From Cyanophora paradoxa CCMP329 (taxonomy: Eukaryota; Plantae; Glaucophyta), in assembly GCA_004431415.1 (NCBI GenBank), contig QPMI01000435.1, forward strand, positions 1-64,000: a stretch of DNA of 64,000 bases, written 5' to 3'. Position 1 is the first letter of the stretch, and each line of letters opens with the position of its first letter. Of the stretch, positions 1 through 64,000 are shown one piece after another. The notes beneath the pieces are model-generated. The model made no database searches and had not been told where the DNA came from. It saw nothing but the letters and a program-made list of their open reading frames with translations. The position numbers and the translations under genes were made by a program.

Positions 1-75
1 ATTAAGCTCCTCCGCATACCATACCATGAAACTGATATTAAAGGTTGCATTGAGCGCTTCCTCTCATCGCTCTAA
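1..75 (+). CDS. C-terminus of a probable DUF559/PD-(D/E)XK-like endonuclease (partial)
   Basis: Frame 1 reads IKLLRIPYHETDIKGCIERFLSSL*, matching the I.LLRIPY.E tail typical of viral DUF559-like nucleases. Confidence 0.5.
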   Translation: MKLLRIPYHETDIKGCIERFLSSL

Positions 76-120
76 TTACCACAGTCAGTCTTATTTTTCT
101 ATTGTTTTTATAGTGAAAGA

Positions 121-987
121 ATGCAAAAAGGGACGACGCCCATGGATCTCGAAGAATGGAACCCGAAACAGAGGGTGAAACTTCCCGCACGATTTCTCCT
201 ATTGGCGAAAACCAATTGTGGTAAATCGGTTTTCTTAAAGTGGCTGATCAAAGAACTCGAAGATCAGATCTCGTATGTTCTGGTTTTCTGTCCTACGAGT
301 TTCAACGGTTTCTGGGGACAAATTACAGACGAAGTGCATGACACCTGGAAACCGGAATATGTAGAGTCGATCATAGAAGCCCGCAAAAAAGCCATCATCG
401 CGGGTAAGAAACCAAAGAATATTCTCATCGTACTCGACGATTGTTTGGAGTCCGGAACTATCGATCTTTCGCGCGATCATTTGCTAAATAAATTGATGGC
501 GCAAGGTCGTCATACGTTTTGTTCCGTGGCGCTAATATCGCAGAAACTAACAAAGCTTTCAACGATCATTCGCAGCAATGCGGAGTATATCATATTCCTC
601 AGCTGGTCAAACATGCGAGAGTTTGAAGCATATCACGAAGAGTTCGGGAACATGGATAAAGAGAGTTTCAAGCGCATGTTCCAAGAATTCTGTCATAGCT
701 ACCAAGCGATCATTCACGATAATACCGGGTATTCTGTGCGATGGTGGGTCGAAAAAGCCGATATGATCGATGACCATCCGTTTACTAAATTCCACAAGCG
801 GGCGGCTTTTGAAGAAAAGAAGCGCAAACAACAAGAAGAGCAAGCAACAAAACCGCCGCCTGTCAAAGATTCGACAACTGTATGCAAAACTTTATCCAAA
901 TTTGAGCGTGAGCTTGAAGGTATCCCCAAACTTTCCCAAATTTCGCCTAAGAAAAAGAAAATGTTAATCAAATGTAAGAGAAGATAA
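121..987 (+). CDS. A32/FtsK-HerA-like DNA packaging ATPase
   Basis: Walker A variant AKTNCGKS, Walker B IVLDD, GRH and SQ motifs; homologous to 28869 and 43344 genes. Confidence 0.9.
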   Translation: MQKGTTPMDLEEWNPKQRVKLPARFLLLAKTNCGKSVFLKWLIKELEDQISYVLVFCPTSFNGFWGQITDEVHDTWKPEYVESIIEARKKAIIAGKKPKNILIVLDDCLESGTIDLSRDHLLNKLMAQGRHTFCSVALISQKLTKLSTIIRSNAEYIIFLSWSNMREFEAYHEEFGNMDKESFKRMFQEFCHSYQAIIHDNTGYSVRWWVEKADMIDDHPFTKFHKRAAFEEKKRKQQEEQATKPPPVKDSTTVCKTLSKFERELEGIPKLSQISPKKKKMLIKCKRR

Positions 988-989
988 TC

Positions 990-1673
990 ATGGTCTACCG
1001 AAAGAAGCCTCAAACCCTACAAGCGGTCGCCTCTGGTAACCCAAATCGCGGACTTGAAGAGTCTGGATTAACGTCGGGTGGCGGTCTCGAAATGCCCGAA
1101 TATCTTATAGACACTTCGCCAGAAGAGGTCGCCAAGCAAGAGGCGATTATTGCGAGTGCCACCGCGGACAAGGGAAACCAAGATAGCGGTAAACGCCAAA
1201 TGGAGGATTTAGCTACTGTAAAACCACAGATTGGAGGCGGCTCCATCGATGAAGCAACCGACAAAGTACTAAAAGCGCAAGTTGTCGCAAGCCAGCACAA
1301 AACGCAAGACGTCCCAAAAGCCGCCGAAACTGAGCTTAAAAAGCGCGGATCCTATCAAAAACACACGGTTCCTGTCGACGTTGTCATGAGCTTTGAAGAG
1401 AAAGTGCGAGACCTTGAAATGAAAGTGTCAAACTACGAGAAATGGATGCAAGATTATAACGAACGCAAGAAATTAAAGGGGCTCGTGAAGAAAGAGATCT
1501 CCAAACTCGGATTAAAGCAAAAAGTCGACGTAGAGGAGATTAAAAAGGAGGAAAAAACAGATGCACAAGCCGTAACTCGTCAGCAATCGGTTGCCCCGCA
1601 ATATGCACATATAGTGCCGACAGCACCAGCGAATTTCGCGGCAATGCTCGGTGGTAAACGCCATATCCGCTAA
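990..1673 (+). CDS. Conserved coiled-coil/disordered protein downstream of ATPase (possible core protein)
   Basis: KVRDLE coiled coil and GG.R.IR C-terminus shared with 29619 gene; coiled coil also in 44155 gene. Confidence 0.7.
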   Translation: MVYRKKPQTLQAVASGNPNRGLEESGLTSGGGLEMPEYLIDTSPEEVAKQEAIIASATADKGNQDSGKRQMEDLATVKPQIGGGSIDEATDKVLKAQVVASQHKTQDVPKAAETELKKRGSYQKHTVPVDVVMSFEEKVRDLEMKVSNYEKWMQDYNERKKLKGLVKKEISKLGLKQKVDVEEIKKEEKTDAQAVTRQQSVAPQYAHIVPTAPANFAAMLGGKRHIR

Positions 1674-1870
1674 TGGCTGTGAATATCCGCAAGGCAAAGC
1701 TGAACCCGCCCGTATTTAGAGCGGGTCTTTATGTGGACTCCCTTGCAATAGGGACAGGTCGGCTCGGTAAACAACATGATAAGGTCGACTAAATCATAAG
1801 GAAACACGAGCAAGTAACAGCCTCATTTCCTGTTACCATAGGATTATTTTATTGCGACTCTTTATAGAAG

Positions 1871-2266
1871 ATGAACTTTATCAGTCAGTGCATTGAAATG
1901 TTTCAGCTTCATGTAGTGTCTAATTGCCACAGCCCTTGCTGTGACACGACCGTAGAAATTGAAATATCGGATGGCGAAGACAATGGGGGTCGTCGCTTAT
2001 CTGTTATTTCGAACACTGACACGAACGCCCCGCCAAGATCGCGAAGGGGGTCGCCTGTGCCCGCGGCTATGAGTTCCAATATCGAATCCGCTCAGATAGA
2101 GGACGTAAACGTAGAGTATATTAGAAGGCGCTCATGTCCTGAGATATTGGGTGGGCATTTTCGCGCTGATTCCCCTTATCCGATGCTCACCCTCGATGGA
2201 ATGGCTTCGGGCAACGATGGAAATTACGAATACGTGGAGCCGCAACCTGTCTGGAACGATTATTAA
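1871..2266 (+). CDS. Small Cys-motif protein (SNCHSPCCDT), conserved in all three elements
   Basis: N-terminal ~35 aa align with 15747-16073 and 44917-45150. Confidence 0.75.
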   Translation: MNFISQCIEMFQLHVVSNCHSPCCDTTVEIEISDGEDNGGRRLSVISNTDTNAPPRSRRGSPVPAAMSSNIESAQIEDVNVEYIRRRSCPEILGGHFRADSPYPMLTLDGMASGNDGNYEYVEPQPVWNDY

Positions 2267-2283
2267 AGATCGATCCGAGGGCA

Positions 2284-2291
2284 AAAATTGA
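2284..2291 (+). promoter_or_regulatory. AAAATTGA motif (Mimiviridae-type early promoter consensus)
   Basis: Exact octamer ~78 bp upstream of ATG 2369; also at 37042, 37196, 48436 and 53083 (minus). Confidence 0.4.
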
Positions 2292-2347
2292 AGGTTTCGG
2301 TAAAAGGTATTTAAGGGCAAGAGAAATAATACAGAGTGACAAAAAAC

Positions 2348-2360
2348 TATTTTCTCCGGT
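2348..2360 (+). promoter_or_regulatory. Conserved TATTTTCTCCGGT upstream motif
   Basis: Same motif at 7810-7826 and 13565-13581; variants at 45315, 45730 and 35831 (minus), each shortly upstream of an ATG. Confidence 0.6.
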
Positions 2361-2368
2361 TATAGTAA

Positions 2369-2781
2369 ATGGCGAAACCCAAGATTTCAAACCAAGAGGC
2401 GATGGCGGCACAGCAGGAAAAGCGCAGACCCGGGCGACCGAAAAAGGTGATTTCAGAAGAGGAGAAGGCGGAGAGATTAAGACTAAACGCGAAAAAGACG
2501 CCGAGCGGCAGCGAAACAAGCATCAGAGACAGAAACAGGAGCGATTAGCCGCCGGAGAGGCTACTATATTCACACCGGAACAGCTACAAAAGATTGCAAT
2601 TCGTAAACAGCAGCGATACCAAGACGATGAAGAGTATCGGGAGAAAATCCGAGAGAAGGCACGTGAATACCAACGAAGGAAAAGAGCGGAACGCAAGCTG
2701 AACCCACCCGCTAAACCTCAGCCGCAAAAGCCCGCTGGGAGACCCCGAAAGCATGTCGTCGAGAACGCGAAAAATTCGTAG
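2369..2781 (+). CDS. Basic AT-hook DNA-binding protein (one frameshift; not in ORF track)
   Basis: MAKPK...RRPGRPKK...RYQDDEEYREK...AGRPRKH* after restoring one A in an A-run; homologous to 30558 and 45352 genes. Confidence 0.7.
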
Positions 2782-2785
2782 CGAA

Positions 2786-2803
2786 AAGTACCGCACGATG
2801 CAA
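2786..2803 (+). repeat. Target-site duplication (left) of LINE insertion
   Basis: AAGTACCGCACGATGCAA, identical at 7685-7702. Confidence 0.92.
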
Positions 2804-5800
2804 GATAAAATCTCTTGCATTAGCACACAACACAACTACAATGAGTTTCACATCGCCCAATAAATCTCTCCGACTAGATACTATCGAGGACCGTCGTATG
2901 CTGTGCTTTAGAAAGTACAAAATGAACGAAAGGTTTGAAGGTTTCGTGTCTAGATATCTAGCTAAGGAGGTTTCTAACTAATACTAATGATGTGGAAGCT
3001 AGCTGTATCGATTTCTAAACCAACCTAAACTCCCGGCTACGAGGTCCTATCTCTACAAAAGACTCCCAATCATGGTATGTCCGCCGCCAGCGCTGCCCAA
3101 GGGCCTCGCCGCGCCGTGTGCCAGGCTCCTCGCCAGCCCCAGTAGATTGGGCTACTGGCCGCCTCCTGCGTCGCCTCCGCCGCCTCCATTTGTTGGTGTT
3201 GCGTCCTCCGGCCCGCCCCAGACCGCAATCCCCAGTGTCTCCTCTAGCGCGGGCGCGCCCTCTGTGTGCCCACGCCCCAAGCATACCTGTTCGTATGGTC
3301 GTATACTTGCATGGCCGCTGAAGCCCGGACCCAGCCGTAGTCGTCTGGCGGGCAGCTCAGGTGTGAGAGGGCTAGGGTTTCCCGCCTTGGTGGCGGGACT
3401 CGAGGGCACCGCACTCCCTGCAGCGTTCCCGCTGCCGGGGCTCCGATCCGCGCGCTTCCTGCGAGCGTTTGCCAGCCGTATCGTCAGGCGGCGCGTCGGC
3501 CTCGCGCCCGCGCGCCTCAGTGCGCTTCGCCTTGGCGCGACGTTCTTTCATGACCTTCGTGATCCCGCACGCTTCTCCCACTCCGCGTACGCCTGGCATC
3601 TGGCGGCCCACGTTTTATGGGCCTGCTCGCCTATGGCCGTCGTCAGCTTGCGCACGACCTGGGCAGCTTTCTTGGCGTCCGTGACGGTCTCGCGATCAAT
3701 ATCGGTGAGGCTGCCGGGGGCAGCCCCGTAGCACGCACATCTGCGCCTGCCGTTCAGCTGCCGTGAGCGTCGGGTCGTTTACTCTCGTGACTTCAGGGAG
3801 CTGGAGAGCGCGTGTGGCACTGACCGCTTCTGCGCGCCTTCGAGGGCCTCGCTGACCGTCGCTGCGATGCGTGCTTCCGCAGCGGTGCGCGCCTCCGTCG
3901 CCACCGCGCTGGGGCAGGTGAGGACGTGCTCCAGCGTCTCCTCGGGCCCAGTCACAAGCTGGGGCCGCCGTCGCCATCGATTTCCCGTGTGCTGCAGAGC
4001 GCACAGAGTCCTGCCGGGTTCACTTCGCTGTAGAGCTCGGGCGCGTCTCGCTTGCGGACGAGGGCGTCGCCACCGTACCCAAAACGAGTTTCATGTGCGT
4101 ACCCCGGAAGCAGTTTGCTCTCTCGGCTCACTCCGACTCGGCGGGCCCCATAGCCATCTGATCGTATACTGCGCCGTGATCCACTGGCAGCCGTAGCCAC
4201 TCCCCGGCCTTGAGCTGGTTCGCCCACGCGAAGTGCGTGTGGTGCGCGTGAAGCACAGCGGCGTGCCGCGAGGGTCGCCTTCGACTCGCCTGACTATCCC
4301 GGTCGGTCCCTCGATCGTCAGCACTGCCGGCATGCTGAACTCGGGCGGCAGGAGATGTTCTCGTCCAGTTCTCCTGTTCCAGGTGCGCGCTTGATCGGCC
4401 GCTCTGTCGGCGGCGTCGTTTAGCTCGTGCATATCCTCGTCGCTGTGCGCCTTGACCTTGATAACCGCAGCGGCCGCTTGCCGATCCCGTCCATCACCAG
4501 GCGCGGAACTTGGACCACGCGTACAGCTCAGCGCTGCACGTGTTCCGGATGTAGTCTCGCATGTGCATATCGTGCACATTCAGCACGACTTATCGAACCA
4601 CGTGCAGACGTTCTGACTGTCCGTGTGCAGGCGCACCCCTGCGCCGCGAGCACGTCGGCGACGATCGCAGCTGGAGCTCAGCCTTGTTGTTCTCTTGAAG
4701 CCCGCGCAGCCTGCCAACGTACGTGCCTGCCCATTCCGGGTGGTTCGCCACGGTCCCGTCCGGGAACTCAGCCGGGCTCACGACGCCGAGGCCCGCGTGC
4801 GCCCCTTCCGTTTGACCCTTCTTCAGGCTCCCGTCCGTCCATATCCACTGCTCGAGTTTCCCGGGCGACGGCCGAGCTTCGCGAGTTCCGCCTCTTCGAT
4901 CTGCTCCCAATTTGCCAGCATGTGCTGCCAGTAAACGGTGAGGGTGACCCCTTCCTGCGCCGCCCGGGAGTCCCAGTGGCGCGGCGCTCCGCCCGCGTAG
5001 TAGAGTTCGCTCTGCTCTGCTGAATCTGACACAGGTTGTGCCTCGTCCCGCGGCTCGGCGCCCGGCGTCGCCGCCGCAGCCACTTCCAGCGCGGCCTGCA
5101 GCTCAGCCTCGGCCTCCGGGCTCAGCTGTTCGCGGAGGAAGCGCTCGTCACCATCCTGTACGGCTTTCACGCGGGCCTGGAGAAGCAGCGCCCTGCGTTT
5201 CTCGTCGTCTTGCGTGCGCAGGCCCGGGTCGTAGTACTCCAAGGTCGGTCGCAGGGCGACCTGCTTGCGCCCGCGCTTCGACTTCGTCTCCTGACCCGCC
5301 GCTACCGCGGCGTCTCCTCCGTCGGTTCGCCTTCCAAGGCGAGGAGGGTATCCTCCTCCTCCACCAGCCCTTCCCGTGCGTCCACGAGCCGTCGCACTGA
5401 CTCATTTCGGGCAGCGCGATGGAGCATTGCGCGTGCACCGGTCGTCATGGTGCCAGTACTGCTTCCCTGTCCCCTGCACCGCCGTGTACGTGCTCGTCCG
5501 CCCTCTATTTCGGGGTGCCGGCAGTGACCGTCGCACCGGCAGTAGAGTCCCTCTTTCTCCGCGTCGGGGTCCGCGCCCTTCGGCACCGGCACCCAGTGCT
5601 CCAGCAGGTACTCCGACGCTAATATGCTGCCCGTCTCGGATTTGAACGTAACGACTCGCCCACGTGGGGCTCGCAGATTCATCGTGCAGTTGCTCCGCCT
5701 CAAATACGGCTACGAACGCGTCCTTTGCCCACTTCACCTTCCGGGCCCGCCAGGGAGCGAGGCCATGGCTGACGCGCGCTCTCCTGCCCGCCGCATCGGG

Positions 5801-7684
5801 TGCCGCAGCTGCTTCCCATCAACCGCGAGCGCGTTCGCTACCTCACGCCACCACGCAGGCTCGCTCTTCTGCAGCGTCCCCTTGGGCGCGCCCATGTACA
5901 GGTCCTGCCAGGTTCGCAGGGTCTCGCCGTCCGCTGCCGTCACCGCGTCCATGGTCGTCACGCCCGCCCCGTACAGGGCAGGGGCCGCGACGCTGAAGAC
6001 GGATCTTGGGATGTGCATTGCCACGACGTAGCGCCGGTCGAGGCGCTCCGGGTCAGGCCAAGGCTCCGCCCCGGGCAAGGTGCGGAACGCCGCATAGCGC
6101 GCGTGATTCGACATCAGCCGGTACTTACGGCGCTGCATTTGCGGCATGATCGCCGCCAGGGAGTTCCCGCGGGCGAGTTCGCTGGAGATGGGCGCGTTTA
6201 GGAACTCGGTCGGGAGCAGAGGCACCCAAGCTTCTCCTGCAGTGCGCGCACCCGGTGCCGTACCCCCGAGCCAGCAGCGAGCCCTCGGGCGCGCAGAGCC
6301 GGATCTGAGCCTCTGTGATTTGCGCCTCCGCTTGCAGGTGGGCTGTTCGTTTGAGGCTGTACCCCCGTGGCTCCAGATTGCGTAATTCGTCGTCGAGGCG
6401 GCGAGGTTCCCGTGGTGCTTGACGACCCTCATCCAAATACGATCGAGTTCCTGGCACTGACTCTCGCTCAGGGTCATGAGCTTCAGGCCGTACGAGATGC
6501 GGGCCTGCACTACGGCCTCGACAAGGTAGCAGGCCTCGTTCGCGGTGAGCTTCTTGCGTTCTATCAGCGCGACTGCGCCCGCGCCTGATCGCAGATGTAC
6601 TGCCACTGACGATCCCAGTTCAGGTTTGCGCTCATGTATACCCCGAGGAGCTTGAAGTGCTCTTGGGGCTGGCGGACAAGTCCGACGGGGTACCGTTGAT
6701 CTTCGGCGGGGAGGGCTGCTTCTCCTTCTTCTTCGCGGCGGGGTGGGCCCAGGTTTGCTCTCAACTTCGCGACGTGCGTTGTTCCACGTGAAGATCGTCT
6801 TCTTCGCGTTGACCTCGATATCGTGCAGGCGGAAGAACTCGCCGGCCACGTCGGCCTGGGCCTGTAGCCCCGCATGCTTCCGCTCATCCACTTCGTGTCA
6901 TCGGCGTACGCCACGCCGCTGACGCGGGCCGGCCCTCGCGTTCCGCAGCATCGGTCTCCCTCGGGTTCCCATCACGTACGCCGTGCCCGGCTCCTCCCAG
7001 CTCTCGGGGTGGGCATAGTGCTCTATCGTCTTTGCCGTCTTCTTTCCGTGCTGGCGCTCGTGCTGATCCAGGCGCTCTTGCGCGCAGAGGAGGGCATCGT
7101 AGAAGATCAGCCAGTGCAGCGGCGACTCGACACCGCCCTGCGGCAGCCCGCACTCGAGCTCGAACTCGTCGGAGAGGCCGTGACCGGAGATTGCCCGCGC
7201 CTGCGGCGCCGGAATATGTTCCTGTGGAGCTCGATGTACCCCTCGGGTACGTTCAGCCTCCGCATCGAGAGCTCCATGCTCTCCCACGAGACGGAGTCGT
7301 ACGCTCGCCTGATATCCTGCAGCAGGATGTACAGGGCTTCTTGAACTCCTTCGCGTCCTCGAGGACTGCGTTAAAGACGTGGAGGGCGTCGTCCGTCGAG
7401 CAACCAGGTCTGAAGCCGTAGTTGGCTCCTTTCAGGAGCCCGTTCTGATGGATTGTCCGGGACAGGCGCGCGTTCAGGAGGCCAGTGGTCAGCTTCAAGG
7501 CCACCTCCTGCAGGGTGATCGGTCGCAGGTTATTTTCGATATCCCGTCCCACTCCCGGCTCTTAGTAATGCCGAGAATGTTGCCCTGACACACGGCATCC
7601 GGCAGGTCCCGGAGGCGGATCGCTTCAGCCACCAGCGAGAGCAGCAGCTTCCGGCCCCAGTGTACGGGCTCCTCTTCCGTGGCC
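2804..7684 (-). mobile_element. 5'-truncated non-LTR retrotransposon (LINE) ORF2: RT + RNase H + CCHC knuckle, many frameshifts
   Basis: Abrupt GC-rich block between 18-bp direct repeats; RT motifs LRPITLQEV, YGFRPG, YDSV, GLPQGGVESP, AYADD; RNase H WTDGS...NNKAEL...KVKAHS...NDAAD; CALC...ETLEHVLTC. Confidence 0.92.
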
Positions 7685-7702
7685 AAGTACCGCACGATGC
7701 AA
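7685..7702 (+). repeat. Target-site duplication (right) of LINE insertion
   Basis: Identical to 2786-2803. Confidence 0.92.
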
Positions 7703-7848
7703 AAAATGATTAATTTTTTACCTCCCTTTTTATTCCCCGTATAGGTCAAAAAAGCACTTAAAGAATTGGCGACAAGGGTATGAAAAGGAGAATTTGGTAG
7801 ATTGCGCCGAAATTATTTTCTCCGGTTATTTTAAAAGAACTAATAGAG

Positions 7849-10800
7849 ATGCCGCGCGCAACCAACAGAATCGCTAACAATGTTCGGGACGAAATTATCG
7901 GATACATTATGCAGGGATTGAGTCAGGATTTGCTAACCGAAGAACAGGCGCATTGGGCGATGCACAACACAATGAATCGGAAGCCCAAGCTCCAAACGCT
8001 GATAGATATTCGGGATACTCTGAATGGAATCATTAATCCCGCGTTTTCCGCAGGCAGAGCGGAAAGAGAAGCGCGCCGCTCGCACCCAAGTAAATATAGA
8101 AAGCAAAAGCAAAAAGAACAAGAGGCTAAGCGTTTACAGCGTTTCGATCGCAAGCAAGAAAAGAAGCGGGCGAAAGAAGCGAAGCTTGAAGCGAAGCAAC
8201 AGAAAGGCAAACTAAAAGCGGTAGAGGATGCGATTAAACGCACTATTCTCGATCCAATCGCCCAATATGATCCGGAAACTCTCGCGACAGTTACGTTCAA
8301 GATGTGGGCACCTGGATCCGGTGCTCGGTCTTCGGAGGTAATTGTTATTCCGGAATTCCCGAATTAAATATACCAGACAGTTCCTTTGTCACCTACCGCA
8401 ATATAAGAGAGACAGTTTCGGTGAGTGTGTTGCGAAGCTTTGCTCTGGCGAAAATGGATAGAATGTCTCAAATTCTAATTAGACCGGGTCAAGTTCGTCA
8501 TGATTGGCATGAGAGCGAATCAATCTTCTATTTACTCAAAAACTACGATGAATTGGCAGTAGGACTTAAAACTTTCGGCGAAGCATACGAGGTGTTCTTC
8601 TTTAAGACACCACCAACCGAGGAACAGAAAAGACTACGCCTAATGTTTGATGATTTTGGCGGCAGTATCGATGATGCCTTTATAACTGTTCATGAGGTCG
8701 CGATCGATGGGGACGAAGGTGTCGAGGACGATGGAGCCGGTGCTATTCCTGGAAATCGCTATGAGTTCCTGGATGAGGAGCTAATGGACAGCATGCGATG
8801 CACCGCGATTATGAGCAAATTCACAGACTACACATTAAATCCAAACGCGTCTGAGTTCGAAGATGTTATTGAGCTTCCCAAATCATCGACATCTAACGCT
8901 TGCGGCTATGATATGATCATCTCCACATGGGGAGCGTCCATTAAAAGTGTCAGGAGGCGCCGAAACCGCGATATACTGACTTTACTATGTCATACGACGG
9001 TCTCTATAAATTCTTTCACGGTCGCGAACGCACACCTGGCGACTCTCTGGCTCTCACCTCCGCCATATTGAGAAATTCTGTCAGAGAATTCAGACAGGCT
9101 TCCGCGTCTTTGATGTCGACGGAAAGTTAATATACAAATTCGTGGCAGAATCGATTAACAAAAACATCTTTCCCCGCAATATTCACTTTATGATTCACAA
9201 CAAGCATATCTATATATTCAACGATAACATCAAGTCGCTCGAAATGCGCATGGCGAAGATGGAGGTCGAAGAGCTTGACTGTCATGTTCCCAAGTCGACC
9301 TCATCGTTAGCACTCTACAAAATTCCGACTTGTCTGACTCACGATATCTTTGCGCACACATCCAAGGATTTGTTAAAGATCACGCAATTAAAACTATCGC
9401 CCGACGAGCGCAGTTTCATCCGCATTCTTTATACTGGGCGCGAAGGTCTGGAAGGTCTTCTATTTACGTTCCTGAAAATGCGATATGAGCCCGCTGTGAA
9501 GCTAACACCATCGAAGCAGATCGACAGCATCACATTCAAAGCTAATGGCTCGATGTTCTCTATCAAAGACCCACGCACAACCGACACTTCATTGAGCAAG
9601 ATTTCGAAACAGAGGAGTATTATAATAAGGTCTGTGAAATCGGTAAGGGGTTCCGGGAGTCGCTTCTAAATCCGACGAATATCTCACATTACAGCCCGAA
9701 CATGCGCGAAATTCTCACGCACTACAAGCGATCCGCACTAAGCGGCTTTTTCTATAAGCCGAACCCGAAAGCCACCTACACAGCTGTCGATATGGCGAAG
9801 TGCTACCCTTCGATACTGAAAGGCATGCAATATCTTCCGAAATACAATGTGTTTGATGACTTCGTTCCCTTTAAAGCGGGAAGCGATATTCTCGAATACG
9901 CGATCTACTACGTGCGTGTCGTTGCGTTTGAGAGAGAGCAAGCGACTTTCGCCGACGATGAGGATGTAGATTATGATGCCGCCATGTCTCGCAAGATTGA
10001 TGGAATCGAAATTATTCTGGATCGCGCATTTTCCGTGAGTGGTCGTTGCTATAATTTCATGACAGGCTACACTCTCGCCATGCATTGGGCGGACGTAAAG
10101 GACAAGATAGAGATCATTGCGGTCGCGGAGCCTTCGCATTTGGTGCCCAATACGTCGATCGCTGAGATGAAGAAAGTACTTTCAAGTGACATTCAAACCA
10201 CGGACAAGAAACACATTTTAGTGAAAGAGATCGGAATGCTCGGCAAATTCCAAGACTTGCAAACGTCCACGAAAATGTTCTACAACCGTGCCGAAGCTGA
10301 GAGGTTCGCCAAAGAATGCGGAGGAACAGTGGAGGTGTTTACTTTCAATCCGAAGAATTCGAAACGTGTCAAAGCACTTAGCGAATTCGAAGGTCACATC
10401 TATTTTGTTAAGATCAGCTCTCACCGCGAGCTTGTTAACGGATTCCTTCCTATCCACTTTCAAATTTACGATCGCAACCGCGCTAATATGTTTGCGCAAT
10501 ACAAGCGCCTGACAGCGCGCGGGCACAAGGTTGCGGGATCAGAACGGACTGTCTATATATCGAAGGTTCATGGACGAGTAAAAAAGAGTTCGACCGAAAT
10601 GCGTTTGAGAACATGGGCAAATTCAGCTATATTCCGGGAAAAGATGCCCTGAAAACGCACTACGCCCGCCAAGGGGTGTAACTCTCGAATTTCAGGATCC
10701 CGATACGCTAATTAACCGGTTCTCGCTAAGGGATGAATTTAATCCTGAGTGCTTTAATCGGGTTGCGGAGCTTCATAATCGTATGCTTGTCCTTGCTGAC

Positions 10801-12165
10801 ATGCCCGGAAGTGGAAAGTCGACCCTCGGTATTAATTGCTTCGCCTCTCAGAAGTCGAATTGCTTAATTATCTGTCCCTATAACAAACAGTGCGCAGAGC
10901 TTAGGGACTCTCTCAAAGCCCGCGGCATTGAGAATATCGTCGTTCGTACTTTGTATAATGTTCTCGGGATCCGTGTCTCAAATGATCAGACCTACGAAGA
11001 GGCTATGAGCGAAAAAGATCAGAGGGCGTTCGTCTCTGAGTTCAGCCATATAATGTTCGACGAGATATTCGCGTATTCCGTAAAGGATCTCGCTAAGATC
11101 AAGACTTTCATAGACCGCTATCCGGATATCAAATATTTGGCTAATGGCGATACCTATCAAAACGAACCAATTAATGACGATCTCTCGGTTTCTGATCGCA
11201 AGGGCTACTATAAGCGCGCCGTGCAAAGCATGTTCCCTAACGTTCTGAGTCTACGCATTAACAAGCGGCACAAGAAGGAGACAGACCGTGAATTAATTCG
11301 GGCGATTAAAGAGGATCTCTTCGAAAACGGACTCGAAGCCGCTCAGATTATCTCGAAATATGGGTTGCCGACAATTAATGATCTAAGCGCTATTCCCGAC
11401 GGCTACTTTGGCATCGCTTACAGAAACGAAATGACCTTAGCCTATAACAAACTGATGCACGATAGACGAAAAGTAAATATCGCAACCGTAGAGGTCAATG
11501 GCATCAAATTCTACAAGGGTTTGGAAGTCGTTTGTCGCAGGTATATGCGCATTTCGCGATCCGAAGGCGAGTCTGTTAATGCATACACGAATTACACCTA
11601 CCGGATCACCAAAATCACTAAGCAAATGGTCACATTAACTGACGTTTTCGATGGCGTCACGTTCGAGGTTCCGTGTGCGATGTTAGAACATTTTTCTCTC
11701 CCTTATGCAGGAACAGGTCATTCAACGCAAGGTCTCACACTTGATTCGGGCATTGTCATTTGTGAGGCTACGTTCCGCTATACCACTCGCGAATGGTTCT
11801 ATACCGCGCTCACTCGTAACCGCGATCTGTCTACTGTGCTGATTTATACACCGATTCACAAGTTCCAAGGAAAGCACGACTATATTGAATATCTGAAAGT
11901 GAAGATCCGCGGCTATAAATGTCAGGATCAGCGTGCCGGGCGCGATTTCGACGAAGCGGATTATATTACGCCGGAGTGGATATTAGAGCGCAAGAAGCAA
12001 CAGAAGGGCGCCTGTGCGATCTGTTCCCTTCCTATTCCCACTGAGCCACAGGATCCGAATTACAAGCTCGTCGTGGATCGCATAAACAACAGGCGCCCAC
12101 ACCTTAAAGACAATTGTCAGCTCGTGCATCACGGGTGCAATTGCAGCAAAAATAAACAGGTTTAA
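7849..12165 (+). CDS. Probable single replication polyprotein split by frameshifts: TP-like N-terminus, Cys/His protease-like region, divergent family B polymerase, SF1 (Pif1/RecD-like) helicase, HNH-type endonuclease
   Basis: N-terminus resembles pPolB at 48740; AVDMAKCYPSIL (motif A); IRTDCLY in shifted frame near 10540 (motif C); DMPGSGKST, FDEIF, GD..Q, TGHSTQGLT, YTALTR; CAIC...DRINN...H...NC...CN. Confidence 0.72.
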
Positions 12166-12173
12166 TTAGAAGA

Positions 12174-13556
12174 ATGTCACGGATCGTCAGAAGGGTAGCG
12201 GGTGAGGAGACAGAGACTACCATACTCCCTATTGCGGTTCCTGAAACTGAGCTAATCCCCCAAAAAATTACAAAACGCCAAGCAAAATCAAATTTATTAG
12301 GAGATGTTACTTTTAGCATTGCTAACCCGTCCTCTAAGATCGTGCGACGCATGTATGACCCAAAGACAGGTTTTAAGAACCCATCGGCATTGTACGAAGA
12401 GCTGAGAAAAGAGGACAAGAGCCTCACACTGAAAGAAGTGCAAGATGTCGCAGCGAAACAAGAATTTATGCAGATCAACAAGAAGCCCCCCGCACCAACC
12501 CAAACCGCTTTTATTCCCATCACAGCCCCGCCGTGGTGTTACCAAGCGGATCTCATTTTTTATCTCTCATATGGCAATTATAATTCCGGCTACATTGCAG
12601 TCCTTACTCTCATCGAGATGACAAGCCGAAAAGCATATGCCAAGAAGTTAAAGAATAAGGAGGGCGCAAGTGTTGCCGCCGCTTTTGCGGAGATGCTCAC
12701 AGAGCTCCCGGCTCCGATGATTCGATTGGAGACAGATAACGGTTCTGAATTCATCGCAAAGGAGTTTCAGGAGGTCGTCAAAAGCAATGGAATAGAGCAT
12801 CGCTTCAAGCAGGTCGGAGATCACACTTCGCTGGGAATTATGAATCGCTTTCATTTGACCCTAAAAACGATGATAAACAATTACTGTGTCGCATATAATA
12901 CAGTGCGGTTCATGGACAAGCTGGACGACTTCGTTTTCAATTATAACAACACCGTTCACAGAACAATAGGAATGAAGCCCGCAGATGTTAAGCTCTCAGA
13001 TATGGAGCGGATCCGCGCGGCTATTATTTCGAGAAAGAATACGATCGTCAAGGATATATTCAGCGACTTTAAACCGGGGCTCCACGTCCGCGTATTGTTG
13101 CCAAGATCAAAGTTCGATAAAGGAGCGACTCAAAGGTACAGCCGAGAGGTCTACAAAATTGCGGGAAGGAGAGGAAACGCGATAGAGGTGCAAGATGCAG
13201 CCGGGAACCTAATGCCGAAGCTTTTTAAACCGCACGAATTGCAGATCATTACAGAGGTCGAGGCTGTGGTGGAACCATCAGGCAACGCAATCAAAGCAGC
13301 CGAAATAGAAGCCGCTTCTATCCGGCAGGTTCAAAAAGAAGGCATAGATGTCGCCGCAAGTGTTCCGAAAGGGGCTCTATTGGAAGATCGCGCGGAGAAG
13401 ACGAAGAGGGCGCTTAGAGAGCTTGCAAAACTCACGATCGCGGGAACTGAGAAGCTCTCTGAGGTAAACAGTCAGCGGTGGTATAAATCATTCAAGAATC
13501 AGAGCGCAAGCTATACAGCCCCTACTACGCGCATTCTTCGGTCATCTCGTTCATAA
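12174..13556 (+). CDS. Retroviral-like (rve) integrase
   Basis: YQADL, ETDNGSEF, GIMNRFHLTLK, YNNTVHRTIGMKP; third catalytic position reads N. Confidence 0.92.
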   Translation: MSRIVRRVAGEETETTILPIAVPETELIPQKITKRQAKSNLLGDVTFSIANPSSKIVRRMYDPKTGFKNPSALYEELRKEDKSLTLKEVQDVAAKQEFMQINKKPPAPTQTAFIPITAPPWCYQADLIFYLSYGNYNSGYIAVLTLIEMTSRKAYAKKLKNKEGASVAAAFAEMLTELPAPMIRLETDNGSEFIAKEFQEVVKSNGIEHRFKQVGDHTSLGIMNRFHLTLKTMINNYCVAYNTVRFMDKLDDFVFNYNNTVHRTIGMKPADVKLSDMERIRAAIISRKNTIVKDIFSDFKPGLHVRVLLPRSKFDKGATQRYSREVYKIAGRRGNAIEVQDAAGNLMPKLFKPHELQIITEVEAVVEPSGNAIKAAEIEAASIRQVQKEGIDVAASVPKGALLEDRAEKTKRALRELAKLTIAGTEKLSEVNSQRWYKSFKNQSASYTAPTTRILRSSRS

Positions 13557-13594
13557 CAAACCCGAAATTATTTTCTCCGGTGAATATAAAAGAG

Positions 13595-13908
13595 ATGGAG
13601 GGTGAAAAGCATTTCGTGGATATTCCCTATGATAAAAAAGACGTTGCGAAATCCCTCGGTGGAAAGTGGATCGTGAGAATTCATGCTGGTATGTCACGAA
13701 GAAAGATCACCCGCTATGCTCTCAGTTCAAGACTCTAAGCTATGAGCAGGTGTATCAGAGAAACGTGAAGGTTTACCTCGATATTCCTTATGAATTTAAG
13801 GATCAAGCGAAGGCTGAGAGAGCCCGCTGGGATCCCGTTATGCGATGCTGGTATGTTATGGGTCTCGATCACCCGCTAATGGGCAAGTTTCCGATCAAGG
13901 AACACTAA
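13595..13908 (+). CDS. Tandem DUF5710-like domain protein (one frameshift)
   Basis: Two repeats of DIPY..KD.AK....WD....CWYV; ATG at 13595 joins ORF 13666 after restoring one G. Confidence 0.7.
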
Positions 13909-13933
13909 ATGTATATGTCGCTTTCTTCATTTT

Positions 13934-14324
13934 TTATGAAATTGGGAACCTTTGCTCTACTTGTAAGTCCCACTTTCGAACTTTCAGCCTTTCTTGTATG
14001 AGTTCGTTAATGTCCCGTGCTATACCATTGTCTTCGCTTCGGCATTTGAGCCGCATGTAAAGATATCGATCGCTAATAGCCCCTGTCGCTATAAGAGTGA
14101 GCTGTGGCATGCGACTCATCTAATAGAAAGCCAATCGCGAAACCGGGAGGGGAATTAGAGCCGTCAAAAATGCATGTGTGCTGGTGCACGATGCGCATCT
14201 TGCGATCTGTTATATATTGCGACAGGTTCGCTGTGATCCACTCGGCGCATGCCTCCGGGGACTCGGTGAACGGGTCGGTTATATAGTCAAGCATGACGTG
14301 GTAGCCGCGGTATTTGGAATCCAT
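13934..14324 (-). CDS. speD: S-adenosylmethionine decarboxylase proenzyme (prokaryotic SpeD-like; two G-run frameshifts)
   Basis: G.HVMLD, FLLDESHATAHSY, LAIDIFTCG after correction; aligns end to end with 63283-63684. Confidence 0.85.
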
Positions 14325-14776
14325 TATTATTTAAGTCGATATTTTTGTGAGCTATGAGCTGTGTGTGCTTTTGTAGCCGCCAAATCGCGCCCTTTGCGAA
14401 TCCGACCGCGCCGCTTTGTAACAGTGTAGAACTACTCTATACCCACACGGATGCAAAGTATGACTAGTGGAGCCTCATGGGAACGCGCGCCGGCGCTCAG
14501 AATGTAGCGGACACCTCGGTTTTCGGGCACTTGTGCAGAAATCGACGCCGGTCTTTGCTCCACGGTGGGCTAAGCTAGTCAAAGCATAACCATCATGCCC
14601 GGAAGCAAGTTATGAGCACGTAGCAATTGAGAGCGCGCCGAGATCAGCTTCCTGTCCAAAGTTATGCGGGAAAACGGAAGGGGGGTCGCCGCCGAGTCGC
14701 GATCGCCAACATTTGACGGCGGCTATTATACTTCTAACTGAGCATTTGAAAGGTATAACAGACCTACTGTAAGGCT

Positions 14777-14984
14777 TAGTTTCGGCGTAATGTCGGCTGA
14801 CAGGGTGATAGTTTCGGCGTAATGTCGGCTGACAGGGTGATAGTTTCGGCGTAATGTCGGCTGACAGGGTGATAGTTTCGGCGTAATGTCGGCTGACAGG
14901 GTGATAGTTTCGGCGTAATGTCGGCTGACAGGGTGATAGTTTCGGCGTAATGTCGGCTGACAGGGTGATAGTTTCGGCGTAATG
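14777..14984 (+). repeat. 32-bp tandem repeat, 6.5 copies; continues at 36721 after element 2
   Basis: Unit TAGTTTCGGCGTAATGTCGGCTGACAGGGTGA. Confidence 0.95.
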
Positions 14985-15748
14985 AAAAAACGAGAGAGAG
15001 CCCACCACGGTGGCCCCACCGGAAACTGCCACCCCATCCCTAGCACCTCTCTCGCTGCACCAGTCGTAACGTCTACCCCGCTATCCCTCCGACATCGCTC
15101 TATCGTTACGTCTAGCACCACCCCGAGCAACGTCTACAGTTCTATTACGAAGGTGGAAGCCAAGCAATATCTAATGACTATACAAGGCAGAGCTGACAAC
15201 TAGAATAGACGAAGAGGCCGCGCGGTGGTGTCTCTAGCGTTTTTTTCAGAATAGTCTAGACGATATTGCTGTGTACAGAGAAGCGGTGGCCCACCGGGAA
15301 ACCGCCACCACCATCCCTCACAACCTCTCTCGCGGCCACCGCGGTGGTGTCTCTCGCGTTTTTTTCCGCGTTGATGTCCGATACTATGGGAGACAGACGT
15401 TAAGGTGTAAGCCTAGCAATATCTGACGACTATACAAGGCAGAGGAGACAACAAGAATAGGCGAAGAGGAGCGCTGCCCCATGAGCGCGGTCTGCAGAGC
15501 AACGTGGCAGAATAGTCTAGACGATATTAATGTGTACAATGAAGCTATCAGAGGAAACACGTTTAGGTTAATTTTAGGCGATATAGATGAGTACGATGAA
15601 GCTAACAGAGGAAGCACGTTTAGGTTAATTTTAGGCGAAATGATGAGAACATTGAAGCAACCAGAGGAAAAGCGTTTAGCTCTATCTAGGCGATAATGAT
15701 GAGTACATTGAAGCACTTCGTGTCCCAAGAGCGCTCTGGTGCGGCCTC
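14985..15748 (+). repeat. Left terminal inverted repeat of element 2
   Basis: Reverse complement of 35953-36720 except four homopolymer length differences; internal 57-bp repeats and GGTGGC...GCCACC hairpins. Confidence 0.95.
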
Positions 15749-16073
15749 ATTCCACTTGATCGGGTTGCTTCTCCTTTCGGAAACTTGATAGCAAGGACTT
15801 TTTTCTTTTCAGCGGCTTTGGGATATTTGGGGGAGGCCAAGACAATCTTCGGCCTTCAGCATCAAGCCAAGGTACAGGTGAATCAGTTCGAGTAAATGGA
15901 GAATTGGACCTAGAAGTCCTGGGTGTGTTAATAGGCGAAACCTGAGTTTCTGGGGTGCGAGAGCCTTCTGTGTCTGATATTTCGAGATTAATGGTCGTCT
16001 CACAGCAACTACAATTCAATTTGCTGGTGACGTTGAGATGGAACATATCCATACATTTTCGAAGCAAATCCAT
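15747..16073 (-). CDS. Small Cys-motif protein (KLNCSCCET)
   Basis: Homologous to 1871 and 44917 genes. Confidence 0.75.
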   Translation of the reverse strand: MDLLRKCMDMFHLNVTSKLNCSCCETTINLEISDTEGSRTPETQVSPINTPRTSRSNSPFTRTDSPVPWLDAEGRRLSWPPPNIPKPLKRKKSLLSSFRKEKQPDQVE

Positions 16074-16111
16074 CTATTAATGGAAAAATATAAAAAAACA
16101 AAGGAATGCGG

Positions 16112-16935
16112 CTATGGAGCCGTATCGCTGCCGAATATAGGAAAATACCTGTTTGTCCCCACATATTCTGCATATGTGTTCTGTTTTGCAATAGCATCGG
16201 TTCGTTCAGCGAAGAGAATGCACTTGTAGATTCCGAATTTTGTGGCTCTTACTAAAAACTGGTAATCTTCTAATCCGAAATTTACACCATGATACGCGAT
16301 CCCGAAATTATCATATGGAGTGATCACAACTGAAATATTCGGGTTCCACCTTCTACTTGACAGAGTGCATAAATATCTGGAGGGATATCAACAATTACCT
16401 TATAATGATCACCAATTTCAACCAGAGAATCAACTACTGATGTCTGTTCATTTACAACAATGGGGAATATCTTGATTATATAGGGGGCATTCATACCGGG
16501 GACATAGGTGCGAATCCGCGTCAGATTGTCGATCGGGTTTGGCGTGTCGTTCACGAAGAGAGGAGCTCCGATTGTTCCCCCAACTCGAAGACCATCACCA
16601 ATATATGCGCCGCCATTTCGACAGTTAATAGCTCCAGAACGAGATTCAAAAGAGTAAGTCGAAAGAGGATCGCCGTAACTGTCTGGATCACCGTAGTGTG
16701 AGCTGAAATTTGCATTTGTTACTAGCAACTTGGTAGTTTTAACCACACCATTATTTTTATCACATCTGAGTTCCTGCAATCTAAGTTTATGTGTAGATCC
16801 GAAGGTGTTTAATGTCGGTTGTACCTCTGTTGATTGCAGACCTTCCACATCGTCAAAAGTAGCATGTTGTAGAACGTGGTTTGCAGGAGCCGCGAGCGAA
16901 AGTTGTGCCGTAACAATACGCTCAATTTCAGCCAT
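16112..16935 (-). CDS. Fibre/spike-family protein A (shared N-terminal domain; one frameshift)
   Basis: ORFs 16324-16935 and 16112-16327 join; near-identical to 61966-62795; ELRCDKNNG..KTT.LLV.N motif. Confidence 0.7.
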
Positions 16936-16958
16936 TTTACATTAAAGTGATATATATT

Positions 16959-17813
16959 TTAAGGTGTTGGATCGTCAATAACATCTGGCTCCTGGTAAAA
17001 TCCGGTTGTAAAGATATCAGCAACATTCACACCACGAAGTGCTGAAACAGCAGCTATATCTGTTCTCAGTCCAATTATCATAGTATTATAAACTCCTACC
17101 TCAGTGACAAACAAATCATAAGTAAATGTCAAATTGTTATATACACAATATCCCCGACCGAAATGATTTGATGCTTGAACAAAGAATAGGTAATTGTGAC
17201 CTGGTTGATTGTTGTTTGCTCTGCACATCGAAAGCATTGCTGTGGGAAGAGGAATATTTCTCCTCACTCGATCAGTTCCTGTTATGGAAACCAACTCCGA
17301 GTTTTCGAGGGTGACAGATGATGCAACATAGAAATGCAGGAAAGGTTGCTGTGCAACAGGTGTATAGAACCGAATTCGTTGTGGATTTTCAACATTTTGT
17401 TCAAGAGTATCCGGGACATCATTGTATGCAATTGATGAAGAGAGTTGACCTGAAACTCGACAGCCACCACCAATAAATGCGCCTCCTGAACGAATTGTAG
17501 CAGCGGCAGAATTCTTATCGAAATCGAGGGCTTTTAAATCCACACTGTATGCATCAGGTCCTCCATTTGTCGGTTGAAAGAAGTTAGCATTTGTCACAAG
17601 TAGTCGAGTGGTTTTAACTACACCCGAATTCTTATCGGCTCGGAGTTCTTTTACACGAATCATCGAATTTTTATCGAAAGAGTTACCGTTAGAATTTGGT
17701 CGCTCTGTGGATTCTAAACCGCGGACTTCATCATTTACTTCATGTTGTCGAAAGTGCATCGCTGGTGATCCAAGCGAATAAATGGGTAATTGCACACGAT
17801 TATATTCGCCCAT
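16959..17813 (-). CDS. Fibre/spike-family protein B (shared N-terminal domain)
   Basis: ELRADKNSGVVKTT motif, SGGAFIG; 9 aa differences from 61088-61942. Confidence 0.7.
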   Translation of the reverse strand: MGEYNRVQLPIYSLGSPAMHFRQHEVNDEVRGLESTERPNSNGNSFDKNSMIRVKELRADKNSGVVKTTRLLVTNANFFQPTNGGPDAYSVDLKALDFDKNSAAATIRSGGAFIGGGCRVSGQLSSSIAYNDVPDTLEQNVENPQRIRFYTPVAQQPFLHFYVASSVTLENSELVSITGTDRVRRNIPLPTAMLSMCRANNNQPGHNYLFFVQASNHFGRGYCVYNNLTFTYDLFVTEVGVYNTMIIGLRTDIAAVSALRGVNVADIFTTGFYQEPDVIDDPTP

Positions 17814-17849
17814 TGCTTCTTTTACTAAGAAGGAAAGAAAAAATAATGT

Positions 17850-18116
17850 TCATTGTTCTTCTGTGACAATATTATACTCGATCGCTTTTTTCACAGTCCC
17901 CCTTTGGAATGCCTGTAAAACAATAGCTTCCTTTGAGGTTGGTATCTGAAAGCCTGTTGATATACATGAATGGATCTCTTTCTGAACAATCTCATCAATT
18001 GCAATTCTTGCCCTGTTGTGGGCAGCATTATCAATCCAATCCTGAACAGATGCAGCGCAATATTCCATTCCCAACTTTTCGGTATCAGTTAGAACTACTT
18101 GGTAAATATTTGACAT
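17850..18116 (-). CDS. Small protein resembling marine-phage tail-fibre-associated proteins
   Basis: LTDTEK..MEY.A..VQDWIDNAAHNRARIAIDEI motif recalled from phage proteins lying next to C1q fibre genes; not searched. Confidence 0.55.
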   Translation of the reverse strand: MSNIYQVVLTDTEKLGMEYCAASVQDWIDNAAHNRARIAIDEIVQKEIHSCISTGFQIPTSKEAIVLQAFQRGTVKKAIEYNIVTEEQ

Positions 18117-18137
18117 TCTTACTCTATCAAAAGAAAA

Positions 18138-19160
18138 TTATGTAATACTTATCAACTCTCCACAAAAGGTAGTTCCAGAGGAATATGTCCCCTGGTTTGT
18201 TGTCCAAATAGTTACATATTCGTTGGCTGCAAGATTGAGAATGCAGGACATTTGAAGAGGTCTGACTATTAATGTGCCTGTGCTGGAAGCAGAAAGAGAA
18301 ATGCCCCCAGGATCGGCATCATTCAATTTGAAGAAAAGCTGAATTGGGTATTGTGTTGTTGAGTTGGTAAAAACTGAGAATCGATAATGTCCAGCAACAG
18401 GAGCTGTAAATCTTCCTGATGATCCAGTGAAGGATCCTGTTACATTAACAAGATTGGTTGCCCAATTAATGAGAGCGGTCGAAGAAGTTGCAGTGTGATT
18501 ATATCCCAATCGGAAGCAGAACCTTGGTTGGGAGCTGTTCTTTAAATAACACCCTGTATTAATTGTTAATGAATTGGCTTCAAGTGTTGCGATGGTATTG
18601 CTATTTCGCTTCAACACAAGATTAACATTTGCCCCTGTATCAATTTCAGGAGTAACTAATCTTGTTGTTGCAGTAATGGTGGGTTGAGAGTTGGTTGCTA
18701 CTGAGACTCCACCATTTGCTGTAACCATTCCTGTAAAAGTGGTTGTCCCTGTCACAGCAAGTTGAGTTGCTGTAAGAGTCCCATCAACACTTGCCCCATC
18801 TCCAATGTAGGCTCCTCCACTTCTTACTACAAGAGCAGAGTTATTAATGGTGTTGTCAAAAGTAGTAATTTTGGGTGTGGTGAACCCTCCCACATCATCA
18901 TAAATTGCTGAATCTGATACAATCGATCCCGATTGGACTTGGTTCTTATTTGACACAATTAAACCAGTGGTTCTCACCTTTCCATTATTGCGATCACATC
19001 GTACCTCTTTGCATCTGATCACAGAATTTTGAGAAAATGAATCAGCTCCTGTGGATTCTGTGCAAATAAACCCAGGGGTTGCATCTGTCACTGTGTGGTT
19101 GAGTTGATGCAATTTTGGGGCTGCATAACAGAAAACAGGAACAGCAATCTGTGTAGACAT
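18138..19160 (-). CDS. Fibre-family protein C with C-terminal C1q/TNF-like head
   Basis: Shared N-domain, beta-rich shaft, GRFTAPVAGHYRFS...LNLAANEYV...FCGELI. Confidence 0.8.
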   Translation of the reverse strand: MSTQIAVPVFCYAAPKLHQLNHTVTDATPGFICTESTGADSFSQNSVIRCKEVRCDRNNGKVRTTGLIVSNKNQVQSGSIVSDSAIYDDVGGFTTPKITTFDNTINNSALVVRSGGAYIGDGASVDGTLTATQLAVTGTTTFTGMVTANGGVSVATNSQPTITATTRLVTPEIDTGANVNLVLKRNSNTIATLEANSLTINTGCYLKNSSQPRFCFRLGYNHTATSSTALINWATNLVNVTGSFTGSSGRFTAPVAGHYRFSVFTNSTTQYPIQLFFKLNDADPGGISLSASSTGTLIVRPLQMSCILNLAANEYVTIWTTNQGTYSSGTTFCGELISIT

Positions 19161-19182
19161 TCTTTACTTTAAAGTAACAATA

Positions 19183-20253
19183 TTATGTGGCGCTAATCAG
19201 CATTCCTCCAAAGTGCGATCGATTGGTGTATACGATTGCAGCAGTGGAATTATTGTATATTCGTATCCAATCATTTGCAGCAAGGTTGATGATGCATTCA
19301 TATGATATAGGTAATAGTGACATTGAGGAAGCAAAAGTTGCTCTTGCCTCATATTCTGATGTTGTTCCATTTTTTCGAAGATTCAGAACAATCTCAGATG
19401 CAGTAGTGGTTGAGATTATCACTTGGAAACAGAAGTAATAATTTCCTGCAACAGGAGCCGTAAAATTCCCTAATGTTGAACCATTGAAGTTGTTTCCATG
19501 GTTGATAAGAACTCCTGAAAATAGAATATTTGTTCCAGTTGCTCTTGAAACTGTTGATTCTGCTGCATTTGGAGCCATAACAGAAGCCATAAAACGAGGG
19601 CAACCATTTCGTTTCAGATAGCTACCTGATGAAAATACGATTGCCTCTCTATTTGATGGTGTTGTTTGAATATTTTGTAATGTCACAATTGCGCTTCCAT
19701 TTCGTTTGTAAATAAAGTTGGTATCTGCAATTGTGTCACTCTCAGGAGTTGTTAATCTTGTTGACAGTGTGAGAGTTCCATACTGAATACTTCCTGATAG
19801 ACCACCATTTAAGTTCATCAACCCTGAAAATGAACTTGTCCCACTCACATTCAATTGATTTGCTGTAACAGTCCCCACCACAATTGCTCCATCACCAATG
19901 TAGGCTCCTCCACTTTTAACTACAAGAGCAGAAGTATTACTTGTGTTACCAAAAGTAACTATCTGAGCTGTGGTGAACCCACCCACATTATCATATATTG
20001 CTGAATCGGGAACAACTTGACCGGCTTGAACCTGATTTTTATTCGAGATTATAATACCTGTGGTTCTTATCTTGCCTCCATTTCGATCACATCTAATCTC
20101 TTTAACTCTGAGTATATTATTCTCTGTGAAAGAGGTATTGCTTGAAGTTTCAGTGCAAATATTTCCGGGTGTAGAGTCGACTACTTCATGAGAGGTGCTA
20201 TGGAGTGATTTGGCTGCAAGTTCATAGTTTGGGATTTCTAATAGAGAGGTCAT
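19183..20253 (-). CDS. Fibre-family protein D with C-terminal C1q/TNF-like head
   Basis: Paralog of 18138 gene; GNFTAPVAGNYYFCF...INLAANDWI...FGGMLI. Confidence 0.8.
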   Translation of the reverse strand: MTSLLEIPNYELAAKSLHSTSHEVVDSTPGNICTETSSNTSFTENNILRVKEIRCDRNGGKIRTTGIIISNKNQVQAGQVVPDSAIYDNVGGFTTAQIVTFGNTSNTSALVVKSGGAYIGDGAIVVGTVTANQLNVSGTSSFSGLMNLNGGLSGSIQYGTLTLSTRLTTPESDTIADTNFIYKRNGSAIVTLQNIQTTPSNREAIVFSSGSYLKRNGCPRFMASVMAPNAAESTVSRATGTNILFSGVLINHGNNFNGSTLGNFTAPVAGNYYFCFQVIISTTTASEIVLNLRKNGTTSEYEARATFASSMSLLPISYECIINLAANDWIRIYNNSTAAIVYTNRSHFGGMLISAT

Positions 20254-20272
20254 CTTTATAATTACAAGATAG

Positions 20273-23200
20273 TTAAATTGCGACAGCAATGTAATGGATT
20301 GTTACAGTAATGCCTGGTCTGTCAAAAGAACTTAATGGAACTATGTCAAGCTCACAAGTGAAATAGCTACTGTAAACTTGTTTAAGCCTAACATACATTC
20401 GGTAGTAGTAGGCTGTCTCATTGTGTTGTATACCGGTTGTTACAATAGGAGGGTTAGCAAAGCTGCTGTTGAAATTAATAGTGAGGTTAAACCTATGGTC
20501 AGGGTTTGCCCAAAGATAAGGAGTAGTGTAAACATACGTTCCTGCTTGAATTTTCCCATTAAAATATGCATTAAGTTGACTGGTAAGATCTGCTTCTGTT
20601 AAACATCTACTAATAGTAGCATTATTGGAAGGGTTCATAGCATAGAAATTTCTTGCATAAGCATTTCCACGAACAAGTAAGGTTTTATCATAATAATTCT
20701 GCGAATTGTGGAAGAACCATGTTTCATCAAACATAGGTCCTGCTGGTTCTACTATCTGACCCGATCCTACATACATTGTGTTGTTGGCTCTAATAGTGGT
20801 TGCTGTAAAGGGATCAAGAGTTGGTCTATTGGTCAGGTCATTGTAGTTGCCCGAGAAAATCGCTGGTTTGTTATAAATATCTGTATTCCAATCATGAGTG
20901 TGTGCAAAATCTGTAATCTCTGCCTTTGTGTGATTGTGGGCAAAATCTGTAATCTCAGCCTTTGTGTGATTGTGTGCAAAATCTGTAATCTCTGATTTTA
21001 CATGATTGTGAGCAAAATTCGTAATATCTGCTCGGGTGTGAAAGTGTGCAAAATCTGTAATTTGCGATTTTGTGTGAGTATGTGCGAAATCTATGATTTC
21101 TGCCTTTGTGTGGGTGTGTGATCTATTATTAAGGTCGAGGAAGCTACCGGAAAATGCAACAGGGTGTAGATTTGCTGGGTGGGTTTGTTTATGAGATCAT
21201 TATAATCTCCTGTGAATGAAATAGTTTTTAGTTCACCCCTTCCTACATAATCAGAAGGTAAATCAATTTTCATAGGCATAATAGCAGGATCAATAGGAAT
21301 CTCGTACTCAGCTCCTGGGTGAACCACAGGGAAGGTTTGATTACTTTCAGTGTGAACAAAAAAGTTGTCAGCAGTCACTGTTCCGTCAATAGTTCCTCCT
21401 GTCAAGGGCAGGTAATTCCCTGTCACAGCTAGACCTGCAATAACTATAGCAAGCTCTGTTTCATCTACATAGTTTTGGGCTTGAAGGTAATCCTCTGTTA
21501 CCACTCTTGATATGGTCTCATTGTGAATATTCTTTGCTGCTGCCCTCTGATTGATTTCTAAGACACCTTCACCCACTCCACCATTATAATTCGTTTTTAT
21601 CCATGATATCTCGCATCTCTTGTAATCATCTCGATTTCCAATTAGGGCATTTGGTAACAGTCTTTCTCTGGTAAAGATTAATTTGGGTCTTGAACTATCT
21701 AAGTCACTCACATCAGTAACATTAATTTGAATTGCTGCATCTTTGTCATCATAGTTTGCTGGATCAGATGGAAGCGATAATATTAAACTATCTGTCATCG
21801 GGATGTCATCAGCATAGTAACTGGTAAGATAGATACCTGGGTTGGTGTCCATCAAACCGAAATTTCCGCCTGCTGCGACAATCTGCATCCGTGTAGGAGG
21901 TCTGATGTATAGCTCACCCTCCATTGTGGTACCGGCATCTATTCCCCTGCGATTCAGGTAATATTCGCTTAAAAGTAATCTTTGTTCGATGTTAATATTT
22001 TGGTAGAGACTCACACCATTTGTCCCATCAGTTAAAACATTACCTGTTGATGCAAAGGTAGGCTGTAAATCGATTTCATCCCAATTATGCCTATGATTTT
22101 CAGGCGGAAACTCAGGTGGAATTCCATCGATATCGCCCCAATCATGCCTGTGATCTTCAGGTGGATATTTCTCAGGTTTACCCAAGATCTCATCCCAATC
22201 ATGGTTGTGATCCTCTGGTGGATATCTCGCTGGTTTGTTGTTGATCTGTTCCCAATCTGGAAAGAACTCAAAAAGCTCCGGTTGTAATCCATCTGGTAAA
22301 AACTCCTCATGGGGTTCATAAGGTTGCTCATAATCCACAACTGGTGGTTCGAGACCATCTGCTAAATATTCCTCATGGGGTTCATAATTCTGTTCATACT
22401 GATACTCTTGTGGATCTAAACCATCGGGTAAATACTCTTCCTCATTTGGGTCGAATTGATCATACTCATACTCTTGCGGGTCGAAACCGTCAGGTAAAAA
22501 CTCTTCCTCATCTGGGACAAATTGGTAATCATCAAGCTCTAATATATCGATTTCAGGAGGTAAATACTGTTCATCTATTTGTTTTTTCGGTTCGAAGATA
22601 GGTTTATTGCGAACTTGCTCCCAACTGACAATATGTTGACCGAAAGGAACTGTCTCATCAGCAACTCGCTCTCGACCAGGTCCATCCGGGATTGGCGGCT
22701 TTGGTAACCCTGGAAGAGGTGGTATAGGGACAATAGGTCCGAAGTAGTAGTTGAAAATGTTGATAACCTGCTCTTCAGTGCTAACCTTCTTACCATCCTG
22801 ATAAATATTAGTTCCATGAATATTTCTCCACTGCCTGGTGCGAAGCCCTAGGTCATATCTATCATGCAATGCCGGGAGCAGGTGCCTGTCAGCCTCAATC
22901 AAGATAGAGCCGAAGGTGCATCCAGGAATATCGAACCTGGTGGCTGGCTCGGTATCGATTTGATTTACATCAAACCCGAAAAGAAGATTTGCTTCTCGTG
23001 CATCGGTATATAGTAGATCCCAGGGGAACGGCTGAATTTGTGATGCAAGCACTGATATTGCAGCATCTTCGCCAAGGAGAATTCGCCCAGTGATTTGAGC
23101 CGCAGTTTTGTTTGCGACATCATTTGATTCATCAATTAGACGTAGAGCTGATGTATGGACCCCTCTATCATTTTGGAGCCTAAATATCAATCTACCAGAA

Positions 23201-23505
23201 TCATACTTGGAGACTGTGCCTGAGGAGGCAATTCGCAGGTGTCGTGGCAACGCCCTGGACCCAATAATTTCAGCAACAAAGTTCTCAGTGGGACCAAGAC
23301 AGAATCTCTGTGCAATATCTGGGGCACCAACGTGAGAGTTCCGCAGAATTAATGCAGCTGGTCGACTAAACTCGGTCCTGTGGATGTCACGATCAGCATT
23401 GAAGTCTGCCAAGATGCTTCCAAAAACGCGAATATTAATGAGTCGATCATCAACGAAATCTGGAGATCTACGAAGTGGCACTGGCTTCTTCAAGATGTAG
23501 GACAT
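20273..23505 (-). CDS. Large fibre protein: acidic Pro/Glu repeats, His-x-His repeats, C-terminal H-type-lectin/gp53-like head (frameshift near 21180)
   Basis: 804-aa ORF joins 167-aa ORF via HxHTKAEITDFA repeats; FNSSFANPPIV...IHYIAV tip; homologous to 55829 gene. Confidence 0.75.
20893..21120 (-). repeat. 36-bp coding repeat (HxHTKAEITDFA), about 6 copies
   Basis: Repeated TGTGCAAAATCTGTAATCTC on + strand. Confidence 0.8.
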
Positions 23506-23528
23506 TTTTATATAAGCCCCTTTTAAAA

Positions 23529-25013
23529 ATGAAGGTCATTCTCTCGTTATCAGGTGGAGGTGCTCGTGGTATAATTATTGCCAGAATTCTGCAACGGATT
23601 GAGGCGATTACTGGGAAAGCAATACCACAGCTGTTTGATTTCTTTGCAGGCACCTCAACAGGGGCAATAATAGCGGCCGGATTGGCGATCCCATCAACTC
23701 CAGGCTCTGTTCTTGCTTACCGATATTCTGCAGGTGATATCTTGAGTCTATATCAAACGAACCTGCCAACAATATTTGCAAATCCAAGATCACTCACAAG
23801 CTTGCTCTCAGGAAGCCGCTATGATGCAAATCCTCTGGAGTCGGTGCTTACAGACGTTGCCCTGGACTACACAATTGCAGAATCGACAAAAGACGTATTA
23901 ATTACAGCATTTGATACAGTTCGGATGCAGCCCGTAGTTTTCACCAAAGATGGGCCATACTCGAGCACGCTGATTCGTGATGCAGTTAGAGCATCTTCTG
24001 CAGCGCCAACATTCTTTCCACCGAAGGTTCTAGGAGACAAAAACCTTGTTGACGGGGCCATCGCCTGTTTGAATAATCCCTCAGTTGCTGCACTCAGCCA
24101 CGCCAGCAAAATTTATGATGCAGAGGATCCAATTGTTCTTGTGAGCATCAGCTGTGGTGAGGTCCAAGCTAGTGAGCAACTGACTGCAGGCTTTTCGAAT
24201 GCAGAGACGTCAGGCTGGGGCGCCCTGGGCTGGATCCTATCCCTCTCAGGCAGCCCTATTATTTCTATGCTAATGGCTGGGAGCGAGCTGGAATCGCACT
24301 TTCAAATGCAGGAGCTGCTTCCAGTTGATGCAGATAGGAATCTCACTAGATACTGGCGTTTAAGTGTTCCGCTGCCAGCTGCAGTCATGAGCAAGCTTGA
24401 TGATGCCTCCCCATCGAATATTTCTTATTTGATTTCCACAACTGATTTATGGCTGAAACAAATCGAAATAAATGCTAAAATAAATGCACTCTGCAGCTTT
24501 CTATTGGCGAACTACGACCTACTGAACGATGAGAGACTAATCATATCGTCTACTTTAACAGTTGAGCCGCCATTTGATGTCAACTGGTTTATAATTCCAG
24601 ATGCAAACATCATAAGCAACGACTTTGAGGAATTGCACCCACCTTCTCATGTGCGACCCAACTCAACAGGGTTCCAAGGTGGCACTCTACCTAATCCCTG
24701 GATCAGAGTCGAATTTCCAAAGCCTTTTGAGCTACATCAAATCATTATGTATGGACCAGCTTTTGCTGCCGGAGTCCTACTTAATTTCAGCATTCTGACC
24801 AACTTAGGATATTTACGAGACGGGGCACTATTTGAAAACACAGTCCTAGCAAATGTGCTTGCTGCGAACCCAACAATGACAGGCTTCGATCTAATGCATA
24901 GTGACTCGCATTTGATCACCCCACAGGTATATAACTATGTGCAAATTATAACAAACGAATTTATAAATGTGAATGCATTCCGGCTTGATTTCCGGGGACG
25001 TTACATTAATTAG
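23529..25013 (+). CDS. Patatin-like phospholipase with C-terminal discoidin (F5/8C)-like domain
   Basis: LSGGGARG, GTSTG, SAAPTFF, DGA; C-terminus WIRVEF...FRLDFRG homologous to 54238 gene. Confidence 0.88.
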   Translation: MKVILSLSGGGARGIIIARILQRIEAITGKAIPQLFDFFAGTSTGAIIAAGLAIPSTPGSVLAYRYSAGDILSLYQTNLPTIFANPRSLTSLLSGSRYDANPLESVLTDVALDYTIAESTKDVLITAFDTVRMQPVVFTKDGPYSSTLIRDAVRASSAAPTFFPPKVLGDKNLVDGAIACLNNPSVAALSHASKIYDAEDPIVLVSISCGEVQASEQLTAGFSNAETSGWGALGWILSLSGSPIISMLMAGSELESHFQMQELLPVDADRNLTRYWRLSVPLPAAVMSKLDDASPSNISYLISTTDLWLKQIEINAKINALCSFLLANYDLLNDERLIISSTLTVEPPFDVNWFIIPDANIISNDFEELHPPSHVRPNSTGFQGGTLPNPWIRVEFPKPFELHQIIMYGPAFAAGVLLNFSILTNLGYLRDGALFENTVLANVLAANPTMTGFDLMHSDSHLITPQVYNYVQIITNEFINVNAFRLDFRGRYIN

Positions 25014-25338
25014 GCGGCGGCATGAATGCCCAGGAAATCAGAGAGAGTCCAAGACGTGTTGGAATAGTTCTGCCAGATTTATCTTTCTCCCAAAATGGTG
25101 CTCCATTACGCCCTCCCAGTCGCCTCTTTATGTAATTCTCTCTTCGCTGATACCAAGTTGTGTTTTTGGTTGCGAGCTCCTTTTTGATTCCGTCAGGACC
25201 GAATCGGCGGTAAGCTTGCAGAAAACCTAGGTTTGTTTGTGTGCTTGGCTTATCTCCAATCGCAACAAGTGATACTTTTTTGTCCCGCATCAACGGCAAG
25301 TACTTTTCAATCTGAGCTATGGGCATCAACTGCGACAT
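25006..25338 (-). CDS. Hypothetical viral protein
   Basis: 110-aa ORF tightly packed between patatin and penton genes. Confidence 0.6.
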   Translation of the reverse strand: MSQLMPIAQIEKYLPLMRDKKVSLVAIGDKPSTQTNLGFLQAYRRFGPDGIKKELATKNTTWYQRRENYIKRRLGGRNGAPFWEKDKSGRTIPTRLGLSLISWAFMPPPN

Positions 25339-25398
25339 TTTTTTATATATTGTTCCAAGAAATAAAACGGGATGAAGGCTTGTCTGCGACTTTTCAAA

Positions 25399-26336
25399 TC
25401 AGTTTGTCTGGCGACTTTCCCTAGTAATGAACTGTAGCTCCCCAGACCATGGCAATCCATTCAGTAATACATCATCACCATCTCTGTCTACAATGCGCAG
25501 TCGCAAGGAAGTCAGCACAAGACGCTCTTCGATGGGGATCCATTCGTCTTGATGATCCTGATTTATATAAACGAATTTGCCAACGTCCTGACTCATTTGA
25601 ATTCGAGCAAGCCCGTAGTTGCACATTGTTTTGGCCCCACGGCGAAGCTTTGAAGCAAATGGTCGAAGCTCTTCACAGACTAGGAATAGATACTGGTCGC
25701 TGTTCATGTCAATTATCTTTGGAAATTCGACAGCATAGCCAAGTGGCTCACTCCGCATTCTTTCGGTGAAATCAACGCCATATTCAGGGTGTGAAGGTGT
25801 TACTGGAATGCCAGCAACCTCGAGATATCGCTCAGCTGCAGTTACTGATCTTTGCCCTCCTTCAATCACGATAGGAGACAGCTGGAGGGGCTCATTTCGG
25901 TTCAGCCCTAGCAGATTCGATAGAGCTTTGAACTGGCAGGTCACTGTGCAGGAACGGTTGCAATAGGCAGACATCTTCAGTGTCTCTGGGTCCCGAAACA
26001 ATTTGAAATATGCTATTACGATTCCCCCAGTTCAAACTTAAACGATAGGCCAAAGTTGTAAAGATCTGTTTCGCCCATATTTGCAGTAGTAATTATACCA
26101 GGCTCAAAAACTGCCAGATTTTCCGTCCAAATGTTGGGGAAGGTGATCGAAAGATACTCATCTCTAATGCTCGTGTAAAGGCTGTTTGCGAACTCACACT
26201 GGGTAAGTCGAACAGCAACTGGATTGATTATAGGTTCATTTATTTCTAGCACAAAGTTTGCCTCTGAATCGATTGGCCTTCTGTCTCTACTGTCAAAGCT
26301 GAGCCTGGCGCAGCGTCGATGCTTGTCTTCGACCAT
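25399..26336 (-). CDS. Minor capsid (penton)-like protein 1 (frameshifted)
   Basis: DSRDR...F.L...VRL...EF.NS N-terminus, YLFL..EEL, LRIVDRDG..V.LNG...ELQF C-terminus. Confidence 0.75.
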
Positions 26337-26363
26337 TTTTATTCTCTAACTGATATAAAAAAG

Positions 26364-27320
26364 ATGCCGACGGACTACGTCTGCATTGCAAGCCACCAAG
26401 CGGATGAGCTGACATCCACCTCAAAATTTAAAGTAAGACTGCCTAAAGTTTATCAGGATGTAAAAGCCGTGCGCCTGGTATCTGCTGAGATCCCCAACAC
26501 AATGAGCACAGTTGATGCACTCGATCCAGCAGAGGACTTAGTGTTTGACACCTATATATATTGGTGCAAATATGATCCTGCAAATGAGGGACCCGACCCA
26601 CCTCAGCCGGGTTTTGGAGCCTGGAATAACATTACAATTCCACCTGGAAATTACGACGTCACCTCGCTTGTGACAAAGATAAACGAAAGGTTGACGGGGA
26701 CTGGTATCACGTGCACGTATAATTCAGCAGTTAAATCAATAGGGTTCACAGCTAGCTTCGAGTTCTTTATTGCTCTGATGTTGGCACCAAACCTGGGTGG
26801 GCGGGAAATCAGAAACTACCAGGCTGTTGCTAGGGCTCAGCGAACTGCAAAGCTGCTAGGCTTGCGATCAATTCTACCGATTCGGTCTAAGGCTTTAACT
26901 GTCGATATTCAATATATAGAAGGCGCTTATGAACCCGATGTCACTCCCGATGATCATGTGCTACTTCGCATTCCTGAAATTGGTGACCTTGTCAGTATGC
27001 CAAATACTTCAATTCCTGGCTTCTTCTCAAAGCTCAGCATTCCCAGCGCCCTCCGTCCAGGCGAAACAGCTTACTATGATTCAACTGAAGCAACTCCTTT
27101 GTATAAGTATGTTTATTCAAAGCTGGACCTCTACTTTGTGACTATTGAGATATACGATTTTATGCAGCGAATCGCTGATTTAAATGGAGCTCCTGTGTCA
27201 TTTATTCTCGAAATTCGTTATGGTCCTGACGAACCCAATGGTGATGTTGTCTACGAACTTGCAAAACTTCAGCTCCAGAAAAGGTCAAAGACATATCCTT
27301 GGATCAATTCGTCAAACTGA
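26364..27320 (+). CDS. Minor capsid (penton)-like protein 2
   Basis: FKVRLPKVYQDVKAVRLVSAEIPN, IPPGNY, DLNGAPVSFILEI; directly upstream of MCP. Confidence 0.8.
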   Translation: MPTDYVCIASHQADELTSTSKFKVRLPKVYQDVKAVRLVSAEIPNTMSTVDALDPAEDLVFDTYIYWCKYDPANEGPDPPQPGFGAWNNITIPPGNYDVTSLVTKINERLTGTGITCTYNSAVKSIGFTASFEFFIALMLAPNLGGREIRNYQAVARAQRTAKLLGLRSILPIRSKALTVDIQYIEGAYEPDVTPDDHVLLRIPEIGDLVSMPNTSIPGFFSKLSIPSALRPGETAYYDSTEATPLYKYVYSKLDLYFVTIEIYDFMQRIADLNGAPVSFILEIRYGPDEPNGDVVYELAKLQLQKRSKTYPWINSSN

Positions 27321-27371
27321 GTCTTGGTGAAGCGGCAGAATTATTTTCTTTCACTGCAATTATATACTTCG

Positions 27372-28760
27372 ATGGATGTTACTCAGAATTTGCAGCGGCT
27401 CGGCCTCAAAGAGCTCCTCACCACACCTCAGGAAGCGAAGGACTTCTTCATGAACAACGAGCTTATGTTAGGTCTAACGAGCCAAACCAAGCCTGTTCGT
27501 GTTGTTGTCAACCCAAGCAATGACTATGGAGACTGCTTCGGAAAGAGGGTTACTTATTTCCTGCCCCGATACAATTTCCTTCAGGGACTCGAACTCCAGT
27601 TTACCCTTCCCGAGCTGACAGCATTTACTGGTGACACTGACCTGGTTCGCACTGGTTATTTGCGATCGGTTGGTGCTCTCGTAAAGCGAATCGAAATCAA
27701 ATATGCTTCCTACAGCTACATTGTCCCCGAGGACTGGCTTGTTCACAGCGCTCTGATTTTCAATGATGATGCTCAGCTCAAAAAGAAATACCGGTCAGGT
27801 GGCTGGCTACATGGAACACCACCGCAGGGGACAAATCGCACTGGAGGTATTTTCAGTGTAAAAATCCCCTGTCCCTGGGAGGGTTCTGTGCTTCCGATTG
27901 GTGCTCTATCTGGCGAGGTTTCCGTCGAGGTTTGGTTCCGTGATCGTGCCCAGGGCTTCGTCGAAACCAGCTATGGTGGTAGGTTTGTAACAGAATATGC
28001 CATAGGCGGTGATGCTTCTAAAGAAGATGGACTTGGGAGCGTGGGAGCTGCTGCTGCATCCCCTGCAAACATCGGCCAGAATATAACTCCCAATGTTCTC
28101 AGTGTCACCCCTGCCAATCCGGAGCTTTCGAATCCAAAGATTATTGCTCATTGCATCAACGTTGATGAGGCCACTTTTGCCCAGGTGATTGAGAAAGTCA
28201 AAACGTCTGGAATCGCAATTCCCGCTACCGATGTCGGCTGGGTTGATGCTGATTCAATTACTTATGCTGGTGCTGGTGCGCCCACCCGAATTAATCTGTC
28301 TCAAATCAGTGGACTTTGTTACGGCCTATTCGTTAGCATTCGCAAGCAGCCAAACATGAACCAAACTGATGGAAAACACAGTGTCCTCAAAACCGAGGCT
28401 AATGCTCGCGATATTACTATTTCCTGCGAATTGAATGGACAGCGGCTTTATTCAAATGAGCCTGTTCCTCTATTGCAAGGTGCTGAACTCATCGCTGATG
28501 TCTTCAAGTGCTCCAATCTCGACGCACCCCTTAATCGGTATGTTCTGACTGGATTGCCATTTTGCATTAGTGGGGATAAATCGATTCGAAATGCTGCTCA
28601 AACTGGTTTCGTAGATCTGACGAACTCCAGCAGCTGCTTCCTGAATATCATGAACCCTGCTGCGTATGATGCTAACAACAAGATTTACGTCCAAATTCGC
28701 GCTCTCCTTCACACTGTCCTAATTGTTGATGCTGCGGGACTGCGGAAAGTTAATCTCTAG
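27372..28760 (+). CDS. Major capsid protein (double jelly-roll)
   Basis: 462 aa, FGKRVTYFLPR...LELQFTLP...LVKRIEI pattern; lies between penton and ATPase; clear homolog at 41908. Confidence 0.85.
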   Translation: MDVTQNLQRLGLKELLTTPQEAKDFFMNNELMLGLTSQTKPVRVVVNPSNDYGDCFGKRVTYFLPRYNFLQGLELQFTLPELTAFTGDTDLVRTGYLRSVGALVKRIEIKYASYSYIVPEDWLVHSALIFNDDAQLKKKYRSGGWLHGTPPQGTNRTGGIFSVKIPCPWEGSVLPIGALSGEVSVEVWFRDRAQGFVETSYGGRFVTEYAIGGDASKEDGLGSVGAAAASPANIGQNITPNVLSVTPANPELSNPKIIAHCINVDEATFAQVIEKVKTSGIAIPATDVGWVDADSITYAGAGAPTRINLSQISGLCYGLFVSIRKQPNMNQTDGKHSVLKTEANARDITISCELNGQRLYSNEPVPLLQGAELIADVFKCSNLDAPLNRYVLTGLPFCISGDKSIRNAAQTGFVDLTNSSSCFLNIMNPAAYDANNKIYVQIRALLHTVLIVDAAGLRKVNL

Positions 28761-28767
28761 TCACAGT

Positions 28768-28859
28768 GTCGCCAGACAAGCTGACTCGCCTGCGGTCGCG
28801 GTTGTGTTTGCCTGCGAATATCAATAGTTGGGCGCAGCCGAGGCAGCTTGTCTGACGAC
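28768..28859 (+). terminator. Long imperfect hairpin directly after MCP stop
   Basis: GTCG-c-CAGACAAGCTG-a-CTCG-c-CTGCG pairs with CGCAG-c-CGAG-g-CAGCTTGTCTG-a-CGAC. Confidence 0.55.
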
Positions 28860-28868
28860 TATTTTTTG

Positions 28869-29609
28869 ATGGATGAGTCTCAAGAGCTCGCAAAGTTCCA
28901 GCCTAGCGATATGAGGGTCCCTTTTAAAGCCCTGTTTATATCGAAATCTAATAGTGGCAAATCGTTCTATTGCACAAAGCATCTGCTTCGACTGCTATAT
29001 CCAAAGATTAATCGAGTGGTTGTGTTTACGGCCACCAAATTCAATGGTGAATACGAAGCAATAACAAAAGAGCTTTACGATGATTTTCAACCTGCCATTG
29101 TTGCAGAAATCATTGATTCACAGCGCGCTCTAATCGAAAACAAAAAGAAAGCGCCGCAGATATTACTTGTATTGGACGATCTTGTTGCTGCATCTGAAAC
29201 TGTTGATCTTCGAAACAGCAAGGTTGTTAATCGACTTTTTATGCAGTGCCGCCATTTTTGCATTTCTACGATTTTAATGTCGCAAAAACTAACAGCATTG
29301 AGTCAATCTATAAGATCGAACAGTGATTACTGCTTTTTCTTTAGCTATTCAAATCACACCGAACTTGAGGCAATTTATCGAGACTTTTCACACCTACCAA
29401 AGGATAAGTTCATCGCCTTGTTCGAGACTTGGGCGCACGATTATCAGTGCTTAGTTTTGGATGGAACTAAATATGATACTGCCTGGTACGTTGATAAAGC
29501 CGTCGAAGATAAGAGTTTTCGTTTCTCTAAATGGCTAAAACAAGAAGAAGAGTCTAAAAAAGAATTACCTGTTATCTCTAAAAAAAGGCGTTTTAAAATA
29601 TTATCTTAA
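28869..29609 (+). CDS. A32-like DNA packaging ATPase
   Basis: SKSNSGKS, LVLDD, CRH, SQ motifs. Confidence 0.9.
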   Translation: MDESQELAKFQPSDMRVPFKALFISKSNSGKSFYCTKHLLRLLYPKINRVVVFTATKFNGEYEAITKELYDDFQPAIVAEIIDSQRALIENKKKAPQILLVLDDLVAASETVDLRNSKVVNRLFMQCRHFCISTILMSQKLTALSQSIRSNSDYCFFFSYSNHTELEAIYRDFSHLPKDKFIALFETWAHDYQCLVLDGTKYDTAWYVDKAVEDKSFRFSKWLKQEEESKKELPVISKKRRFKILS

Positions 29610-29618
29610 TAAAATAAG

Positions 29619-30248
29619 ATGGGTCGCGGGATTCCTAAAAAGGGTTATCGTGAAAGACGCAAGGTTAATGTTGTTGAACCACTAGTTGAAAGTGGGTCGA
29701 CTGAAGGCGCAGCTGTTGCTAATCCTAGCGGGGAGCTTGCAAGCACCCCCAAACTAAACGCACCCGTAGCGAAAACAATTGCGTCGGCAGCAGCTAACGC
29801 AAGTGCGATTGACGATCGACAAAGCCAGGCTAAAACTGTTACTGAAATGCAGTCTGATATTGATGATGATGCTGCTAGAATTATCCAAGCCATGGCCTCT
29901 GAACCACGTTATTCAGGGCCAAAAATCAAGACAGCATCAGTATCAAAAAGTCAGATCGAGGAACTAACAGCTAAATTGCGAGATCTCGAGGCTCGATCGG
30001 CTAATATCGAATCATACGTTAAGGAAAAGCAAGAAAGAGCTAAGATCCGTGAGATGCTCCGTAGCGAGATGTTTAAACATAGACCTGTTGACATGCCGGA
30101 TTTGCGGTATCTGAAAAACGAAAAAGCTAAAGCCGAGCAATCGCTTGACTCTGCCGAGGTTAAAACTGCTTCTCCAAATGTTTTCGAACCAAATGCTACT
30201 GGGTCGCAACTGAAGAATGCGATGGGAGGGAGAAGGATTAGGTTGTGA
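29619..30248 (+). CDS. Conserved coiled-coil protein downstream of ATPase
   Basis: AKLRDLEARS...KERAK; GGRRIRL end; homologs at 990 and 44155. Confidence 0.7.
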   Translation: MGRGIPKKGYRERRKVNVVEPLVESGSTEGAAVANPSGELASTPKLNAPVAKTIASAAANASAIDDRQSQAKTVTEMQSDIDDDAARIIQAMASEPRYSGPKIKTASVSKSQIEELTAKLRDLEARSANIESYVKEKQERAKIREMLRSEMFKHRPVDMPDLRYLKNEKAKAEQSLDSAEVKTASPNVFEPNATGSQLKNAMGGRRIRL

Positions 30249-30456
30249 AATCTGGTAGTTCAACTGTAGGACGTCGTTGATGCAAAGTCAAATCTTCTAA
30301 TTGCGAAATCTCAAATGCACGCTGCAATTCACGTTTATCATACTCACGAAGATGTTCCCAAGACATTAGCCATTCGGCATATTTCGGATCGGTTAAAACA
30401 ACCTTCAAATGAGTCTCACCTCGGTACTTCCCAAATCGAATTGTTCCTGCGACCAT
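30238..30456 (-). CDS. Small FGKYxG-motif protein (DUF3820/ExoX C-terminal-like)
   Basis: IRFGKYRGET...DPKYAEWL. Confidence 0.6.
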   Translation of the reverse strand: MVAGTIRFGKYRGETHLKVVLTDPKYAEWLMSWEHLREYDKRELQRAFEISQLEDLTLHQRRPTVELPDFTT

Positions 30457-30557
30457 TTTGTTTTATATAAACCGCTGCGATTTAATTTTTCGATTTGAAC
30501 GCGCCATAAACGTTTCTCGAATTTCTTTCCTATATATCAATCACATACCCACTCATA

Positions 30558-30875
30558 ATGGACAGTGCGGAAATCACGGCTGCTTCCCGTCCACGAGGCA
30601 GGCCTCGCAAGAATTTTGAGAAGCCTGTGCACATACGTAGTGAGGTTACGCCAGAGATACTTGCAGAGAGACGCAAAAGACGTGCAGATCTGCAGCGAAA
30701 GCGATACCATGAAAATCCAGATTACCGGCAGCGGCAGATTGCTGTCTCCCGTCAATATAACCTTGCACACCCTGAACGAAAACTTGACAACGACCGAAAA
30801 TACCGAGAGCGAAGGCGCACTGAAATTAGGTCGCTAATTGCGGCGGGCATAGTTTCCAGCGACCTTGCTTCCTAA
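30558..30875 (+). CDS. Basic AT-hook DNA-binding protein
   Basis: RPRGRPRK plus Arg-rich helix RYHENPDYR. Confidence 0.7.
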   Translation: MDSAEITAASRPRGRPRKNFEKPVHIRSEVTPEILAERRKRRADLQRKRYHENPDYRQRQIAVSRQYNLAHPERKLDNDRKYRERRRTEIRSLIAAGIVSSDLAS

Positions 30876-31763
30876 TCGCAGTGAAGGCTCCCCTGCAACC
30901 TCTAGTTTTTTGAGCTCACGAGCTTGCCGACTTTGTCCGCTATACTTTTTCGTTTCAATGAGACCCTCGCGCCGTAGCTGTTGCTCTTGCTTTGCTTTGG
31001 CCGCAGCTCGTTCTATTTTTGACTGATTTGGAAGCTGTCTCGGGGCTCGAATTTCTGAAGGCTTGATTCTACGGCTTAATATCTGTCCCTCTTTGGTTGC
31101 GACCCTTATTCGGTTCCTGTCCTGTCCCACGACTGTGTACGTCTCCTTGCTCGGTTTCGTAGCTCCCTTCGCAAAGATGCTGCTCTTAGGCTCCAGTATC
31201 TGCACCTCAGTCCCTGGCTTTGGTAGATTCAACGCGTCTCTCTCAATGTCGTTCTGTCGTTGACGCACCTGGTGCAGCTGGGCAGCGATCTGCGGGTGAT
31301 CTCGCATCCAGGCTGGTGAATACTCTCTGCCAAAAGAGCTGTGTTTTGTTTGATTGTATGCCTTGATCAAAGCAGGCAGCCGGGAGAGAAAATTCGGCGA
31401 CCCTCGTTCCTCTGTGTCTGCCTGAATCATGGCTCGCAATGTCCGTGCGAATCGATCGATGATCCCTAGCTTGTCGCCTTTCGATATGTGATCATCCTTA
31501 GCGACGTCAGTGTGCATCGAAAATGAATTCTCTTCGGCCATTGCCCGCACAGCAGCCGTATTAAAGCCATTGTCGCCCGAAAAACCCCAGATCCCAGGCA
31601 GCTGAGCGATGAATTTCGGAATCTGTTTAGCATCTTCAAGCTTTCTGACAACTGCGAATCGAGTTGCAATCTCAATCGCTGCAAATAGTCGAAAACGTCC
31701 TATGAAAAGTATGTCGACTTGATATGCCCCTGGTGGTGCAGTGATTTTGAATGAGGGTGCCAT
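30834..31763 (-). CDS. Retroviral-like (rve) integrase
   Basis: YQVDI, SGDNGF, GIIDRFARTLR, YNQTKHS; start codon overlaps pPolB stop (TAATG). Confidence 0.88.
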   Translation of the reverse strand: MAPSFKITAPPGAYQVDILFIGRFRLFAAIEIATRFAVVRKLEDAKQIPKFIAQLPGIWGFSGDNGFNTAAVRAMAEENSFSMHTDVAKDDHISKGDKLGIIDRFARTLRAMIQADTEERGSPNFLSRLPALIKAYNQTKHSSFGREYSPAWMRDHPQIAAQLHQVRQRQNDIERDALNLPKPGTEVQILEPKSSIFAKGATKPSKETYTVVGQDRNRIRVATKEGQILSRRIKPSEIRAPRQLPNQSKIERAAAKAKQEQQLRREGLIETKKYSGQSRQARELKKLEVAGEPSLRLGSKVAGNYARRN

Positions 31764-34700
31764 TAGTTATTCGAAAGATTTTTATAGTGACCTATCGCCC
31801 TGGTGTTCACACCATCCTCGCACAGGAATCGCTTGGTATCAAGCGGGTGTAGGGCTTGCTTTGATGTCCGCTGTAGCCAGATCCGATGCTGTTTCGATCT
31901 GAAGCCGAGAATTCCATCTACGTTGCATGATTTGCCCCAAAGATGCAGTCGTAGTATCGCTCTCGTGTCAGCGAGCTGCTGAACGTCTTGTTAACGCCCT
32001 TGCACTTGTGCACTTGTGATTCCTCTGTGCTCATATAGTACGATTTCGGTCGGTTCGCGATCCACTCAAGCATTTGTCTGCCGCCACACTCGTCCTTGAA
32101 CAGCCCTGGAACCTTGCCCATCGATCTTAGTCGCTGCACTTCGTCTTCTGACATCCCTTCAAAGAACGGGTGACTCGTAGGGTATTCACTAACATCTAGC
32201 TCGTTTTTGATTTTGCGAAGGTCCTCGTATAAATTTTCGGTCTCAATCTGAATAATGAGACTGTCTGTATCTGTTCCAAGTAGCTTAAGCCGCTCGCCCC
32301 AAAGCGCTTTCAGCACCTGGTAGTAAAACCGATACATATGTAGCTTTGATAGATCAAGGATTGTGAACCCACAGTAGATCGGTTTGTTGAGTTTGTATTC
32401 GCTCTTTCGCTTATTTACATACACCAAGTTTTCGTCATAGATAGCGACCTGTCTCAAGCGGTTCGGCTCTGTGTTGATTTTCGCTAGTCGTTCTCCTGTT
32501 GTCACAAGCTCTGAATTGCAGTGCTTCCGTACGTTTTCCATCGTTTTCCCAAACACCGCATTATTTAGTAGCTTATAAAGATCTTTTTCATACGGGAATT
32601 CTGCCTGTTTTCGCTTCAGAGTGTTCAAATCGATATAGCTCTCTAGCCATGCACTTTGCTCGAACGAAAGCACTCTGTGTATTCTAGAAACAACCATTCC
32701 CATCGACACATAAAACTGTAGCACTCGTGCATCAACAACATAATTCTTCTTTGGCAACAGGTTTGGAACCAGCTTTGGCGTTCTCTCGATCCCGCTTAGT
32801 TTTTCACGCTCAATAGTTTTTCGCTGCGCCTCTGATAGGTGCTCTTTTACAATGCACATACGCTCGGGAGCAAGTGGATAATCACTAAAATAATCATGCA
32901 GCTCTTCTGGACAATGCATGTCAACCTCCAAAGCAAACCCTCGTGGACCGTTTGCATCTAGGTCTGTGATATACAGTTTAGGATCAGTAGTAATACTAAT
33001 GTTCTCCCATTTGAAGTCCCCTGTAGGAAGTTTCTGTTTCATAGAAAGTCCATAAAGATTATTCGCATCGAGATAAAGTAACCAGCCCTGTTTTTTCCTG
33101 TGACCCACGATGTACTTATCAATCCAGGCATTATTAGCTCTAGCATAGCGTGTTGATATCATCGAGATTCCTCCCGAATCCCTTTCTCAATAAAGCGGTG
33201 CATATCTTCTTGCCCTTCGTGAAACAGCTCCAGTTGCTGGCCAGTGTGTTTCAAAGCTGCTTGCCACGAGAAACCTGGAATGCTCATAAAGTAGCTTGGG
33301 TCCAGCTTATACGTCTCCATACACGTGTCACGGTAGTTTTCAAATATGTCTCCTAGAAGAGCTATGTCTGTCTTCATGTACTCCAATGTATAGTCAGCCA
33401 TTGTCCTGCAACCAAGCTCACGCCAGACCGATTGAGCGTGGATATAATCATCACGAGAGCACTTCAACTGTTTTAGCTCATTGTAAAATTGGCGGCGTCC
33501 TGGTAGTGATGTCTCTGCAAGACGATCCCAGCCCGTAATGTACTTGTATGGATAGACACCCTTGCGCGTCATTAGTTTGAACCGTGTCTCGCTCTCATGT
33601 AGTGCACGTGTGATATTCTTTTTCACATCAGGTACTGCAGCCGCAAGGCTATCGAGACTACCCTGCAGGTGCTGAGCAGAGTCACGGAAAACGTAAATGC
33701 CGTATGTGAACTGTGACATACGCTCGCTGTTCTGAAACACCTGGTCAAACTTCGTCGACAGTAACTCACGAGGACGTAATTCACGCTCAAGTCGCTTCTT
33801 TGCATTTATTGCATGATCTGTACTCAGCTCACGTCCTGCGTATTTTGCTTGAAACTTGCGCTCGACCTCGTCTCGGAATGCATTTTCTGCGACTTTCCGC
33901 CGGTTATATCCTGCTGCTAAAGCCCTCACTAATAGGTGAAAGTCAAATCCTCGTCCATTGTGAAAGAATATTGGCACGGCGGCAGCTTTTGCTCGTCGCC
34001 TGTTGCAGGCATTGCATGCCGCTCCAAGATACTGCCCGGAGTCGTGGCAGTGATCTCGATTTTTATCTTTGACTTCTTTAAACTCGCTTCCACACATATA
34101 GCATGTTTCTGCTGCCTGAAAGGAGCGCTCTTGCGCCTGTGTAATCTGCATCGTCGCTTTCTCCTCCAAGATTCCCTTAAACTGCGGCTCTTTTTCATCT
34201 AGCCAAGCAACAAATGCTTCTGCAGACTCCTCAGTTTGTGATCCCATATGCGAGAACCAAAACTGCTCCTGTTGCATCGTCTCTGAATTTTCAACGCTTT
34301 CTACAGTTTCATTCGTTCCTTGATTTTGCCCCTTGTTTAGAATAACTAAGCAGCCGATCGACGCTATTGCGTGGACTCCTAGCTGCTTCGTCTTTGCTGG
34401 ACTCTCGGTCTGTAAAACAGGTACAGTCATAGTTTCCGAGTCAGCATACCCAACTAGTCTTTGGCGAATCGTCTTTTCGAAACTATTGAATTTTATAAAG
34501 TGCTCGCCCTTTTTCGGAAGCACGTCCCTGGCGTGCTCATCTCGATCAAGGCACCGGTCGTATTTAAGATGATTCTGAAAGGCCTCGTCTGAGCCAAAGC
34601 CGCACTGGCAGGCCAAGCAATAGTGCTTCGCATTCGACCCATGCTTTCCAAACAGGCGCGATATGTTCTTTATCCACAAATAATGTCCCACATCATTCCC

Positions 34701-35804
34701 GTCGCCTGCTGGCACGTAAAGTATCGGTATAGCATCCGTTGCTGCGCTAATGTGGATCGGAACGATGTCTTGCTTGTCTAGCGCAGTCGTGTAGACGCAG
34801 AGCTTAACATTATTCGCACACTCAAATTTACTGAACATTTTCGAATCGAGTGGTGTCGGATACGTTAGCATCGTACAATCTAGCGATGCCTCGTGCTGCC
34901 GATAGCTTCCTGCATGTCTCGAATCCACCCCTGGGGCCAGCGGATTGCGCGCTGCGAGGACAGCATATTTAAAGCACTCGTTGTTTGGTGCATTGATATT
35001 GATCAAGGCCTGCTTGAGTGCAAGCCAGCTCGGAAGTACAAACCCGCGTCCGCGGCCACCCATACGCCTGAAGTATCTAATCGCGGTAAAGCGTAGCTTA
35101 ATCCACGTCTCGAAGGCGGAAGAATCACGGCTCTTTTCCTGCGCAATAGTATCTAGCTCCTCCAGCTGTGAGCGGATCGCCTCAACAATGTCTGACCCTG
35201 GGAGTATGCGGTAAAATTTCCTGTGCTCAATGACTACTGCAAGCGCTGAGTCCTCGTTAGGCTTGCGATAGAGTCCGACTCCTGATACCTGTAAAGCTAT
35301 ACCCATTCGATCCTGACTCGCTAATTCTTGCTGCACGCTTACAAATGCCACTGCGCCTGCTCTGAATCTTGCATTATTTTCAATCTGTGCCTGCATCGAC
35401 GTTACTCGGCCTGTTCCACGTGAGGGCCTGTACTCCCAGTCAGCATATGTCCCGTTCAGCGCTGTACGTGTCGTCACTGTCCCGTCCTCCTCAGTAACTT
35501 CAGTTTCGCTGAACTCGCTCACACTCGGATCGGGAAGCTCTGAAAATCCTGCTACAATACCCTCAGCAATAGCAACCTCTAGCCGAGCAGCTGAAACTGG
35601 TCTCGGCGGTCTTGGTACTGTTGAAAGCTCGTTCAAAAGTGATGCGTATTTCTGAAGTGTCGGTAGTCTCGTACGTGAGCCACTCGCACTGATGCGCTGT
35701 AGTTTGTTTCTAAATTGTCCATGAATAAACCTGCGATTGTACAAAACCTCGGCCTGGCCTGCTATCTGCTCTTTCAGCCGCGCGATCTCAAACCGTCGTT
35801 CCAT
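31763..35804 (-). CDS. polB: Protein-primed family B DNA polymerase with N-terminal TP/vOTU-like region, Zn finger and endonuclease VII-like insert (frameshifts near 33160 and 31930)
   Basis: NECFKY...GHY, HNGRGFD, YPY, LDANNLYG, KLLNNAVFGK, GTDTDS, KCKGV, corrected C-terminus LHPLDTKRFL...GH; RDHCH..G.Y.G.AC..CN. Confidence 0.93.
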
Positions 35805-35952
35805 TTAACAATAGCGCTCCAAAAGATTTTCGGAGAAAGCGCGCAACCAACCGCTCGTTACTATAGGGCGGTGCTATTCCTTTATAACATGTCACTGGTG
35901 CTGCTCATGGCAAGCTAGGAATTACAGTGAATGTAAAAAGTTACTCTCTCCA

Positions 35953-36720
35953 GAGGCCGCACCAGAGCGCTCTTGGGACACGAAGTGCTTCAATGTACTC
36001 ATCATTATCGCCTAGATAGAGCTAAACGCTTTTCCTCTGGTTGCTTCAATGTTCTCATCATTTCGCCTAAAATTAACCTAAACGTGCTTCCTCTGTTAGC
36101 TTCATCGTACTCATCTATATCGCCTAAAATTAACCTAAACGTGTTTCCTCTGATAGCTTCATTGTACACATTAATATCGTCTAGACTATTCTGCCACGTT
36201 GCTCTGCAGACCGCGCTCATGGGGGCAGCGCTCCTCTTCGCCTATTCTTGTTGTCTCCTCTGCCTTGTATAGTCGTCAGATATTGCTAGGCTTACACCTT
36301 AACGTCTGTCTCCCATAGTATCGGACATCAACGCGGAAAAAAACGCGAGAGACACCACCGCGGTGGCCGCGAGAGAGGTTGTGAGGGGATGGTGGTGGCG
36401 GTTTCCCGGTGGGCCACCGCTTCTCTGTACACAGCAATATCGTCTAGACTATTCTGAAAAAAACGCTAGAGACACCACCGCGCGGCCTCTTCGTCTATTC
36501 TAGTTGTCAGCTCTGCCTTGTATAGTCATTAGATATTGCTTGGCTTCCACCTTCGTAATAGAACTGTAGACGTTGCTCGGGGTGGTGCTAGACGTAACGA
36601 TAGAGCGATGTCGGAGGGATAGCGGGGTAGACGTTACGACTGGTGCAGCGAGAGAGGTGCTAGGGGATGGGGGTGGCAGTTTCCGGTGGGGCCACCGTGG
36701 TGGGCTCTCTCTCGTTTTTT
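35953..36720 (-). repeat. Right terminal inverted repeat of element 2
   Basis: Reverse complement of 14985-15748. Confidence 0.95.
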
Positions 36721-36822
36721 GTAATGTCGGCTGACAGGGTGATAGTTTCGGCGTAATGTCGGCTGACAGGGTGATACTGTCGCATCATGTCGGCTGACAG
36801 TCGGCTGACAGTCGGCTGACAG
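36721..36822 (+). repeat. Remainder of the 32-bp tandem repeat, decaying into GTCGGCTGACA units
   Basis: Resumes in register after TSD GTAATG. Confidence 0.9.
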
Positions 36823-37239
36823 CATCGACCTGCGAACGAAGATGCCTGCGCTAGCTGCGTAGACGAGATATCACCTATCACATTCCGATCAGCCATAGCC
36901 ACATTACGATTACACTGAAAATACTACTTTGTGGCATGCTATATGTTTTCGGAATCGCCGCGATGTGATGACCCCAAATGTGTCGGTGACGCCGGTATAT
37001 ATATGTATATGTCGTCATATGCAAAAAAACGAAATGCCGCAAAAATTGACTTCAAATAAAAAATGGGTCGTTGTTCGATCATAATTATCAAATGTATGCA
37101 CGCTATCAGTATTACTACGTTTACTACTACGTATACTTCGATGTTTATAGAAGGCTCCTTAGAAAATTTGTGGACGAATTTATAGCAAATTATCAAAAAT
37201 TGACAATAAAAAATAGTTTTCCACAGAGCGTTCCAAACT

Positions 37240-37485
37240 ATGGATCTGTCCGATGCATTCCAACAGTATATGCACCAATCAATGGAAGAGGTGGGAAAAA
37301 ACAATCTCGGATTAGATATTACTAATTATAGTGTCGGAAAACGATCTTCAAAAAAGTTCATTAAAAAAATTGAGTCGGATGTTTTCACTCATCGTGATGC
37401 GGAGTTAGAATGTAAAAGAATACACCTTCCTGTTGCTGTTAAGATCAGGCTCCAAAAAAAGCTCGCTGAACGCGCCGCAAAATAA
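37240..37485 (+). CDS. Small hypothetical protein
   Basis: 81-aa ORF with AAAATTGA 37 bp upstream. Confidence 0.4.
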   Translation: MDLSDAFQQYMHQSMEEVGKNNLGLDITNYSVGKRSSKKFIKKIESDVFTHRDAELECKRIHLPVAVKIRLQKKLAERAAK

Positions 37486-37999
37486 TTAAATAATTGACCG
37501 AAAAAAATAGAACTCTTGGTTCGTAAGGAACCTTTTTAGCTACCGTGGTCGCGACCCACAAGACGTTCGTGTATATGTATATGTATGTATATATACGCAA
37601 AAAAGAAAAAAATCCAACTTGTGCGGGACTATACACTCAGAGATTCTAACATATATACGCTATATATACACGACCATATTGTTGTTTTTCATAGAACTCG
37701 CATGTTGTTAGCATGTAATCTTGCATGGTAAAGGGGGCGCGAGGGTTTCGTGGGTATTTTCGTGGTCTATCGTCGTATTTTGTCGATTGTACATTTGCTA
37801 ATCGTACATTTCGATTGAAGTCGCAAGTTTGTGCAGGTGGGCATTTTCGGCAGCACAAACTTGCTCTAAAAATTACAAAATGAAATTCGGTTTAACTCTT
37901 ACGAGTTTTGCTATAACACTCTCGGCATTGATAGTTGAGACCATCCTTCGTTCTTTGTCTTTTATTAAACTCACTTGCAAGCTTCTCAATCTTGCAGTG

Positions 38000-38094
38000 A
38001 CACATATTGAAAAACGAATTTAAATCCCTCGTTCATCTCGATCGCTTCGCGATCTCGATTCACTCTGGATTTAAATTCGTTTTTCAATATGTGT
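38000..38094. repeat. Perfect 28-bp inverted repeat with inner hairpin
   Basis: ACACATATTGAAAAACGAATTTAAATCC (38000-38027) and its reverse complement (38067-38094); loop contains GATCGC-ttc-GCGATC. Confidence 0.9.
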
Positions 38095-38414
38095 TAATTT
38101 AACTACTAAAATACATATTTATCGATTAATTTCTTTAACTTTTTATGCAAACTTTGTATAAATTAATGCAAACTTTGTATTAAAAATGATAAACGCGTTA
38201 ATTTAATGCATATTCACGATTGATTCGATCGATATTATATCGATATATTATGTTCTTTGTCGATTACATATATAACTTCGATTGATTAACATTAAACTAC
38301 TTAAAGAACGATATAATCGCGATTAATTCGCATAAATTCGCATAAATTCGCATAAACTCGATATATCTCTCTGGTATTGAAGTAGACCACCGCCCATTCT
38401 GTATCGAAAAACGC

Positions 38415-38881
38415 AAAAAGTGTCACAGAGTTGCATCATGTCCAATTAAACAATCGATGGAATTGCGGATTTACATTTTTGCACCGAAAAAGTGTCACAG
38501 AGTTGCATTATGTCCAATTAAACAATCGATCAGATTGCGGGATTTTCTATTGGAATATATCGGAACTGCATCACGTCCAATTAAACAATCGATGGAATTG
38601 CGGATTTACATTTTTGCACCGAAAAAGTGTCACAGAGTTGCATCATGTCCAATTAAACAATCGATGGAATTGCGGATTTACATTTTTGCACCGAAAAAGT
38701 GTCACAGAGTTGCATTATGTCCAATTAAACAATCGATCAGATTGCGGGATTTTCTATTGGAATATATCGGAACTGCATCACGTCCAATTAAACAATCGAT
38801 GGAATTGCGGGTTTACATTTTTGCACCGAAAAAGTGTCACAGAGTTGCATGGTCTCCAATTGAACAATCGATTAGATTGCA
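38415..38881 (+). repeat. Higher-order tandem repeat (72- and 63-bp units, 207-bp period)
   Basis: AAAAAGTGTCACAGAG at 38415, 38487, 38622, 38694, 38829; core TCCAATTAAACAATCGAT recurs. Confidence 0.9.
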
Positions 38882-38992
38882 TATGTTCTATAAAACAGAA
38901 TAATTGAGATCAAGTGTGACAGGTAGTATTCAAATGATATTCAGTAAGAGATAGTTTTGTTTTTGAGAAAGTCAGTAAGAGGGGTGGAATGT

Positions 38993-39429
38993 CTGTGACG
39001 CCTGTGACGGCTGTGACGCCTGTTTTCAGAAGTCTGTCATTTTTGAAAATTTTAAAAAGTTTGAAAGTAGGTGTCACAGGCGTCACAGGCGTCACACTCA
39101 ATTAAATTAGGTGTCACAGCGAAATTGCAGACCATTTCCAGTAAGACAACTTCGCATTTTCGGAAAGGTGGATTAATGGATAGTGTTTTGTAGGTGTCAG
39201 AGGTGTCACAAGACGGATTTCAGTAAGACAAGAATATATTTTTGAATATCTCAGTAAGAGAAAGAGATTCCATTTTTAATTGGGTGTGACGCCTGTGACG
39301 GCTGTGACGGCTGTTTTAAGAAGTCTGTCATTTTTGAAAATTTTAAAAAGTTTGAAAGTAGGCGTCACAGGCGTCACAGGCGTCACAGTCAATTAAAGAG
39401 GCGTCACAGTCAATTAAATAGGTGTCACA
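38993..39429. repeat. Two iteron-like cassettes (inverted TGTGACGCC/GGCGTCACA arrays around an AT-rich core) in the left terminal region
   Basis: 38993-39119 and 39285-39429; further copies at 48207-48339 and 63744-63888. Confidence 0.85.
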
Positions 39430-39584
39430 CCCGATTATCTGACCATTTTCAGTAAGACCATCTGAAATTCTGAATTTCTCAGTGTCAACTAACTCGGAAA
39501 TCGCAATACTCTATGTTTCTCCGATTTCTCCAACCCTGAAAACACACCTGTTATTCTCTCATCTATCTCATGAGATACTCTCGT
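39173..39584 (+). repeat. Verified part of element 3 left TIR
   Basis: Reverse complement of 63589-64000. Confidence 0.93.
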
Positions 39585-39595
39585 TTCGCCAAAAA

Positions 39596-39898
39596 ATGAC
39601 AAACGATTTCCCATCATGCTGTAAAGGAAACATGCCGATTAACCAGCAATATCACAATTTCCATGGGACTTACATCTTGATTGTGAAAAGAATACAAGAT
39701 CATTATGAGATCTTTCAAGAGATGGGATTGCGAATTACAAGGAGATCAACTCTTTGTAGATTCTTGAAAAAGAATGGTGCTAAATGGGATAAGACAATTC
39801 GCCGATGGTATACAGAAGATCGAAAGAGTCCCATTCTTAATATTTTCGAGACAGATGGGGAGTTCTTCTATCAGGATCGGTTTAATCATTACCAATAG
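39596..39898 (+). CDS. Hypothetical protein with DUF5710-like motif
   Basis: KKNGAKWDKTIRRWY resembles the repeats in 13595-13908. Confidence 0.45.
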   Translation: MTNDFPSCCKGNMPINQQYHNFHGTYILIVKRIQDHYEIFQEMGLRITRRSTLCRFLKKNGAKWDKTIRRWYTEDRKSPILNIFETDGEFFYQDRFNHYQ

Positions 39899-40813
39899 CC
39901 AAGAACTCTAACTGGAATGAGTTGTCAATTCCATTCATATCTACAAGATCACCATAATAATCGCGAAACTCAACTGTTAACTCTCTAATCACAAGGTTTC
40001 GATCGGTTATTTTTATGTATTCACTGTGCTCTCCACTGTGATAAACATACTGTCCAATATCTTTACTTAATTGCAATCTGAGAATCGCTCCTTGATTCTG
40101 TGGTTGAGATTGTGGGACAATATTGTGGTTTGTAGCAAATGGGGAGAGTTCTTTAATGTGCATGTATAAATACTGTTCTGCATTCATATCTGTCATCTTG
40201 GAAGCTTCTAACTTGTAGTTTAAGCGAGATGCCTCGAATTCATATCCTGTGAATGTGATTCCCCATTGGGGATGGTTTGGGGTGATTGGTATTCCTGCGA
40301 AATAAAGGAAATTCTCGGGGCATATAAAGACCTTGCAGACTCTGGGAAATCGTAAATCTGTTCAGTGGAAGCCACCCACTCCACTGAACTCACACCAAGA
40401 AGTTTACCCAATCTCTGTGTAGATGCAACCATATCGAATTGAACATTACTGTAAAACTCCAATTTGTAGGAGGTAGGGTTGTAGTAGACCTTGAATGCAT
40501 ATGTGAGATTGTTGCTCCCAGTAAATGTGAAATTCAGACCATAATTATATGGAGTGGTGACCCCGAAATGACCTTGATTTATGTAACCACTTGGGAGAAG
40601 GAAGACCTGCTTGGTTTCAGAGATGCCTTGGTAGTAGAATCTGACAAGAAGGTGGTCTGTTCCAATGGAGTTATAGATGCTGTTGGGGATCTCTGCATAC
40701 AAAACTCGACATTCTCTTGGTTTGGTCACTGGGGTTGTGAGTGAAACTTTGTAGGAGTTTTCTATTTGTCCATCTGATCGGTCTCTGCTATCTATATTGA
40801 CCAGCCGAATCAT
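39882..40813 (-). CDS. Minor capsid (penton)-like protein 1 (frameshifted)
   Basis: IDSRDR...YAEIPNS; EFRDYYGDLVDMNG..FQLEF; homolog of 25399-26336. Confidence 0.78.
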
Positions 40814-40841
40814 TTTAATATATGTTTATAGATAAAAGAAG

Positions 40842-41850
40842 ATGCCTGTGGATTACATTGAAGTGAGCTCTTTCAATACAATTTCGGGAGATGGACCTAC
40901 TTCGAGTTTTATTGCTCGCCTCCCCAGCACATATGAATTTGTAAGAGCAGTGAGACTGGTCTCAGCAGAATTCTATAACAGCATTCCCATGGTGAGTGGT
41001 GAAACCAAAGTAGGAGATGTGACAATTGATAATGCAATCTACCTTTATTGGTCTGAATATCTTTCTGGTGCAGGAAGCACTGGTATTCCAACTGATCGAC
41101 CTGCTGCTGATTATGAATCATGGAAACACATTGTGATAAGTCGCAGCACACCCATTCAAAACCACCAACAACTGGTGAATGTAATTAACTCCAAACTTGC
41201 ATTGAGAGAACCAGCAGTAGCTATTCGTTGCAAATGGGATGATACACTGAAACGAGTTATATTCCATTCAACCATACCGTTTTACCTGGCTTTCTCAACC
41301 GCAATTAACCCAACCCAGGCACATATTCAGAGGTTTTTGAGTTCTGCTCGACTGCTTGGTCTTGATCCTGGGAGATATGGTAACACCCCAATCCAATCAC
41401 AAGTTTATAATACTCTGACTGATGGTATCTTTACTGGGTCGATGGTGCATGGTATCATATCTTCATTTGAACCTGAAAAGACCAGGGATAGTGTTCTGTT
41501 TGTGAGAGTAAAGGAGTTGGGTGATCTGGTTCAATGTGGTGATGGTCTCCTCACTGGATACTTCCACAAAATCGTTGTTCCAGATAAAGATTATGGTGAG
41601 CATGTCGTTTATAATTCGACAGAAGCCCATCCGATTTATAAATACTATAACAAGAATCTGGGACTTTCCACATTTTCGGTTGATATTGTGAATGCAGTCA
41701 ATGAACCAATTGATTTCGAGGGTCAACCTGTCCACCTCACCTTCGAAATTCGATATGGTGATGAACCTGCTGGTGATCCTGTGTACGAATACTTCAAGAG
41801 GAGAATGGCGGAAACACATCCATCTTATCCTGTTAATTGCGAATTTTGCG
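40842..41850 (+). CDS. Minor capsid (penton)-like protein 2 (true stop probably near 41850; ORF track reads through to 42014)
   Basis: Homologous to 26364 gene up to ...HPSYP; the extension would overlap the MCP start. Confidence 0.75.
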
Positions 41851-41907
41851 TAAAATCAAGGATCATTGGTGAATTTTTTATGTTGCAGTATAATAAAAGA
41901 GATAATC

Positions 41908-43281
41908 ATGGATATTACTTCGACCCTCCAACGTCTTTCTCTGAAAGAAGCTCTAACAACCCCGGAAGAAGCCAAGGCGTTCTTCTTGGACAACTCTCTC
42001 ATGCTTGGTCTTGAATCCAAGTCGAAGCCAGTTCTTGTTGTTGTGAACCCAAGCAACACTTTCGAGAATAATGCTGGAAATCGCATTTCTTTCAAGCTCC
42101 CTCGCTACAATTTCTGTGGAAAACTCGAACTTGCGTTTGACCTTCCAGCTGTCACTTTTGCTGGTGATACCGACCTTGTTCGCAATGGATACGTTCGCCC
42201 AGTTGGTGCTCTTGTCTCTCGACTTGAAATCACCTATGGATCTTACACTTTCCATGTGCCTTCTGATTTCCTTGCTCATTTCCCTCTTATCTATTACAGT
42301 GAGGATCAACTCGCCAAGAAGAAGCGTTCAATGGGTATGGTTCATGGTATCCCTGCCCATGGAACCAACCGACTTGGTGGGTCATTTTTCACTGAAATCC
42401 CAGTCCCATGGCTAAACCACTACCTACCTCTTGGTGCTCTCTCAGGAGAAATGGTGGTAACTGTCTGGTTCAAGGATGCTGGAAAGGGTTATGTTGAGAC
42501 TTCTTATGGTGGTCGTGCTCTTCCTGTTGTTGGTGGAACAGCTGCTGATAAGACAGAGGATGATGGACTTGGTGCTACTGCTAATGCTACTCTTGCCCAT
42601 GTTGGTCAACAAATCACCACTTTTGGAATTGGTGCAACAACAACCCCCGAAATTAAAGTCACTTCTCCTCGTCTTTACATGCATGCTATTAATGTTTCTG
42701 ATGAACTGTTTGCTACTGTCATTGAGAAGGTGAAGACCACTGGTATGGCTATTCCTGCTCTGGATATTGGTTTTGTTGACAGTGTCAATTTTGCTGCAAA
42801 AGGAAATGCTCAACCAAATCGTATTAACCTGTCACAGATCTCTGGTCTTGTCTATGGTCTTCTTGTTTCAGTTCGTGATGCCGCAGGTATTGATGGTTTC
42901 AATGGTTCCCACAGTGTTCTGAAAACGTATGCTAACTCAAAAGACATTACTTTCACTGTTGAAATTAATGGTCAACGTCTCTATGCTACTGAGCCCATCC
43001 CTCTCCTCAAAGGTGCCGAATTAATTGCGGATGCCTTCAAGTGCTCGAATATGGACAAGGTTGCAGACAAATATGTCCTCAGTGGTCTACCATTCTGTGT
43101 TGATGGAGAGAAAGCGATTCGCAACATTGCCCAGTCTGGCTATGTTGATCTCACGAACTCCTCCTCCTCTTTCCTCACTCTATACATGCCTTCTGACCAG
43201 ACAATCACAGTTAATGTTCGTGCTCTCATGCACAGTTTCATTATAGTCGATAAGGACGGCCTGAGGCGAATCAATCTGTAA
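41908..43281 (+). CDS. Major capsid protein (double jelly-roll)
   Basis: Colinear homolog of 27372-28760. Confidence 0.85.
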   Translation: MDITSTLQRLSLKEALTTPEEAKAFFLDNSLMLGLESKSKPVLVVVNPSNTFENNAGNRISFKLPRYNFCGKLELAFDLPAVTFAGDTDLVRNGYVRPVGALVSRLEITYGSYTFHVPSDFLAHFPLIYYSEDQLAKKKRSMGMVHGIPAHGTNRLGGSFFTEIPVPWLNHYLPLGALSGEMVVTVWFKDAGKGYVETSYGGRALPVVGGTAADKTEDDGLGATANATLAHVGQQITTFGIGATTTPEIKVTSPRLYMHAINVSDELFATVIEKVKTTGMAIPALDIGFVDSVNFAAKGNAQPNRINLSQISGLVYGLLVSVRDAAGIDGFNGSHSVLKTYANSKDITFTVEINGQRLYATEPIPLLKGAELIADAFKCSNMDKVADKYVLSGLPFCVDGEKAIRNIAQSGYVDLTNSSSSFLTLYMPSDQTITVNVRALMHSFIIVDKDGLRRINL

Positions 43282-43343
43282 AACCATTATCAGTAACAGT
43301 TCGTTATTTTTATCTATCTTTAATAAGAAAGATCTACAAAGCC

Positions 43344-44126
43344 ATGAACGATTTAGAAGAATTTGTTGCCTCTGAGATGATAACCCCACCATTTCGTGCT
43401 CTTTTCATAGGAAAGTCTGCAACAGGCAAGTCAGAATGTGTGAAATATTGGTTGAAACAGCTGCATGATGCGAAAAAGATTGATACTGTTCTTGTTGTGA
43501 GTGGGACGTCCTTCAATCATTTCTGGGATGCAGTTGCAACATTGCAACTCGGGAAATGGGATGCTGCTTACATTTCCAAATTACTGGATGAAAGGCAGGA
43601 GAAAATCGAAAAAGGGGAACCTGTCAATCACCTGTGTGTGGTCTTAGATGATCTAATAGACAACGAAATCATTGATTTGACCCGAGACAAAATCGTGGGA
43701 TCTCTTTATTCCAGAGGTCGCCATTCGAAAATCTCGATTATCTGCATCACACAGAAGCTGAGGAAGGTTTCTTCAACAATTCGAGTAAATTCGGATTATG
43801 CTGTGTTCCTGAGTGCTGCAAATCGCAAAGAACTCGAAGCCATTGAAGAGGAATATAATATCATGCGAAACAAGGACGATTTCTATAAGATGTTTGAGGA
43901 GTATGTGCACTCTTACCAATATATTGTGTGGTCTTCTGCAAATTATTCGGTGAACTATTATGTTGATAAAGCGGATCTGGTCAAAGATTTCGCATTTCCT
44001 CGGTTCCACAGGAAGCCCAAAACGAAAGAGGACGAATTACCACCTCCACAGAAAGAGGAAGCCCCCAAAGAGGTCAAGAGTGGTGTTCATTCGAATAAAC
44101 TGATGCGATATAAGAGAGGTTTATAA
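43344..44126 (+). CDS. A32-like DNA packaging ATPase
   Basis: GKSATGKS, VVLDD, GRH, TQ motifs. Confidence 0.9.
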   Translation: MNDLEEFVASEMITPPFRALFIGKSATGKSECVKYWLKQLHDAKKIDTVLVVSGTSFNHFWDAVATLQLGKWDAAYISKLLDERQEKIEKGEPVNHLCVVLDDLIDNEIIDLTRDKIVGSLYSRGRHSKISIICITQKLRKVSSTIRVNSDYAVFLSAANRKELEAIEEEYNIMRNKDDFYKMFEEYVHSYQYIVWSSANYSVNYYVDKADLVKDFAFPRFHRKPKTKEDELPPPQKEEAPKEVKSGVHSNKLMRYKRGL

Positions 44127-44154
44127 AATAATCTCTGCTTCTAATAAATATACA

Positions 44155-44889
44155 ATGCCTTCCAAACGCAAAGTTGGTGTTCCTGCTGGTGCTATGTCAT
44201 ATTCTGCATCCTCTGGAACCGGTTCTATTAACACAGAGCCCATGAAATTCAATGGTGTCAATGAAGTTAAAGCATCACAGCAACAGGAGGATCCCCTCAA
44301 TGCTGCTTACGAAGAATCACCAGATGATAAAGCGCCCCAGACATCCACAAGTGACCAGTTGAATATTTCGCCCGAAACCTCCAAGATGAAGGCAGTTGGT
44401 GAAGGTGCTCGTCGAATTATTGGTGCTGCTGATGACAAAGGACTGGGTCTCCAAGATCTCTCACTGGCTCGCAAAGGTGAAGGTGTCTCCAAAGAATCAG
44501 ACAAGGTAATTCAATCCATGGCTGGTGAGGTGACCTACAAGACAGCACCAACTCAAAACATCCACCGAATTCCCAAAGCCCAATGGGACGAAATGACTGC
44601 GAAACTTAAAGATCTGGAAGCGAAATCGAGTGCACTTGAACAGTATGTCTCTGAGAAGAAAGAGAGAGCGAAATTAAAGGAGATGCTGCGAAAGGAGGTG
44701 TATAGAATGGGAATCACTGGTCTTCCAGATAAGCAGTTCATTGGTAAAAAAGAGACTCAAATTGATGAGCAGGCAGTTGATGAGATGAAGACCAAAACCC
44801 AGAAGGGAACCATTGAACCTGGTGCTACCAAATCAGAGGTCGATAAAGGTGTTGCCCCAACAGTATATAAACGACGAGTTTGGCTATAA
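44155..44889 (+). CDS. Conserved coiled-coil protein downstream of ATPase
   Basis: AKLKDLEAKS...KERAKLKEMLR shared with 29619 and 990. Confidence 0.7.
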   Translation: MPSKRKVGVPAGAMSYSASSGTGSINTEPMKFNGVNEVKASQQQEDPLNAAYEESPDDKAPQTSTSDQLNISPETSKMKAVGEGARRIIGAADDKGLGLQDLSLARKGEGVSKESDKVIQSMAGEVTYKTAPTQNIHRIPKAQWDEMTAKLKDLEAKSSALEQYVSEKKERAKLKEMLRKEVYRMGITGLPDKQFIGKKETQIDEQAVDEMKTKTQKGTIEPGATKSEVDKGVAPTVYKRRVWL

Positions 44890-44916
44890 TTATCTCGCTT
44901 TAAGAGAGAGAGCATC

Positions 44917-45150
44917 ATGGATTTCTTGCGAAAAATCATTGAAATGTTTAATCTCCACATTGTGAGCAATTGTCACAGTGGTTGCTGTGATACAAAAGTC
45001 GAAATCGAATTCTCTGACACTGAAAGTCATGGATCTGGCGGTAGGCGATTATCCACAGACTCGGTGGATTTCGAGGAGCATATTAAAACAGAGACAGTGA
45101 GGCGACGCTCTGTATCTTTCACAGATCCGAAATTAAATCTCGGTAATTAA
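44917..45150 (+). CDS. Small Cys-motif protein (SNCHSGCCDT)
   Basis: Homolog of 1871 and 15747 genes. Confidence 0.75.
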   Translation: MDFLRKIIEMFNLHIVSNCHSGCCDTKVEIEFSDTESHGSGGRRLSTDSVDFEEHIKTETVRRRSVSFTDPKLNLGN

Positions 45151-45351
45151 TATCGAATGCTCAGTCTCTCTGAGATCTATGCTATCCTTGAAAGGAAATC
45201 CGCTGAATATGCAACAGAAGACGCAATAAAAAAGCGTAGACAGGAACTGGTCTCGATCTGCAAAAAATGACAAGGGATTTAAGGGTAAGGTGTGTTTGAT
45301 TGGTGAACCCGGACAAATTATTTTCTCGTCCAAATATAAGGAACATATCAA

Positions 45352-45579
45352 ATGGAAACTGAATCTGTGGTCGAATTCGAACTTGCAATGAGCGAAATGG
45401 ATCCCAATGAGAGGAAAAGGTTGTATGACCGCTTGTATTTCCAGAAACGTTATCAAGATGAGGAATTTCGTGAATTATATCGTAAAAAGGCACTGGAACG
45501 ATATTATCGCAGGAAAGCTGCTGAGATGGATCCCAATAATCCAGTCAAACGCCCAGTAGGTCGTCCCAGAAAATACTGA
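45352..45579 (+). CDS. Basic AT-hook DNA-binding protein
   Basis: KRYQDEEFRE...RPVGRPRKY. Confidence 0.7.
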   Translation: METESVVEFELAMSEMDPNERKRLYDRLYFQKRYQDEEFRELYRKKALERYYRRKAAEMDPNNPVKRPVGRPRKY

Positions 45580-45773
45580 ACCGCCCCCAAAGTCCCAGAT
45601 ATCCGCTGAATCCTTTTTGTTACCATGATCAATCGACTTTTCGATGGATCATTACCATATATCGAGCGCCAATCGGAAAACCCAAAGGTATTTAAAGGTT
45701 AGCCGCCAAAAAATGACAAGGATCCGGAGAAATTAATTTCTCCATTAAGTGTAAGAAGCCCCCGATTTTCGAA

Positions 45774-48137
45774 ATGAACGCTGCCGCCAAGAAATCCCTG
45801 AAACGCCTTGTTGACTGGCTTCGTGAAGACGATGTCCTGTCTGAGAATCTCGTAATTCCTGTTGATCCTGATACCAAGAGACCGCTTTTCGCTCATAAAG
45901 ACGGATCCTGGACTTGGGATAAATTCGATGAAGCCCTGAAATCCGGTAAATATACTGCTTGGGGCATTCTTGCTCGTAATATCATGGTTATTGACTTCGA
46001 CCAAGAGGAGGATTTCGCCAAATTCGAGGAGCAATTCCCTGATGATTTCGGTGGTGTTAATCCACTTGCTAAAACCAAAAAAGGATATCATGCTTATTTC
46101 GCTCGACCTGCTGAATTCGACACCATTAAGATCTGGGATAAAGCAGGTGCATTCAAAGGAAACCCCAAGATCGACTGCAAAACGATTGCATCCACTGGGA
46201 CTGCTGGGGTAATTAATGTTTGTCCCAGTCCCAACAAAACATGGATCAGAGAGCCATGGGCATCTGAGTGTGAGTTAAATGAACCCACTGCTGAGTTGCA
46301 AAAGTGGATTGTTGAAAACTACGAATTCCCCAAAGGTGCACATTCTTATTATGCAAGGTGCGCTGAGGAGAATTTGCAGAAACATATTCTTTCTAAACTC
46401 GAAGAATTCGGTTTCATCTTGCCCACAATCATCAATGAGACCAAGATGGGATACAATTTCACTGCTGAGAACAAAGGTCTGGTCTGTCCCTGCTGCAAGG
46501 GAAGCCATGACTCGAACAATTGGTATATTGTTCAAGGGAAGGAGAAGGACAAATATATTGTTTCGAGTTACAGTGCAAACTGCAAGAAGCGACTTATCAC
46601 AATTCGTGTGAAGGAAGAGACAGATGCGAATATCGAAAATCTGATTGATCGGTCTGCTGGATCTGATGGTGCCCATTATGATGTTGCACAGGTTGCCTAT
46701 CTTGTTCTGCAAGACAAATACAAGTATTCCAACAAGACCTGGTTCAAGTTCAATGATGTATGTGGGATTTGGGAGATGGATGAAACTGGGAAGCGAATCT
46801 TTCTCTGTTTGAGCTGCAAGGTCTGTCCAGTTTATCTTCAACGTTCTGTTCAACTTGCACAGAGAGCTCTTCGTGATGAAGAGAACCGCAATTCCTTGGA
46901 GGAAAGGTCAAAGATTCTGCTGGGAATTGCTAAGAGCCTCAAACAGACTACATACAGAACTGCACTTATGTCTGATCTTTCAGTTCTGTTCAGTGACAAG
47001 ACCTTTTTCGAGAGACTTGATACTGTTCCCAACATCATTGGGTTCACAAATGGTGTATTTGACTTGAACTCCATGACTTTTCGACAGGGACTCCCATATG
47101 ATATGGTGAGTAAGACTGTTGGCTACGATTACACCACAGAAATTGACCAAGAGAAGGTTGCAAAGATTAAATCCATCTATGCAGATATTATTGAATCGGA
47201 TACAGACCGCGAATTCATGCTGGGATTAATCGCCTATGCCCTGAGTGGTTTGACAGAAAATCAGAGATACACTTGCTGGACTGGAATTGGAGCAAATGGG
47301 AAATCACTGCTCCAAGAGTTGGTGAAAGACACATTTGGTGAGTATTATGGGTCACTGGACATGACATATTGGACTAAACCCAAGAAGAGTTCGTCAGAGG
47401 CTTCCCCAGAACTCGCTTGCATTCTTGGTAAACGAATTGTTTTCAGTAATGAAGCAGAAGATGGTGATATGCTTCAACTGAACAAAATCAAACAGGTTAC
47501 TGGTGGGAATGAGATGAAGGTTCGAGCTCTTTTCAAAGATCTTGTTACATTCATTCCCATGTTCCAGTTGTTCTTGTCCACAAATGACAACCTGGGAATC
47601 AGTAAACCAGATGCAGCAATCCAAAGGCGAATTATCTACTACCGATTCGAAAATGTCTTCAAGGTCGATCCTCAGCCTGGTGAGAAGAAAGCAGACACCA
47701 CTCTAATGCGCCTAATGAAGAATGATGACGATTATAAAATGGCGCATATGTCCATTCTCCTGGAAATGTGGAGAACCCATTCTCTCAATGAATTCGTCAC
47801 CAAACCACCCCAGTCCATTGTTGATCAAGGTGTTGAATATTTCAATGAGAATGACAAGATTGGAGAATGGATTCGTGAGAGTTATGAACTCACCAAGAGT
47901 CAAGGGGATTTCGCCACAAGTGAGTCCATTATCAGTCACTTTAAGATGGATCACATGGGCAAATCTGATGAGAAAATCACAGAATGCACTATCTTGAAGA
48001 GACTTCGCGAAGTCTTTAATGTGAAGGCTGAGAGAAAGCGAGTCAATGGTGTTCTTGCTCGTGGCTACTTTGGGATCAAAAAGAAGCATAGTCGCAAGTT
48101 GGTGGATGACAGTGATGTTGAAGGTGGGGATGAGTAA
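45774..48137 (+). CDS. Prim-Pol primase fused to D5-like SF3 helicase
   Basis: VIDFD and TKKGYHAYF primase motifs, CPCC..H, FTNGVFDL, GIGANGKS, FSNE, LSTN, AIQRR. Confidence 0.92.
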   Translation: MNAAAKKSLKRLVDWLREDDVLSENLVIPVDPDTKRPLFAHKDGSWTWDKFDEALKSGKYTAWGILARNIMVIDFDQEEDFAKFEEQFPDDFGGVNPLAKTKKGYHAYFARPAEFDTIKIWDKAGAFKGNPKIDCKTIASTGTAGVINVCPSPNKTWIREPWASECELNEPTAELQKWIVENYEFPKGAHSYYARCAEENLQKHILSKLEEFGFILPTIINETKMGYNFTAENKGLVCPCCKGSHDSNNWYIVQGKEKDKYIVSSYSANCKKRLITIRVKEETDANIENLIDRSAGSDGAHYDVAQVAYLVLQDKYKYSNKTWFKFNDVCGIWEMDETGKRIFLCLSCKVCPVYLQRSVQLAQRALRDEENRNSLEERSKILLGIAKSLKQTTYRTALMSDLSVLFSDKTFFERLDTVPNIIGFTNGVFDLNSMTFRQGLPYDMVSKTVGYDYTTEIDQEKVAKIKSIYADIIESDTDREFMLGLIAYALSGLTENQRYTCWTGIGANGKSLLQELVKDTFGEYYGSLDMTYWTKPKKSSSEASPELACILGKRIVFSNEAEDGDMLQLNKIKQVTGGNEMKVRALFKDLVTFIPMFQLFLSTNDNLGISKPDAAIQRRIIYYRFENVFKVDPQPGEKKADTTLMRLMKNDDDYKMAHMSILLEMWRTHSLNEFVTKPPQSIVDQGVEYFNENDKIGEWIRESYELTKSQGDFATSESIISHFKMDHMGKSDEKITECTILKRLREVFNVKAERKRVNGVLARGYFGIKKKHSRKLVDDSDVEGGDE

Positions 48138-48206
48138 ACAAAACAGAATCGATTCTAATACTGATTGAATTTCTTATTTTTTAAAAACCTTACTGTAAAT
48201 GGTTTG

Positions 48207-48339
48207 TGTGACAGCTGTGACACCTTTTTAATTGAGTGTGACGCCTGTGACGCCTGTGACGCCTATTTTCAAACTTTTTAAAATTTCAAAAATCTACAAA
48301 CCTCTGAAAACAGGTGTCACAGGCGTCACAGGCGTCACA
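48207..48339. promoter_or_regulatory. Internal iteron cassette, putative replication origin, 70 bp downstream of primase-helicase
   Basis: TGTGAC direct repeats facing GTCACA repeats across TTTTCAAACTTTTTAAAATTTCAAAAAT. Confidence 0.6.
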
Positions 48340-48491
48340 CCCAATTAACCACAGACTCCCCCCTGTGGGTCGATGACTGTTTCGATTCTTAATCGGACAA
48401 TATAAAAACGTATCGAAAATCGTTGTGTTGTGACAAAAATTGACTGGCGATTTAATGGATCGTTGCGTATTTCACTTGACTAAGACAGAAA

Positions 48492-48683
48492 ATGGATTAT
48501 TTTGATGAAATTCGGCAGCAGCTTGTCGAAAAGAATGATATTGCAGAGGTGGCGGATTATATTGCAAAGATCAGAGCAGGTTATGGTAGAACCTATCAAA
48601 AGAAGCGTGTTTATGCAAGCAGACTCGACACAGTGAATGTATATGTCCCCAAAGGCACGAATGTGCGAATTATCAGAACCTGA
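48492..48683 (+). CDS. Small hypothetical protein
   Basis: 63-aa ORF with AAAATTGA 49 bp upstream. Confidence 0.5.
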   Translation: MDYFDEIRQQLVEKNDIAEVADYIAKIRAGYGRTYQKKRVYASRLDTVNVYVPKGTNVRIIRT

Positions 48684-48739
48684 AAAATGCGAAATGCGTT
48701 TAAAACGCCCAAAAATAATATGTTCCCTTAAAGTAAAAG

Positions 48740-51310
48740 ATGCCCCGCCAATCAAATAGAATCATCAAAGAAAAGAAAAACGAAATACTCGGTCTTTTAG
48801 GAACCCTTTTAGTTACTGGTGATATTACAGAATTCGAATATGATCGCCAGGCAGCAATCCTGGATAGGAGACCAAGATTATCTCAACTCACAGAAATTAC
48901 TAATCGCCTCTATGATCGTTTTGAGAAGATGGAGGAATTCAGGGATGAAGGTTTAAGGTTGGGAACAATTGAACCCGAGATTGAAGATGGGGAAGCAATG
49001 AACAAAGCATACTCTTGGTTAACCTATCGAGCAAGAGGGGAGGTTATCCAAGATGGGATTGAATTCTTGGAGAGAATTGCACCCACTCTACCTCAGAGAC
49101 TCAGACAGAAACTCCAAGACCTGAGAGCAATTAAGACTCGGTTGACCTTCATTTGTAAGTTCACCAAAGTGAGTGATCCAAGGGTGTGGATCACCAAGTT
49201 CATTTATAGTGATTACTTTGTCATCACAAGATCTCGAAATATTGATGTTGAACTGCGAAATGCACTTCAAGCAATGCAGGAACAGATGATGCAGGTGGAC
49301 AGTTACAGACTGGATCGCATCGAGATGCTGAGAGTGGTTATAATGTCTTATGCTCCTGTGGGTGGTTGCTTCTTCTCAACACCTGAGTGGATTGGATTAA
49401 AGAGAGCAACTGTGAATGTCAAGAATATTGATGGTCAAGACTGCTTCAAGTATGCAATCTTGGCTTACCTGCACCGAAAGGACATCAATAAACACAAGAG
49501 CAATGAACCCAGCCAGTATAGAAGATGGTTAAACGAACTCAATTTCGAAGGCATCCAGTTTCCAGTTGCCTGTGATGCAGAAATCATTGATCGATTTGAG
49601 GAGCAGAACCCTGAACTGAGTATCAACATTTATGGTGCAGATAATCAAGCACAGTGTTTCTATCCTCTCCATCAATCCAGCAACCCGAGGAGAAAGACCA
49701 AGATTAACCTTTTATTAATCGAAAACGAAGAGGATGATAGAGGACATTATATCACCATTATGTCTCTGAGTCGACTCCTGAAAACCACCTTTGATAAAGC
49801 CCATGATGGTCGCATTTATTATTGTGAGACCTGCCTGTCTCGTTTCAGAACTCAGGAGAAGCTGGACATTCACTTAGAAGCCAATCGCTGCATTGATTGG
49901 AGGGAGAGCAAAGGTAAATGCCCGAAATCTGGAAGTCACATTGCATTTGGGCTTCAACACCTTCGCAAAACTGTGTGGCTTCCCACTATCTGCTATGTAA
50001 AAATGGATAGTCACTCGGTTCCAATTGATGAGAACCGCAGTAAAAGAGCGGTCAAATCGGTTTCTTTAACAGTTGTGATGGGGGATGAGGTGATCTCTCA
50101 TTATTTCGAGGGATCAGATCCACTTGGTGCTCTGTTTACCACTCTCACAGAGATCAGACCCCAAGTAATCCGCACTCTATTCACCAATATTCCAATGCAC
50201 CCACTCACAGAAGAGCAGAAAGCACAATACAAGATCACTAAACACTGTTATATCTGTGCTGAACGATTTACCCATGAGAATTTCCCAGTAAGAGACCATT
50301 GTCATCAATCAGGAGCTTTTATTGGAAAAGCATGCCGAAACTGCAACCTCCACAGGAGAATCTCAAAGCAAACGAAAGTAGCAATTGTGGTGGATCACAT
50401 GGATGAATGTGGACACGAAATATTCCGCAAAATTGCACAGCAAGATGATAAACTTCGTGTTGAGATCCTGAGCAAGAATTTCGATCAATACCTCTCCCTG
50501 CAATGGGGCATGTGGAAATTCATAGATGCTTCGCACTTCATGGACTTCCAGGCAGTGGATTCTGGTGATCTTATGAGTAAATTCCAGACTTTCCGAGAAT
50601 TGGCGTTTTCCCAATATGGATTGGATCCTGCCCACTATGTTTCGGCTCCTGGATTATCCTGGGATGCAATGCTCATTTATACCAGAGCAAAGATCGAGCA
50701 GATCAGTGATGTAGGGCAATACGAATTCATTGAGAGAGCAATTCGAGGTGGGTTTGCTACAATGCCTACTCGATATGCAAAGGTGGAAAACCCAGATGAC
50801 CATATAGTTCTCTTGGATGCAAATAATCTGTATGGTTTTGCTCTCAGTCAAGAACTGCCCATTGGAGATTTTCGATGGGAAGATGTCTCAGAGGCACTTA
50901 AAGAGACCCAAGGACGAAGTGCCTTTATTGAAGTTGACCTGGAATACCCACAAACTCTCACAGATCATTACGATTTTCCACTTGTAGTTAATAAAGAACA
51001 TGTCACCACCGAAATGCTGGGTGGGTATCAAAGAAAGTTACTGGATATCACAGGTGAGAAGATAAGCAAAGACCCCAAACTCACTGCAACATTCTCACCC
51101 AAAAATAACTATGTGATTTCCCAACCTCTCTTGATCTATCTTGTGAGCAAAGGTATTATAATCACGAAGGTTCACAGGGTTCTCTCATTTGCAACCTCTG
51201 CATTCATGAAGAGTTATATTGATCTAAATACGAAACTGAGGCGCCAATCTATGTCCAGATTCGAGAGTGACTTCTTTAAATTAATGAACAATGCAATCTA
51301 TGGTATATAG
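48740..51310 (+). pseudogene. polB: Protein-primed PolB truncated immediately after motif B
   Basis: DCFKY...GHY, RDHCH endoVII-like insert, LDANNLYG, ends KLMNNAIYGI*; motif C and thumb missing. Confidence 0.88.
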
Positions 51311-52210
51311 ATACTCAATCGATTTCTTGAATCTCTGATCCTCCATATTCACTATCTCTTTGTAGTGGGCTTCTGTGGTCTCTGCTGGTTTTCTCTTGGT
51401 TGCAGAGTGAATGGTATTATTATAATTATACTCAATATCACCCAACACATCAAAAAATCGTGCAGTATTATTTGCAATGCAGTAGTTTGTGATCAATCTC
51501 TTGATCTGTCTGTTAAAGGCTTCAATTCGACCTTGGGTTCTGTGATCTGCAACATCACTTAGTTGATGCTCAATGAATTTTGTTCCCAAATAATCTGTGA
51601 ACAACACATTGGTAAATTCGCTTCCACTGTCACTCTGAATGCGAACAATTGGTCTGGGGACTCTCTGTTCAAGTTGCTTGAATGCTGCAAGTGTAGTAAG
51701 AGCACTCTTGTCTCTCATTGGAATTATGAACCCTGTTCTCAGGGTTGACTCCATTGCACTCATAAATGTATCATAACCATCATTCTGCTTTTTGTATGCA
51801 GGAAAGAAGAGCAGATCAATCACATAGGTATCAAGGGGTTGCCTTATTGGAATCATGGGATCTCTCTTTCGAGATAGGGTGGGTGCATTAATCTGGACGA
51901 CCTCCTGCTTATCATACCACTCTCTCATCTTCTTGTAGTTCTCCTCTGGTAGTTCCTGTCTCATTGCAGTAAATCCCTTGTAGCCTGTCCTGGGATCATA
52001 GAACTTCTTAGCAATCTTCGACTCTTTTGGTGCTGTCTCAGCTGGGAGGGTCTCTGGGATTAATTGCTTGACCATCTCTGATCTTTTCAATATTCGACTG
52101 CTCTTCTCCTCCACTGGAACTGTGATGGGCAGGATATTCCCTCGATCTTCAATTGCCTCTTTTCTTACAATTCTGGGTGGTTGTCTCAATCCTATTTGTG
52201 TAGAAGGCAT
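51308..52210 (-). pseudogene. rve integrase N-terminal and catalytic part (inverted segment)
   Basis: YVIDL, QSDSGSEF, GRIEAFNR, YNNTIHS; homologous to 12174 gene. Confidence 0.85.
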
Positions 52211-52308
52211 CTTTACCTTATCTCTCATATAATAAATGCAAGAGTCTGTGTGGAAGGAGAACACAATTCCAAACTACTTTGCAATTGAGCCCAATGATCC
52301 AGGATTAA

Positions 52309-52806
52309 GATGCCCTGAAACCTGGAATGTTTGTGAGAGTGAAAGTTGAAAAGAATCCATTTGCAAAGCAAGGGGTTAATTGGTCTCGAATTGTTTATAG
52401 TGTGGAGGGCAGAGAGGGCTTCAAGTTCAGAATCAGAAGTCCCAGTGGTGAGATAGTTGATGGTAGATTCGCTTTTCATGAACTGCTGCCCATTAAAGGT
52501 GTTGAGTATCATGAAACTCCCACAGTGGATGCTCTTGAACAGGCAAAGGAGGAAGCCAGGGTTGATTCAGCAATCAGAAAGGAGGGCATAGAAAAAGCAA
52601 GTGAAATACCAAAAGAACCCCTCACAGAAGCAAGAGCACAAAAGAAGGGTAGAGTAGAGAAAGAATTAAAGAAGTTGACCATAGCAGGAACCCAGAAATT
52701 ATCAGAAGTCAACAGTCAGAGGTGGTATAATGACTTTTCAACCACCAAAGAAACATATACTGCACCCCAAACTCGATTCAATCTACGAAGAGGGCAGAGG
52801 AAATAG
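52309..52806 (+). pseudogene. rve integrase C-terminal part
   Basis: DALKPGMFVRV...LTIAGTQKLSEVNSQRWY matches the C-half of 12174 gene. Confidence 0.85.
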
Positions 52807-52807
52807 A

Positions 52808-53050
52808 TTAACAACGCTTTCGGAATCTCTTAGACCTCTGGCGAATTTTCCTCATTTGTCTATCTTTTTCAATAATTTCCAAGAAGAAAGTTTCAAGGTT
52901 TGAGACCAGTTGGTAATTATAAACAAAGAACAGTCTCACATGCTCTGGCTGTGACATGAAGAAATTGTAATAGAAAGCAGTCTTGAAATCATGGATCCAG
53001 TCTGACTGGGCAGCATGGATGATAGCAGGGTCTTGGTAGATGGGATCCAT
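52808..53050 (-). CDS. Small hypothetical protein
   Basis: ATG at 53050 with AAAATTGA 33 bp upstream on minus strand. Confidence 0.5.
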   Translation of the reverse strand: MDPIYQDPAIIHAAQSDWIHDFKTAFYYNFFMSQPEHVRLFFVYNYQLVSNLETFFLEIIEKDRQMRKIRQRSKRFRKRC

Positions 53051-53210
53051 AGCAGAAGTTGGGAGAATCCAGAAACTCCTTGTCAATTTTTTATTTTGTA
53101 AGTGCCCGATCACGACGAATCCTGATTGGCGCTATCGTGGCGATTCCGAATCTGTTTTCAGATTTAAAAACGGAGCACCTGGTAATAAAATACATATGTA
53201 TGACCGATAT

Positions 53211-53343
53211 TGAAGTTTCGGTGAAGTTTCGGTGAAGTTTCGGTGAAGTTTCGGTGAAGTTTCGGTGAAGTTTCGGAAAAGTTTCGGTGAAGTTTCGGTG
53301 AAGTTTCGGTGAAGTTTCGGTGGAGTTTCGGTGAAGTTTCGGT
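53211..53343 (+). repeat. 11-bp tandem repeat (TGAAGTTTCGG), about 12 copies
   Basis: Direct reading. Confidence 0.95.
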
Positions 53344-53369
53344 CAATCGGATAATTCTATGAATCGCAA

Positions 53370-53785
53370 AATGGTTGCGCGTCATCGCAACCATCATCGC
53401 AACCATGGTTGCATCATCGCAACCATCATCGCAACCATGGTTGCATCATCGCAACCAGGTTGCGCAACCACTCAATGGGAAAAAAATTGGTTGCGCAACC
53501 ACTCAATCGGAAAAAAATTGGTTGCGCAACCTGGTTGCGCAACCAGCGCAAGCGGCGGCCCCGTGCCTGGAAGAGGCGACCGGCCTCGTCGCCGACCTCC
53601 GGGTCGACGGCGTCCCCTACGAGCGCCTCGCCGCGGCGCCGCGCCTCGCCCGGGTCGGGGTCGTCGTCCACCCGGGCGACGGGTGGGGGCGCCTCGCCGA
53701 GGGCCTCGCGCGGGCGAACGAGGTCGACCTCTGCGTCGCGCGCGTCGAATCGCACGAAAACTCGTTTGAACGATGTTGCGCAACC
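53370..53785. repeat. CATCGCAACC / palindromic GGTTGCGCAACC repeats enclosing a GC-rich foreign fragment (53546-53747)
   Basis: Direct reading; abrupt composition change. Confidence 0.8.
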
Positions 53786-54237
53786 ATTATGACGTCATGA
53801 CATCACTTGTTTCATCATATATATATATACCATACATTTCGTGTGACACTGAGCCCCCCGAGTTGGCGACCGACCAATCCGCGATTTTGTGGTCAAAATG
53901 TATATATGCGCATATATACTTGACGGTTCGCGTTACTACTGTCGGCATCGCCTAACGTTCCCACTGTGGGGCTGTCGGCATCTTCAAACGCTTGTATCTC
54001 ACCACCAGATCATCAGATCGCGACCGTCGACATAGCGCTGGAAAGCGCTTAAAAAGACCTACACGATGGTGTAGGTATCAAGTATATATACGTATATATT
54101 TCATACATATATTTCGAAAAAACGATTTATCGGCTACTTTCTAATGTAAGGAACATACAGTAAAATAATGCAAAATACAGTAGCTACTGTAAAAAAAGCC
54201 ATAATCTGGTGCACCATACATCAGAAGTCCTGATGTA

Positions 54238-55779
54238 TCATACACTTCGAATAAATGCACCTGTGACATCCACTCTCATAGTTGGGGTGTTGATGTATAC
54301 AAGTGGATAAATTCGAATATACCTTGTCCTCAGAGGGTAGCCAATATAGAAAACGTCTCTAATAGAGGTGGGATACCCAGAACTGTATGAGACATCACCA
54401 CTGTTGTGGGCATTATTAATAGTTTCACACATAAACACTCTGTTGACACCTTCATACTTGATAAATGACCAGGAAACACCATCTTGTGATGTTGCAACAT
54501 TGAAGGTCTTAATAAAAGCGTTTGTTACACCAGAACCATATGCAATTATAGATGCAACCTCAAATATGTATGGGAAGGTTACTTGGAGATACTCAGTGGG
54601 AACACTCCATATCCCATCAGGAGCAGATGCATTTGCTTCCCAACCTGTCAAGGAAGGTCTTGCTTTAAATGCCTCCCTTTCAATTTTTGATGATGAAGCA
54701 GTGAATGCACCATCTGATAGAAGATACCAGTTAGCATCAATGGGAGGTATGTTATTCAGAGTGGATGATATATAGAACCTTGCAGGGTTCTTGATTTCGT
54801 AATTTGCAACCAGTAAATCACAGAGTCTATCAATCATCACAGTGTTTGCTGCTATATATATTTCGGTTGCATCTATCATATCTGGTATTTTAGAGGTATC
54901 ATCCAAAGAGTTTACTATGGTCTTTGGAAGTGGAACAGAGAGTCTATAATATCTTGCATATCCTTGATCATCATTGTATGGGAGAAACTCTTGCATCTTT
55001 TCCAGAGCAGACAGTTCACTTGCAGCCATCAACATATTGATTAATGGACTTCCAGAGGTCGAAGCAATCCAAGAGAGGATGCCCCAGCTGTTCACATCTT
55101 CATAAGAGTAACCCACATTTGGAGCATCTGTTTCATTGACTTCACCACAGGATATACTTATCACTATAATATCATCATCATCATCATAGATCTTCTTAGC
55201 ATGACTGTAACCACAGACACTGGGATTGTTGTTACCTGAGATTGCACCATCAATTAGAGACATCCCATCATAGTTCACAGGTGAGAAATATGTTGGAGCA
55301 GCAGAGGTGGATCTTGCAGCAATCTTGCTGGGGATGGATTTGTAGGAGTTATCATTGGTGATAAAAATGGGCTTCATACTCACAGTGTCAAAACTTGTGA
55401 TCACTACATCTTTGAGAGAGTCTTGAATGAGAGACTCACCAGTAACAGTGAGAATGGCTGTCTCCAATGGGGTCACATCATACTTGGTGTTGAAAAGTGC
55501 ATTATCAATAATATTTCTGGGATTTGCAAAGATTAAGGGGAGTTGATTGAGATAAGTGGAATGCAAATCGGTTGCAGTAAGTTTAGGTTCGTTTGGAAAT
55601 TCGGGATTTTTCACATTGAGACCAATCGCAATTATCCCACCAGTGGATGTTCCACTCACCAGATCAACAAGGTCAATTACTCTTTTTCCTGTTCGAGTTT
55701 CGATTTCTTTTAACAATCTCGTAATAATTATACCACGAGCTCCCCCACCTGATAATGAGAGAATTACACGAAGGGGCAT
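54238..55779 (-). CDS. Patatin-like phospholipase fused to F5/8 type C (discoidin) domain
   Basis: LSGGGARG, GTSTG, SAAPTYF, DGA; EYLQV.F...SQDG..W...TRYIRIYP...MRVDV.G. Confidence 0.9.
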   Translation of the reverse strand: MPLRVILSLSGGGARGIIITRLLKEIETRTGKRVIDLVDLVSGTSTGGIIAIGLNVKNPEFPNEPKLTATDLHSTYLNQLPLIFANPRNIIDNALFNTKYDVTPLETAILTVTGESLIQDSLKDVVITSFDTVSMKPIFITNDNSYKSIPSKIAARSTSAAPTYFSPVNYDGMSLIDGAISGNNNPSVCGYSHAKKIYDDDDDIIVISISCGEVNETDAPNVGYSYEDVNSWGILSWIASTSGSPLINMLMAASELSALEKMQEFLPYNDDQGYARYYRLSVPLPKTIVNSLDDTSKIPDMIDATEIYIAANTVMIDRLCDLLVANYEIKNPARFYISSTLNNIPPIDANWYLLSDGAFTASSSKIEREAFKARPSLTGWEANASAPDGIWSVPTEYLQVTFPYIFEVASIIAYGSGVTNAFIKTFNVATSQDGVSWSFIKYEGVNRVFMCETINNAHNSGDVSYSSGYPTSIRDVFYIGYPLRTRYIRIYPLVYINTPTMRVDVTGAFIRSV

Positions 55780-55828
55780 CTTTACTTAACTCAAATTTAA
55801 TAAATCTCTATAAGTAGAGTAAACAGGG

Positions 55829-58800
55829 ATGAGTTTCAATTACCCAGCAAACCTTCAAACCATTCCCTCATCAGGAAGAGGGAAGGCAGATAACAAACAT
55901 GTGAATTTCGATAACTTGACAGCCAGAGGGTCAATCTCAATTGATCACAGTGCAGATGAACCCTCAAAGACTCACCCAAGAGAGCATGCACTTTCAATAA
56001 ACGAAATGGATCCCGAAAAGGAGGATGTGAGTGTTGCTTTCAGCATGGGGAATGTGAAATCGAATCAAGTAGCCCAGATTAAAGCAACCAGGAGCAGACC
56101 AAGAAAACTGAAAACCAGTGGAACCCATCCAGATATTCCAACTCGATTCGATAGTGGTAGGTTAATATTCAATGTTCAAAATGAGAAGGGTGGGCATCAG
56201 AGTGGTTTGAGAATCTATAATGAAGGATCAAATGCAATTGCACAAATTCCCGAAATATTACAGATAGCCCCCCATGGAGAAACCAACAAAATCGAGTTCA
56301 CTAACAATGTTTATCCACGAGATATTGTGGCGAATTCGGCTTCTAATGCGCAATTCGGTTTCCAACTACCTGGTGATACAGCAAAGAATAAGGCGTCTAT
56401 CACTGTCAACAGTAGCCCCACTCAACCAGTAACAGTTCATTTACACCCAGACCTTGTCGAAATGGATAGGCACCTTTTACCTTTGGTGACAAACACCAAA
56501 GATCTTGGTATTAGAACCAGACAATGGCGAAATATCCATGGAAGCAATGTCTATGCAAATGGAGAGAAACTTGTAAGTGAGAAGACCATAAGAGAGATCT
56601 TTGAGTATTATGGACCTGTCCCAGTTCCCTTCCCACTACCATGGGATCCACCAGATTTAACACCCAAAAAGCAACCAGGAAGAGAATACACAGCAGATGA
56701 GACAGTTCCTTTTGGTCAACACATTGTGAGTTGGGAGCAGGTTCGAAATAAACCTATAATTGAACCAAGAAAGCAAATTGATGAGCAATATTTACCTCCT
56801 GAAATTGATATTTTGGAGCTTGACGAATACCAATTCGTTCCAGATGAGGAGGAATACCTACCTGATGGTTTCGACCCACAAGAGTATGAATATGATCAAT
56901 ATGATCCCAATGAGGAAGAGTATTTACCAGATGGTTTAGATCCACAAGAGTATGAATATGAGCAGAATTATGAACCCCATGAGGAATATTTAGCAGATGG
57001 TCTCGAACCACCAGTTGTTGATTATGAGCAACCATATGAACCCCATGAAGAATTATTACCAGATGGATTTCGCCCAGAGATTTGGGAGTTCTTCCCAGAT
57101 TGGGAGCAGATCAATAACAAACCAGCAAGATTTCCACCAGAGGATCACAACCATGACTGGGATGAGATATTAGGTAAACCAGAGAAATTCCCACCAGAGG
57201 ATCACAGGCATGACTGGGGTGATCTGGATGGGATACCAGATAAGTTTGCAGCAAGCAACCATGAACACACCTGGGATGAGATCAATGACCAACCAGAATT
57301 CGCAAAAGTAGAGCCTCTTGCTACTCTGGGAGTTTCTCTTTACCAGACTTGCAATGTCCCTGAAAGGATCTTTTTGAATCACCACTATGTTCATGTGGAA
57401 GGGACACTTGCAAATTCAGCTATGATAGGACCATTGCATATTAGAACATTACCAGGCTCTTATAATCCACCACCAGAACCAGGAGCAACCATACCAAATA
57501 TCTTTGTGTCAAGCTACATGGAGGTTGACATACCCACAGATACTTTTAGAGTTCCAACAGACCCAGCAACCTACCAAAATTACAATGCAGCTATACAGGT
57601 TCATGTTGCAGATGTGAGCAGTCTGGATGGATCAAGACCAATGATAGTTTTCAGTCGAGATAAATACTCCTACATTCCCATAGTGGGAACTGCAAATGAT
57701 AATTATGGAAGGGCAGAACTTGCATGGATAAAAACGAATTATGGTGGGGTTCTGGAAGCTAATCAAAGAATGGCTGCAAAAAATATTCACAACGAAAATA
57801 TATCGAGAGTGGTAACAGAAGATTATTTAGAAGATCAAGGATATATTGACGAAGGAGAACTAACGAATATTCTTTCTTTATTCGTGATTAAAAATGATAC
57901 AAACCTTACAGTCACAAGTAACATTTACACCAGTAACATTTCAGCAAGTAACATTTGGACAAGTAACCTATGGGCAAGTAATATATGGACAAGTAATATT
58001 TACGGAAGTAATTTAGAGGTTGACTACTTGACTGTGAATATTGAAGCAAACCTACCAAATCATCCTACTTCTAATGTTGTTTTGGATTGGATTGATAACC
58101 ACACACACACAAAAGATGAGATCACAGATTTTGCACATGATCATTTATGGGAGCATATAACAAATCCCCCCTCAACCTTCCCGCCCAGTTCACACACTCA
58201 TGACTACTCAGAGATCACAAACTCTAATCACAGACACATTTGGAGTGAAATAGATGAACAGCCAGTATTCGCACAATTGAATGCAATCGGAAACGTTTTT
58301 AATGGAGTCACACTTTACCAATCGATTAATACACCTGAAAGGCTATTTTTGAATGATCATTATGTTAGTCTCAATGGGACTTTTACAGGTCAAACAGGCA
58401 CTCCAATGGAGGGAACTCTTGCAGTAAGATTACCCAGGGATCCAATTGTAAATGGAGTTTATGATGGCGATTTCAATGTAGGAGTAAATGATACTTTCCC
58501 CAGTATTTATGTCACGAATTATCACCCAGGTGAAATAGGACAAGTAGCCAATTTCTCGGCAGCAATACAAGTAAATGTAACAGATCAAAGTGCATATGAT
58601 GGAGCAAGACCTAAAATAGTATTCACAAGGGAGAAAGTCGTTAACTATCTTCCTGTTGTGGGACAACCCACAGATGATCACGGAAAGTGTGAGATGGCGT
58701 GGATCAAAACGACAACAGGTGGCGCCTTAGAAGTCAATCAGAGAATGGCGGCGAAAAACTTACACAATACCACCCTTTCCGGTGTTGTTACAGATGATTA

Positions 58801-60736
58801 TTTAGAAAACAAAGATTATGTTACAAATACAGAATTACAATTAGCTGTTACAGATTTTGTTACAGATACCGATTTAACGGCGGCACTTGCTAATTATCTA
58901 CCTCTAACAGGTGGAACTGTAACAGGAACTGTGAATGCTACCACTTTACAAATTGGCGGAACCACAATACCAAAAGGTTACGATTTCGACCAATTAGATG
59001 TGGTTTCATCAGATAGAAGCGCAAATAATTGGAATTTGAATTGGGTCGCAAGAACAGGACAAACAGGATGTTACACAACACCACATAATGATGAAGATTG
59101 CAGTGGTTGTTGGATGAGGTGGACAGTTCCAGAAGGTATGAAATCGTTTTACATTCAGCATATGCCGTGGGCGAATTGTCGATATTATGATATCTACGGG
59201 CAAACAGCCAATAATTACCAGCATTTCTTAAAACGTATAAATGCATATCAGGGAATCCAGGCAGTTAATCAAGATGGGACACATAATACTGTTTTGTTTG
59301 CCTCAATCAATTGTGAGTTTTACACAAAGATATACATTCAAGGTCGAAAAGGTCGCATTCATCTAACGGGTGTTTTCGGTTGGAGTAGACAGAGAGCAAC
59401 AGATAATGAATTGGGCATGATCTCTTGGGATAATGTATATAGCAAACCATCATTTTACTCAGCCGCAGACCTCCCAGGAACAGCAACATGGACAGTAAAC
59501 AATTGGTTAAAATCAACTGATAATGTCCCACGATTTTGGTTTGGAAATGGTCAAACAACATATATTCGAGGTTATGAAAATGGTGATGGTGTATCTGTCG
59601 AATTTAGAAACTCAGCGGATGCAGCAATCTTAAAATCATATGGTAACGGTAACTTTTGGGTGAATAATACTATTACAGCATCCACTATTAATGCTACTAC
59701 CAAACTCCAAATAAACGGTAATGATGTCCCAAAGTTTCACACAGCAGATAAAACAGTAGGAGCAATTGAGTTTAATAGATGTTCTCAGGGTTGGAGCTAT
59801 CACTGGGGGACATCATGGGATCCATATTATAATTATGGTTCATATGTCTATAATGATCAATATGATGACCAAACTTCTACCGCTTGGATTGACTTCGATA
59901 TTCCCGATGGATACCACACAGGAACAGCATTTTTAACTTATTTACCTTGGCAAAGCTCACGACTTTTTGAAATTTGGGGAGTTAATAGACAAGGAAATGA
60001 AGTTTTTATTACATCAGTGAATAGTTATCAACCATACGCCACATCTCCTGATAATAACCATAGTGGTTTAAATAATGTTCCTATACATCTTGGTAATCGA
60101 TTTCTCACAATTCGAATTAGACCAAAGATTGGAAGAGTTCATATTATGGGTATAAGCTACATGAAAATATGGGTTGGACATAGTTATGGCGGTCACACCG
60201 GTTATATTCATTGGAATAATGTTTATAGTAAACCAAATATCTTAACAGGATCTGTGGGGACTTGGTTTAGTTCAAGTGATGGATACCATCGTATCCATTT
60301 CGGTAACCAAACTTCTACATATTTGAAAGGAGGGGGAGATATTCCCCTTGTATTCCGAAATGAACAAGATACTGATATTTGTTACATGTATCATGGAGGG
60401 TGGATGTGGATAGGAGGGTATTTAACACAAGGAAGTGACATAAGATACAAAACAGATATTAAAAAGATAACCGGCGCTCTTTCAGCAATCGAGAGATTAG
60501 AAGGAGTAAGTTTTAAACGAATTGGAAGCGAAAAAGACGGAACAAAATTAGGTTTAATTGCACAAGATGTTCAAAAGGTAATACCAGAGGTAGTTAATGT
60601 TAAAAAAGACGATGGCTACCTATCTCTTGAATACACAGGTTTAATTCCTGTTCTCATTGAAGCAGTGAAGGAGTTATCGCAGAAATGCAAAGATTTACAA
60701 AGTCAAATAGACCAAATTAAAAATGTCACAGTATAA
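55829..60736 (+). CDS. 1635-aa fibre protein with acidic and His-x-His repeats, duplicated domains and C-terminal peptidase S74-like intramolecular chaperone
   Basis: SDIRYKTDIK...GLIAQDVQKVIPEVV...YTGLIPVLIEAVKEL followed by a coiled coil. Confidence 0.88.
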   Translation: MSFNYPANLQTIPSSGRGKADNKHVNFDNLTARGSISIDHSADEPSKTHPREHALSINEMDPEKEDVSVAFSMGNVKSNQVAQIKATRSRPRKLKTSGTHPDIPTRFDSGRLIFNVQNEKGGHQSGLRIYNEGSNAIAQIPEILQIAPHGETNKIEFTNNVYPRDIVANSASNAQFGFQLPGDTAKNKASITVNSSPTQPVTVHLHPDLVEMDRHLLPLVTNTKDLGIRTRQWRNIHGSNVYANGEKLVSEKTIREIFEYYGPVPVPFPLPWDPPDLTPKKQPGREYTADETVPFGQHIVSWEQVRNKPIIEPRKQIDEQYLPPEIDILELDEYQFVPDEEEYLPDGFDPQEYEYDQYDPNEEEYLPDGLDPQEYEYEQNYEPHEEYLADGLEPPVVDYEQPYEPHEELLPDGFRPEIWEFFPDWEQINNKPARFPPEDHNHDWDEILGKPEKFPPEDHRHDWGDLDGIPDKFAASNHEHTWDEINDQPEFAKVEPLATLGVSLYQTCNVPERIFLNHHYVHVEGTLANSAMIGPLHIRTLPGSYNPPPEPGATIPNIFVSSYMEVDIPTDTFRVPTDPATYQNYNAAIQVHVADVSSLDGSRPMIVFSRDKYSYIPIVGTANDNYGRAELAWIKTNYGGVLEANQRMAAKNIHNENISRVVTEDYLEDQGYIDEGELTNILSLFVIKNDTNLTVTSNIYTSNISASNIWTSNLWASNIWTSNIYGSNLEVDYLTVNIEANLPNHPTSNVVLDWIDNHTHTKDEITDFAHDHLWEHITNPPSTFPPSSHTHDYSEITNSNHRHIWSEIDEQPVFAQLNAIGNVFNGVTLYQSINTPERLFLNDHYVSLNGTFTGQTGTPMEGTLAVRLPRDPIVNGVYDGDFNVGVNDTFPSIYVTNYHPGEIGQVANFSAAIQVNVTDQSAYDGARPKIVFTREKVVNYLPVVGQPTDDHGKCEMAWIKTTTGGALEVNQRMAAKNLHNTTLSGVVTDDYLENKDYVTNTELQLAVTDFVTDTDLTAALANYLPLTGGTVTGTVNATTLQIGGTTIPKGYDFDQLDVVSSDRSANNWNLNWVARTGQTGCYTTPHNDEDCSGCWMRWTVPEGMKSFYIQHMPWANCRYYDIYGQTANNYQHFLKRINAYQGIQAVNQDGTHNTVLFASINCEFYTKIYIQGRKGRIHLTGVFGWSRQRATDNELGMISWDNVYSKPSFYSAADLPGTATWTVNNWLKSTDNVPRFWFGNGQTTYIRGYENGDGVSVEFRNSADAAILKSYGNGNFWVNNTITASTINATTKLQINGNDVPKFHTADKTVGAIEFNRCSQGWSYHWGTSWDPYYNYGSYVYNDQYDDQTSTAWIDFDIPDGYHTGTAFLTYLPWQSSRLFEIWGVNRQGNEVFITSVNSYQPYATSPDNNHSGLNNVPIHLGNRFLTIRIRPKIGRVHIMGISYMKIWVGHSYGGHTGYIHWNNVYSKPNILTGSVGTWFSSSDGYHRIHFGNQTSTYLKGGGDIPLVFRNEQDTDICYMYHGGWMWIGGYLTQGSDIRYKTDIKKITGALSAIERLEGVSFKRIGSEKDGTKLGLIAQDVQKVIPEVVNVKKDDGYLSLEYTGLIPVLIEAVKELSQKCKDLQSQIDQIKNVTV

Positions 60737-60739
60737 TAA

Positions 60740-61048
60740 ATGGCGACCTATCCACTCGGTGGAACTCCTTCTACTTCTTCTGAGCCTGTCGCTCTTGCAT
60801 TCGATACTATCAAACTTGTAGCCGCACTACAAACTGTCGAAAAAACGATACAGCAAACCAACAAACTGTCACCGGTTGTTCATGAATATAAAAACCTTTT
60901 GGTTAATGTCCTTGCGCAATCGGCTTATGGTGACCCAGTAACAAAATATGGTGAATGTGATTCTAACCTCAAAGCGATGACATCCAACATCCAATGTCTA
61001 ACAACCGCTTACCAATCTCTTGGATCCAATCTAATTGCTTTGGCTTGA
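60740..61048 (+). CDS. Hypothetical helical protein
   Basis: 102-aa ORF packed between fibre genes. Confidence 0.6.
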   Translation: MATYPLGGTPSTSSEPVALAFDTIKLVAALQTVEKTIQQTNKLSPVVHEYKNLLVNVLAQSAYGDPVTKYGECDSNLKAMTSNIQCLTTAYQSLGSNLIALA

Positions 61049-61087
61049 ATGGTGTTTATTTTTCTTTATTTCTTAGTAAAAGAAGCA

Positions 61088-61942
61088 ATGGGTGAATATA
61101 ATCGAGTTCAACTTCCAATATATTCCCTTGGATCCCCTGCTATGCACTTTCGCCAGCATGAAGTTAATGATGAGGTTCGTGGTTTAGAATCAACAGAGAG
61201 ACCCAATTCCAATGGTAACTCCTTTGATAAGAATTCGATTATTCGAGTTAAAGAACTGAGAGCAGACAAGAATTCTGGTGTGGTTAAAACAACTCGACTC
61301 CTTGTCTCAAATGCGAATTTCTTCCAACCTACTAATGGAGGTCCTGATGCTTACAGTGTTGATCTGAAAGCCCTTGATTTCGATAAGAATTCTGCTGCTG
61401 TTACTGTGAGATCAGGAGGAGCATTTATTGGGGGTGGCTGTCGAATTTCAGGTCAACTTTCATCCTCAATTTCGTATAATGATGTCCCAGATACTCTTGA
61501 ACAAAATGTAGAGAATCCCCAACGAATACGTTTCTATACACCAGTTGCACAGCAACCTTTTCTACATTTCTATGTTGCTTCCTCTGTCACTCTTGAAAAT
61601 TCGGAATTGGTTATTATAACAGGAACTGATCGAGTAAGAAGAAATATTCCGCTTCCCACAGCAATGCTATCTATGTGCAGAGCAAACAACAATCAAACAG
61701 GTCATAATTACCTATTCTTTGTTCAAGCATCAAACCATTTCGGTCGAGGATATTGTGTTTATAACAATTTGACATTTACCTATGATTTGTTTGTAACTGA
61801 GGTTGGAGTTTACAATACTATGATTATGGGACTGAGGACAGATATAGCAGCTGTTTCGGCACTTCGAGGGGTAAACGTTGCAGATATCTTCACAACAGGG
61901 TTTTACCAGGAACCAGATGTGATTGATGACCCAACCCCATAA
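61088..61942 (+). CDS. Fibre/spike-family protein B
   Basis: About 97% identical to 16959-17813. Confidence 0.75.
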   Translation: MGEYNRVQLPIYSLGSPAMHFRQHEVNDEVRGLESTERPNSNGNSFDKNSIIRVKELRADKNSGVVKTTRLLVSNANFFQPTNGGPDAYSVDLKALDFDKNSAAVTVRSGGAFIGGGCRISGQLSSSISYNDVPDTLEQNVENPQRIRFYTPVAQQPFLHFYVASSVTLENSELVIITGTDRVRRNIPLPTAMLSMCRANNNQTGHNYLFFVQASNHFGRGYCVYNNLTFTYDLFVTEVGVYNTMIMGLRTDIAAVSALRGVNVADIFTTGFYQEPDVIDDPTP

Positions 61943-61965
61943 ATTATATATCACTTTAATGTAAA

Positions 61966-62795
61966 ATGGCTGCCCCAATACCAGAACGAATTATTACACC
62001 CCAACTATCATTAGCAGCACCTGCGAATCACGTTTTGCAGCATGCTACCTTTGATGATGTAGAAGGTCTCCAATCCACAGAAGTGCAACCTACCATGAAT
62101 ACATTTGGTTCCACCCACAAACTGAGATTGCAGGAACTCAGGTGTGATAAAAATAATGGTATAGTTAAGACAACGAAACTCCTTGTCACAAATGCAAACT
62201 TTTCTGCCCACTATGGAGACCCAGACAGTTATGGTGATCCTCTTTCTACTTATTCTTTTGAATCTCGGTCGGGAGCTATTAACTGCAAAACGGGGGAGCA
62301 TATATTGGTGATGGTCTTCGGATTGGTGGAGCTGTTGGTGCGCCTCTTTTCGTAAATGATCAACCCAATCCCATTGATCCCAACACCAGAATTCGCACCT
62401 ATGTCCCCAGTATGAATGCACCATATATTATCAAGATCTTCCCAATTGTTGTGAATGAGCAGACATCAGTAGTTGATTCTCTTGTTGAGATTGGTGACCA
62501 CTACAAGGTGGTTGTCGATATCCCACCAGATGTTTATGCTGTCTGTCAAGTAGAGGGTGGAACCCCAAATATTGCAGTTGTGATCACTCCATATGACAAT
62601 TTCGGAATCGCTTATCATGGTGTGAATTTCGGTCTTGAAGATTACCAGTTCTTGGTGAGAGCCACCAGATTTGGTATCTACAAATGCATTCTCTATGCTG
62701 AGAGAACCGATGCTATTGCAAAACAGAATACATATGCAGAATATTACGGCACAAATCGCTACTTCCCCATTTTCGGGCAGGATACTGCTCCATAG
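61966..62795 (+). CDS. Fibre/spike-family protein A (frameshift near 62290)
   Basis: Near-identical to 16112-16935. Confidence 0.72.
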
Positions 62796-62822
62796 AAATC
62801 TCAGGTATATATAGAGAGAGGG

Positions 62823-63095
62823 ATGGATGATAAAACAAAGAAATTCATAGAGTCTGCAATGATGGTTCATGGTGATGCTAAATTCGATTACAGTGAGACA
62901 GTCTATAAGAAAGCACAAGAGAAGGTCTCTGTTAGATGCCTCAAATGCAACAAGATCCTCCAAACCTACCCATTTAATCATGTAAGGGGAAGTGGATGCA
63001 GAGAGTGCAACAAGAAATCCTCTCATGCTTACAGAAAAAAGACTACATCAGGAATTGTGATAGATGATAAACCAGTAGTATTATATTTTGATTAG
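62823..63095 (+). CDS. DUF723/CapR-like zinc-ribbon protein
   Basis: FIE.A..VHG..FDYS...Y.....V...C..C......NH.RG.GC..C. Confidence 0.7.
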   Translation: MDDKTKKFIESAMMVHGDAKFDYSETVYKKAQEKVSVRCLKCNKILQTYPFNHVRGSGCRECNKKSSHAYRKKTTSGIVIDDKPVVLYFD

Positions 63096-63280
63096 ATCTT
63101 TGAGAGAGAAATGAGGATCTTTCCCCATTTTCCCTTTGTGATTATGCATGTATCAAAGCAGTTTGGACAGGTCTTGTGGTAGTGCAGCAGAATGATATCC
63201 ACCAACTCATATGGTAGCACTCTTGCTAAGATGGTTCGCATTCTACCAATCGCGTTTTTTAATTTTTCTAAATTATTCAT
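63092..63280 (-). CDS. Small protein with F-box-like motif and CxxC
   Basis: LPYELVDIIL...CPNC; fills the gap between neighbouring genes. Confidence 0.35.
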   Translation of the reverse strand: MNNLEKLKNAIGRMRTILARVLPYELVDIILLHYHKTCPNCFDTCIITKGKWGKILISLSKI

Positions 63281-63282
63281 AA

Positions 63283-63684
63283 ATGAATACTCATCGAGGC
63301 TTCCATGTGATGCTGGATTACAAATTCAGAACCCAATTAGCAGTAGGAATGGAGGACTTGGAGACAACAACCAGGTGGTTAATGCAGTTCTTGCAAACTA
63401 TTATTCAAGAGCAAGGTATTCGAGTAGTTCACAAGCATTGCGAGATTTTCGATGGTGGTATTTCTCCTCCTGGTTTTGCAATGGTTCTTCTGCTGGATGA
63501 GAGCCATTGCACTGCTCATTGTTACTCAAATGAAGGTATGTTGGCGATTGATATATTCAGTTGTGGATTAGAAGCAGAGAGGAAAACCACGAGAGTATCT
63601 CATGAGATAGATGAGAGAATAACAGGTGTGTTTTCAGGGTTGGAGAAATCGGAGAAACATAGAGTATTGCGATTTCCGAGTTAG
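63283..63684 (+). CDS. speD: S-adenosylmethionine decarboxylase proenzyme (prokaryotic SpeD-like), intact
   Basis: GFHVMLD, LLLDESHCTAHCY (E-S self-cleavage site), AIDIFSCG. Confidence 0.9.
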   Translation: MNTHRGFHVMLDYKFRTQLAVGMEDLETTTRWLMQFLQTIIQEQGIRVVHKHCEIFDGGISPPGFAMVLLLDESHCTAHCYSNEGMLAIDIFSCGLEAERKTTRVSHEIDERITGVFSGLEKSEKHRVLRFPS

Positions 63685-64000
63685 TTGACACTGAGAAATT
63701 CAGAATTTCAGATGGTCTTACTGAAAATGGTCAGATAATCGGGTGTGACACCTATTTAATTGACTGTGACGCCTCTTTAATTGACTGTGACGCCTGTGAC
63801 GCCTGTGACGCCTACTTTCAAACTTTTTAAAATTTTCAAAAATGACAGACTTCTTAAAACAGCCGTCACAGCCGTCACAGGCGTCACACCCAATTAAAAA
63901 TGGAATCTCTTTCTCTTACTGAGATATTCAAAAATATATTCTTGTCTTACTGAAATCCGTCTTGTGACACCTCTGACACCTACAAAACACTATCCATTAA
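63589..64000 (-). repeat. Element 3 right TIR (partial)
   Basis: Reverse complement of 39173-39584. Confidence 0.93.

What the first reader, a model, noticed from the sequence alone, without database searches (positions are those of the whole stretch)
1..64000. Nested cluster of three related Polinton-like viruses plus a LINE
Seen: three elements share ATPase, coiled-coil, Cys-motif, AT-hook and integrase genes, with almost no host DNA between them. Element 2 has clean TIRs and a 6-bp TSD inside a repeat that appears to belong to element 1, and a LINE sits inside element 1. Inference: this is an integration hotspot or storage locus in which PLVs target one another, comparable to endogenous virophage clusters in protists.
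Basis: partly seen in the sequence, partly recalled or inferred. Interest (0 to 1): 0.85.

Follow-up and report, generated by a model that had tools for sequence, protein, structure and literature searches.

The report
Nested endogenous viruses in glaucophyte alga
In the genome of what is probably the alga Cyanophora paradoxa, two virus-like elements and a retrotransposon sit inside what is likely one older virus-like element; the pile-up is real, but it is a known pattern and chance in a virus-crowded genome is likely enough to explain it.

Summary
The anatomy is real. Element 2 (14985-36720) has 764/768-nt inverted ends and a 6-nt duplication that splits a 32-nt array. The LINE (2804-7684) has an 18-nt duplication, and a LINE-free form appears in 3 of 4 runs. 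One addition: element 3 begins at 38000 with a 95-nt hairpin, and multicopy contigs of its flank run on with other letters there in 4 of 4 runs, so it too is an insertion into repeated DNA. The capsid protein folds as a double jelly-roll.

The claim that these viruses target one another is not shown. Published counts give 366 capsid genes in the likely host genome; random insertion then yields a doubly nested 20-kb element in 32-98% of simulations. Nesting of such viruses, with LINEs nearby, is already reported in Halocafeteria. No listed contig bridges element 2's ends, and element 1's capsid gene and termini lie outside the window. This scan noted a 95-nt hairpin end before, on other DNA of this genome. 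Verdict: real, known kind, modest interest.

The parts
1..2803 (+). Element 1, left part seen: A32-type ATPase 121-987, coiled-coil 990-1673, Cys-motif 1871-2266, AT-hook gene 2402-2782 (frame-broken). Its left end and capsid gene are outside the window.
   Evidence: multicopy in 4 of 4 runs
2786..2803 (.). 18-nt target-site duplication of the LINE, left copy (right copy 7685-7702)
   Evidence: LINE-free joint 2790>7690 in 3 of 4 runs, with one extra letter
2804..7684 (-). 5'-truncated non-LTR retrotransposon (RT, RNase H, CCHC-like tail), 64% GC, no poly(A) tail; many frame breaks in the window
   Evidence: the 13 LINE contigs listed with long matches differ by 0-4 substitutions (12 of 13; one has 25) but up to 11 gaps
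7849..12165 (+). Element 1 replicase, one gene of about 1,400 aa broken into four or five frames: PolB-like motifs (inferred), SF1 helicase, HNH-like tail
   Evidence: 16 longer homologues of 921-1486 aa align in order over 8580-12159; motifs; helicase and endonuclease hits; no profile support for PolB
12174..13556 (+). Element 1 rve integrase, open frame of 460 aa
   Evidence: PF00665 E 1.2e-13
14073..14324 (-). Element 1 S-adenosylmethionine decarboxylase-like fragment
   Evidence: PF02675 E 5e-4; 50% identical to element 3's
14777..14984 (.). 32-nt tandem array, 6.5 perfect copies; resumes at 36721-36800. Target of element 2.
   Evidence: low depth suggests the array is specific to few copies
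14985..36720 (.). Element 2, complete, 21,736 nt, with TSD GTAATG (14979-14984, 36721-36726)
14985..15748 (.). Element 2 left TIR (right TIR 35953-36720)
   Evidence: 99.5%, 4 one-base gaps; contigs end at 36720 in 3 of 4 runs and at 36722 in the fourth
16324..25013 (.). Element 2 attachment and entry block: two paralogous fibre-like genes, two C1q genes, H-lectin, long fibre (all minus strand), patatin (plus strand)
25399..27320 (.). Element 2 presumed penton genes (25399-26336 minus, split; 26319-27320 plus); identity inferred from position only
   Evidence: paralogues in element 3; no database hit
27372..28760 (+). Element 2 double jelly-roll major capsid protein
   Evidence: Foldseek E 1.8e-18 and VIA Z 28.7 to PBCV-1 capsid; 64% to P0001, listed as an MCP in PMC10120064 Table S2
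28869..35804 (.). Element 2 ATPase, coiled-coil and AT-hook genes (plus), integrase 30834-31763 and pPolB about 31765-35804 with two frame breaks (minus)
36727..37999 (.). Continuation of the host element (likely element 1): multicopy pieces around a low-copy 657-nt cassette (37030-37686); ends in a cut C-x2-C-type reading frame (37894-37999, minus)
   Evidence: contigs 36812-36945, 36993-37847, 37863-37999; no family hit for the fragment
38000..38094 (.). 95-nt imperfect palindrome at the left end of element 3
   Evidence: 78 of 95 self-complementary, -32.9 and -34.3 kcal/mol; flank contigs diverge after 37999 in 4 of 4 runs
38000..39584 (.). Element 3 left TIR, inferred 1,585 nt; only 39173-39584 can be matched (412 of 412) to 63589-64000 before the window ends
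   Evidence: depth about twice the interior
39596..48137 (.). Element 3 core: presumed pentons, MCP 41908-43281, ATPase 43344-44126, coiled-coil, Cys-motif, AT-hook, D5-type primase-helicase 45774-48137
48215..48348 (.). Internal copy of a 134-nt TIR module (three 9-nt repeats on each side of an AT-rich core); likely origin
   Evidence: 89-90% to the TIR copies; both of its flanks appear as loose ends in read contigs
48740..52806 (.). Element 3 broken pPolB-integrase cassette: polB stops at motif B (51304); 51305-52308, with the integrase 5' half, is inverted; integrase 3' half 52309-52806
   Evidence: not checked in reads
54238..63684 (.). Element 3 patatin-discoidin (minus), 1,635-aa fibre with S74 chaperone, two fibre-like genes, zinc-finger or endonuclease fragment, AdoMet decarboxylase
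63589..64000 (.). Inner 412 nt of element 3's right TIR; runs off the window

Best explanation
An older Polinton-like virus (element 1) likely received three separate insertions, a second virus (element 2), a third virus (element 3) and a LINE, which most likely landed without specific targeting and persisted because viral DNA is abundant and dispensable in this genome. Shown: element 2 carries an rve-type integrase gene and is flanked by the 6-nt duplication such enzymes leave; the LINE is 5'-truncated with an 18-nt duplication; a LINE-free form exists; element 3's flank is multicopy and continues otherwise in other copies. Inferred: element 2 was pasted by its own integrase; the LINE came by target-primed reverse transcription; element 3 was pasted by an rve integrase, its own before the cassette broke or a relative's in trans; all three inserts are young, in unknown order; the pieces on both sides of element 2 belong to one element-1 copy. 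Element 2 would replicate by protein priming (pPolB); element 3 would use its D5 primase-helicase, repeat module and terminal hairpin.
For: TIRs and TSDs. Empty LINE site in X1, X3, X18. Flank contigs 37863-37999 at 8.5-10 times the depth of the local low-copy contig, with 11-18 unmatched letters beyond 37999, in 4 of 4 runs. The window's low-copy stretch 36993-37831/37847 is one contig with 0-1 differences in 4 of 4 runs. Families are multicopy: E1 about 12-34, E3 about 9-18, E2 about 3, LINE about 7-12 in units of that contig's depth (rough, depth is no copy number). E2 TIR contigs stop at the tip, as expected if flanks differ between copies. Null model: a doubly nested 20-kb element in 32%, 72% and 98% of 400 simulations when all, half or a quarter of host DNA tolerates insertion. 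No sequence-specific integration was found for EMALEs (PMC8547959, passage).
Against: The two viral inserts lie only 1,273 nt apart. For 20-kb targets the null gives that somewhere in the genome in 6%, 17% and 41% of simulations, and for the 11.4 kb of element 1 actually seen in 2%, 7% and 26%, so a bias is not excluded. The 366 count is of capsid hits, not of whole elements, and assumes the host species. No listed contig bridges either end of element 2. Element 3's TSD and element 1's ends and capsid gene are unseen. The 37687-37999 flank is not proven to be element 1 rather than a fourth repeat.
Confidence: 0.7

Rival explanations
1. Active targeting: these integrases prefer resident viral DNA, or the non-coding variable region of element-1 copies, through chromatin state, low GC or a tethering protein.
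For: Two viral inserts 1,273 nt apart, a spacing that the null reaches in 2-45% of simulations across all 9 settings. The Halocafeteria preprint calls viral sequences hotspots, with 5 PLVs and 9 virophages nested among 77 complete elements. Ngaro type 1 is 91% inside EMALEs.
Against: One locus only. The two targets share no sequence (GC-rich array against a reading frame). Element 3 cuts a reading frame, so it is not confined to spacers. No chromodomain was reported on any integrase. Random insertion yields double nesting often.
Confidence: 0.2
2. Chimeric assembly of similar repeats: the order of blocks in the window is partly an artefact.
For: The window has many one-base gaps against read contigs, the families are highly repeated, and no listed contig bridges element 2's ends. 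Element 3's polB-integrase inversion was not checked.
Against: Both halves of one low-copy 32-nt array meet element 2 in register with a 6-nt duplication 21.7 kb apart, and the LINE has an 18-nt duplication; a mis-join would hardly create these. Low-copy contigs match the spacer in 4 of 4 runs.
Confidence: 0.06
3. The LINE is cargo: it inserted once and was multiplied inside most element-1 copies.
For: In run X1, LINE depth (1472) plus LINE-free joint (528) about equals element-1 depth (2044); X18 is similar (350 + 160 against 600); LINE depth is fairly flat along its length.
Against: In X3 the sum does not fit (779 + 161 against 1537), and X4 lists no joint. The window's element 1 differs 4-6% from the main contigs while the LINE differs by about 1% or less. 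Gene model P0018 runs further 5' than 7684 and P0019 is joined to an unrelated helicase tail, which points to dispersed copies.
Confidence: 0.12

Closest known systems
Nested PLVs and virophages of Halocafeteria seosinensis (bioRxiv 10.64898/2026.07.28.741278; passages and section 8)
   Same: Viruses inside viruses with TIRs and TSDs, 60-91 kb clusters, LINEs nearby, terminal palindromes linked to non-pPolB replication genes.
   Different: Here all capsids seen are one PLV-like lineage, not virophages; the host is likely a glaucophyte; the LINE is inside the virus with a TSD; the palindrome is 95 nt, not 52.
Cyanophora paradoxa endogenous viral elements of Bellas et al. 2023 (PMC10120064; passages and supplement rows) and Bulzu et al. 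2025 (PMC12220804; passages)
   Same: P0001, 64% identical to element 2's capsid, is a listed MCP; another listed MCP closely resembles element 3's by eye; patatin-discoidin, H-lectin and phage-type fibres are reported for glaucophyte PLVs.
   Different: The passages and rows seen do not describe this locus, its nesting or its ends; the element tables on Zenodo were not visible.
EMALEs with Ngaro retrotransposons in Cafeteria burkhardae (PMC8547959; passages)
   Same: rve-integrating endogenous viruses carrying GC-richer retrotransposons, often in spacers.
   Different: EMALEs are mavirus-type virophages with a protease; Ngaro uses a tyrosine recombinase, while this insert is a non-LTR element.
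Multi-replicase and tandem polisuviruses (bioRxiv 10.64898/2026.10.13.758929; section 13)
   Same: Element 3 has both an AEP-SF3 (D5-type) gene and a pPolB-integrase cassette set off by internal repeats; tandem integration is proposed there as a source of mosaicism, with an example whose identifier prefix is that of the C. paradoxa set.
   Different: Here the pPolB-integrase cassette is the broken one, and nesting rather than tandem order is documented by TSDs.

Membership tests
Polinton-like viruses (endogenous) | Double jelly-roll major capsid protein | tested here: met
   Element 2: model pLDDT 62, Foldseek E 1.8e-18, VIA Z 28.7 (rmsd 3.0, 338 aligned) to PBCV-1 capsid; element 3 is 57% identical. 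Element 1's gene is not in the window.
Polinton-like viruses (endogenous) | A32-type packaging ATPase | tested here: met
   PF04665 in 3 of 3 elements, E 1.7e-10, 1.5e-8, 3.3e-11
Polinton-like viruses (endogenous) | Penton (minor capsid) protein | tested here: inconclusive
   Candidates beside the MCP in elements 2 and 3 (36% identical) have no Pfam, PHROG or PDB sequence hit; not folded
Polinton-like viruses (endogenous) | Terminal inverted repeats, 14-40 kb length (range from PMC12220804 abstract) | tested here: met
   Element 2: 21.7 kb, 764/768-nt TIRs. Element 3: at least 26.0 kb, 412 of 412 matched. Element 1: not testable
Polinton-like viruses (endogenous) | Integrase with matching TSD (rve, 6 nt) | tested here: met
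   Element 2: 6-nt TSD; its integrase has no Pfam hit but is 32% identical to element 1's rve protein. Element 3's TSD is off the window.
Polintons/Mavericks (Polintoviricetes) | pPolB together with rve integrase | tested here: met
   PF03175 in elements 2 (E 7e-4, below cut-off) and 3 (E 3e-11) next to integrase genes
Polintons/Mavericks (Polintoviricetes) | 5'-AG...CT-3' termini (recalled, no call) | tested here: not met
   Element 2 begins with a run of A, element 3 with AC
Polintons/Mavericks (Polintoviricetes) | Cysteine maturation protease | tested here: inconclusive
   No protease family among the 49 proteins scanned; several small frames remain unnamed
Virophages (Lavidaviridae, EMALE-like) | Virophage-type capsid protein | tested here: not met
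   Z 28.7 to PBCV-1 against 16.1 to Sputnik and 14.9 to mavirus; C. paradoxa's 366 hits fall in two clusters outside the virophage columns as far as the row can be read
Non-LTR retrotransposons (LINE) | LINE-type RT, 5' truncation, variable-length TSD | tested here: met
   RVT_1 and RNase H in near-identical gene model P0018; 18-nt TSD; begins inside the RT region
Non-LTR retrotransposons (LINE) | Endonuclease (APE or REL) and 3' poly(A) or repeat tail | tested here: inconclusive
   No endonuclease domain in this truncated copy or in 5 of 5 relatives scanned; no poly(A) at 2804; clade not assigned

The most novel reading that the evidence does not exclude
Element-1 copies act as landing pads: related viruses integrate preferentially in their short variable non-coding region, and the resulting nests let a hairpin-ended, primase-helicase virus with a broken integrase (element 3) be moved by a neighbour's integrase and swap fibre modules with a protein-primed virus (element 2).
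Probability: 0.15. Interest if true: 0.65.

Novelty: new member of a known kind. Interest (0 to 1): 0.3.

Why it matters
It extends a known pattern, viruses nested in viruses, to what is likely a glaucophyte, and gives a clean test case: three inserts with defined junctions in about 11 kb of one older element. If a genome-wide count showed real targeting, it would explain how protists carry hundreds of these viruses at low cost and where their mosaic genomes are shuffled. On present evidence it adds an example, not a mechanism.

Tried and rejected
No whole genome is held, so the contig could not be extended and copies could not be mapped. The capsid had no Pfam, PHROG or PDB sequence hit; a first model from 3 sequences was useless (pLDDT 38). 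No related locus was found in viral contigs (0 of 174 pattern matches confirmed) or metagenome contigs (0 of 542). No RNA holder listed. Profile comparison did not link element 1's replicase to the pPolB of elements 2 and 3 or to solved polymerases; PolB rests on three motifs read by eye. The cut reading frame at 37894-37999 hit no family. No similarity was found between the two viral target regions or between element 1's spacers and element 3's. The missing 3' part of element 3's polB is not elsewhere in the window. The TSD 6-mers are not in the two held supplements of PMC12220804, which need not hold the full element table. Sequence look-ups in this scan's notes gave nothing. The idea that the LINE rides in most element-1 copies was considered and weakened (rival 3). 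The first guess that element 3 starts at 39173 was dropped.
Full report
What was checked. The window was scanned for reading frames, repeats and composition, annotated against Pfam and PHROGs, and two stretches (1-20000 and 36450-40300) were compared with contigs of 4 of the 20 DNA runs that hold part of it. No whole genome was available. The host is likely Cyanophora paradoxa: this scan's notes on the same genome say so (unchecked AI notes), and the only close capsid homologue, P0001, is a C. paradoxa entry in a published table.

Element 2 is complete. It spans 14985-36720 (21,736 nt). Its arms match over 768 columns with no substitution and four one-base gaps in C runs. The hexamer GTAATG lies on both sides, and the 32-nt array that ends at 14984 resumes in register after 36726. 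It encodes a capsid protein, an A32 ATPase, two presumed pentons, an integrase, a pPolB with two frame breaks, patatin, C1q, H-lectin and fibre genes. The capsid had no sequence hit in Pfam, PHROGs or PDB. A model from 8 sequences (pLDDT 62) matched PBCV-1 capsid at Foldseek E 1.8e-18 and Z 28.7, well above Sputnik (16.1) and mavirus (14.9). Contigs of the right arm stop at 36720 in three runs and at 36722 in the fourth, as expected where flanks differ between copies. No listed contig bridges either junction, and the tables were cut.

The LINE is real. It runs 2804-7684 on the minus strand at 64% GC, between two copies of an 18-nt sequence found nowhere else in the window. A near-identical gene model carries RT and RNase H domains and extends further 5'. 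A joint that skips 4,899 nt, with one extra letter, is seen in X1, X3 and X18 but is not listed for X4. The window's copy differs from most listed contigs by few substitutions but many one-base gaps, so it is young and its frame breaks may be assembly errors. Depth sums first suggested that most element-1 copies carry it; this fits X1 and X18 but not X3, and other gene models point to dispersed copies.

Element 3 starts at 38000. The window shows only 412 nt of its right arm, identical to 39173-39584. Read contigs extend the picture: depth over 38374-38985 is about twice that of the interior, 38000-38094 is a 95-nt palindrome, and contigs covering 37863-37999 at 8.5-10 times the local low-copy depth go on with 11-18 unmatched letters after 37999 in 4 of 4 runs. 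The minus strand there reads as the end of a cut C-x2-C-type frame (no family hit). So element 3 is an insertion into multicopy DNA, with an inferred 1,585-nt arm, a predicted right end near 65,170 and a predicted duplication GCAGTG. Element 3 has an intact D5-type primase-helicase, a repeat module that looks like an origin, and a pPolB-integrase cassette broken by an inversion with deletion, which was not checked in reads.

Element 1 is seen only in part: 11,358 nt once the inserts are removed, 79% coding. It has the ATPase, coiled-coil, Cys-motif and AT-hook genes in the same order as element 3, an open rve integrase, and one large replicase gene broken into several frames. Sixteen longer homologues align in order across it. 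Helicase and endonuclease parts have database support; the PolB part rests on three motifs read by eye, and profile tests failed. Its capsid gene and ends are outside the window, so its status as a capsid-bearing virus is inferred. The spacer 36727-37999 is tied to the array by low-copy contigs (36812-36945 in the 3 runs that list it, 36993-37831/37847 in 4 of 4) and mixes multicopy pieces with a 657-nt low-copy cassette. At 40% GC it does not look like the GC-rich LINE, but a fourth repeat is not excluded.

Shared genes. ATPase, coiled-coil and Cys-motif pairs and two of three integrase pairs beat all 200 shuffles; the E2/E3 integrase pair was reached by 2, and the E2/E3 AT-hook pair by 84. 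The three are distinct families (ATPases 38-39% identical), each multicopy. Elements 2 and 3 share part of the fibre block far more closely than their cores, which suggests module exchange.

Is it targeting? PMC10120064 Table S4 lists 366 capsid hits in 99.9 Mb for C. paradoxa. I simulated 366 sequential random insertions, 400 times for each of 9 settings. With 20-kb elements, 14-44 receive one insert and 0.4-3.7 receive two; at least one doubly nested element arises in 32-98% of runs. With 11.4-kb elements that falls to 9-74%. Two inserts within 1,273 nt arise in 2-45% across settings. One locus therefore cannot show targeting, though the close spacing keeps it open. The model treats capsid hits as elements and guesses the tolerated share of host DNA.

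What is known. Nested PLVs and virophages, LINEs nearby and terminal palindromes are described in Halocafeteria (bioRxiv 10.64898/2026.07.28.741278; passages and section 8). Retrotransposons inside endogenous virophages are described in Cafeteria (PMC8547959; passages) and inside cryptophyte PLVs, with glaucophyte PLVs carrying patatin-discoidin (PMC12220804; passages). Tandem and two-replicase elements are in bioRxiv 10.64898/2026.10.13.758929 (passages and section 13). Eight searches listed no paper on this locus or on a statistical test of PLV-into-PLV targeting in this alga; the library lacks most subscription papers, preprint supplements were not read, and the Zenodo element tables were not visible and may list these elements.

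Verdict. It is a new member of a known kind. Interest 0.3.

Noticed in passing
window 16112-17842 against 61059-62795; 22108-22662 against 56693-57247: Elements 2 and 3 share fibre-block DNA at 84-87% (one protein 275 of 284 identical; four-fold sites differ 44 of 95) while their capsids are 57% identical (68 of 98 differ): likely a module exchange later than the split of the cores.
   Followed up: partly
window 38972-39119, 39263-39409, 48215-48348, 63764-63897: A 134-nt module with three 9-nt repeats pointing inward on each side of an AT-rich core lies twice in the left TIR, once in the visible right TIR and once just behind the D5 primase-helicase gene. It looks like an iteron origin (likeness to phage P4 and SV40 origins is recalled).
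   Followed up: partly
window 51305-52308: Inversion with loss of about 200 codons of polB breaks both polB and the integrase of element 3, although its TIRs are identical; not checked in reads.
   Followed up: partly
window 38000-38094: The minus-strand fold of the terminal palindrome has tandem G-A internal loops and a GAA cap, as in this scan's note e1-10595593 on other DNA.
   Followed up: partly
window 53211-53760: An 11-nt array sharing AGTTTCGG with element 1's 32-nt array, then short palindromic repeats and a 213-nt patch of 78% GC inside element 3; origin unexplained.
   Followed up: no
window 2341-2372, 7807-7838, 13562-13593: A conserved 26-32-nt motif lies upstream of three element-1 genes; likely a promoter element.
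   Followed up: no
window 12150 and 2277: One low-depth contig in run X18 joins the end of the replicase gene to the region before the AT-hook gene, a different gene order in another copy.
   Followed up: no
window 2790/7690: The LINE-free form listed in reads carries one extra letter within the target sequence; whether this variant avoids insertion is untested.
   Followed up: no
whole window: Many frame breaks coincide with one-base gaps against read contigs, mostly in C or G runs, so some broken genes may be assembly errors.
   Followed up: partly
window 14073-14324 and 63283-63684: Elements 1 and 3 both carry an S-adenosylmethionine decarboxylase-like gene; in element 3 its 3' end lies inside the TIR.
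   Followed up: no
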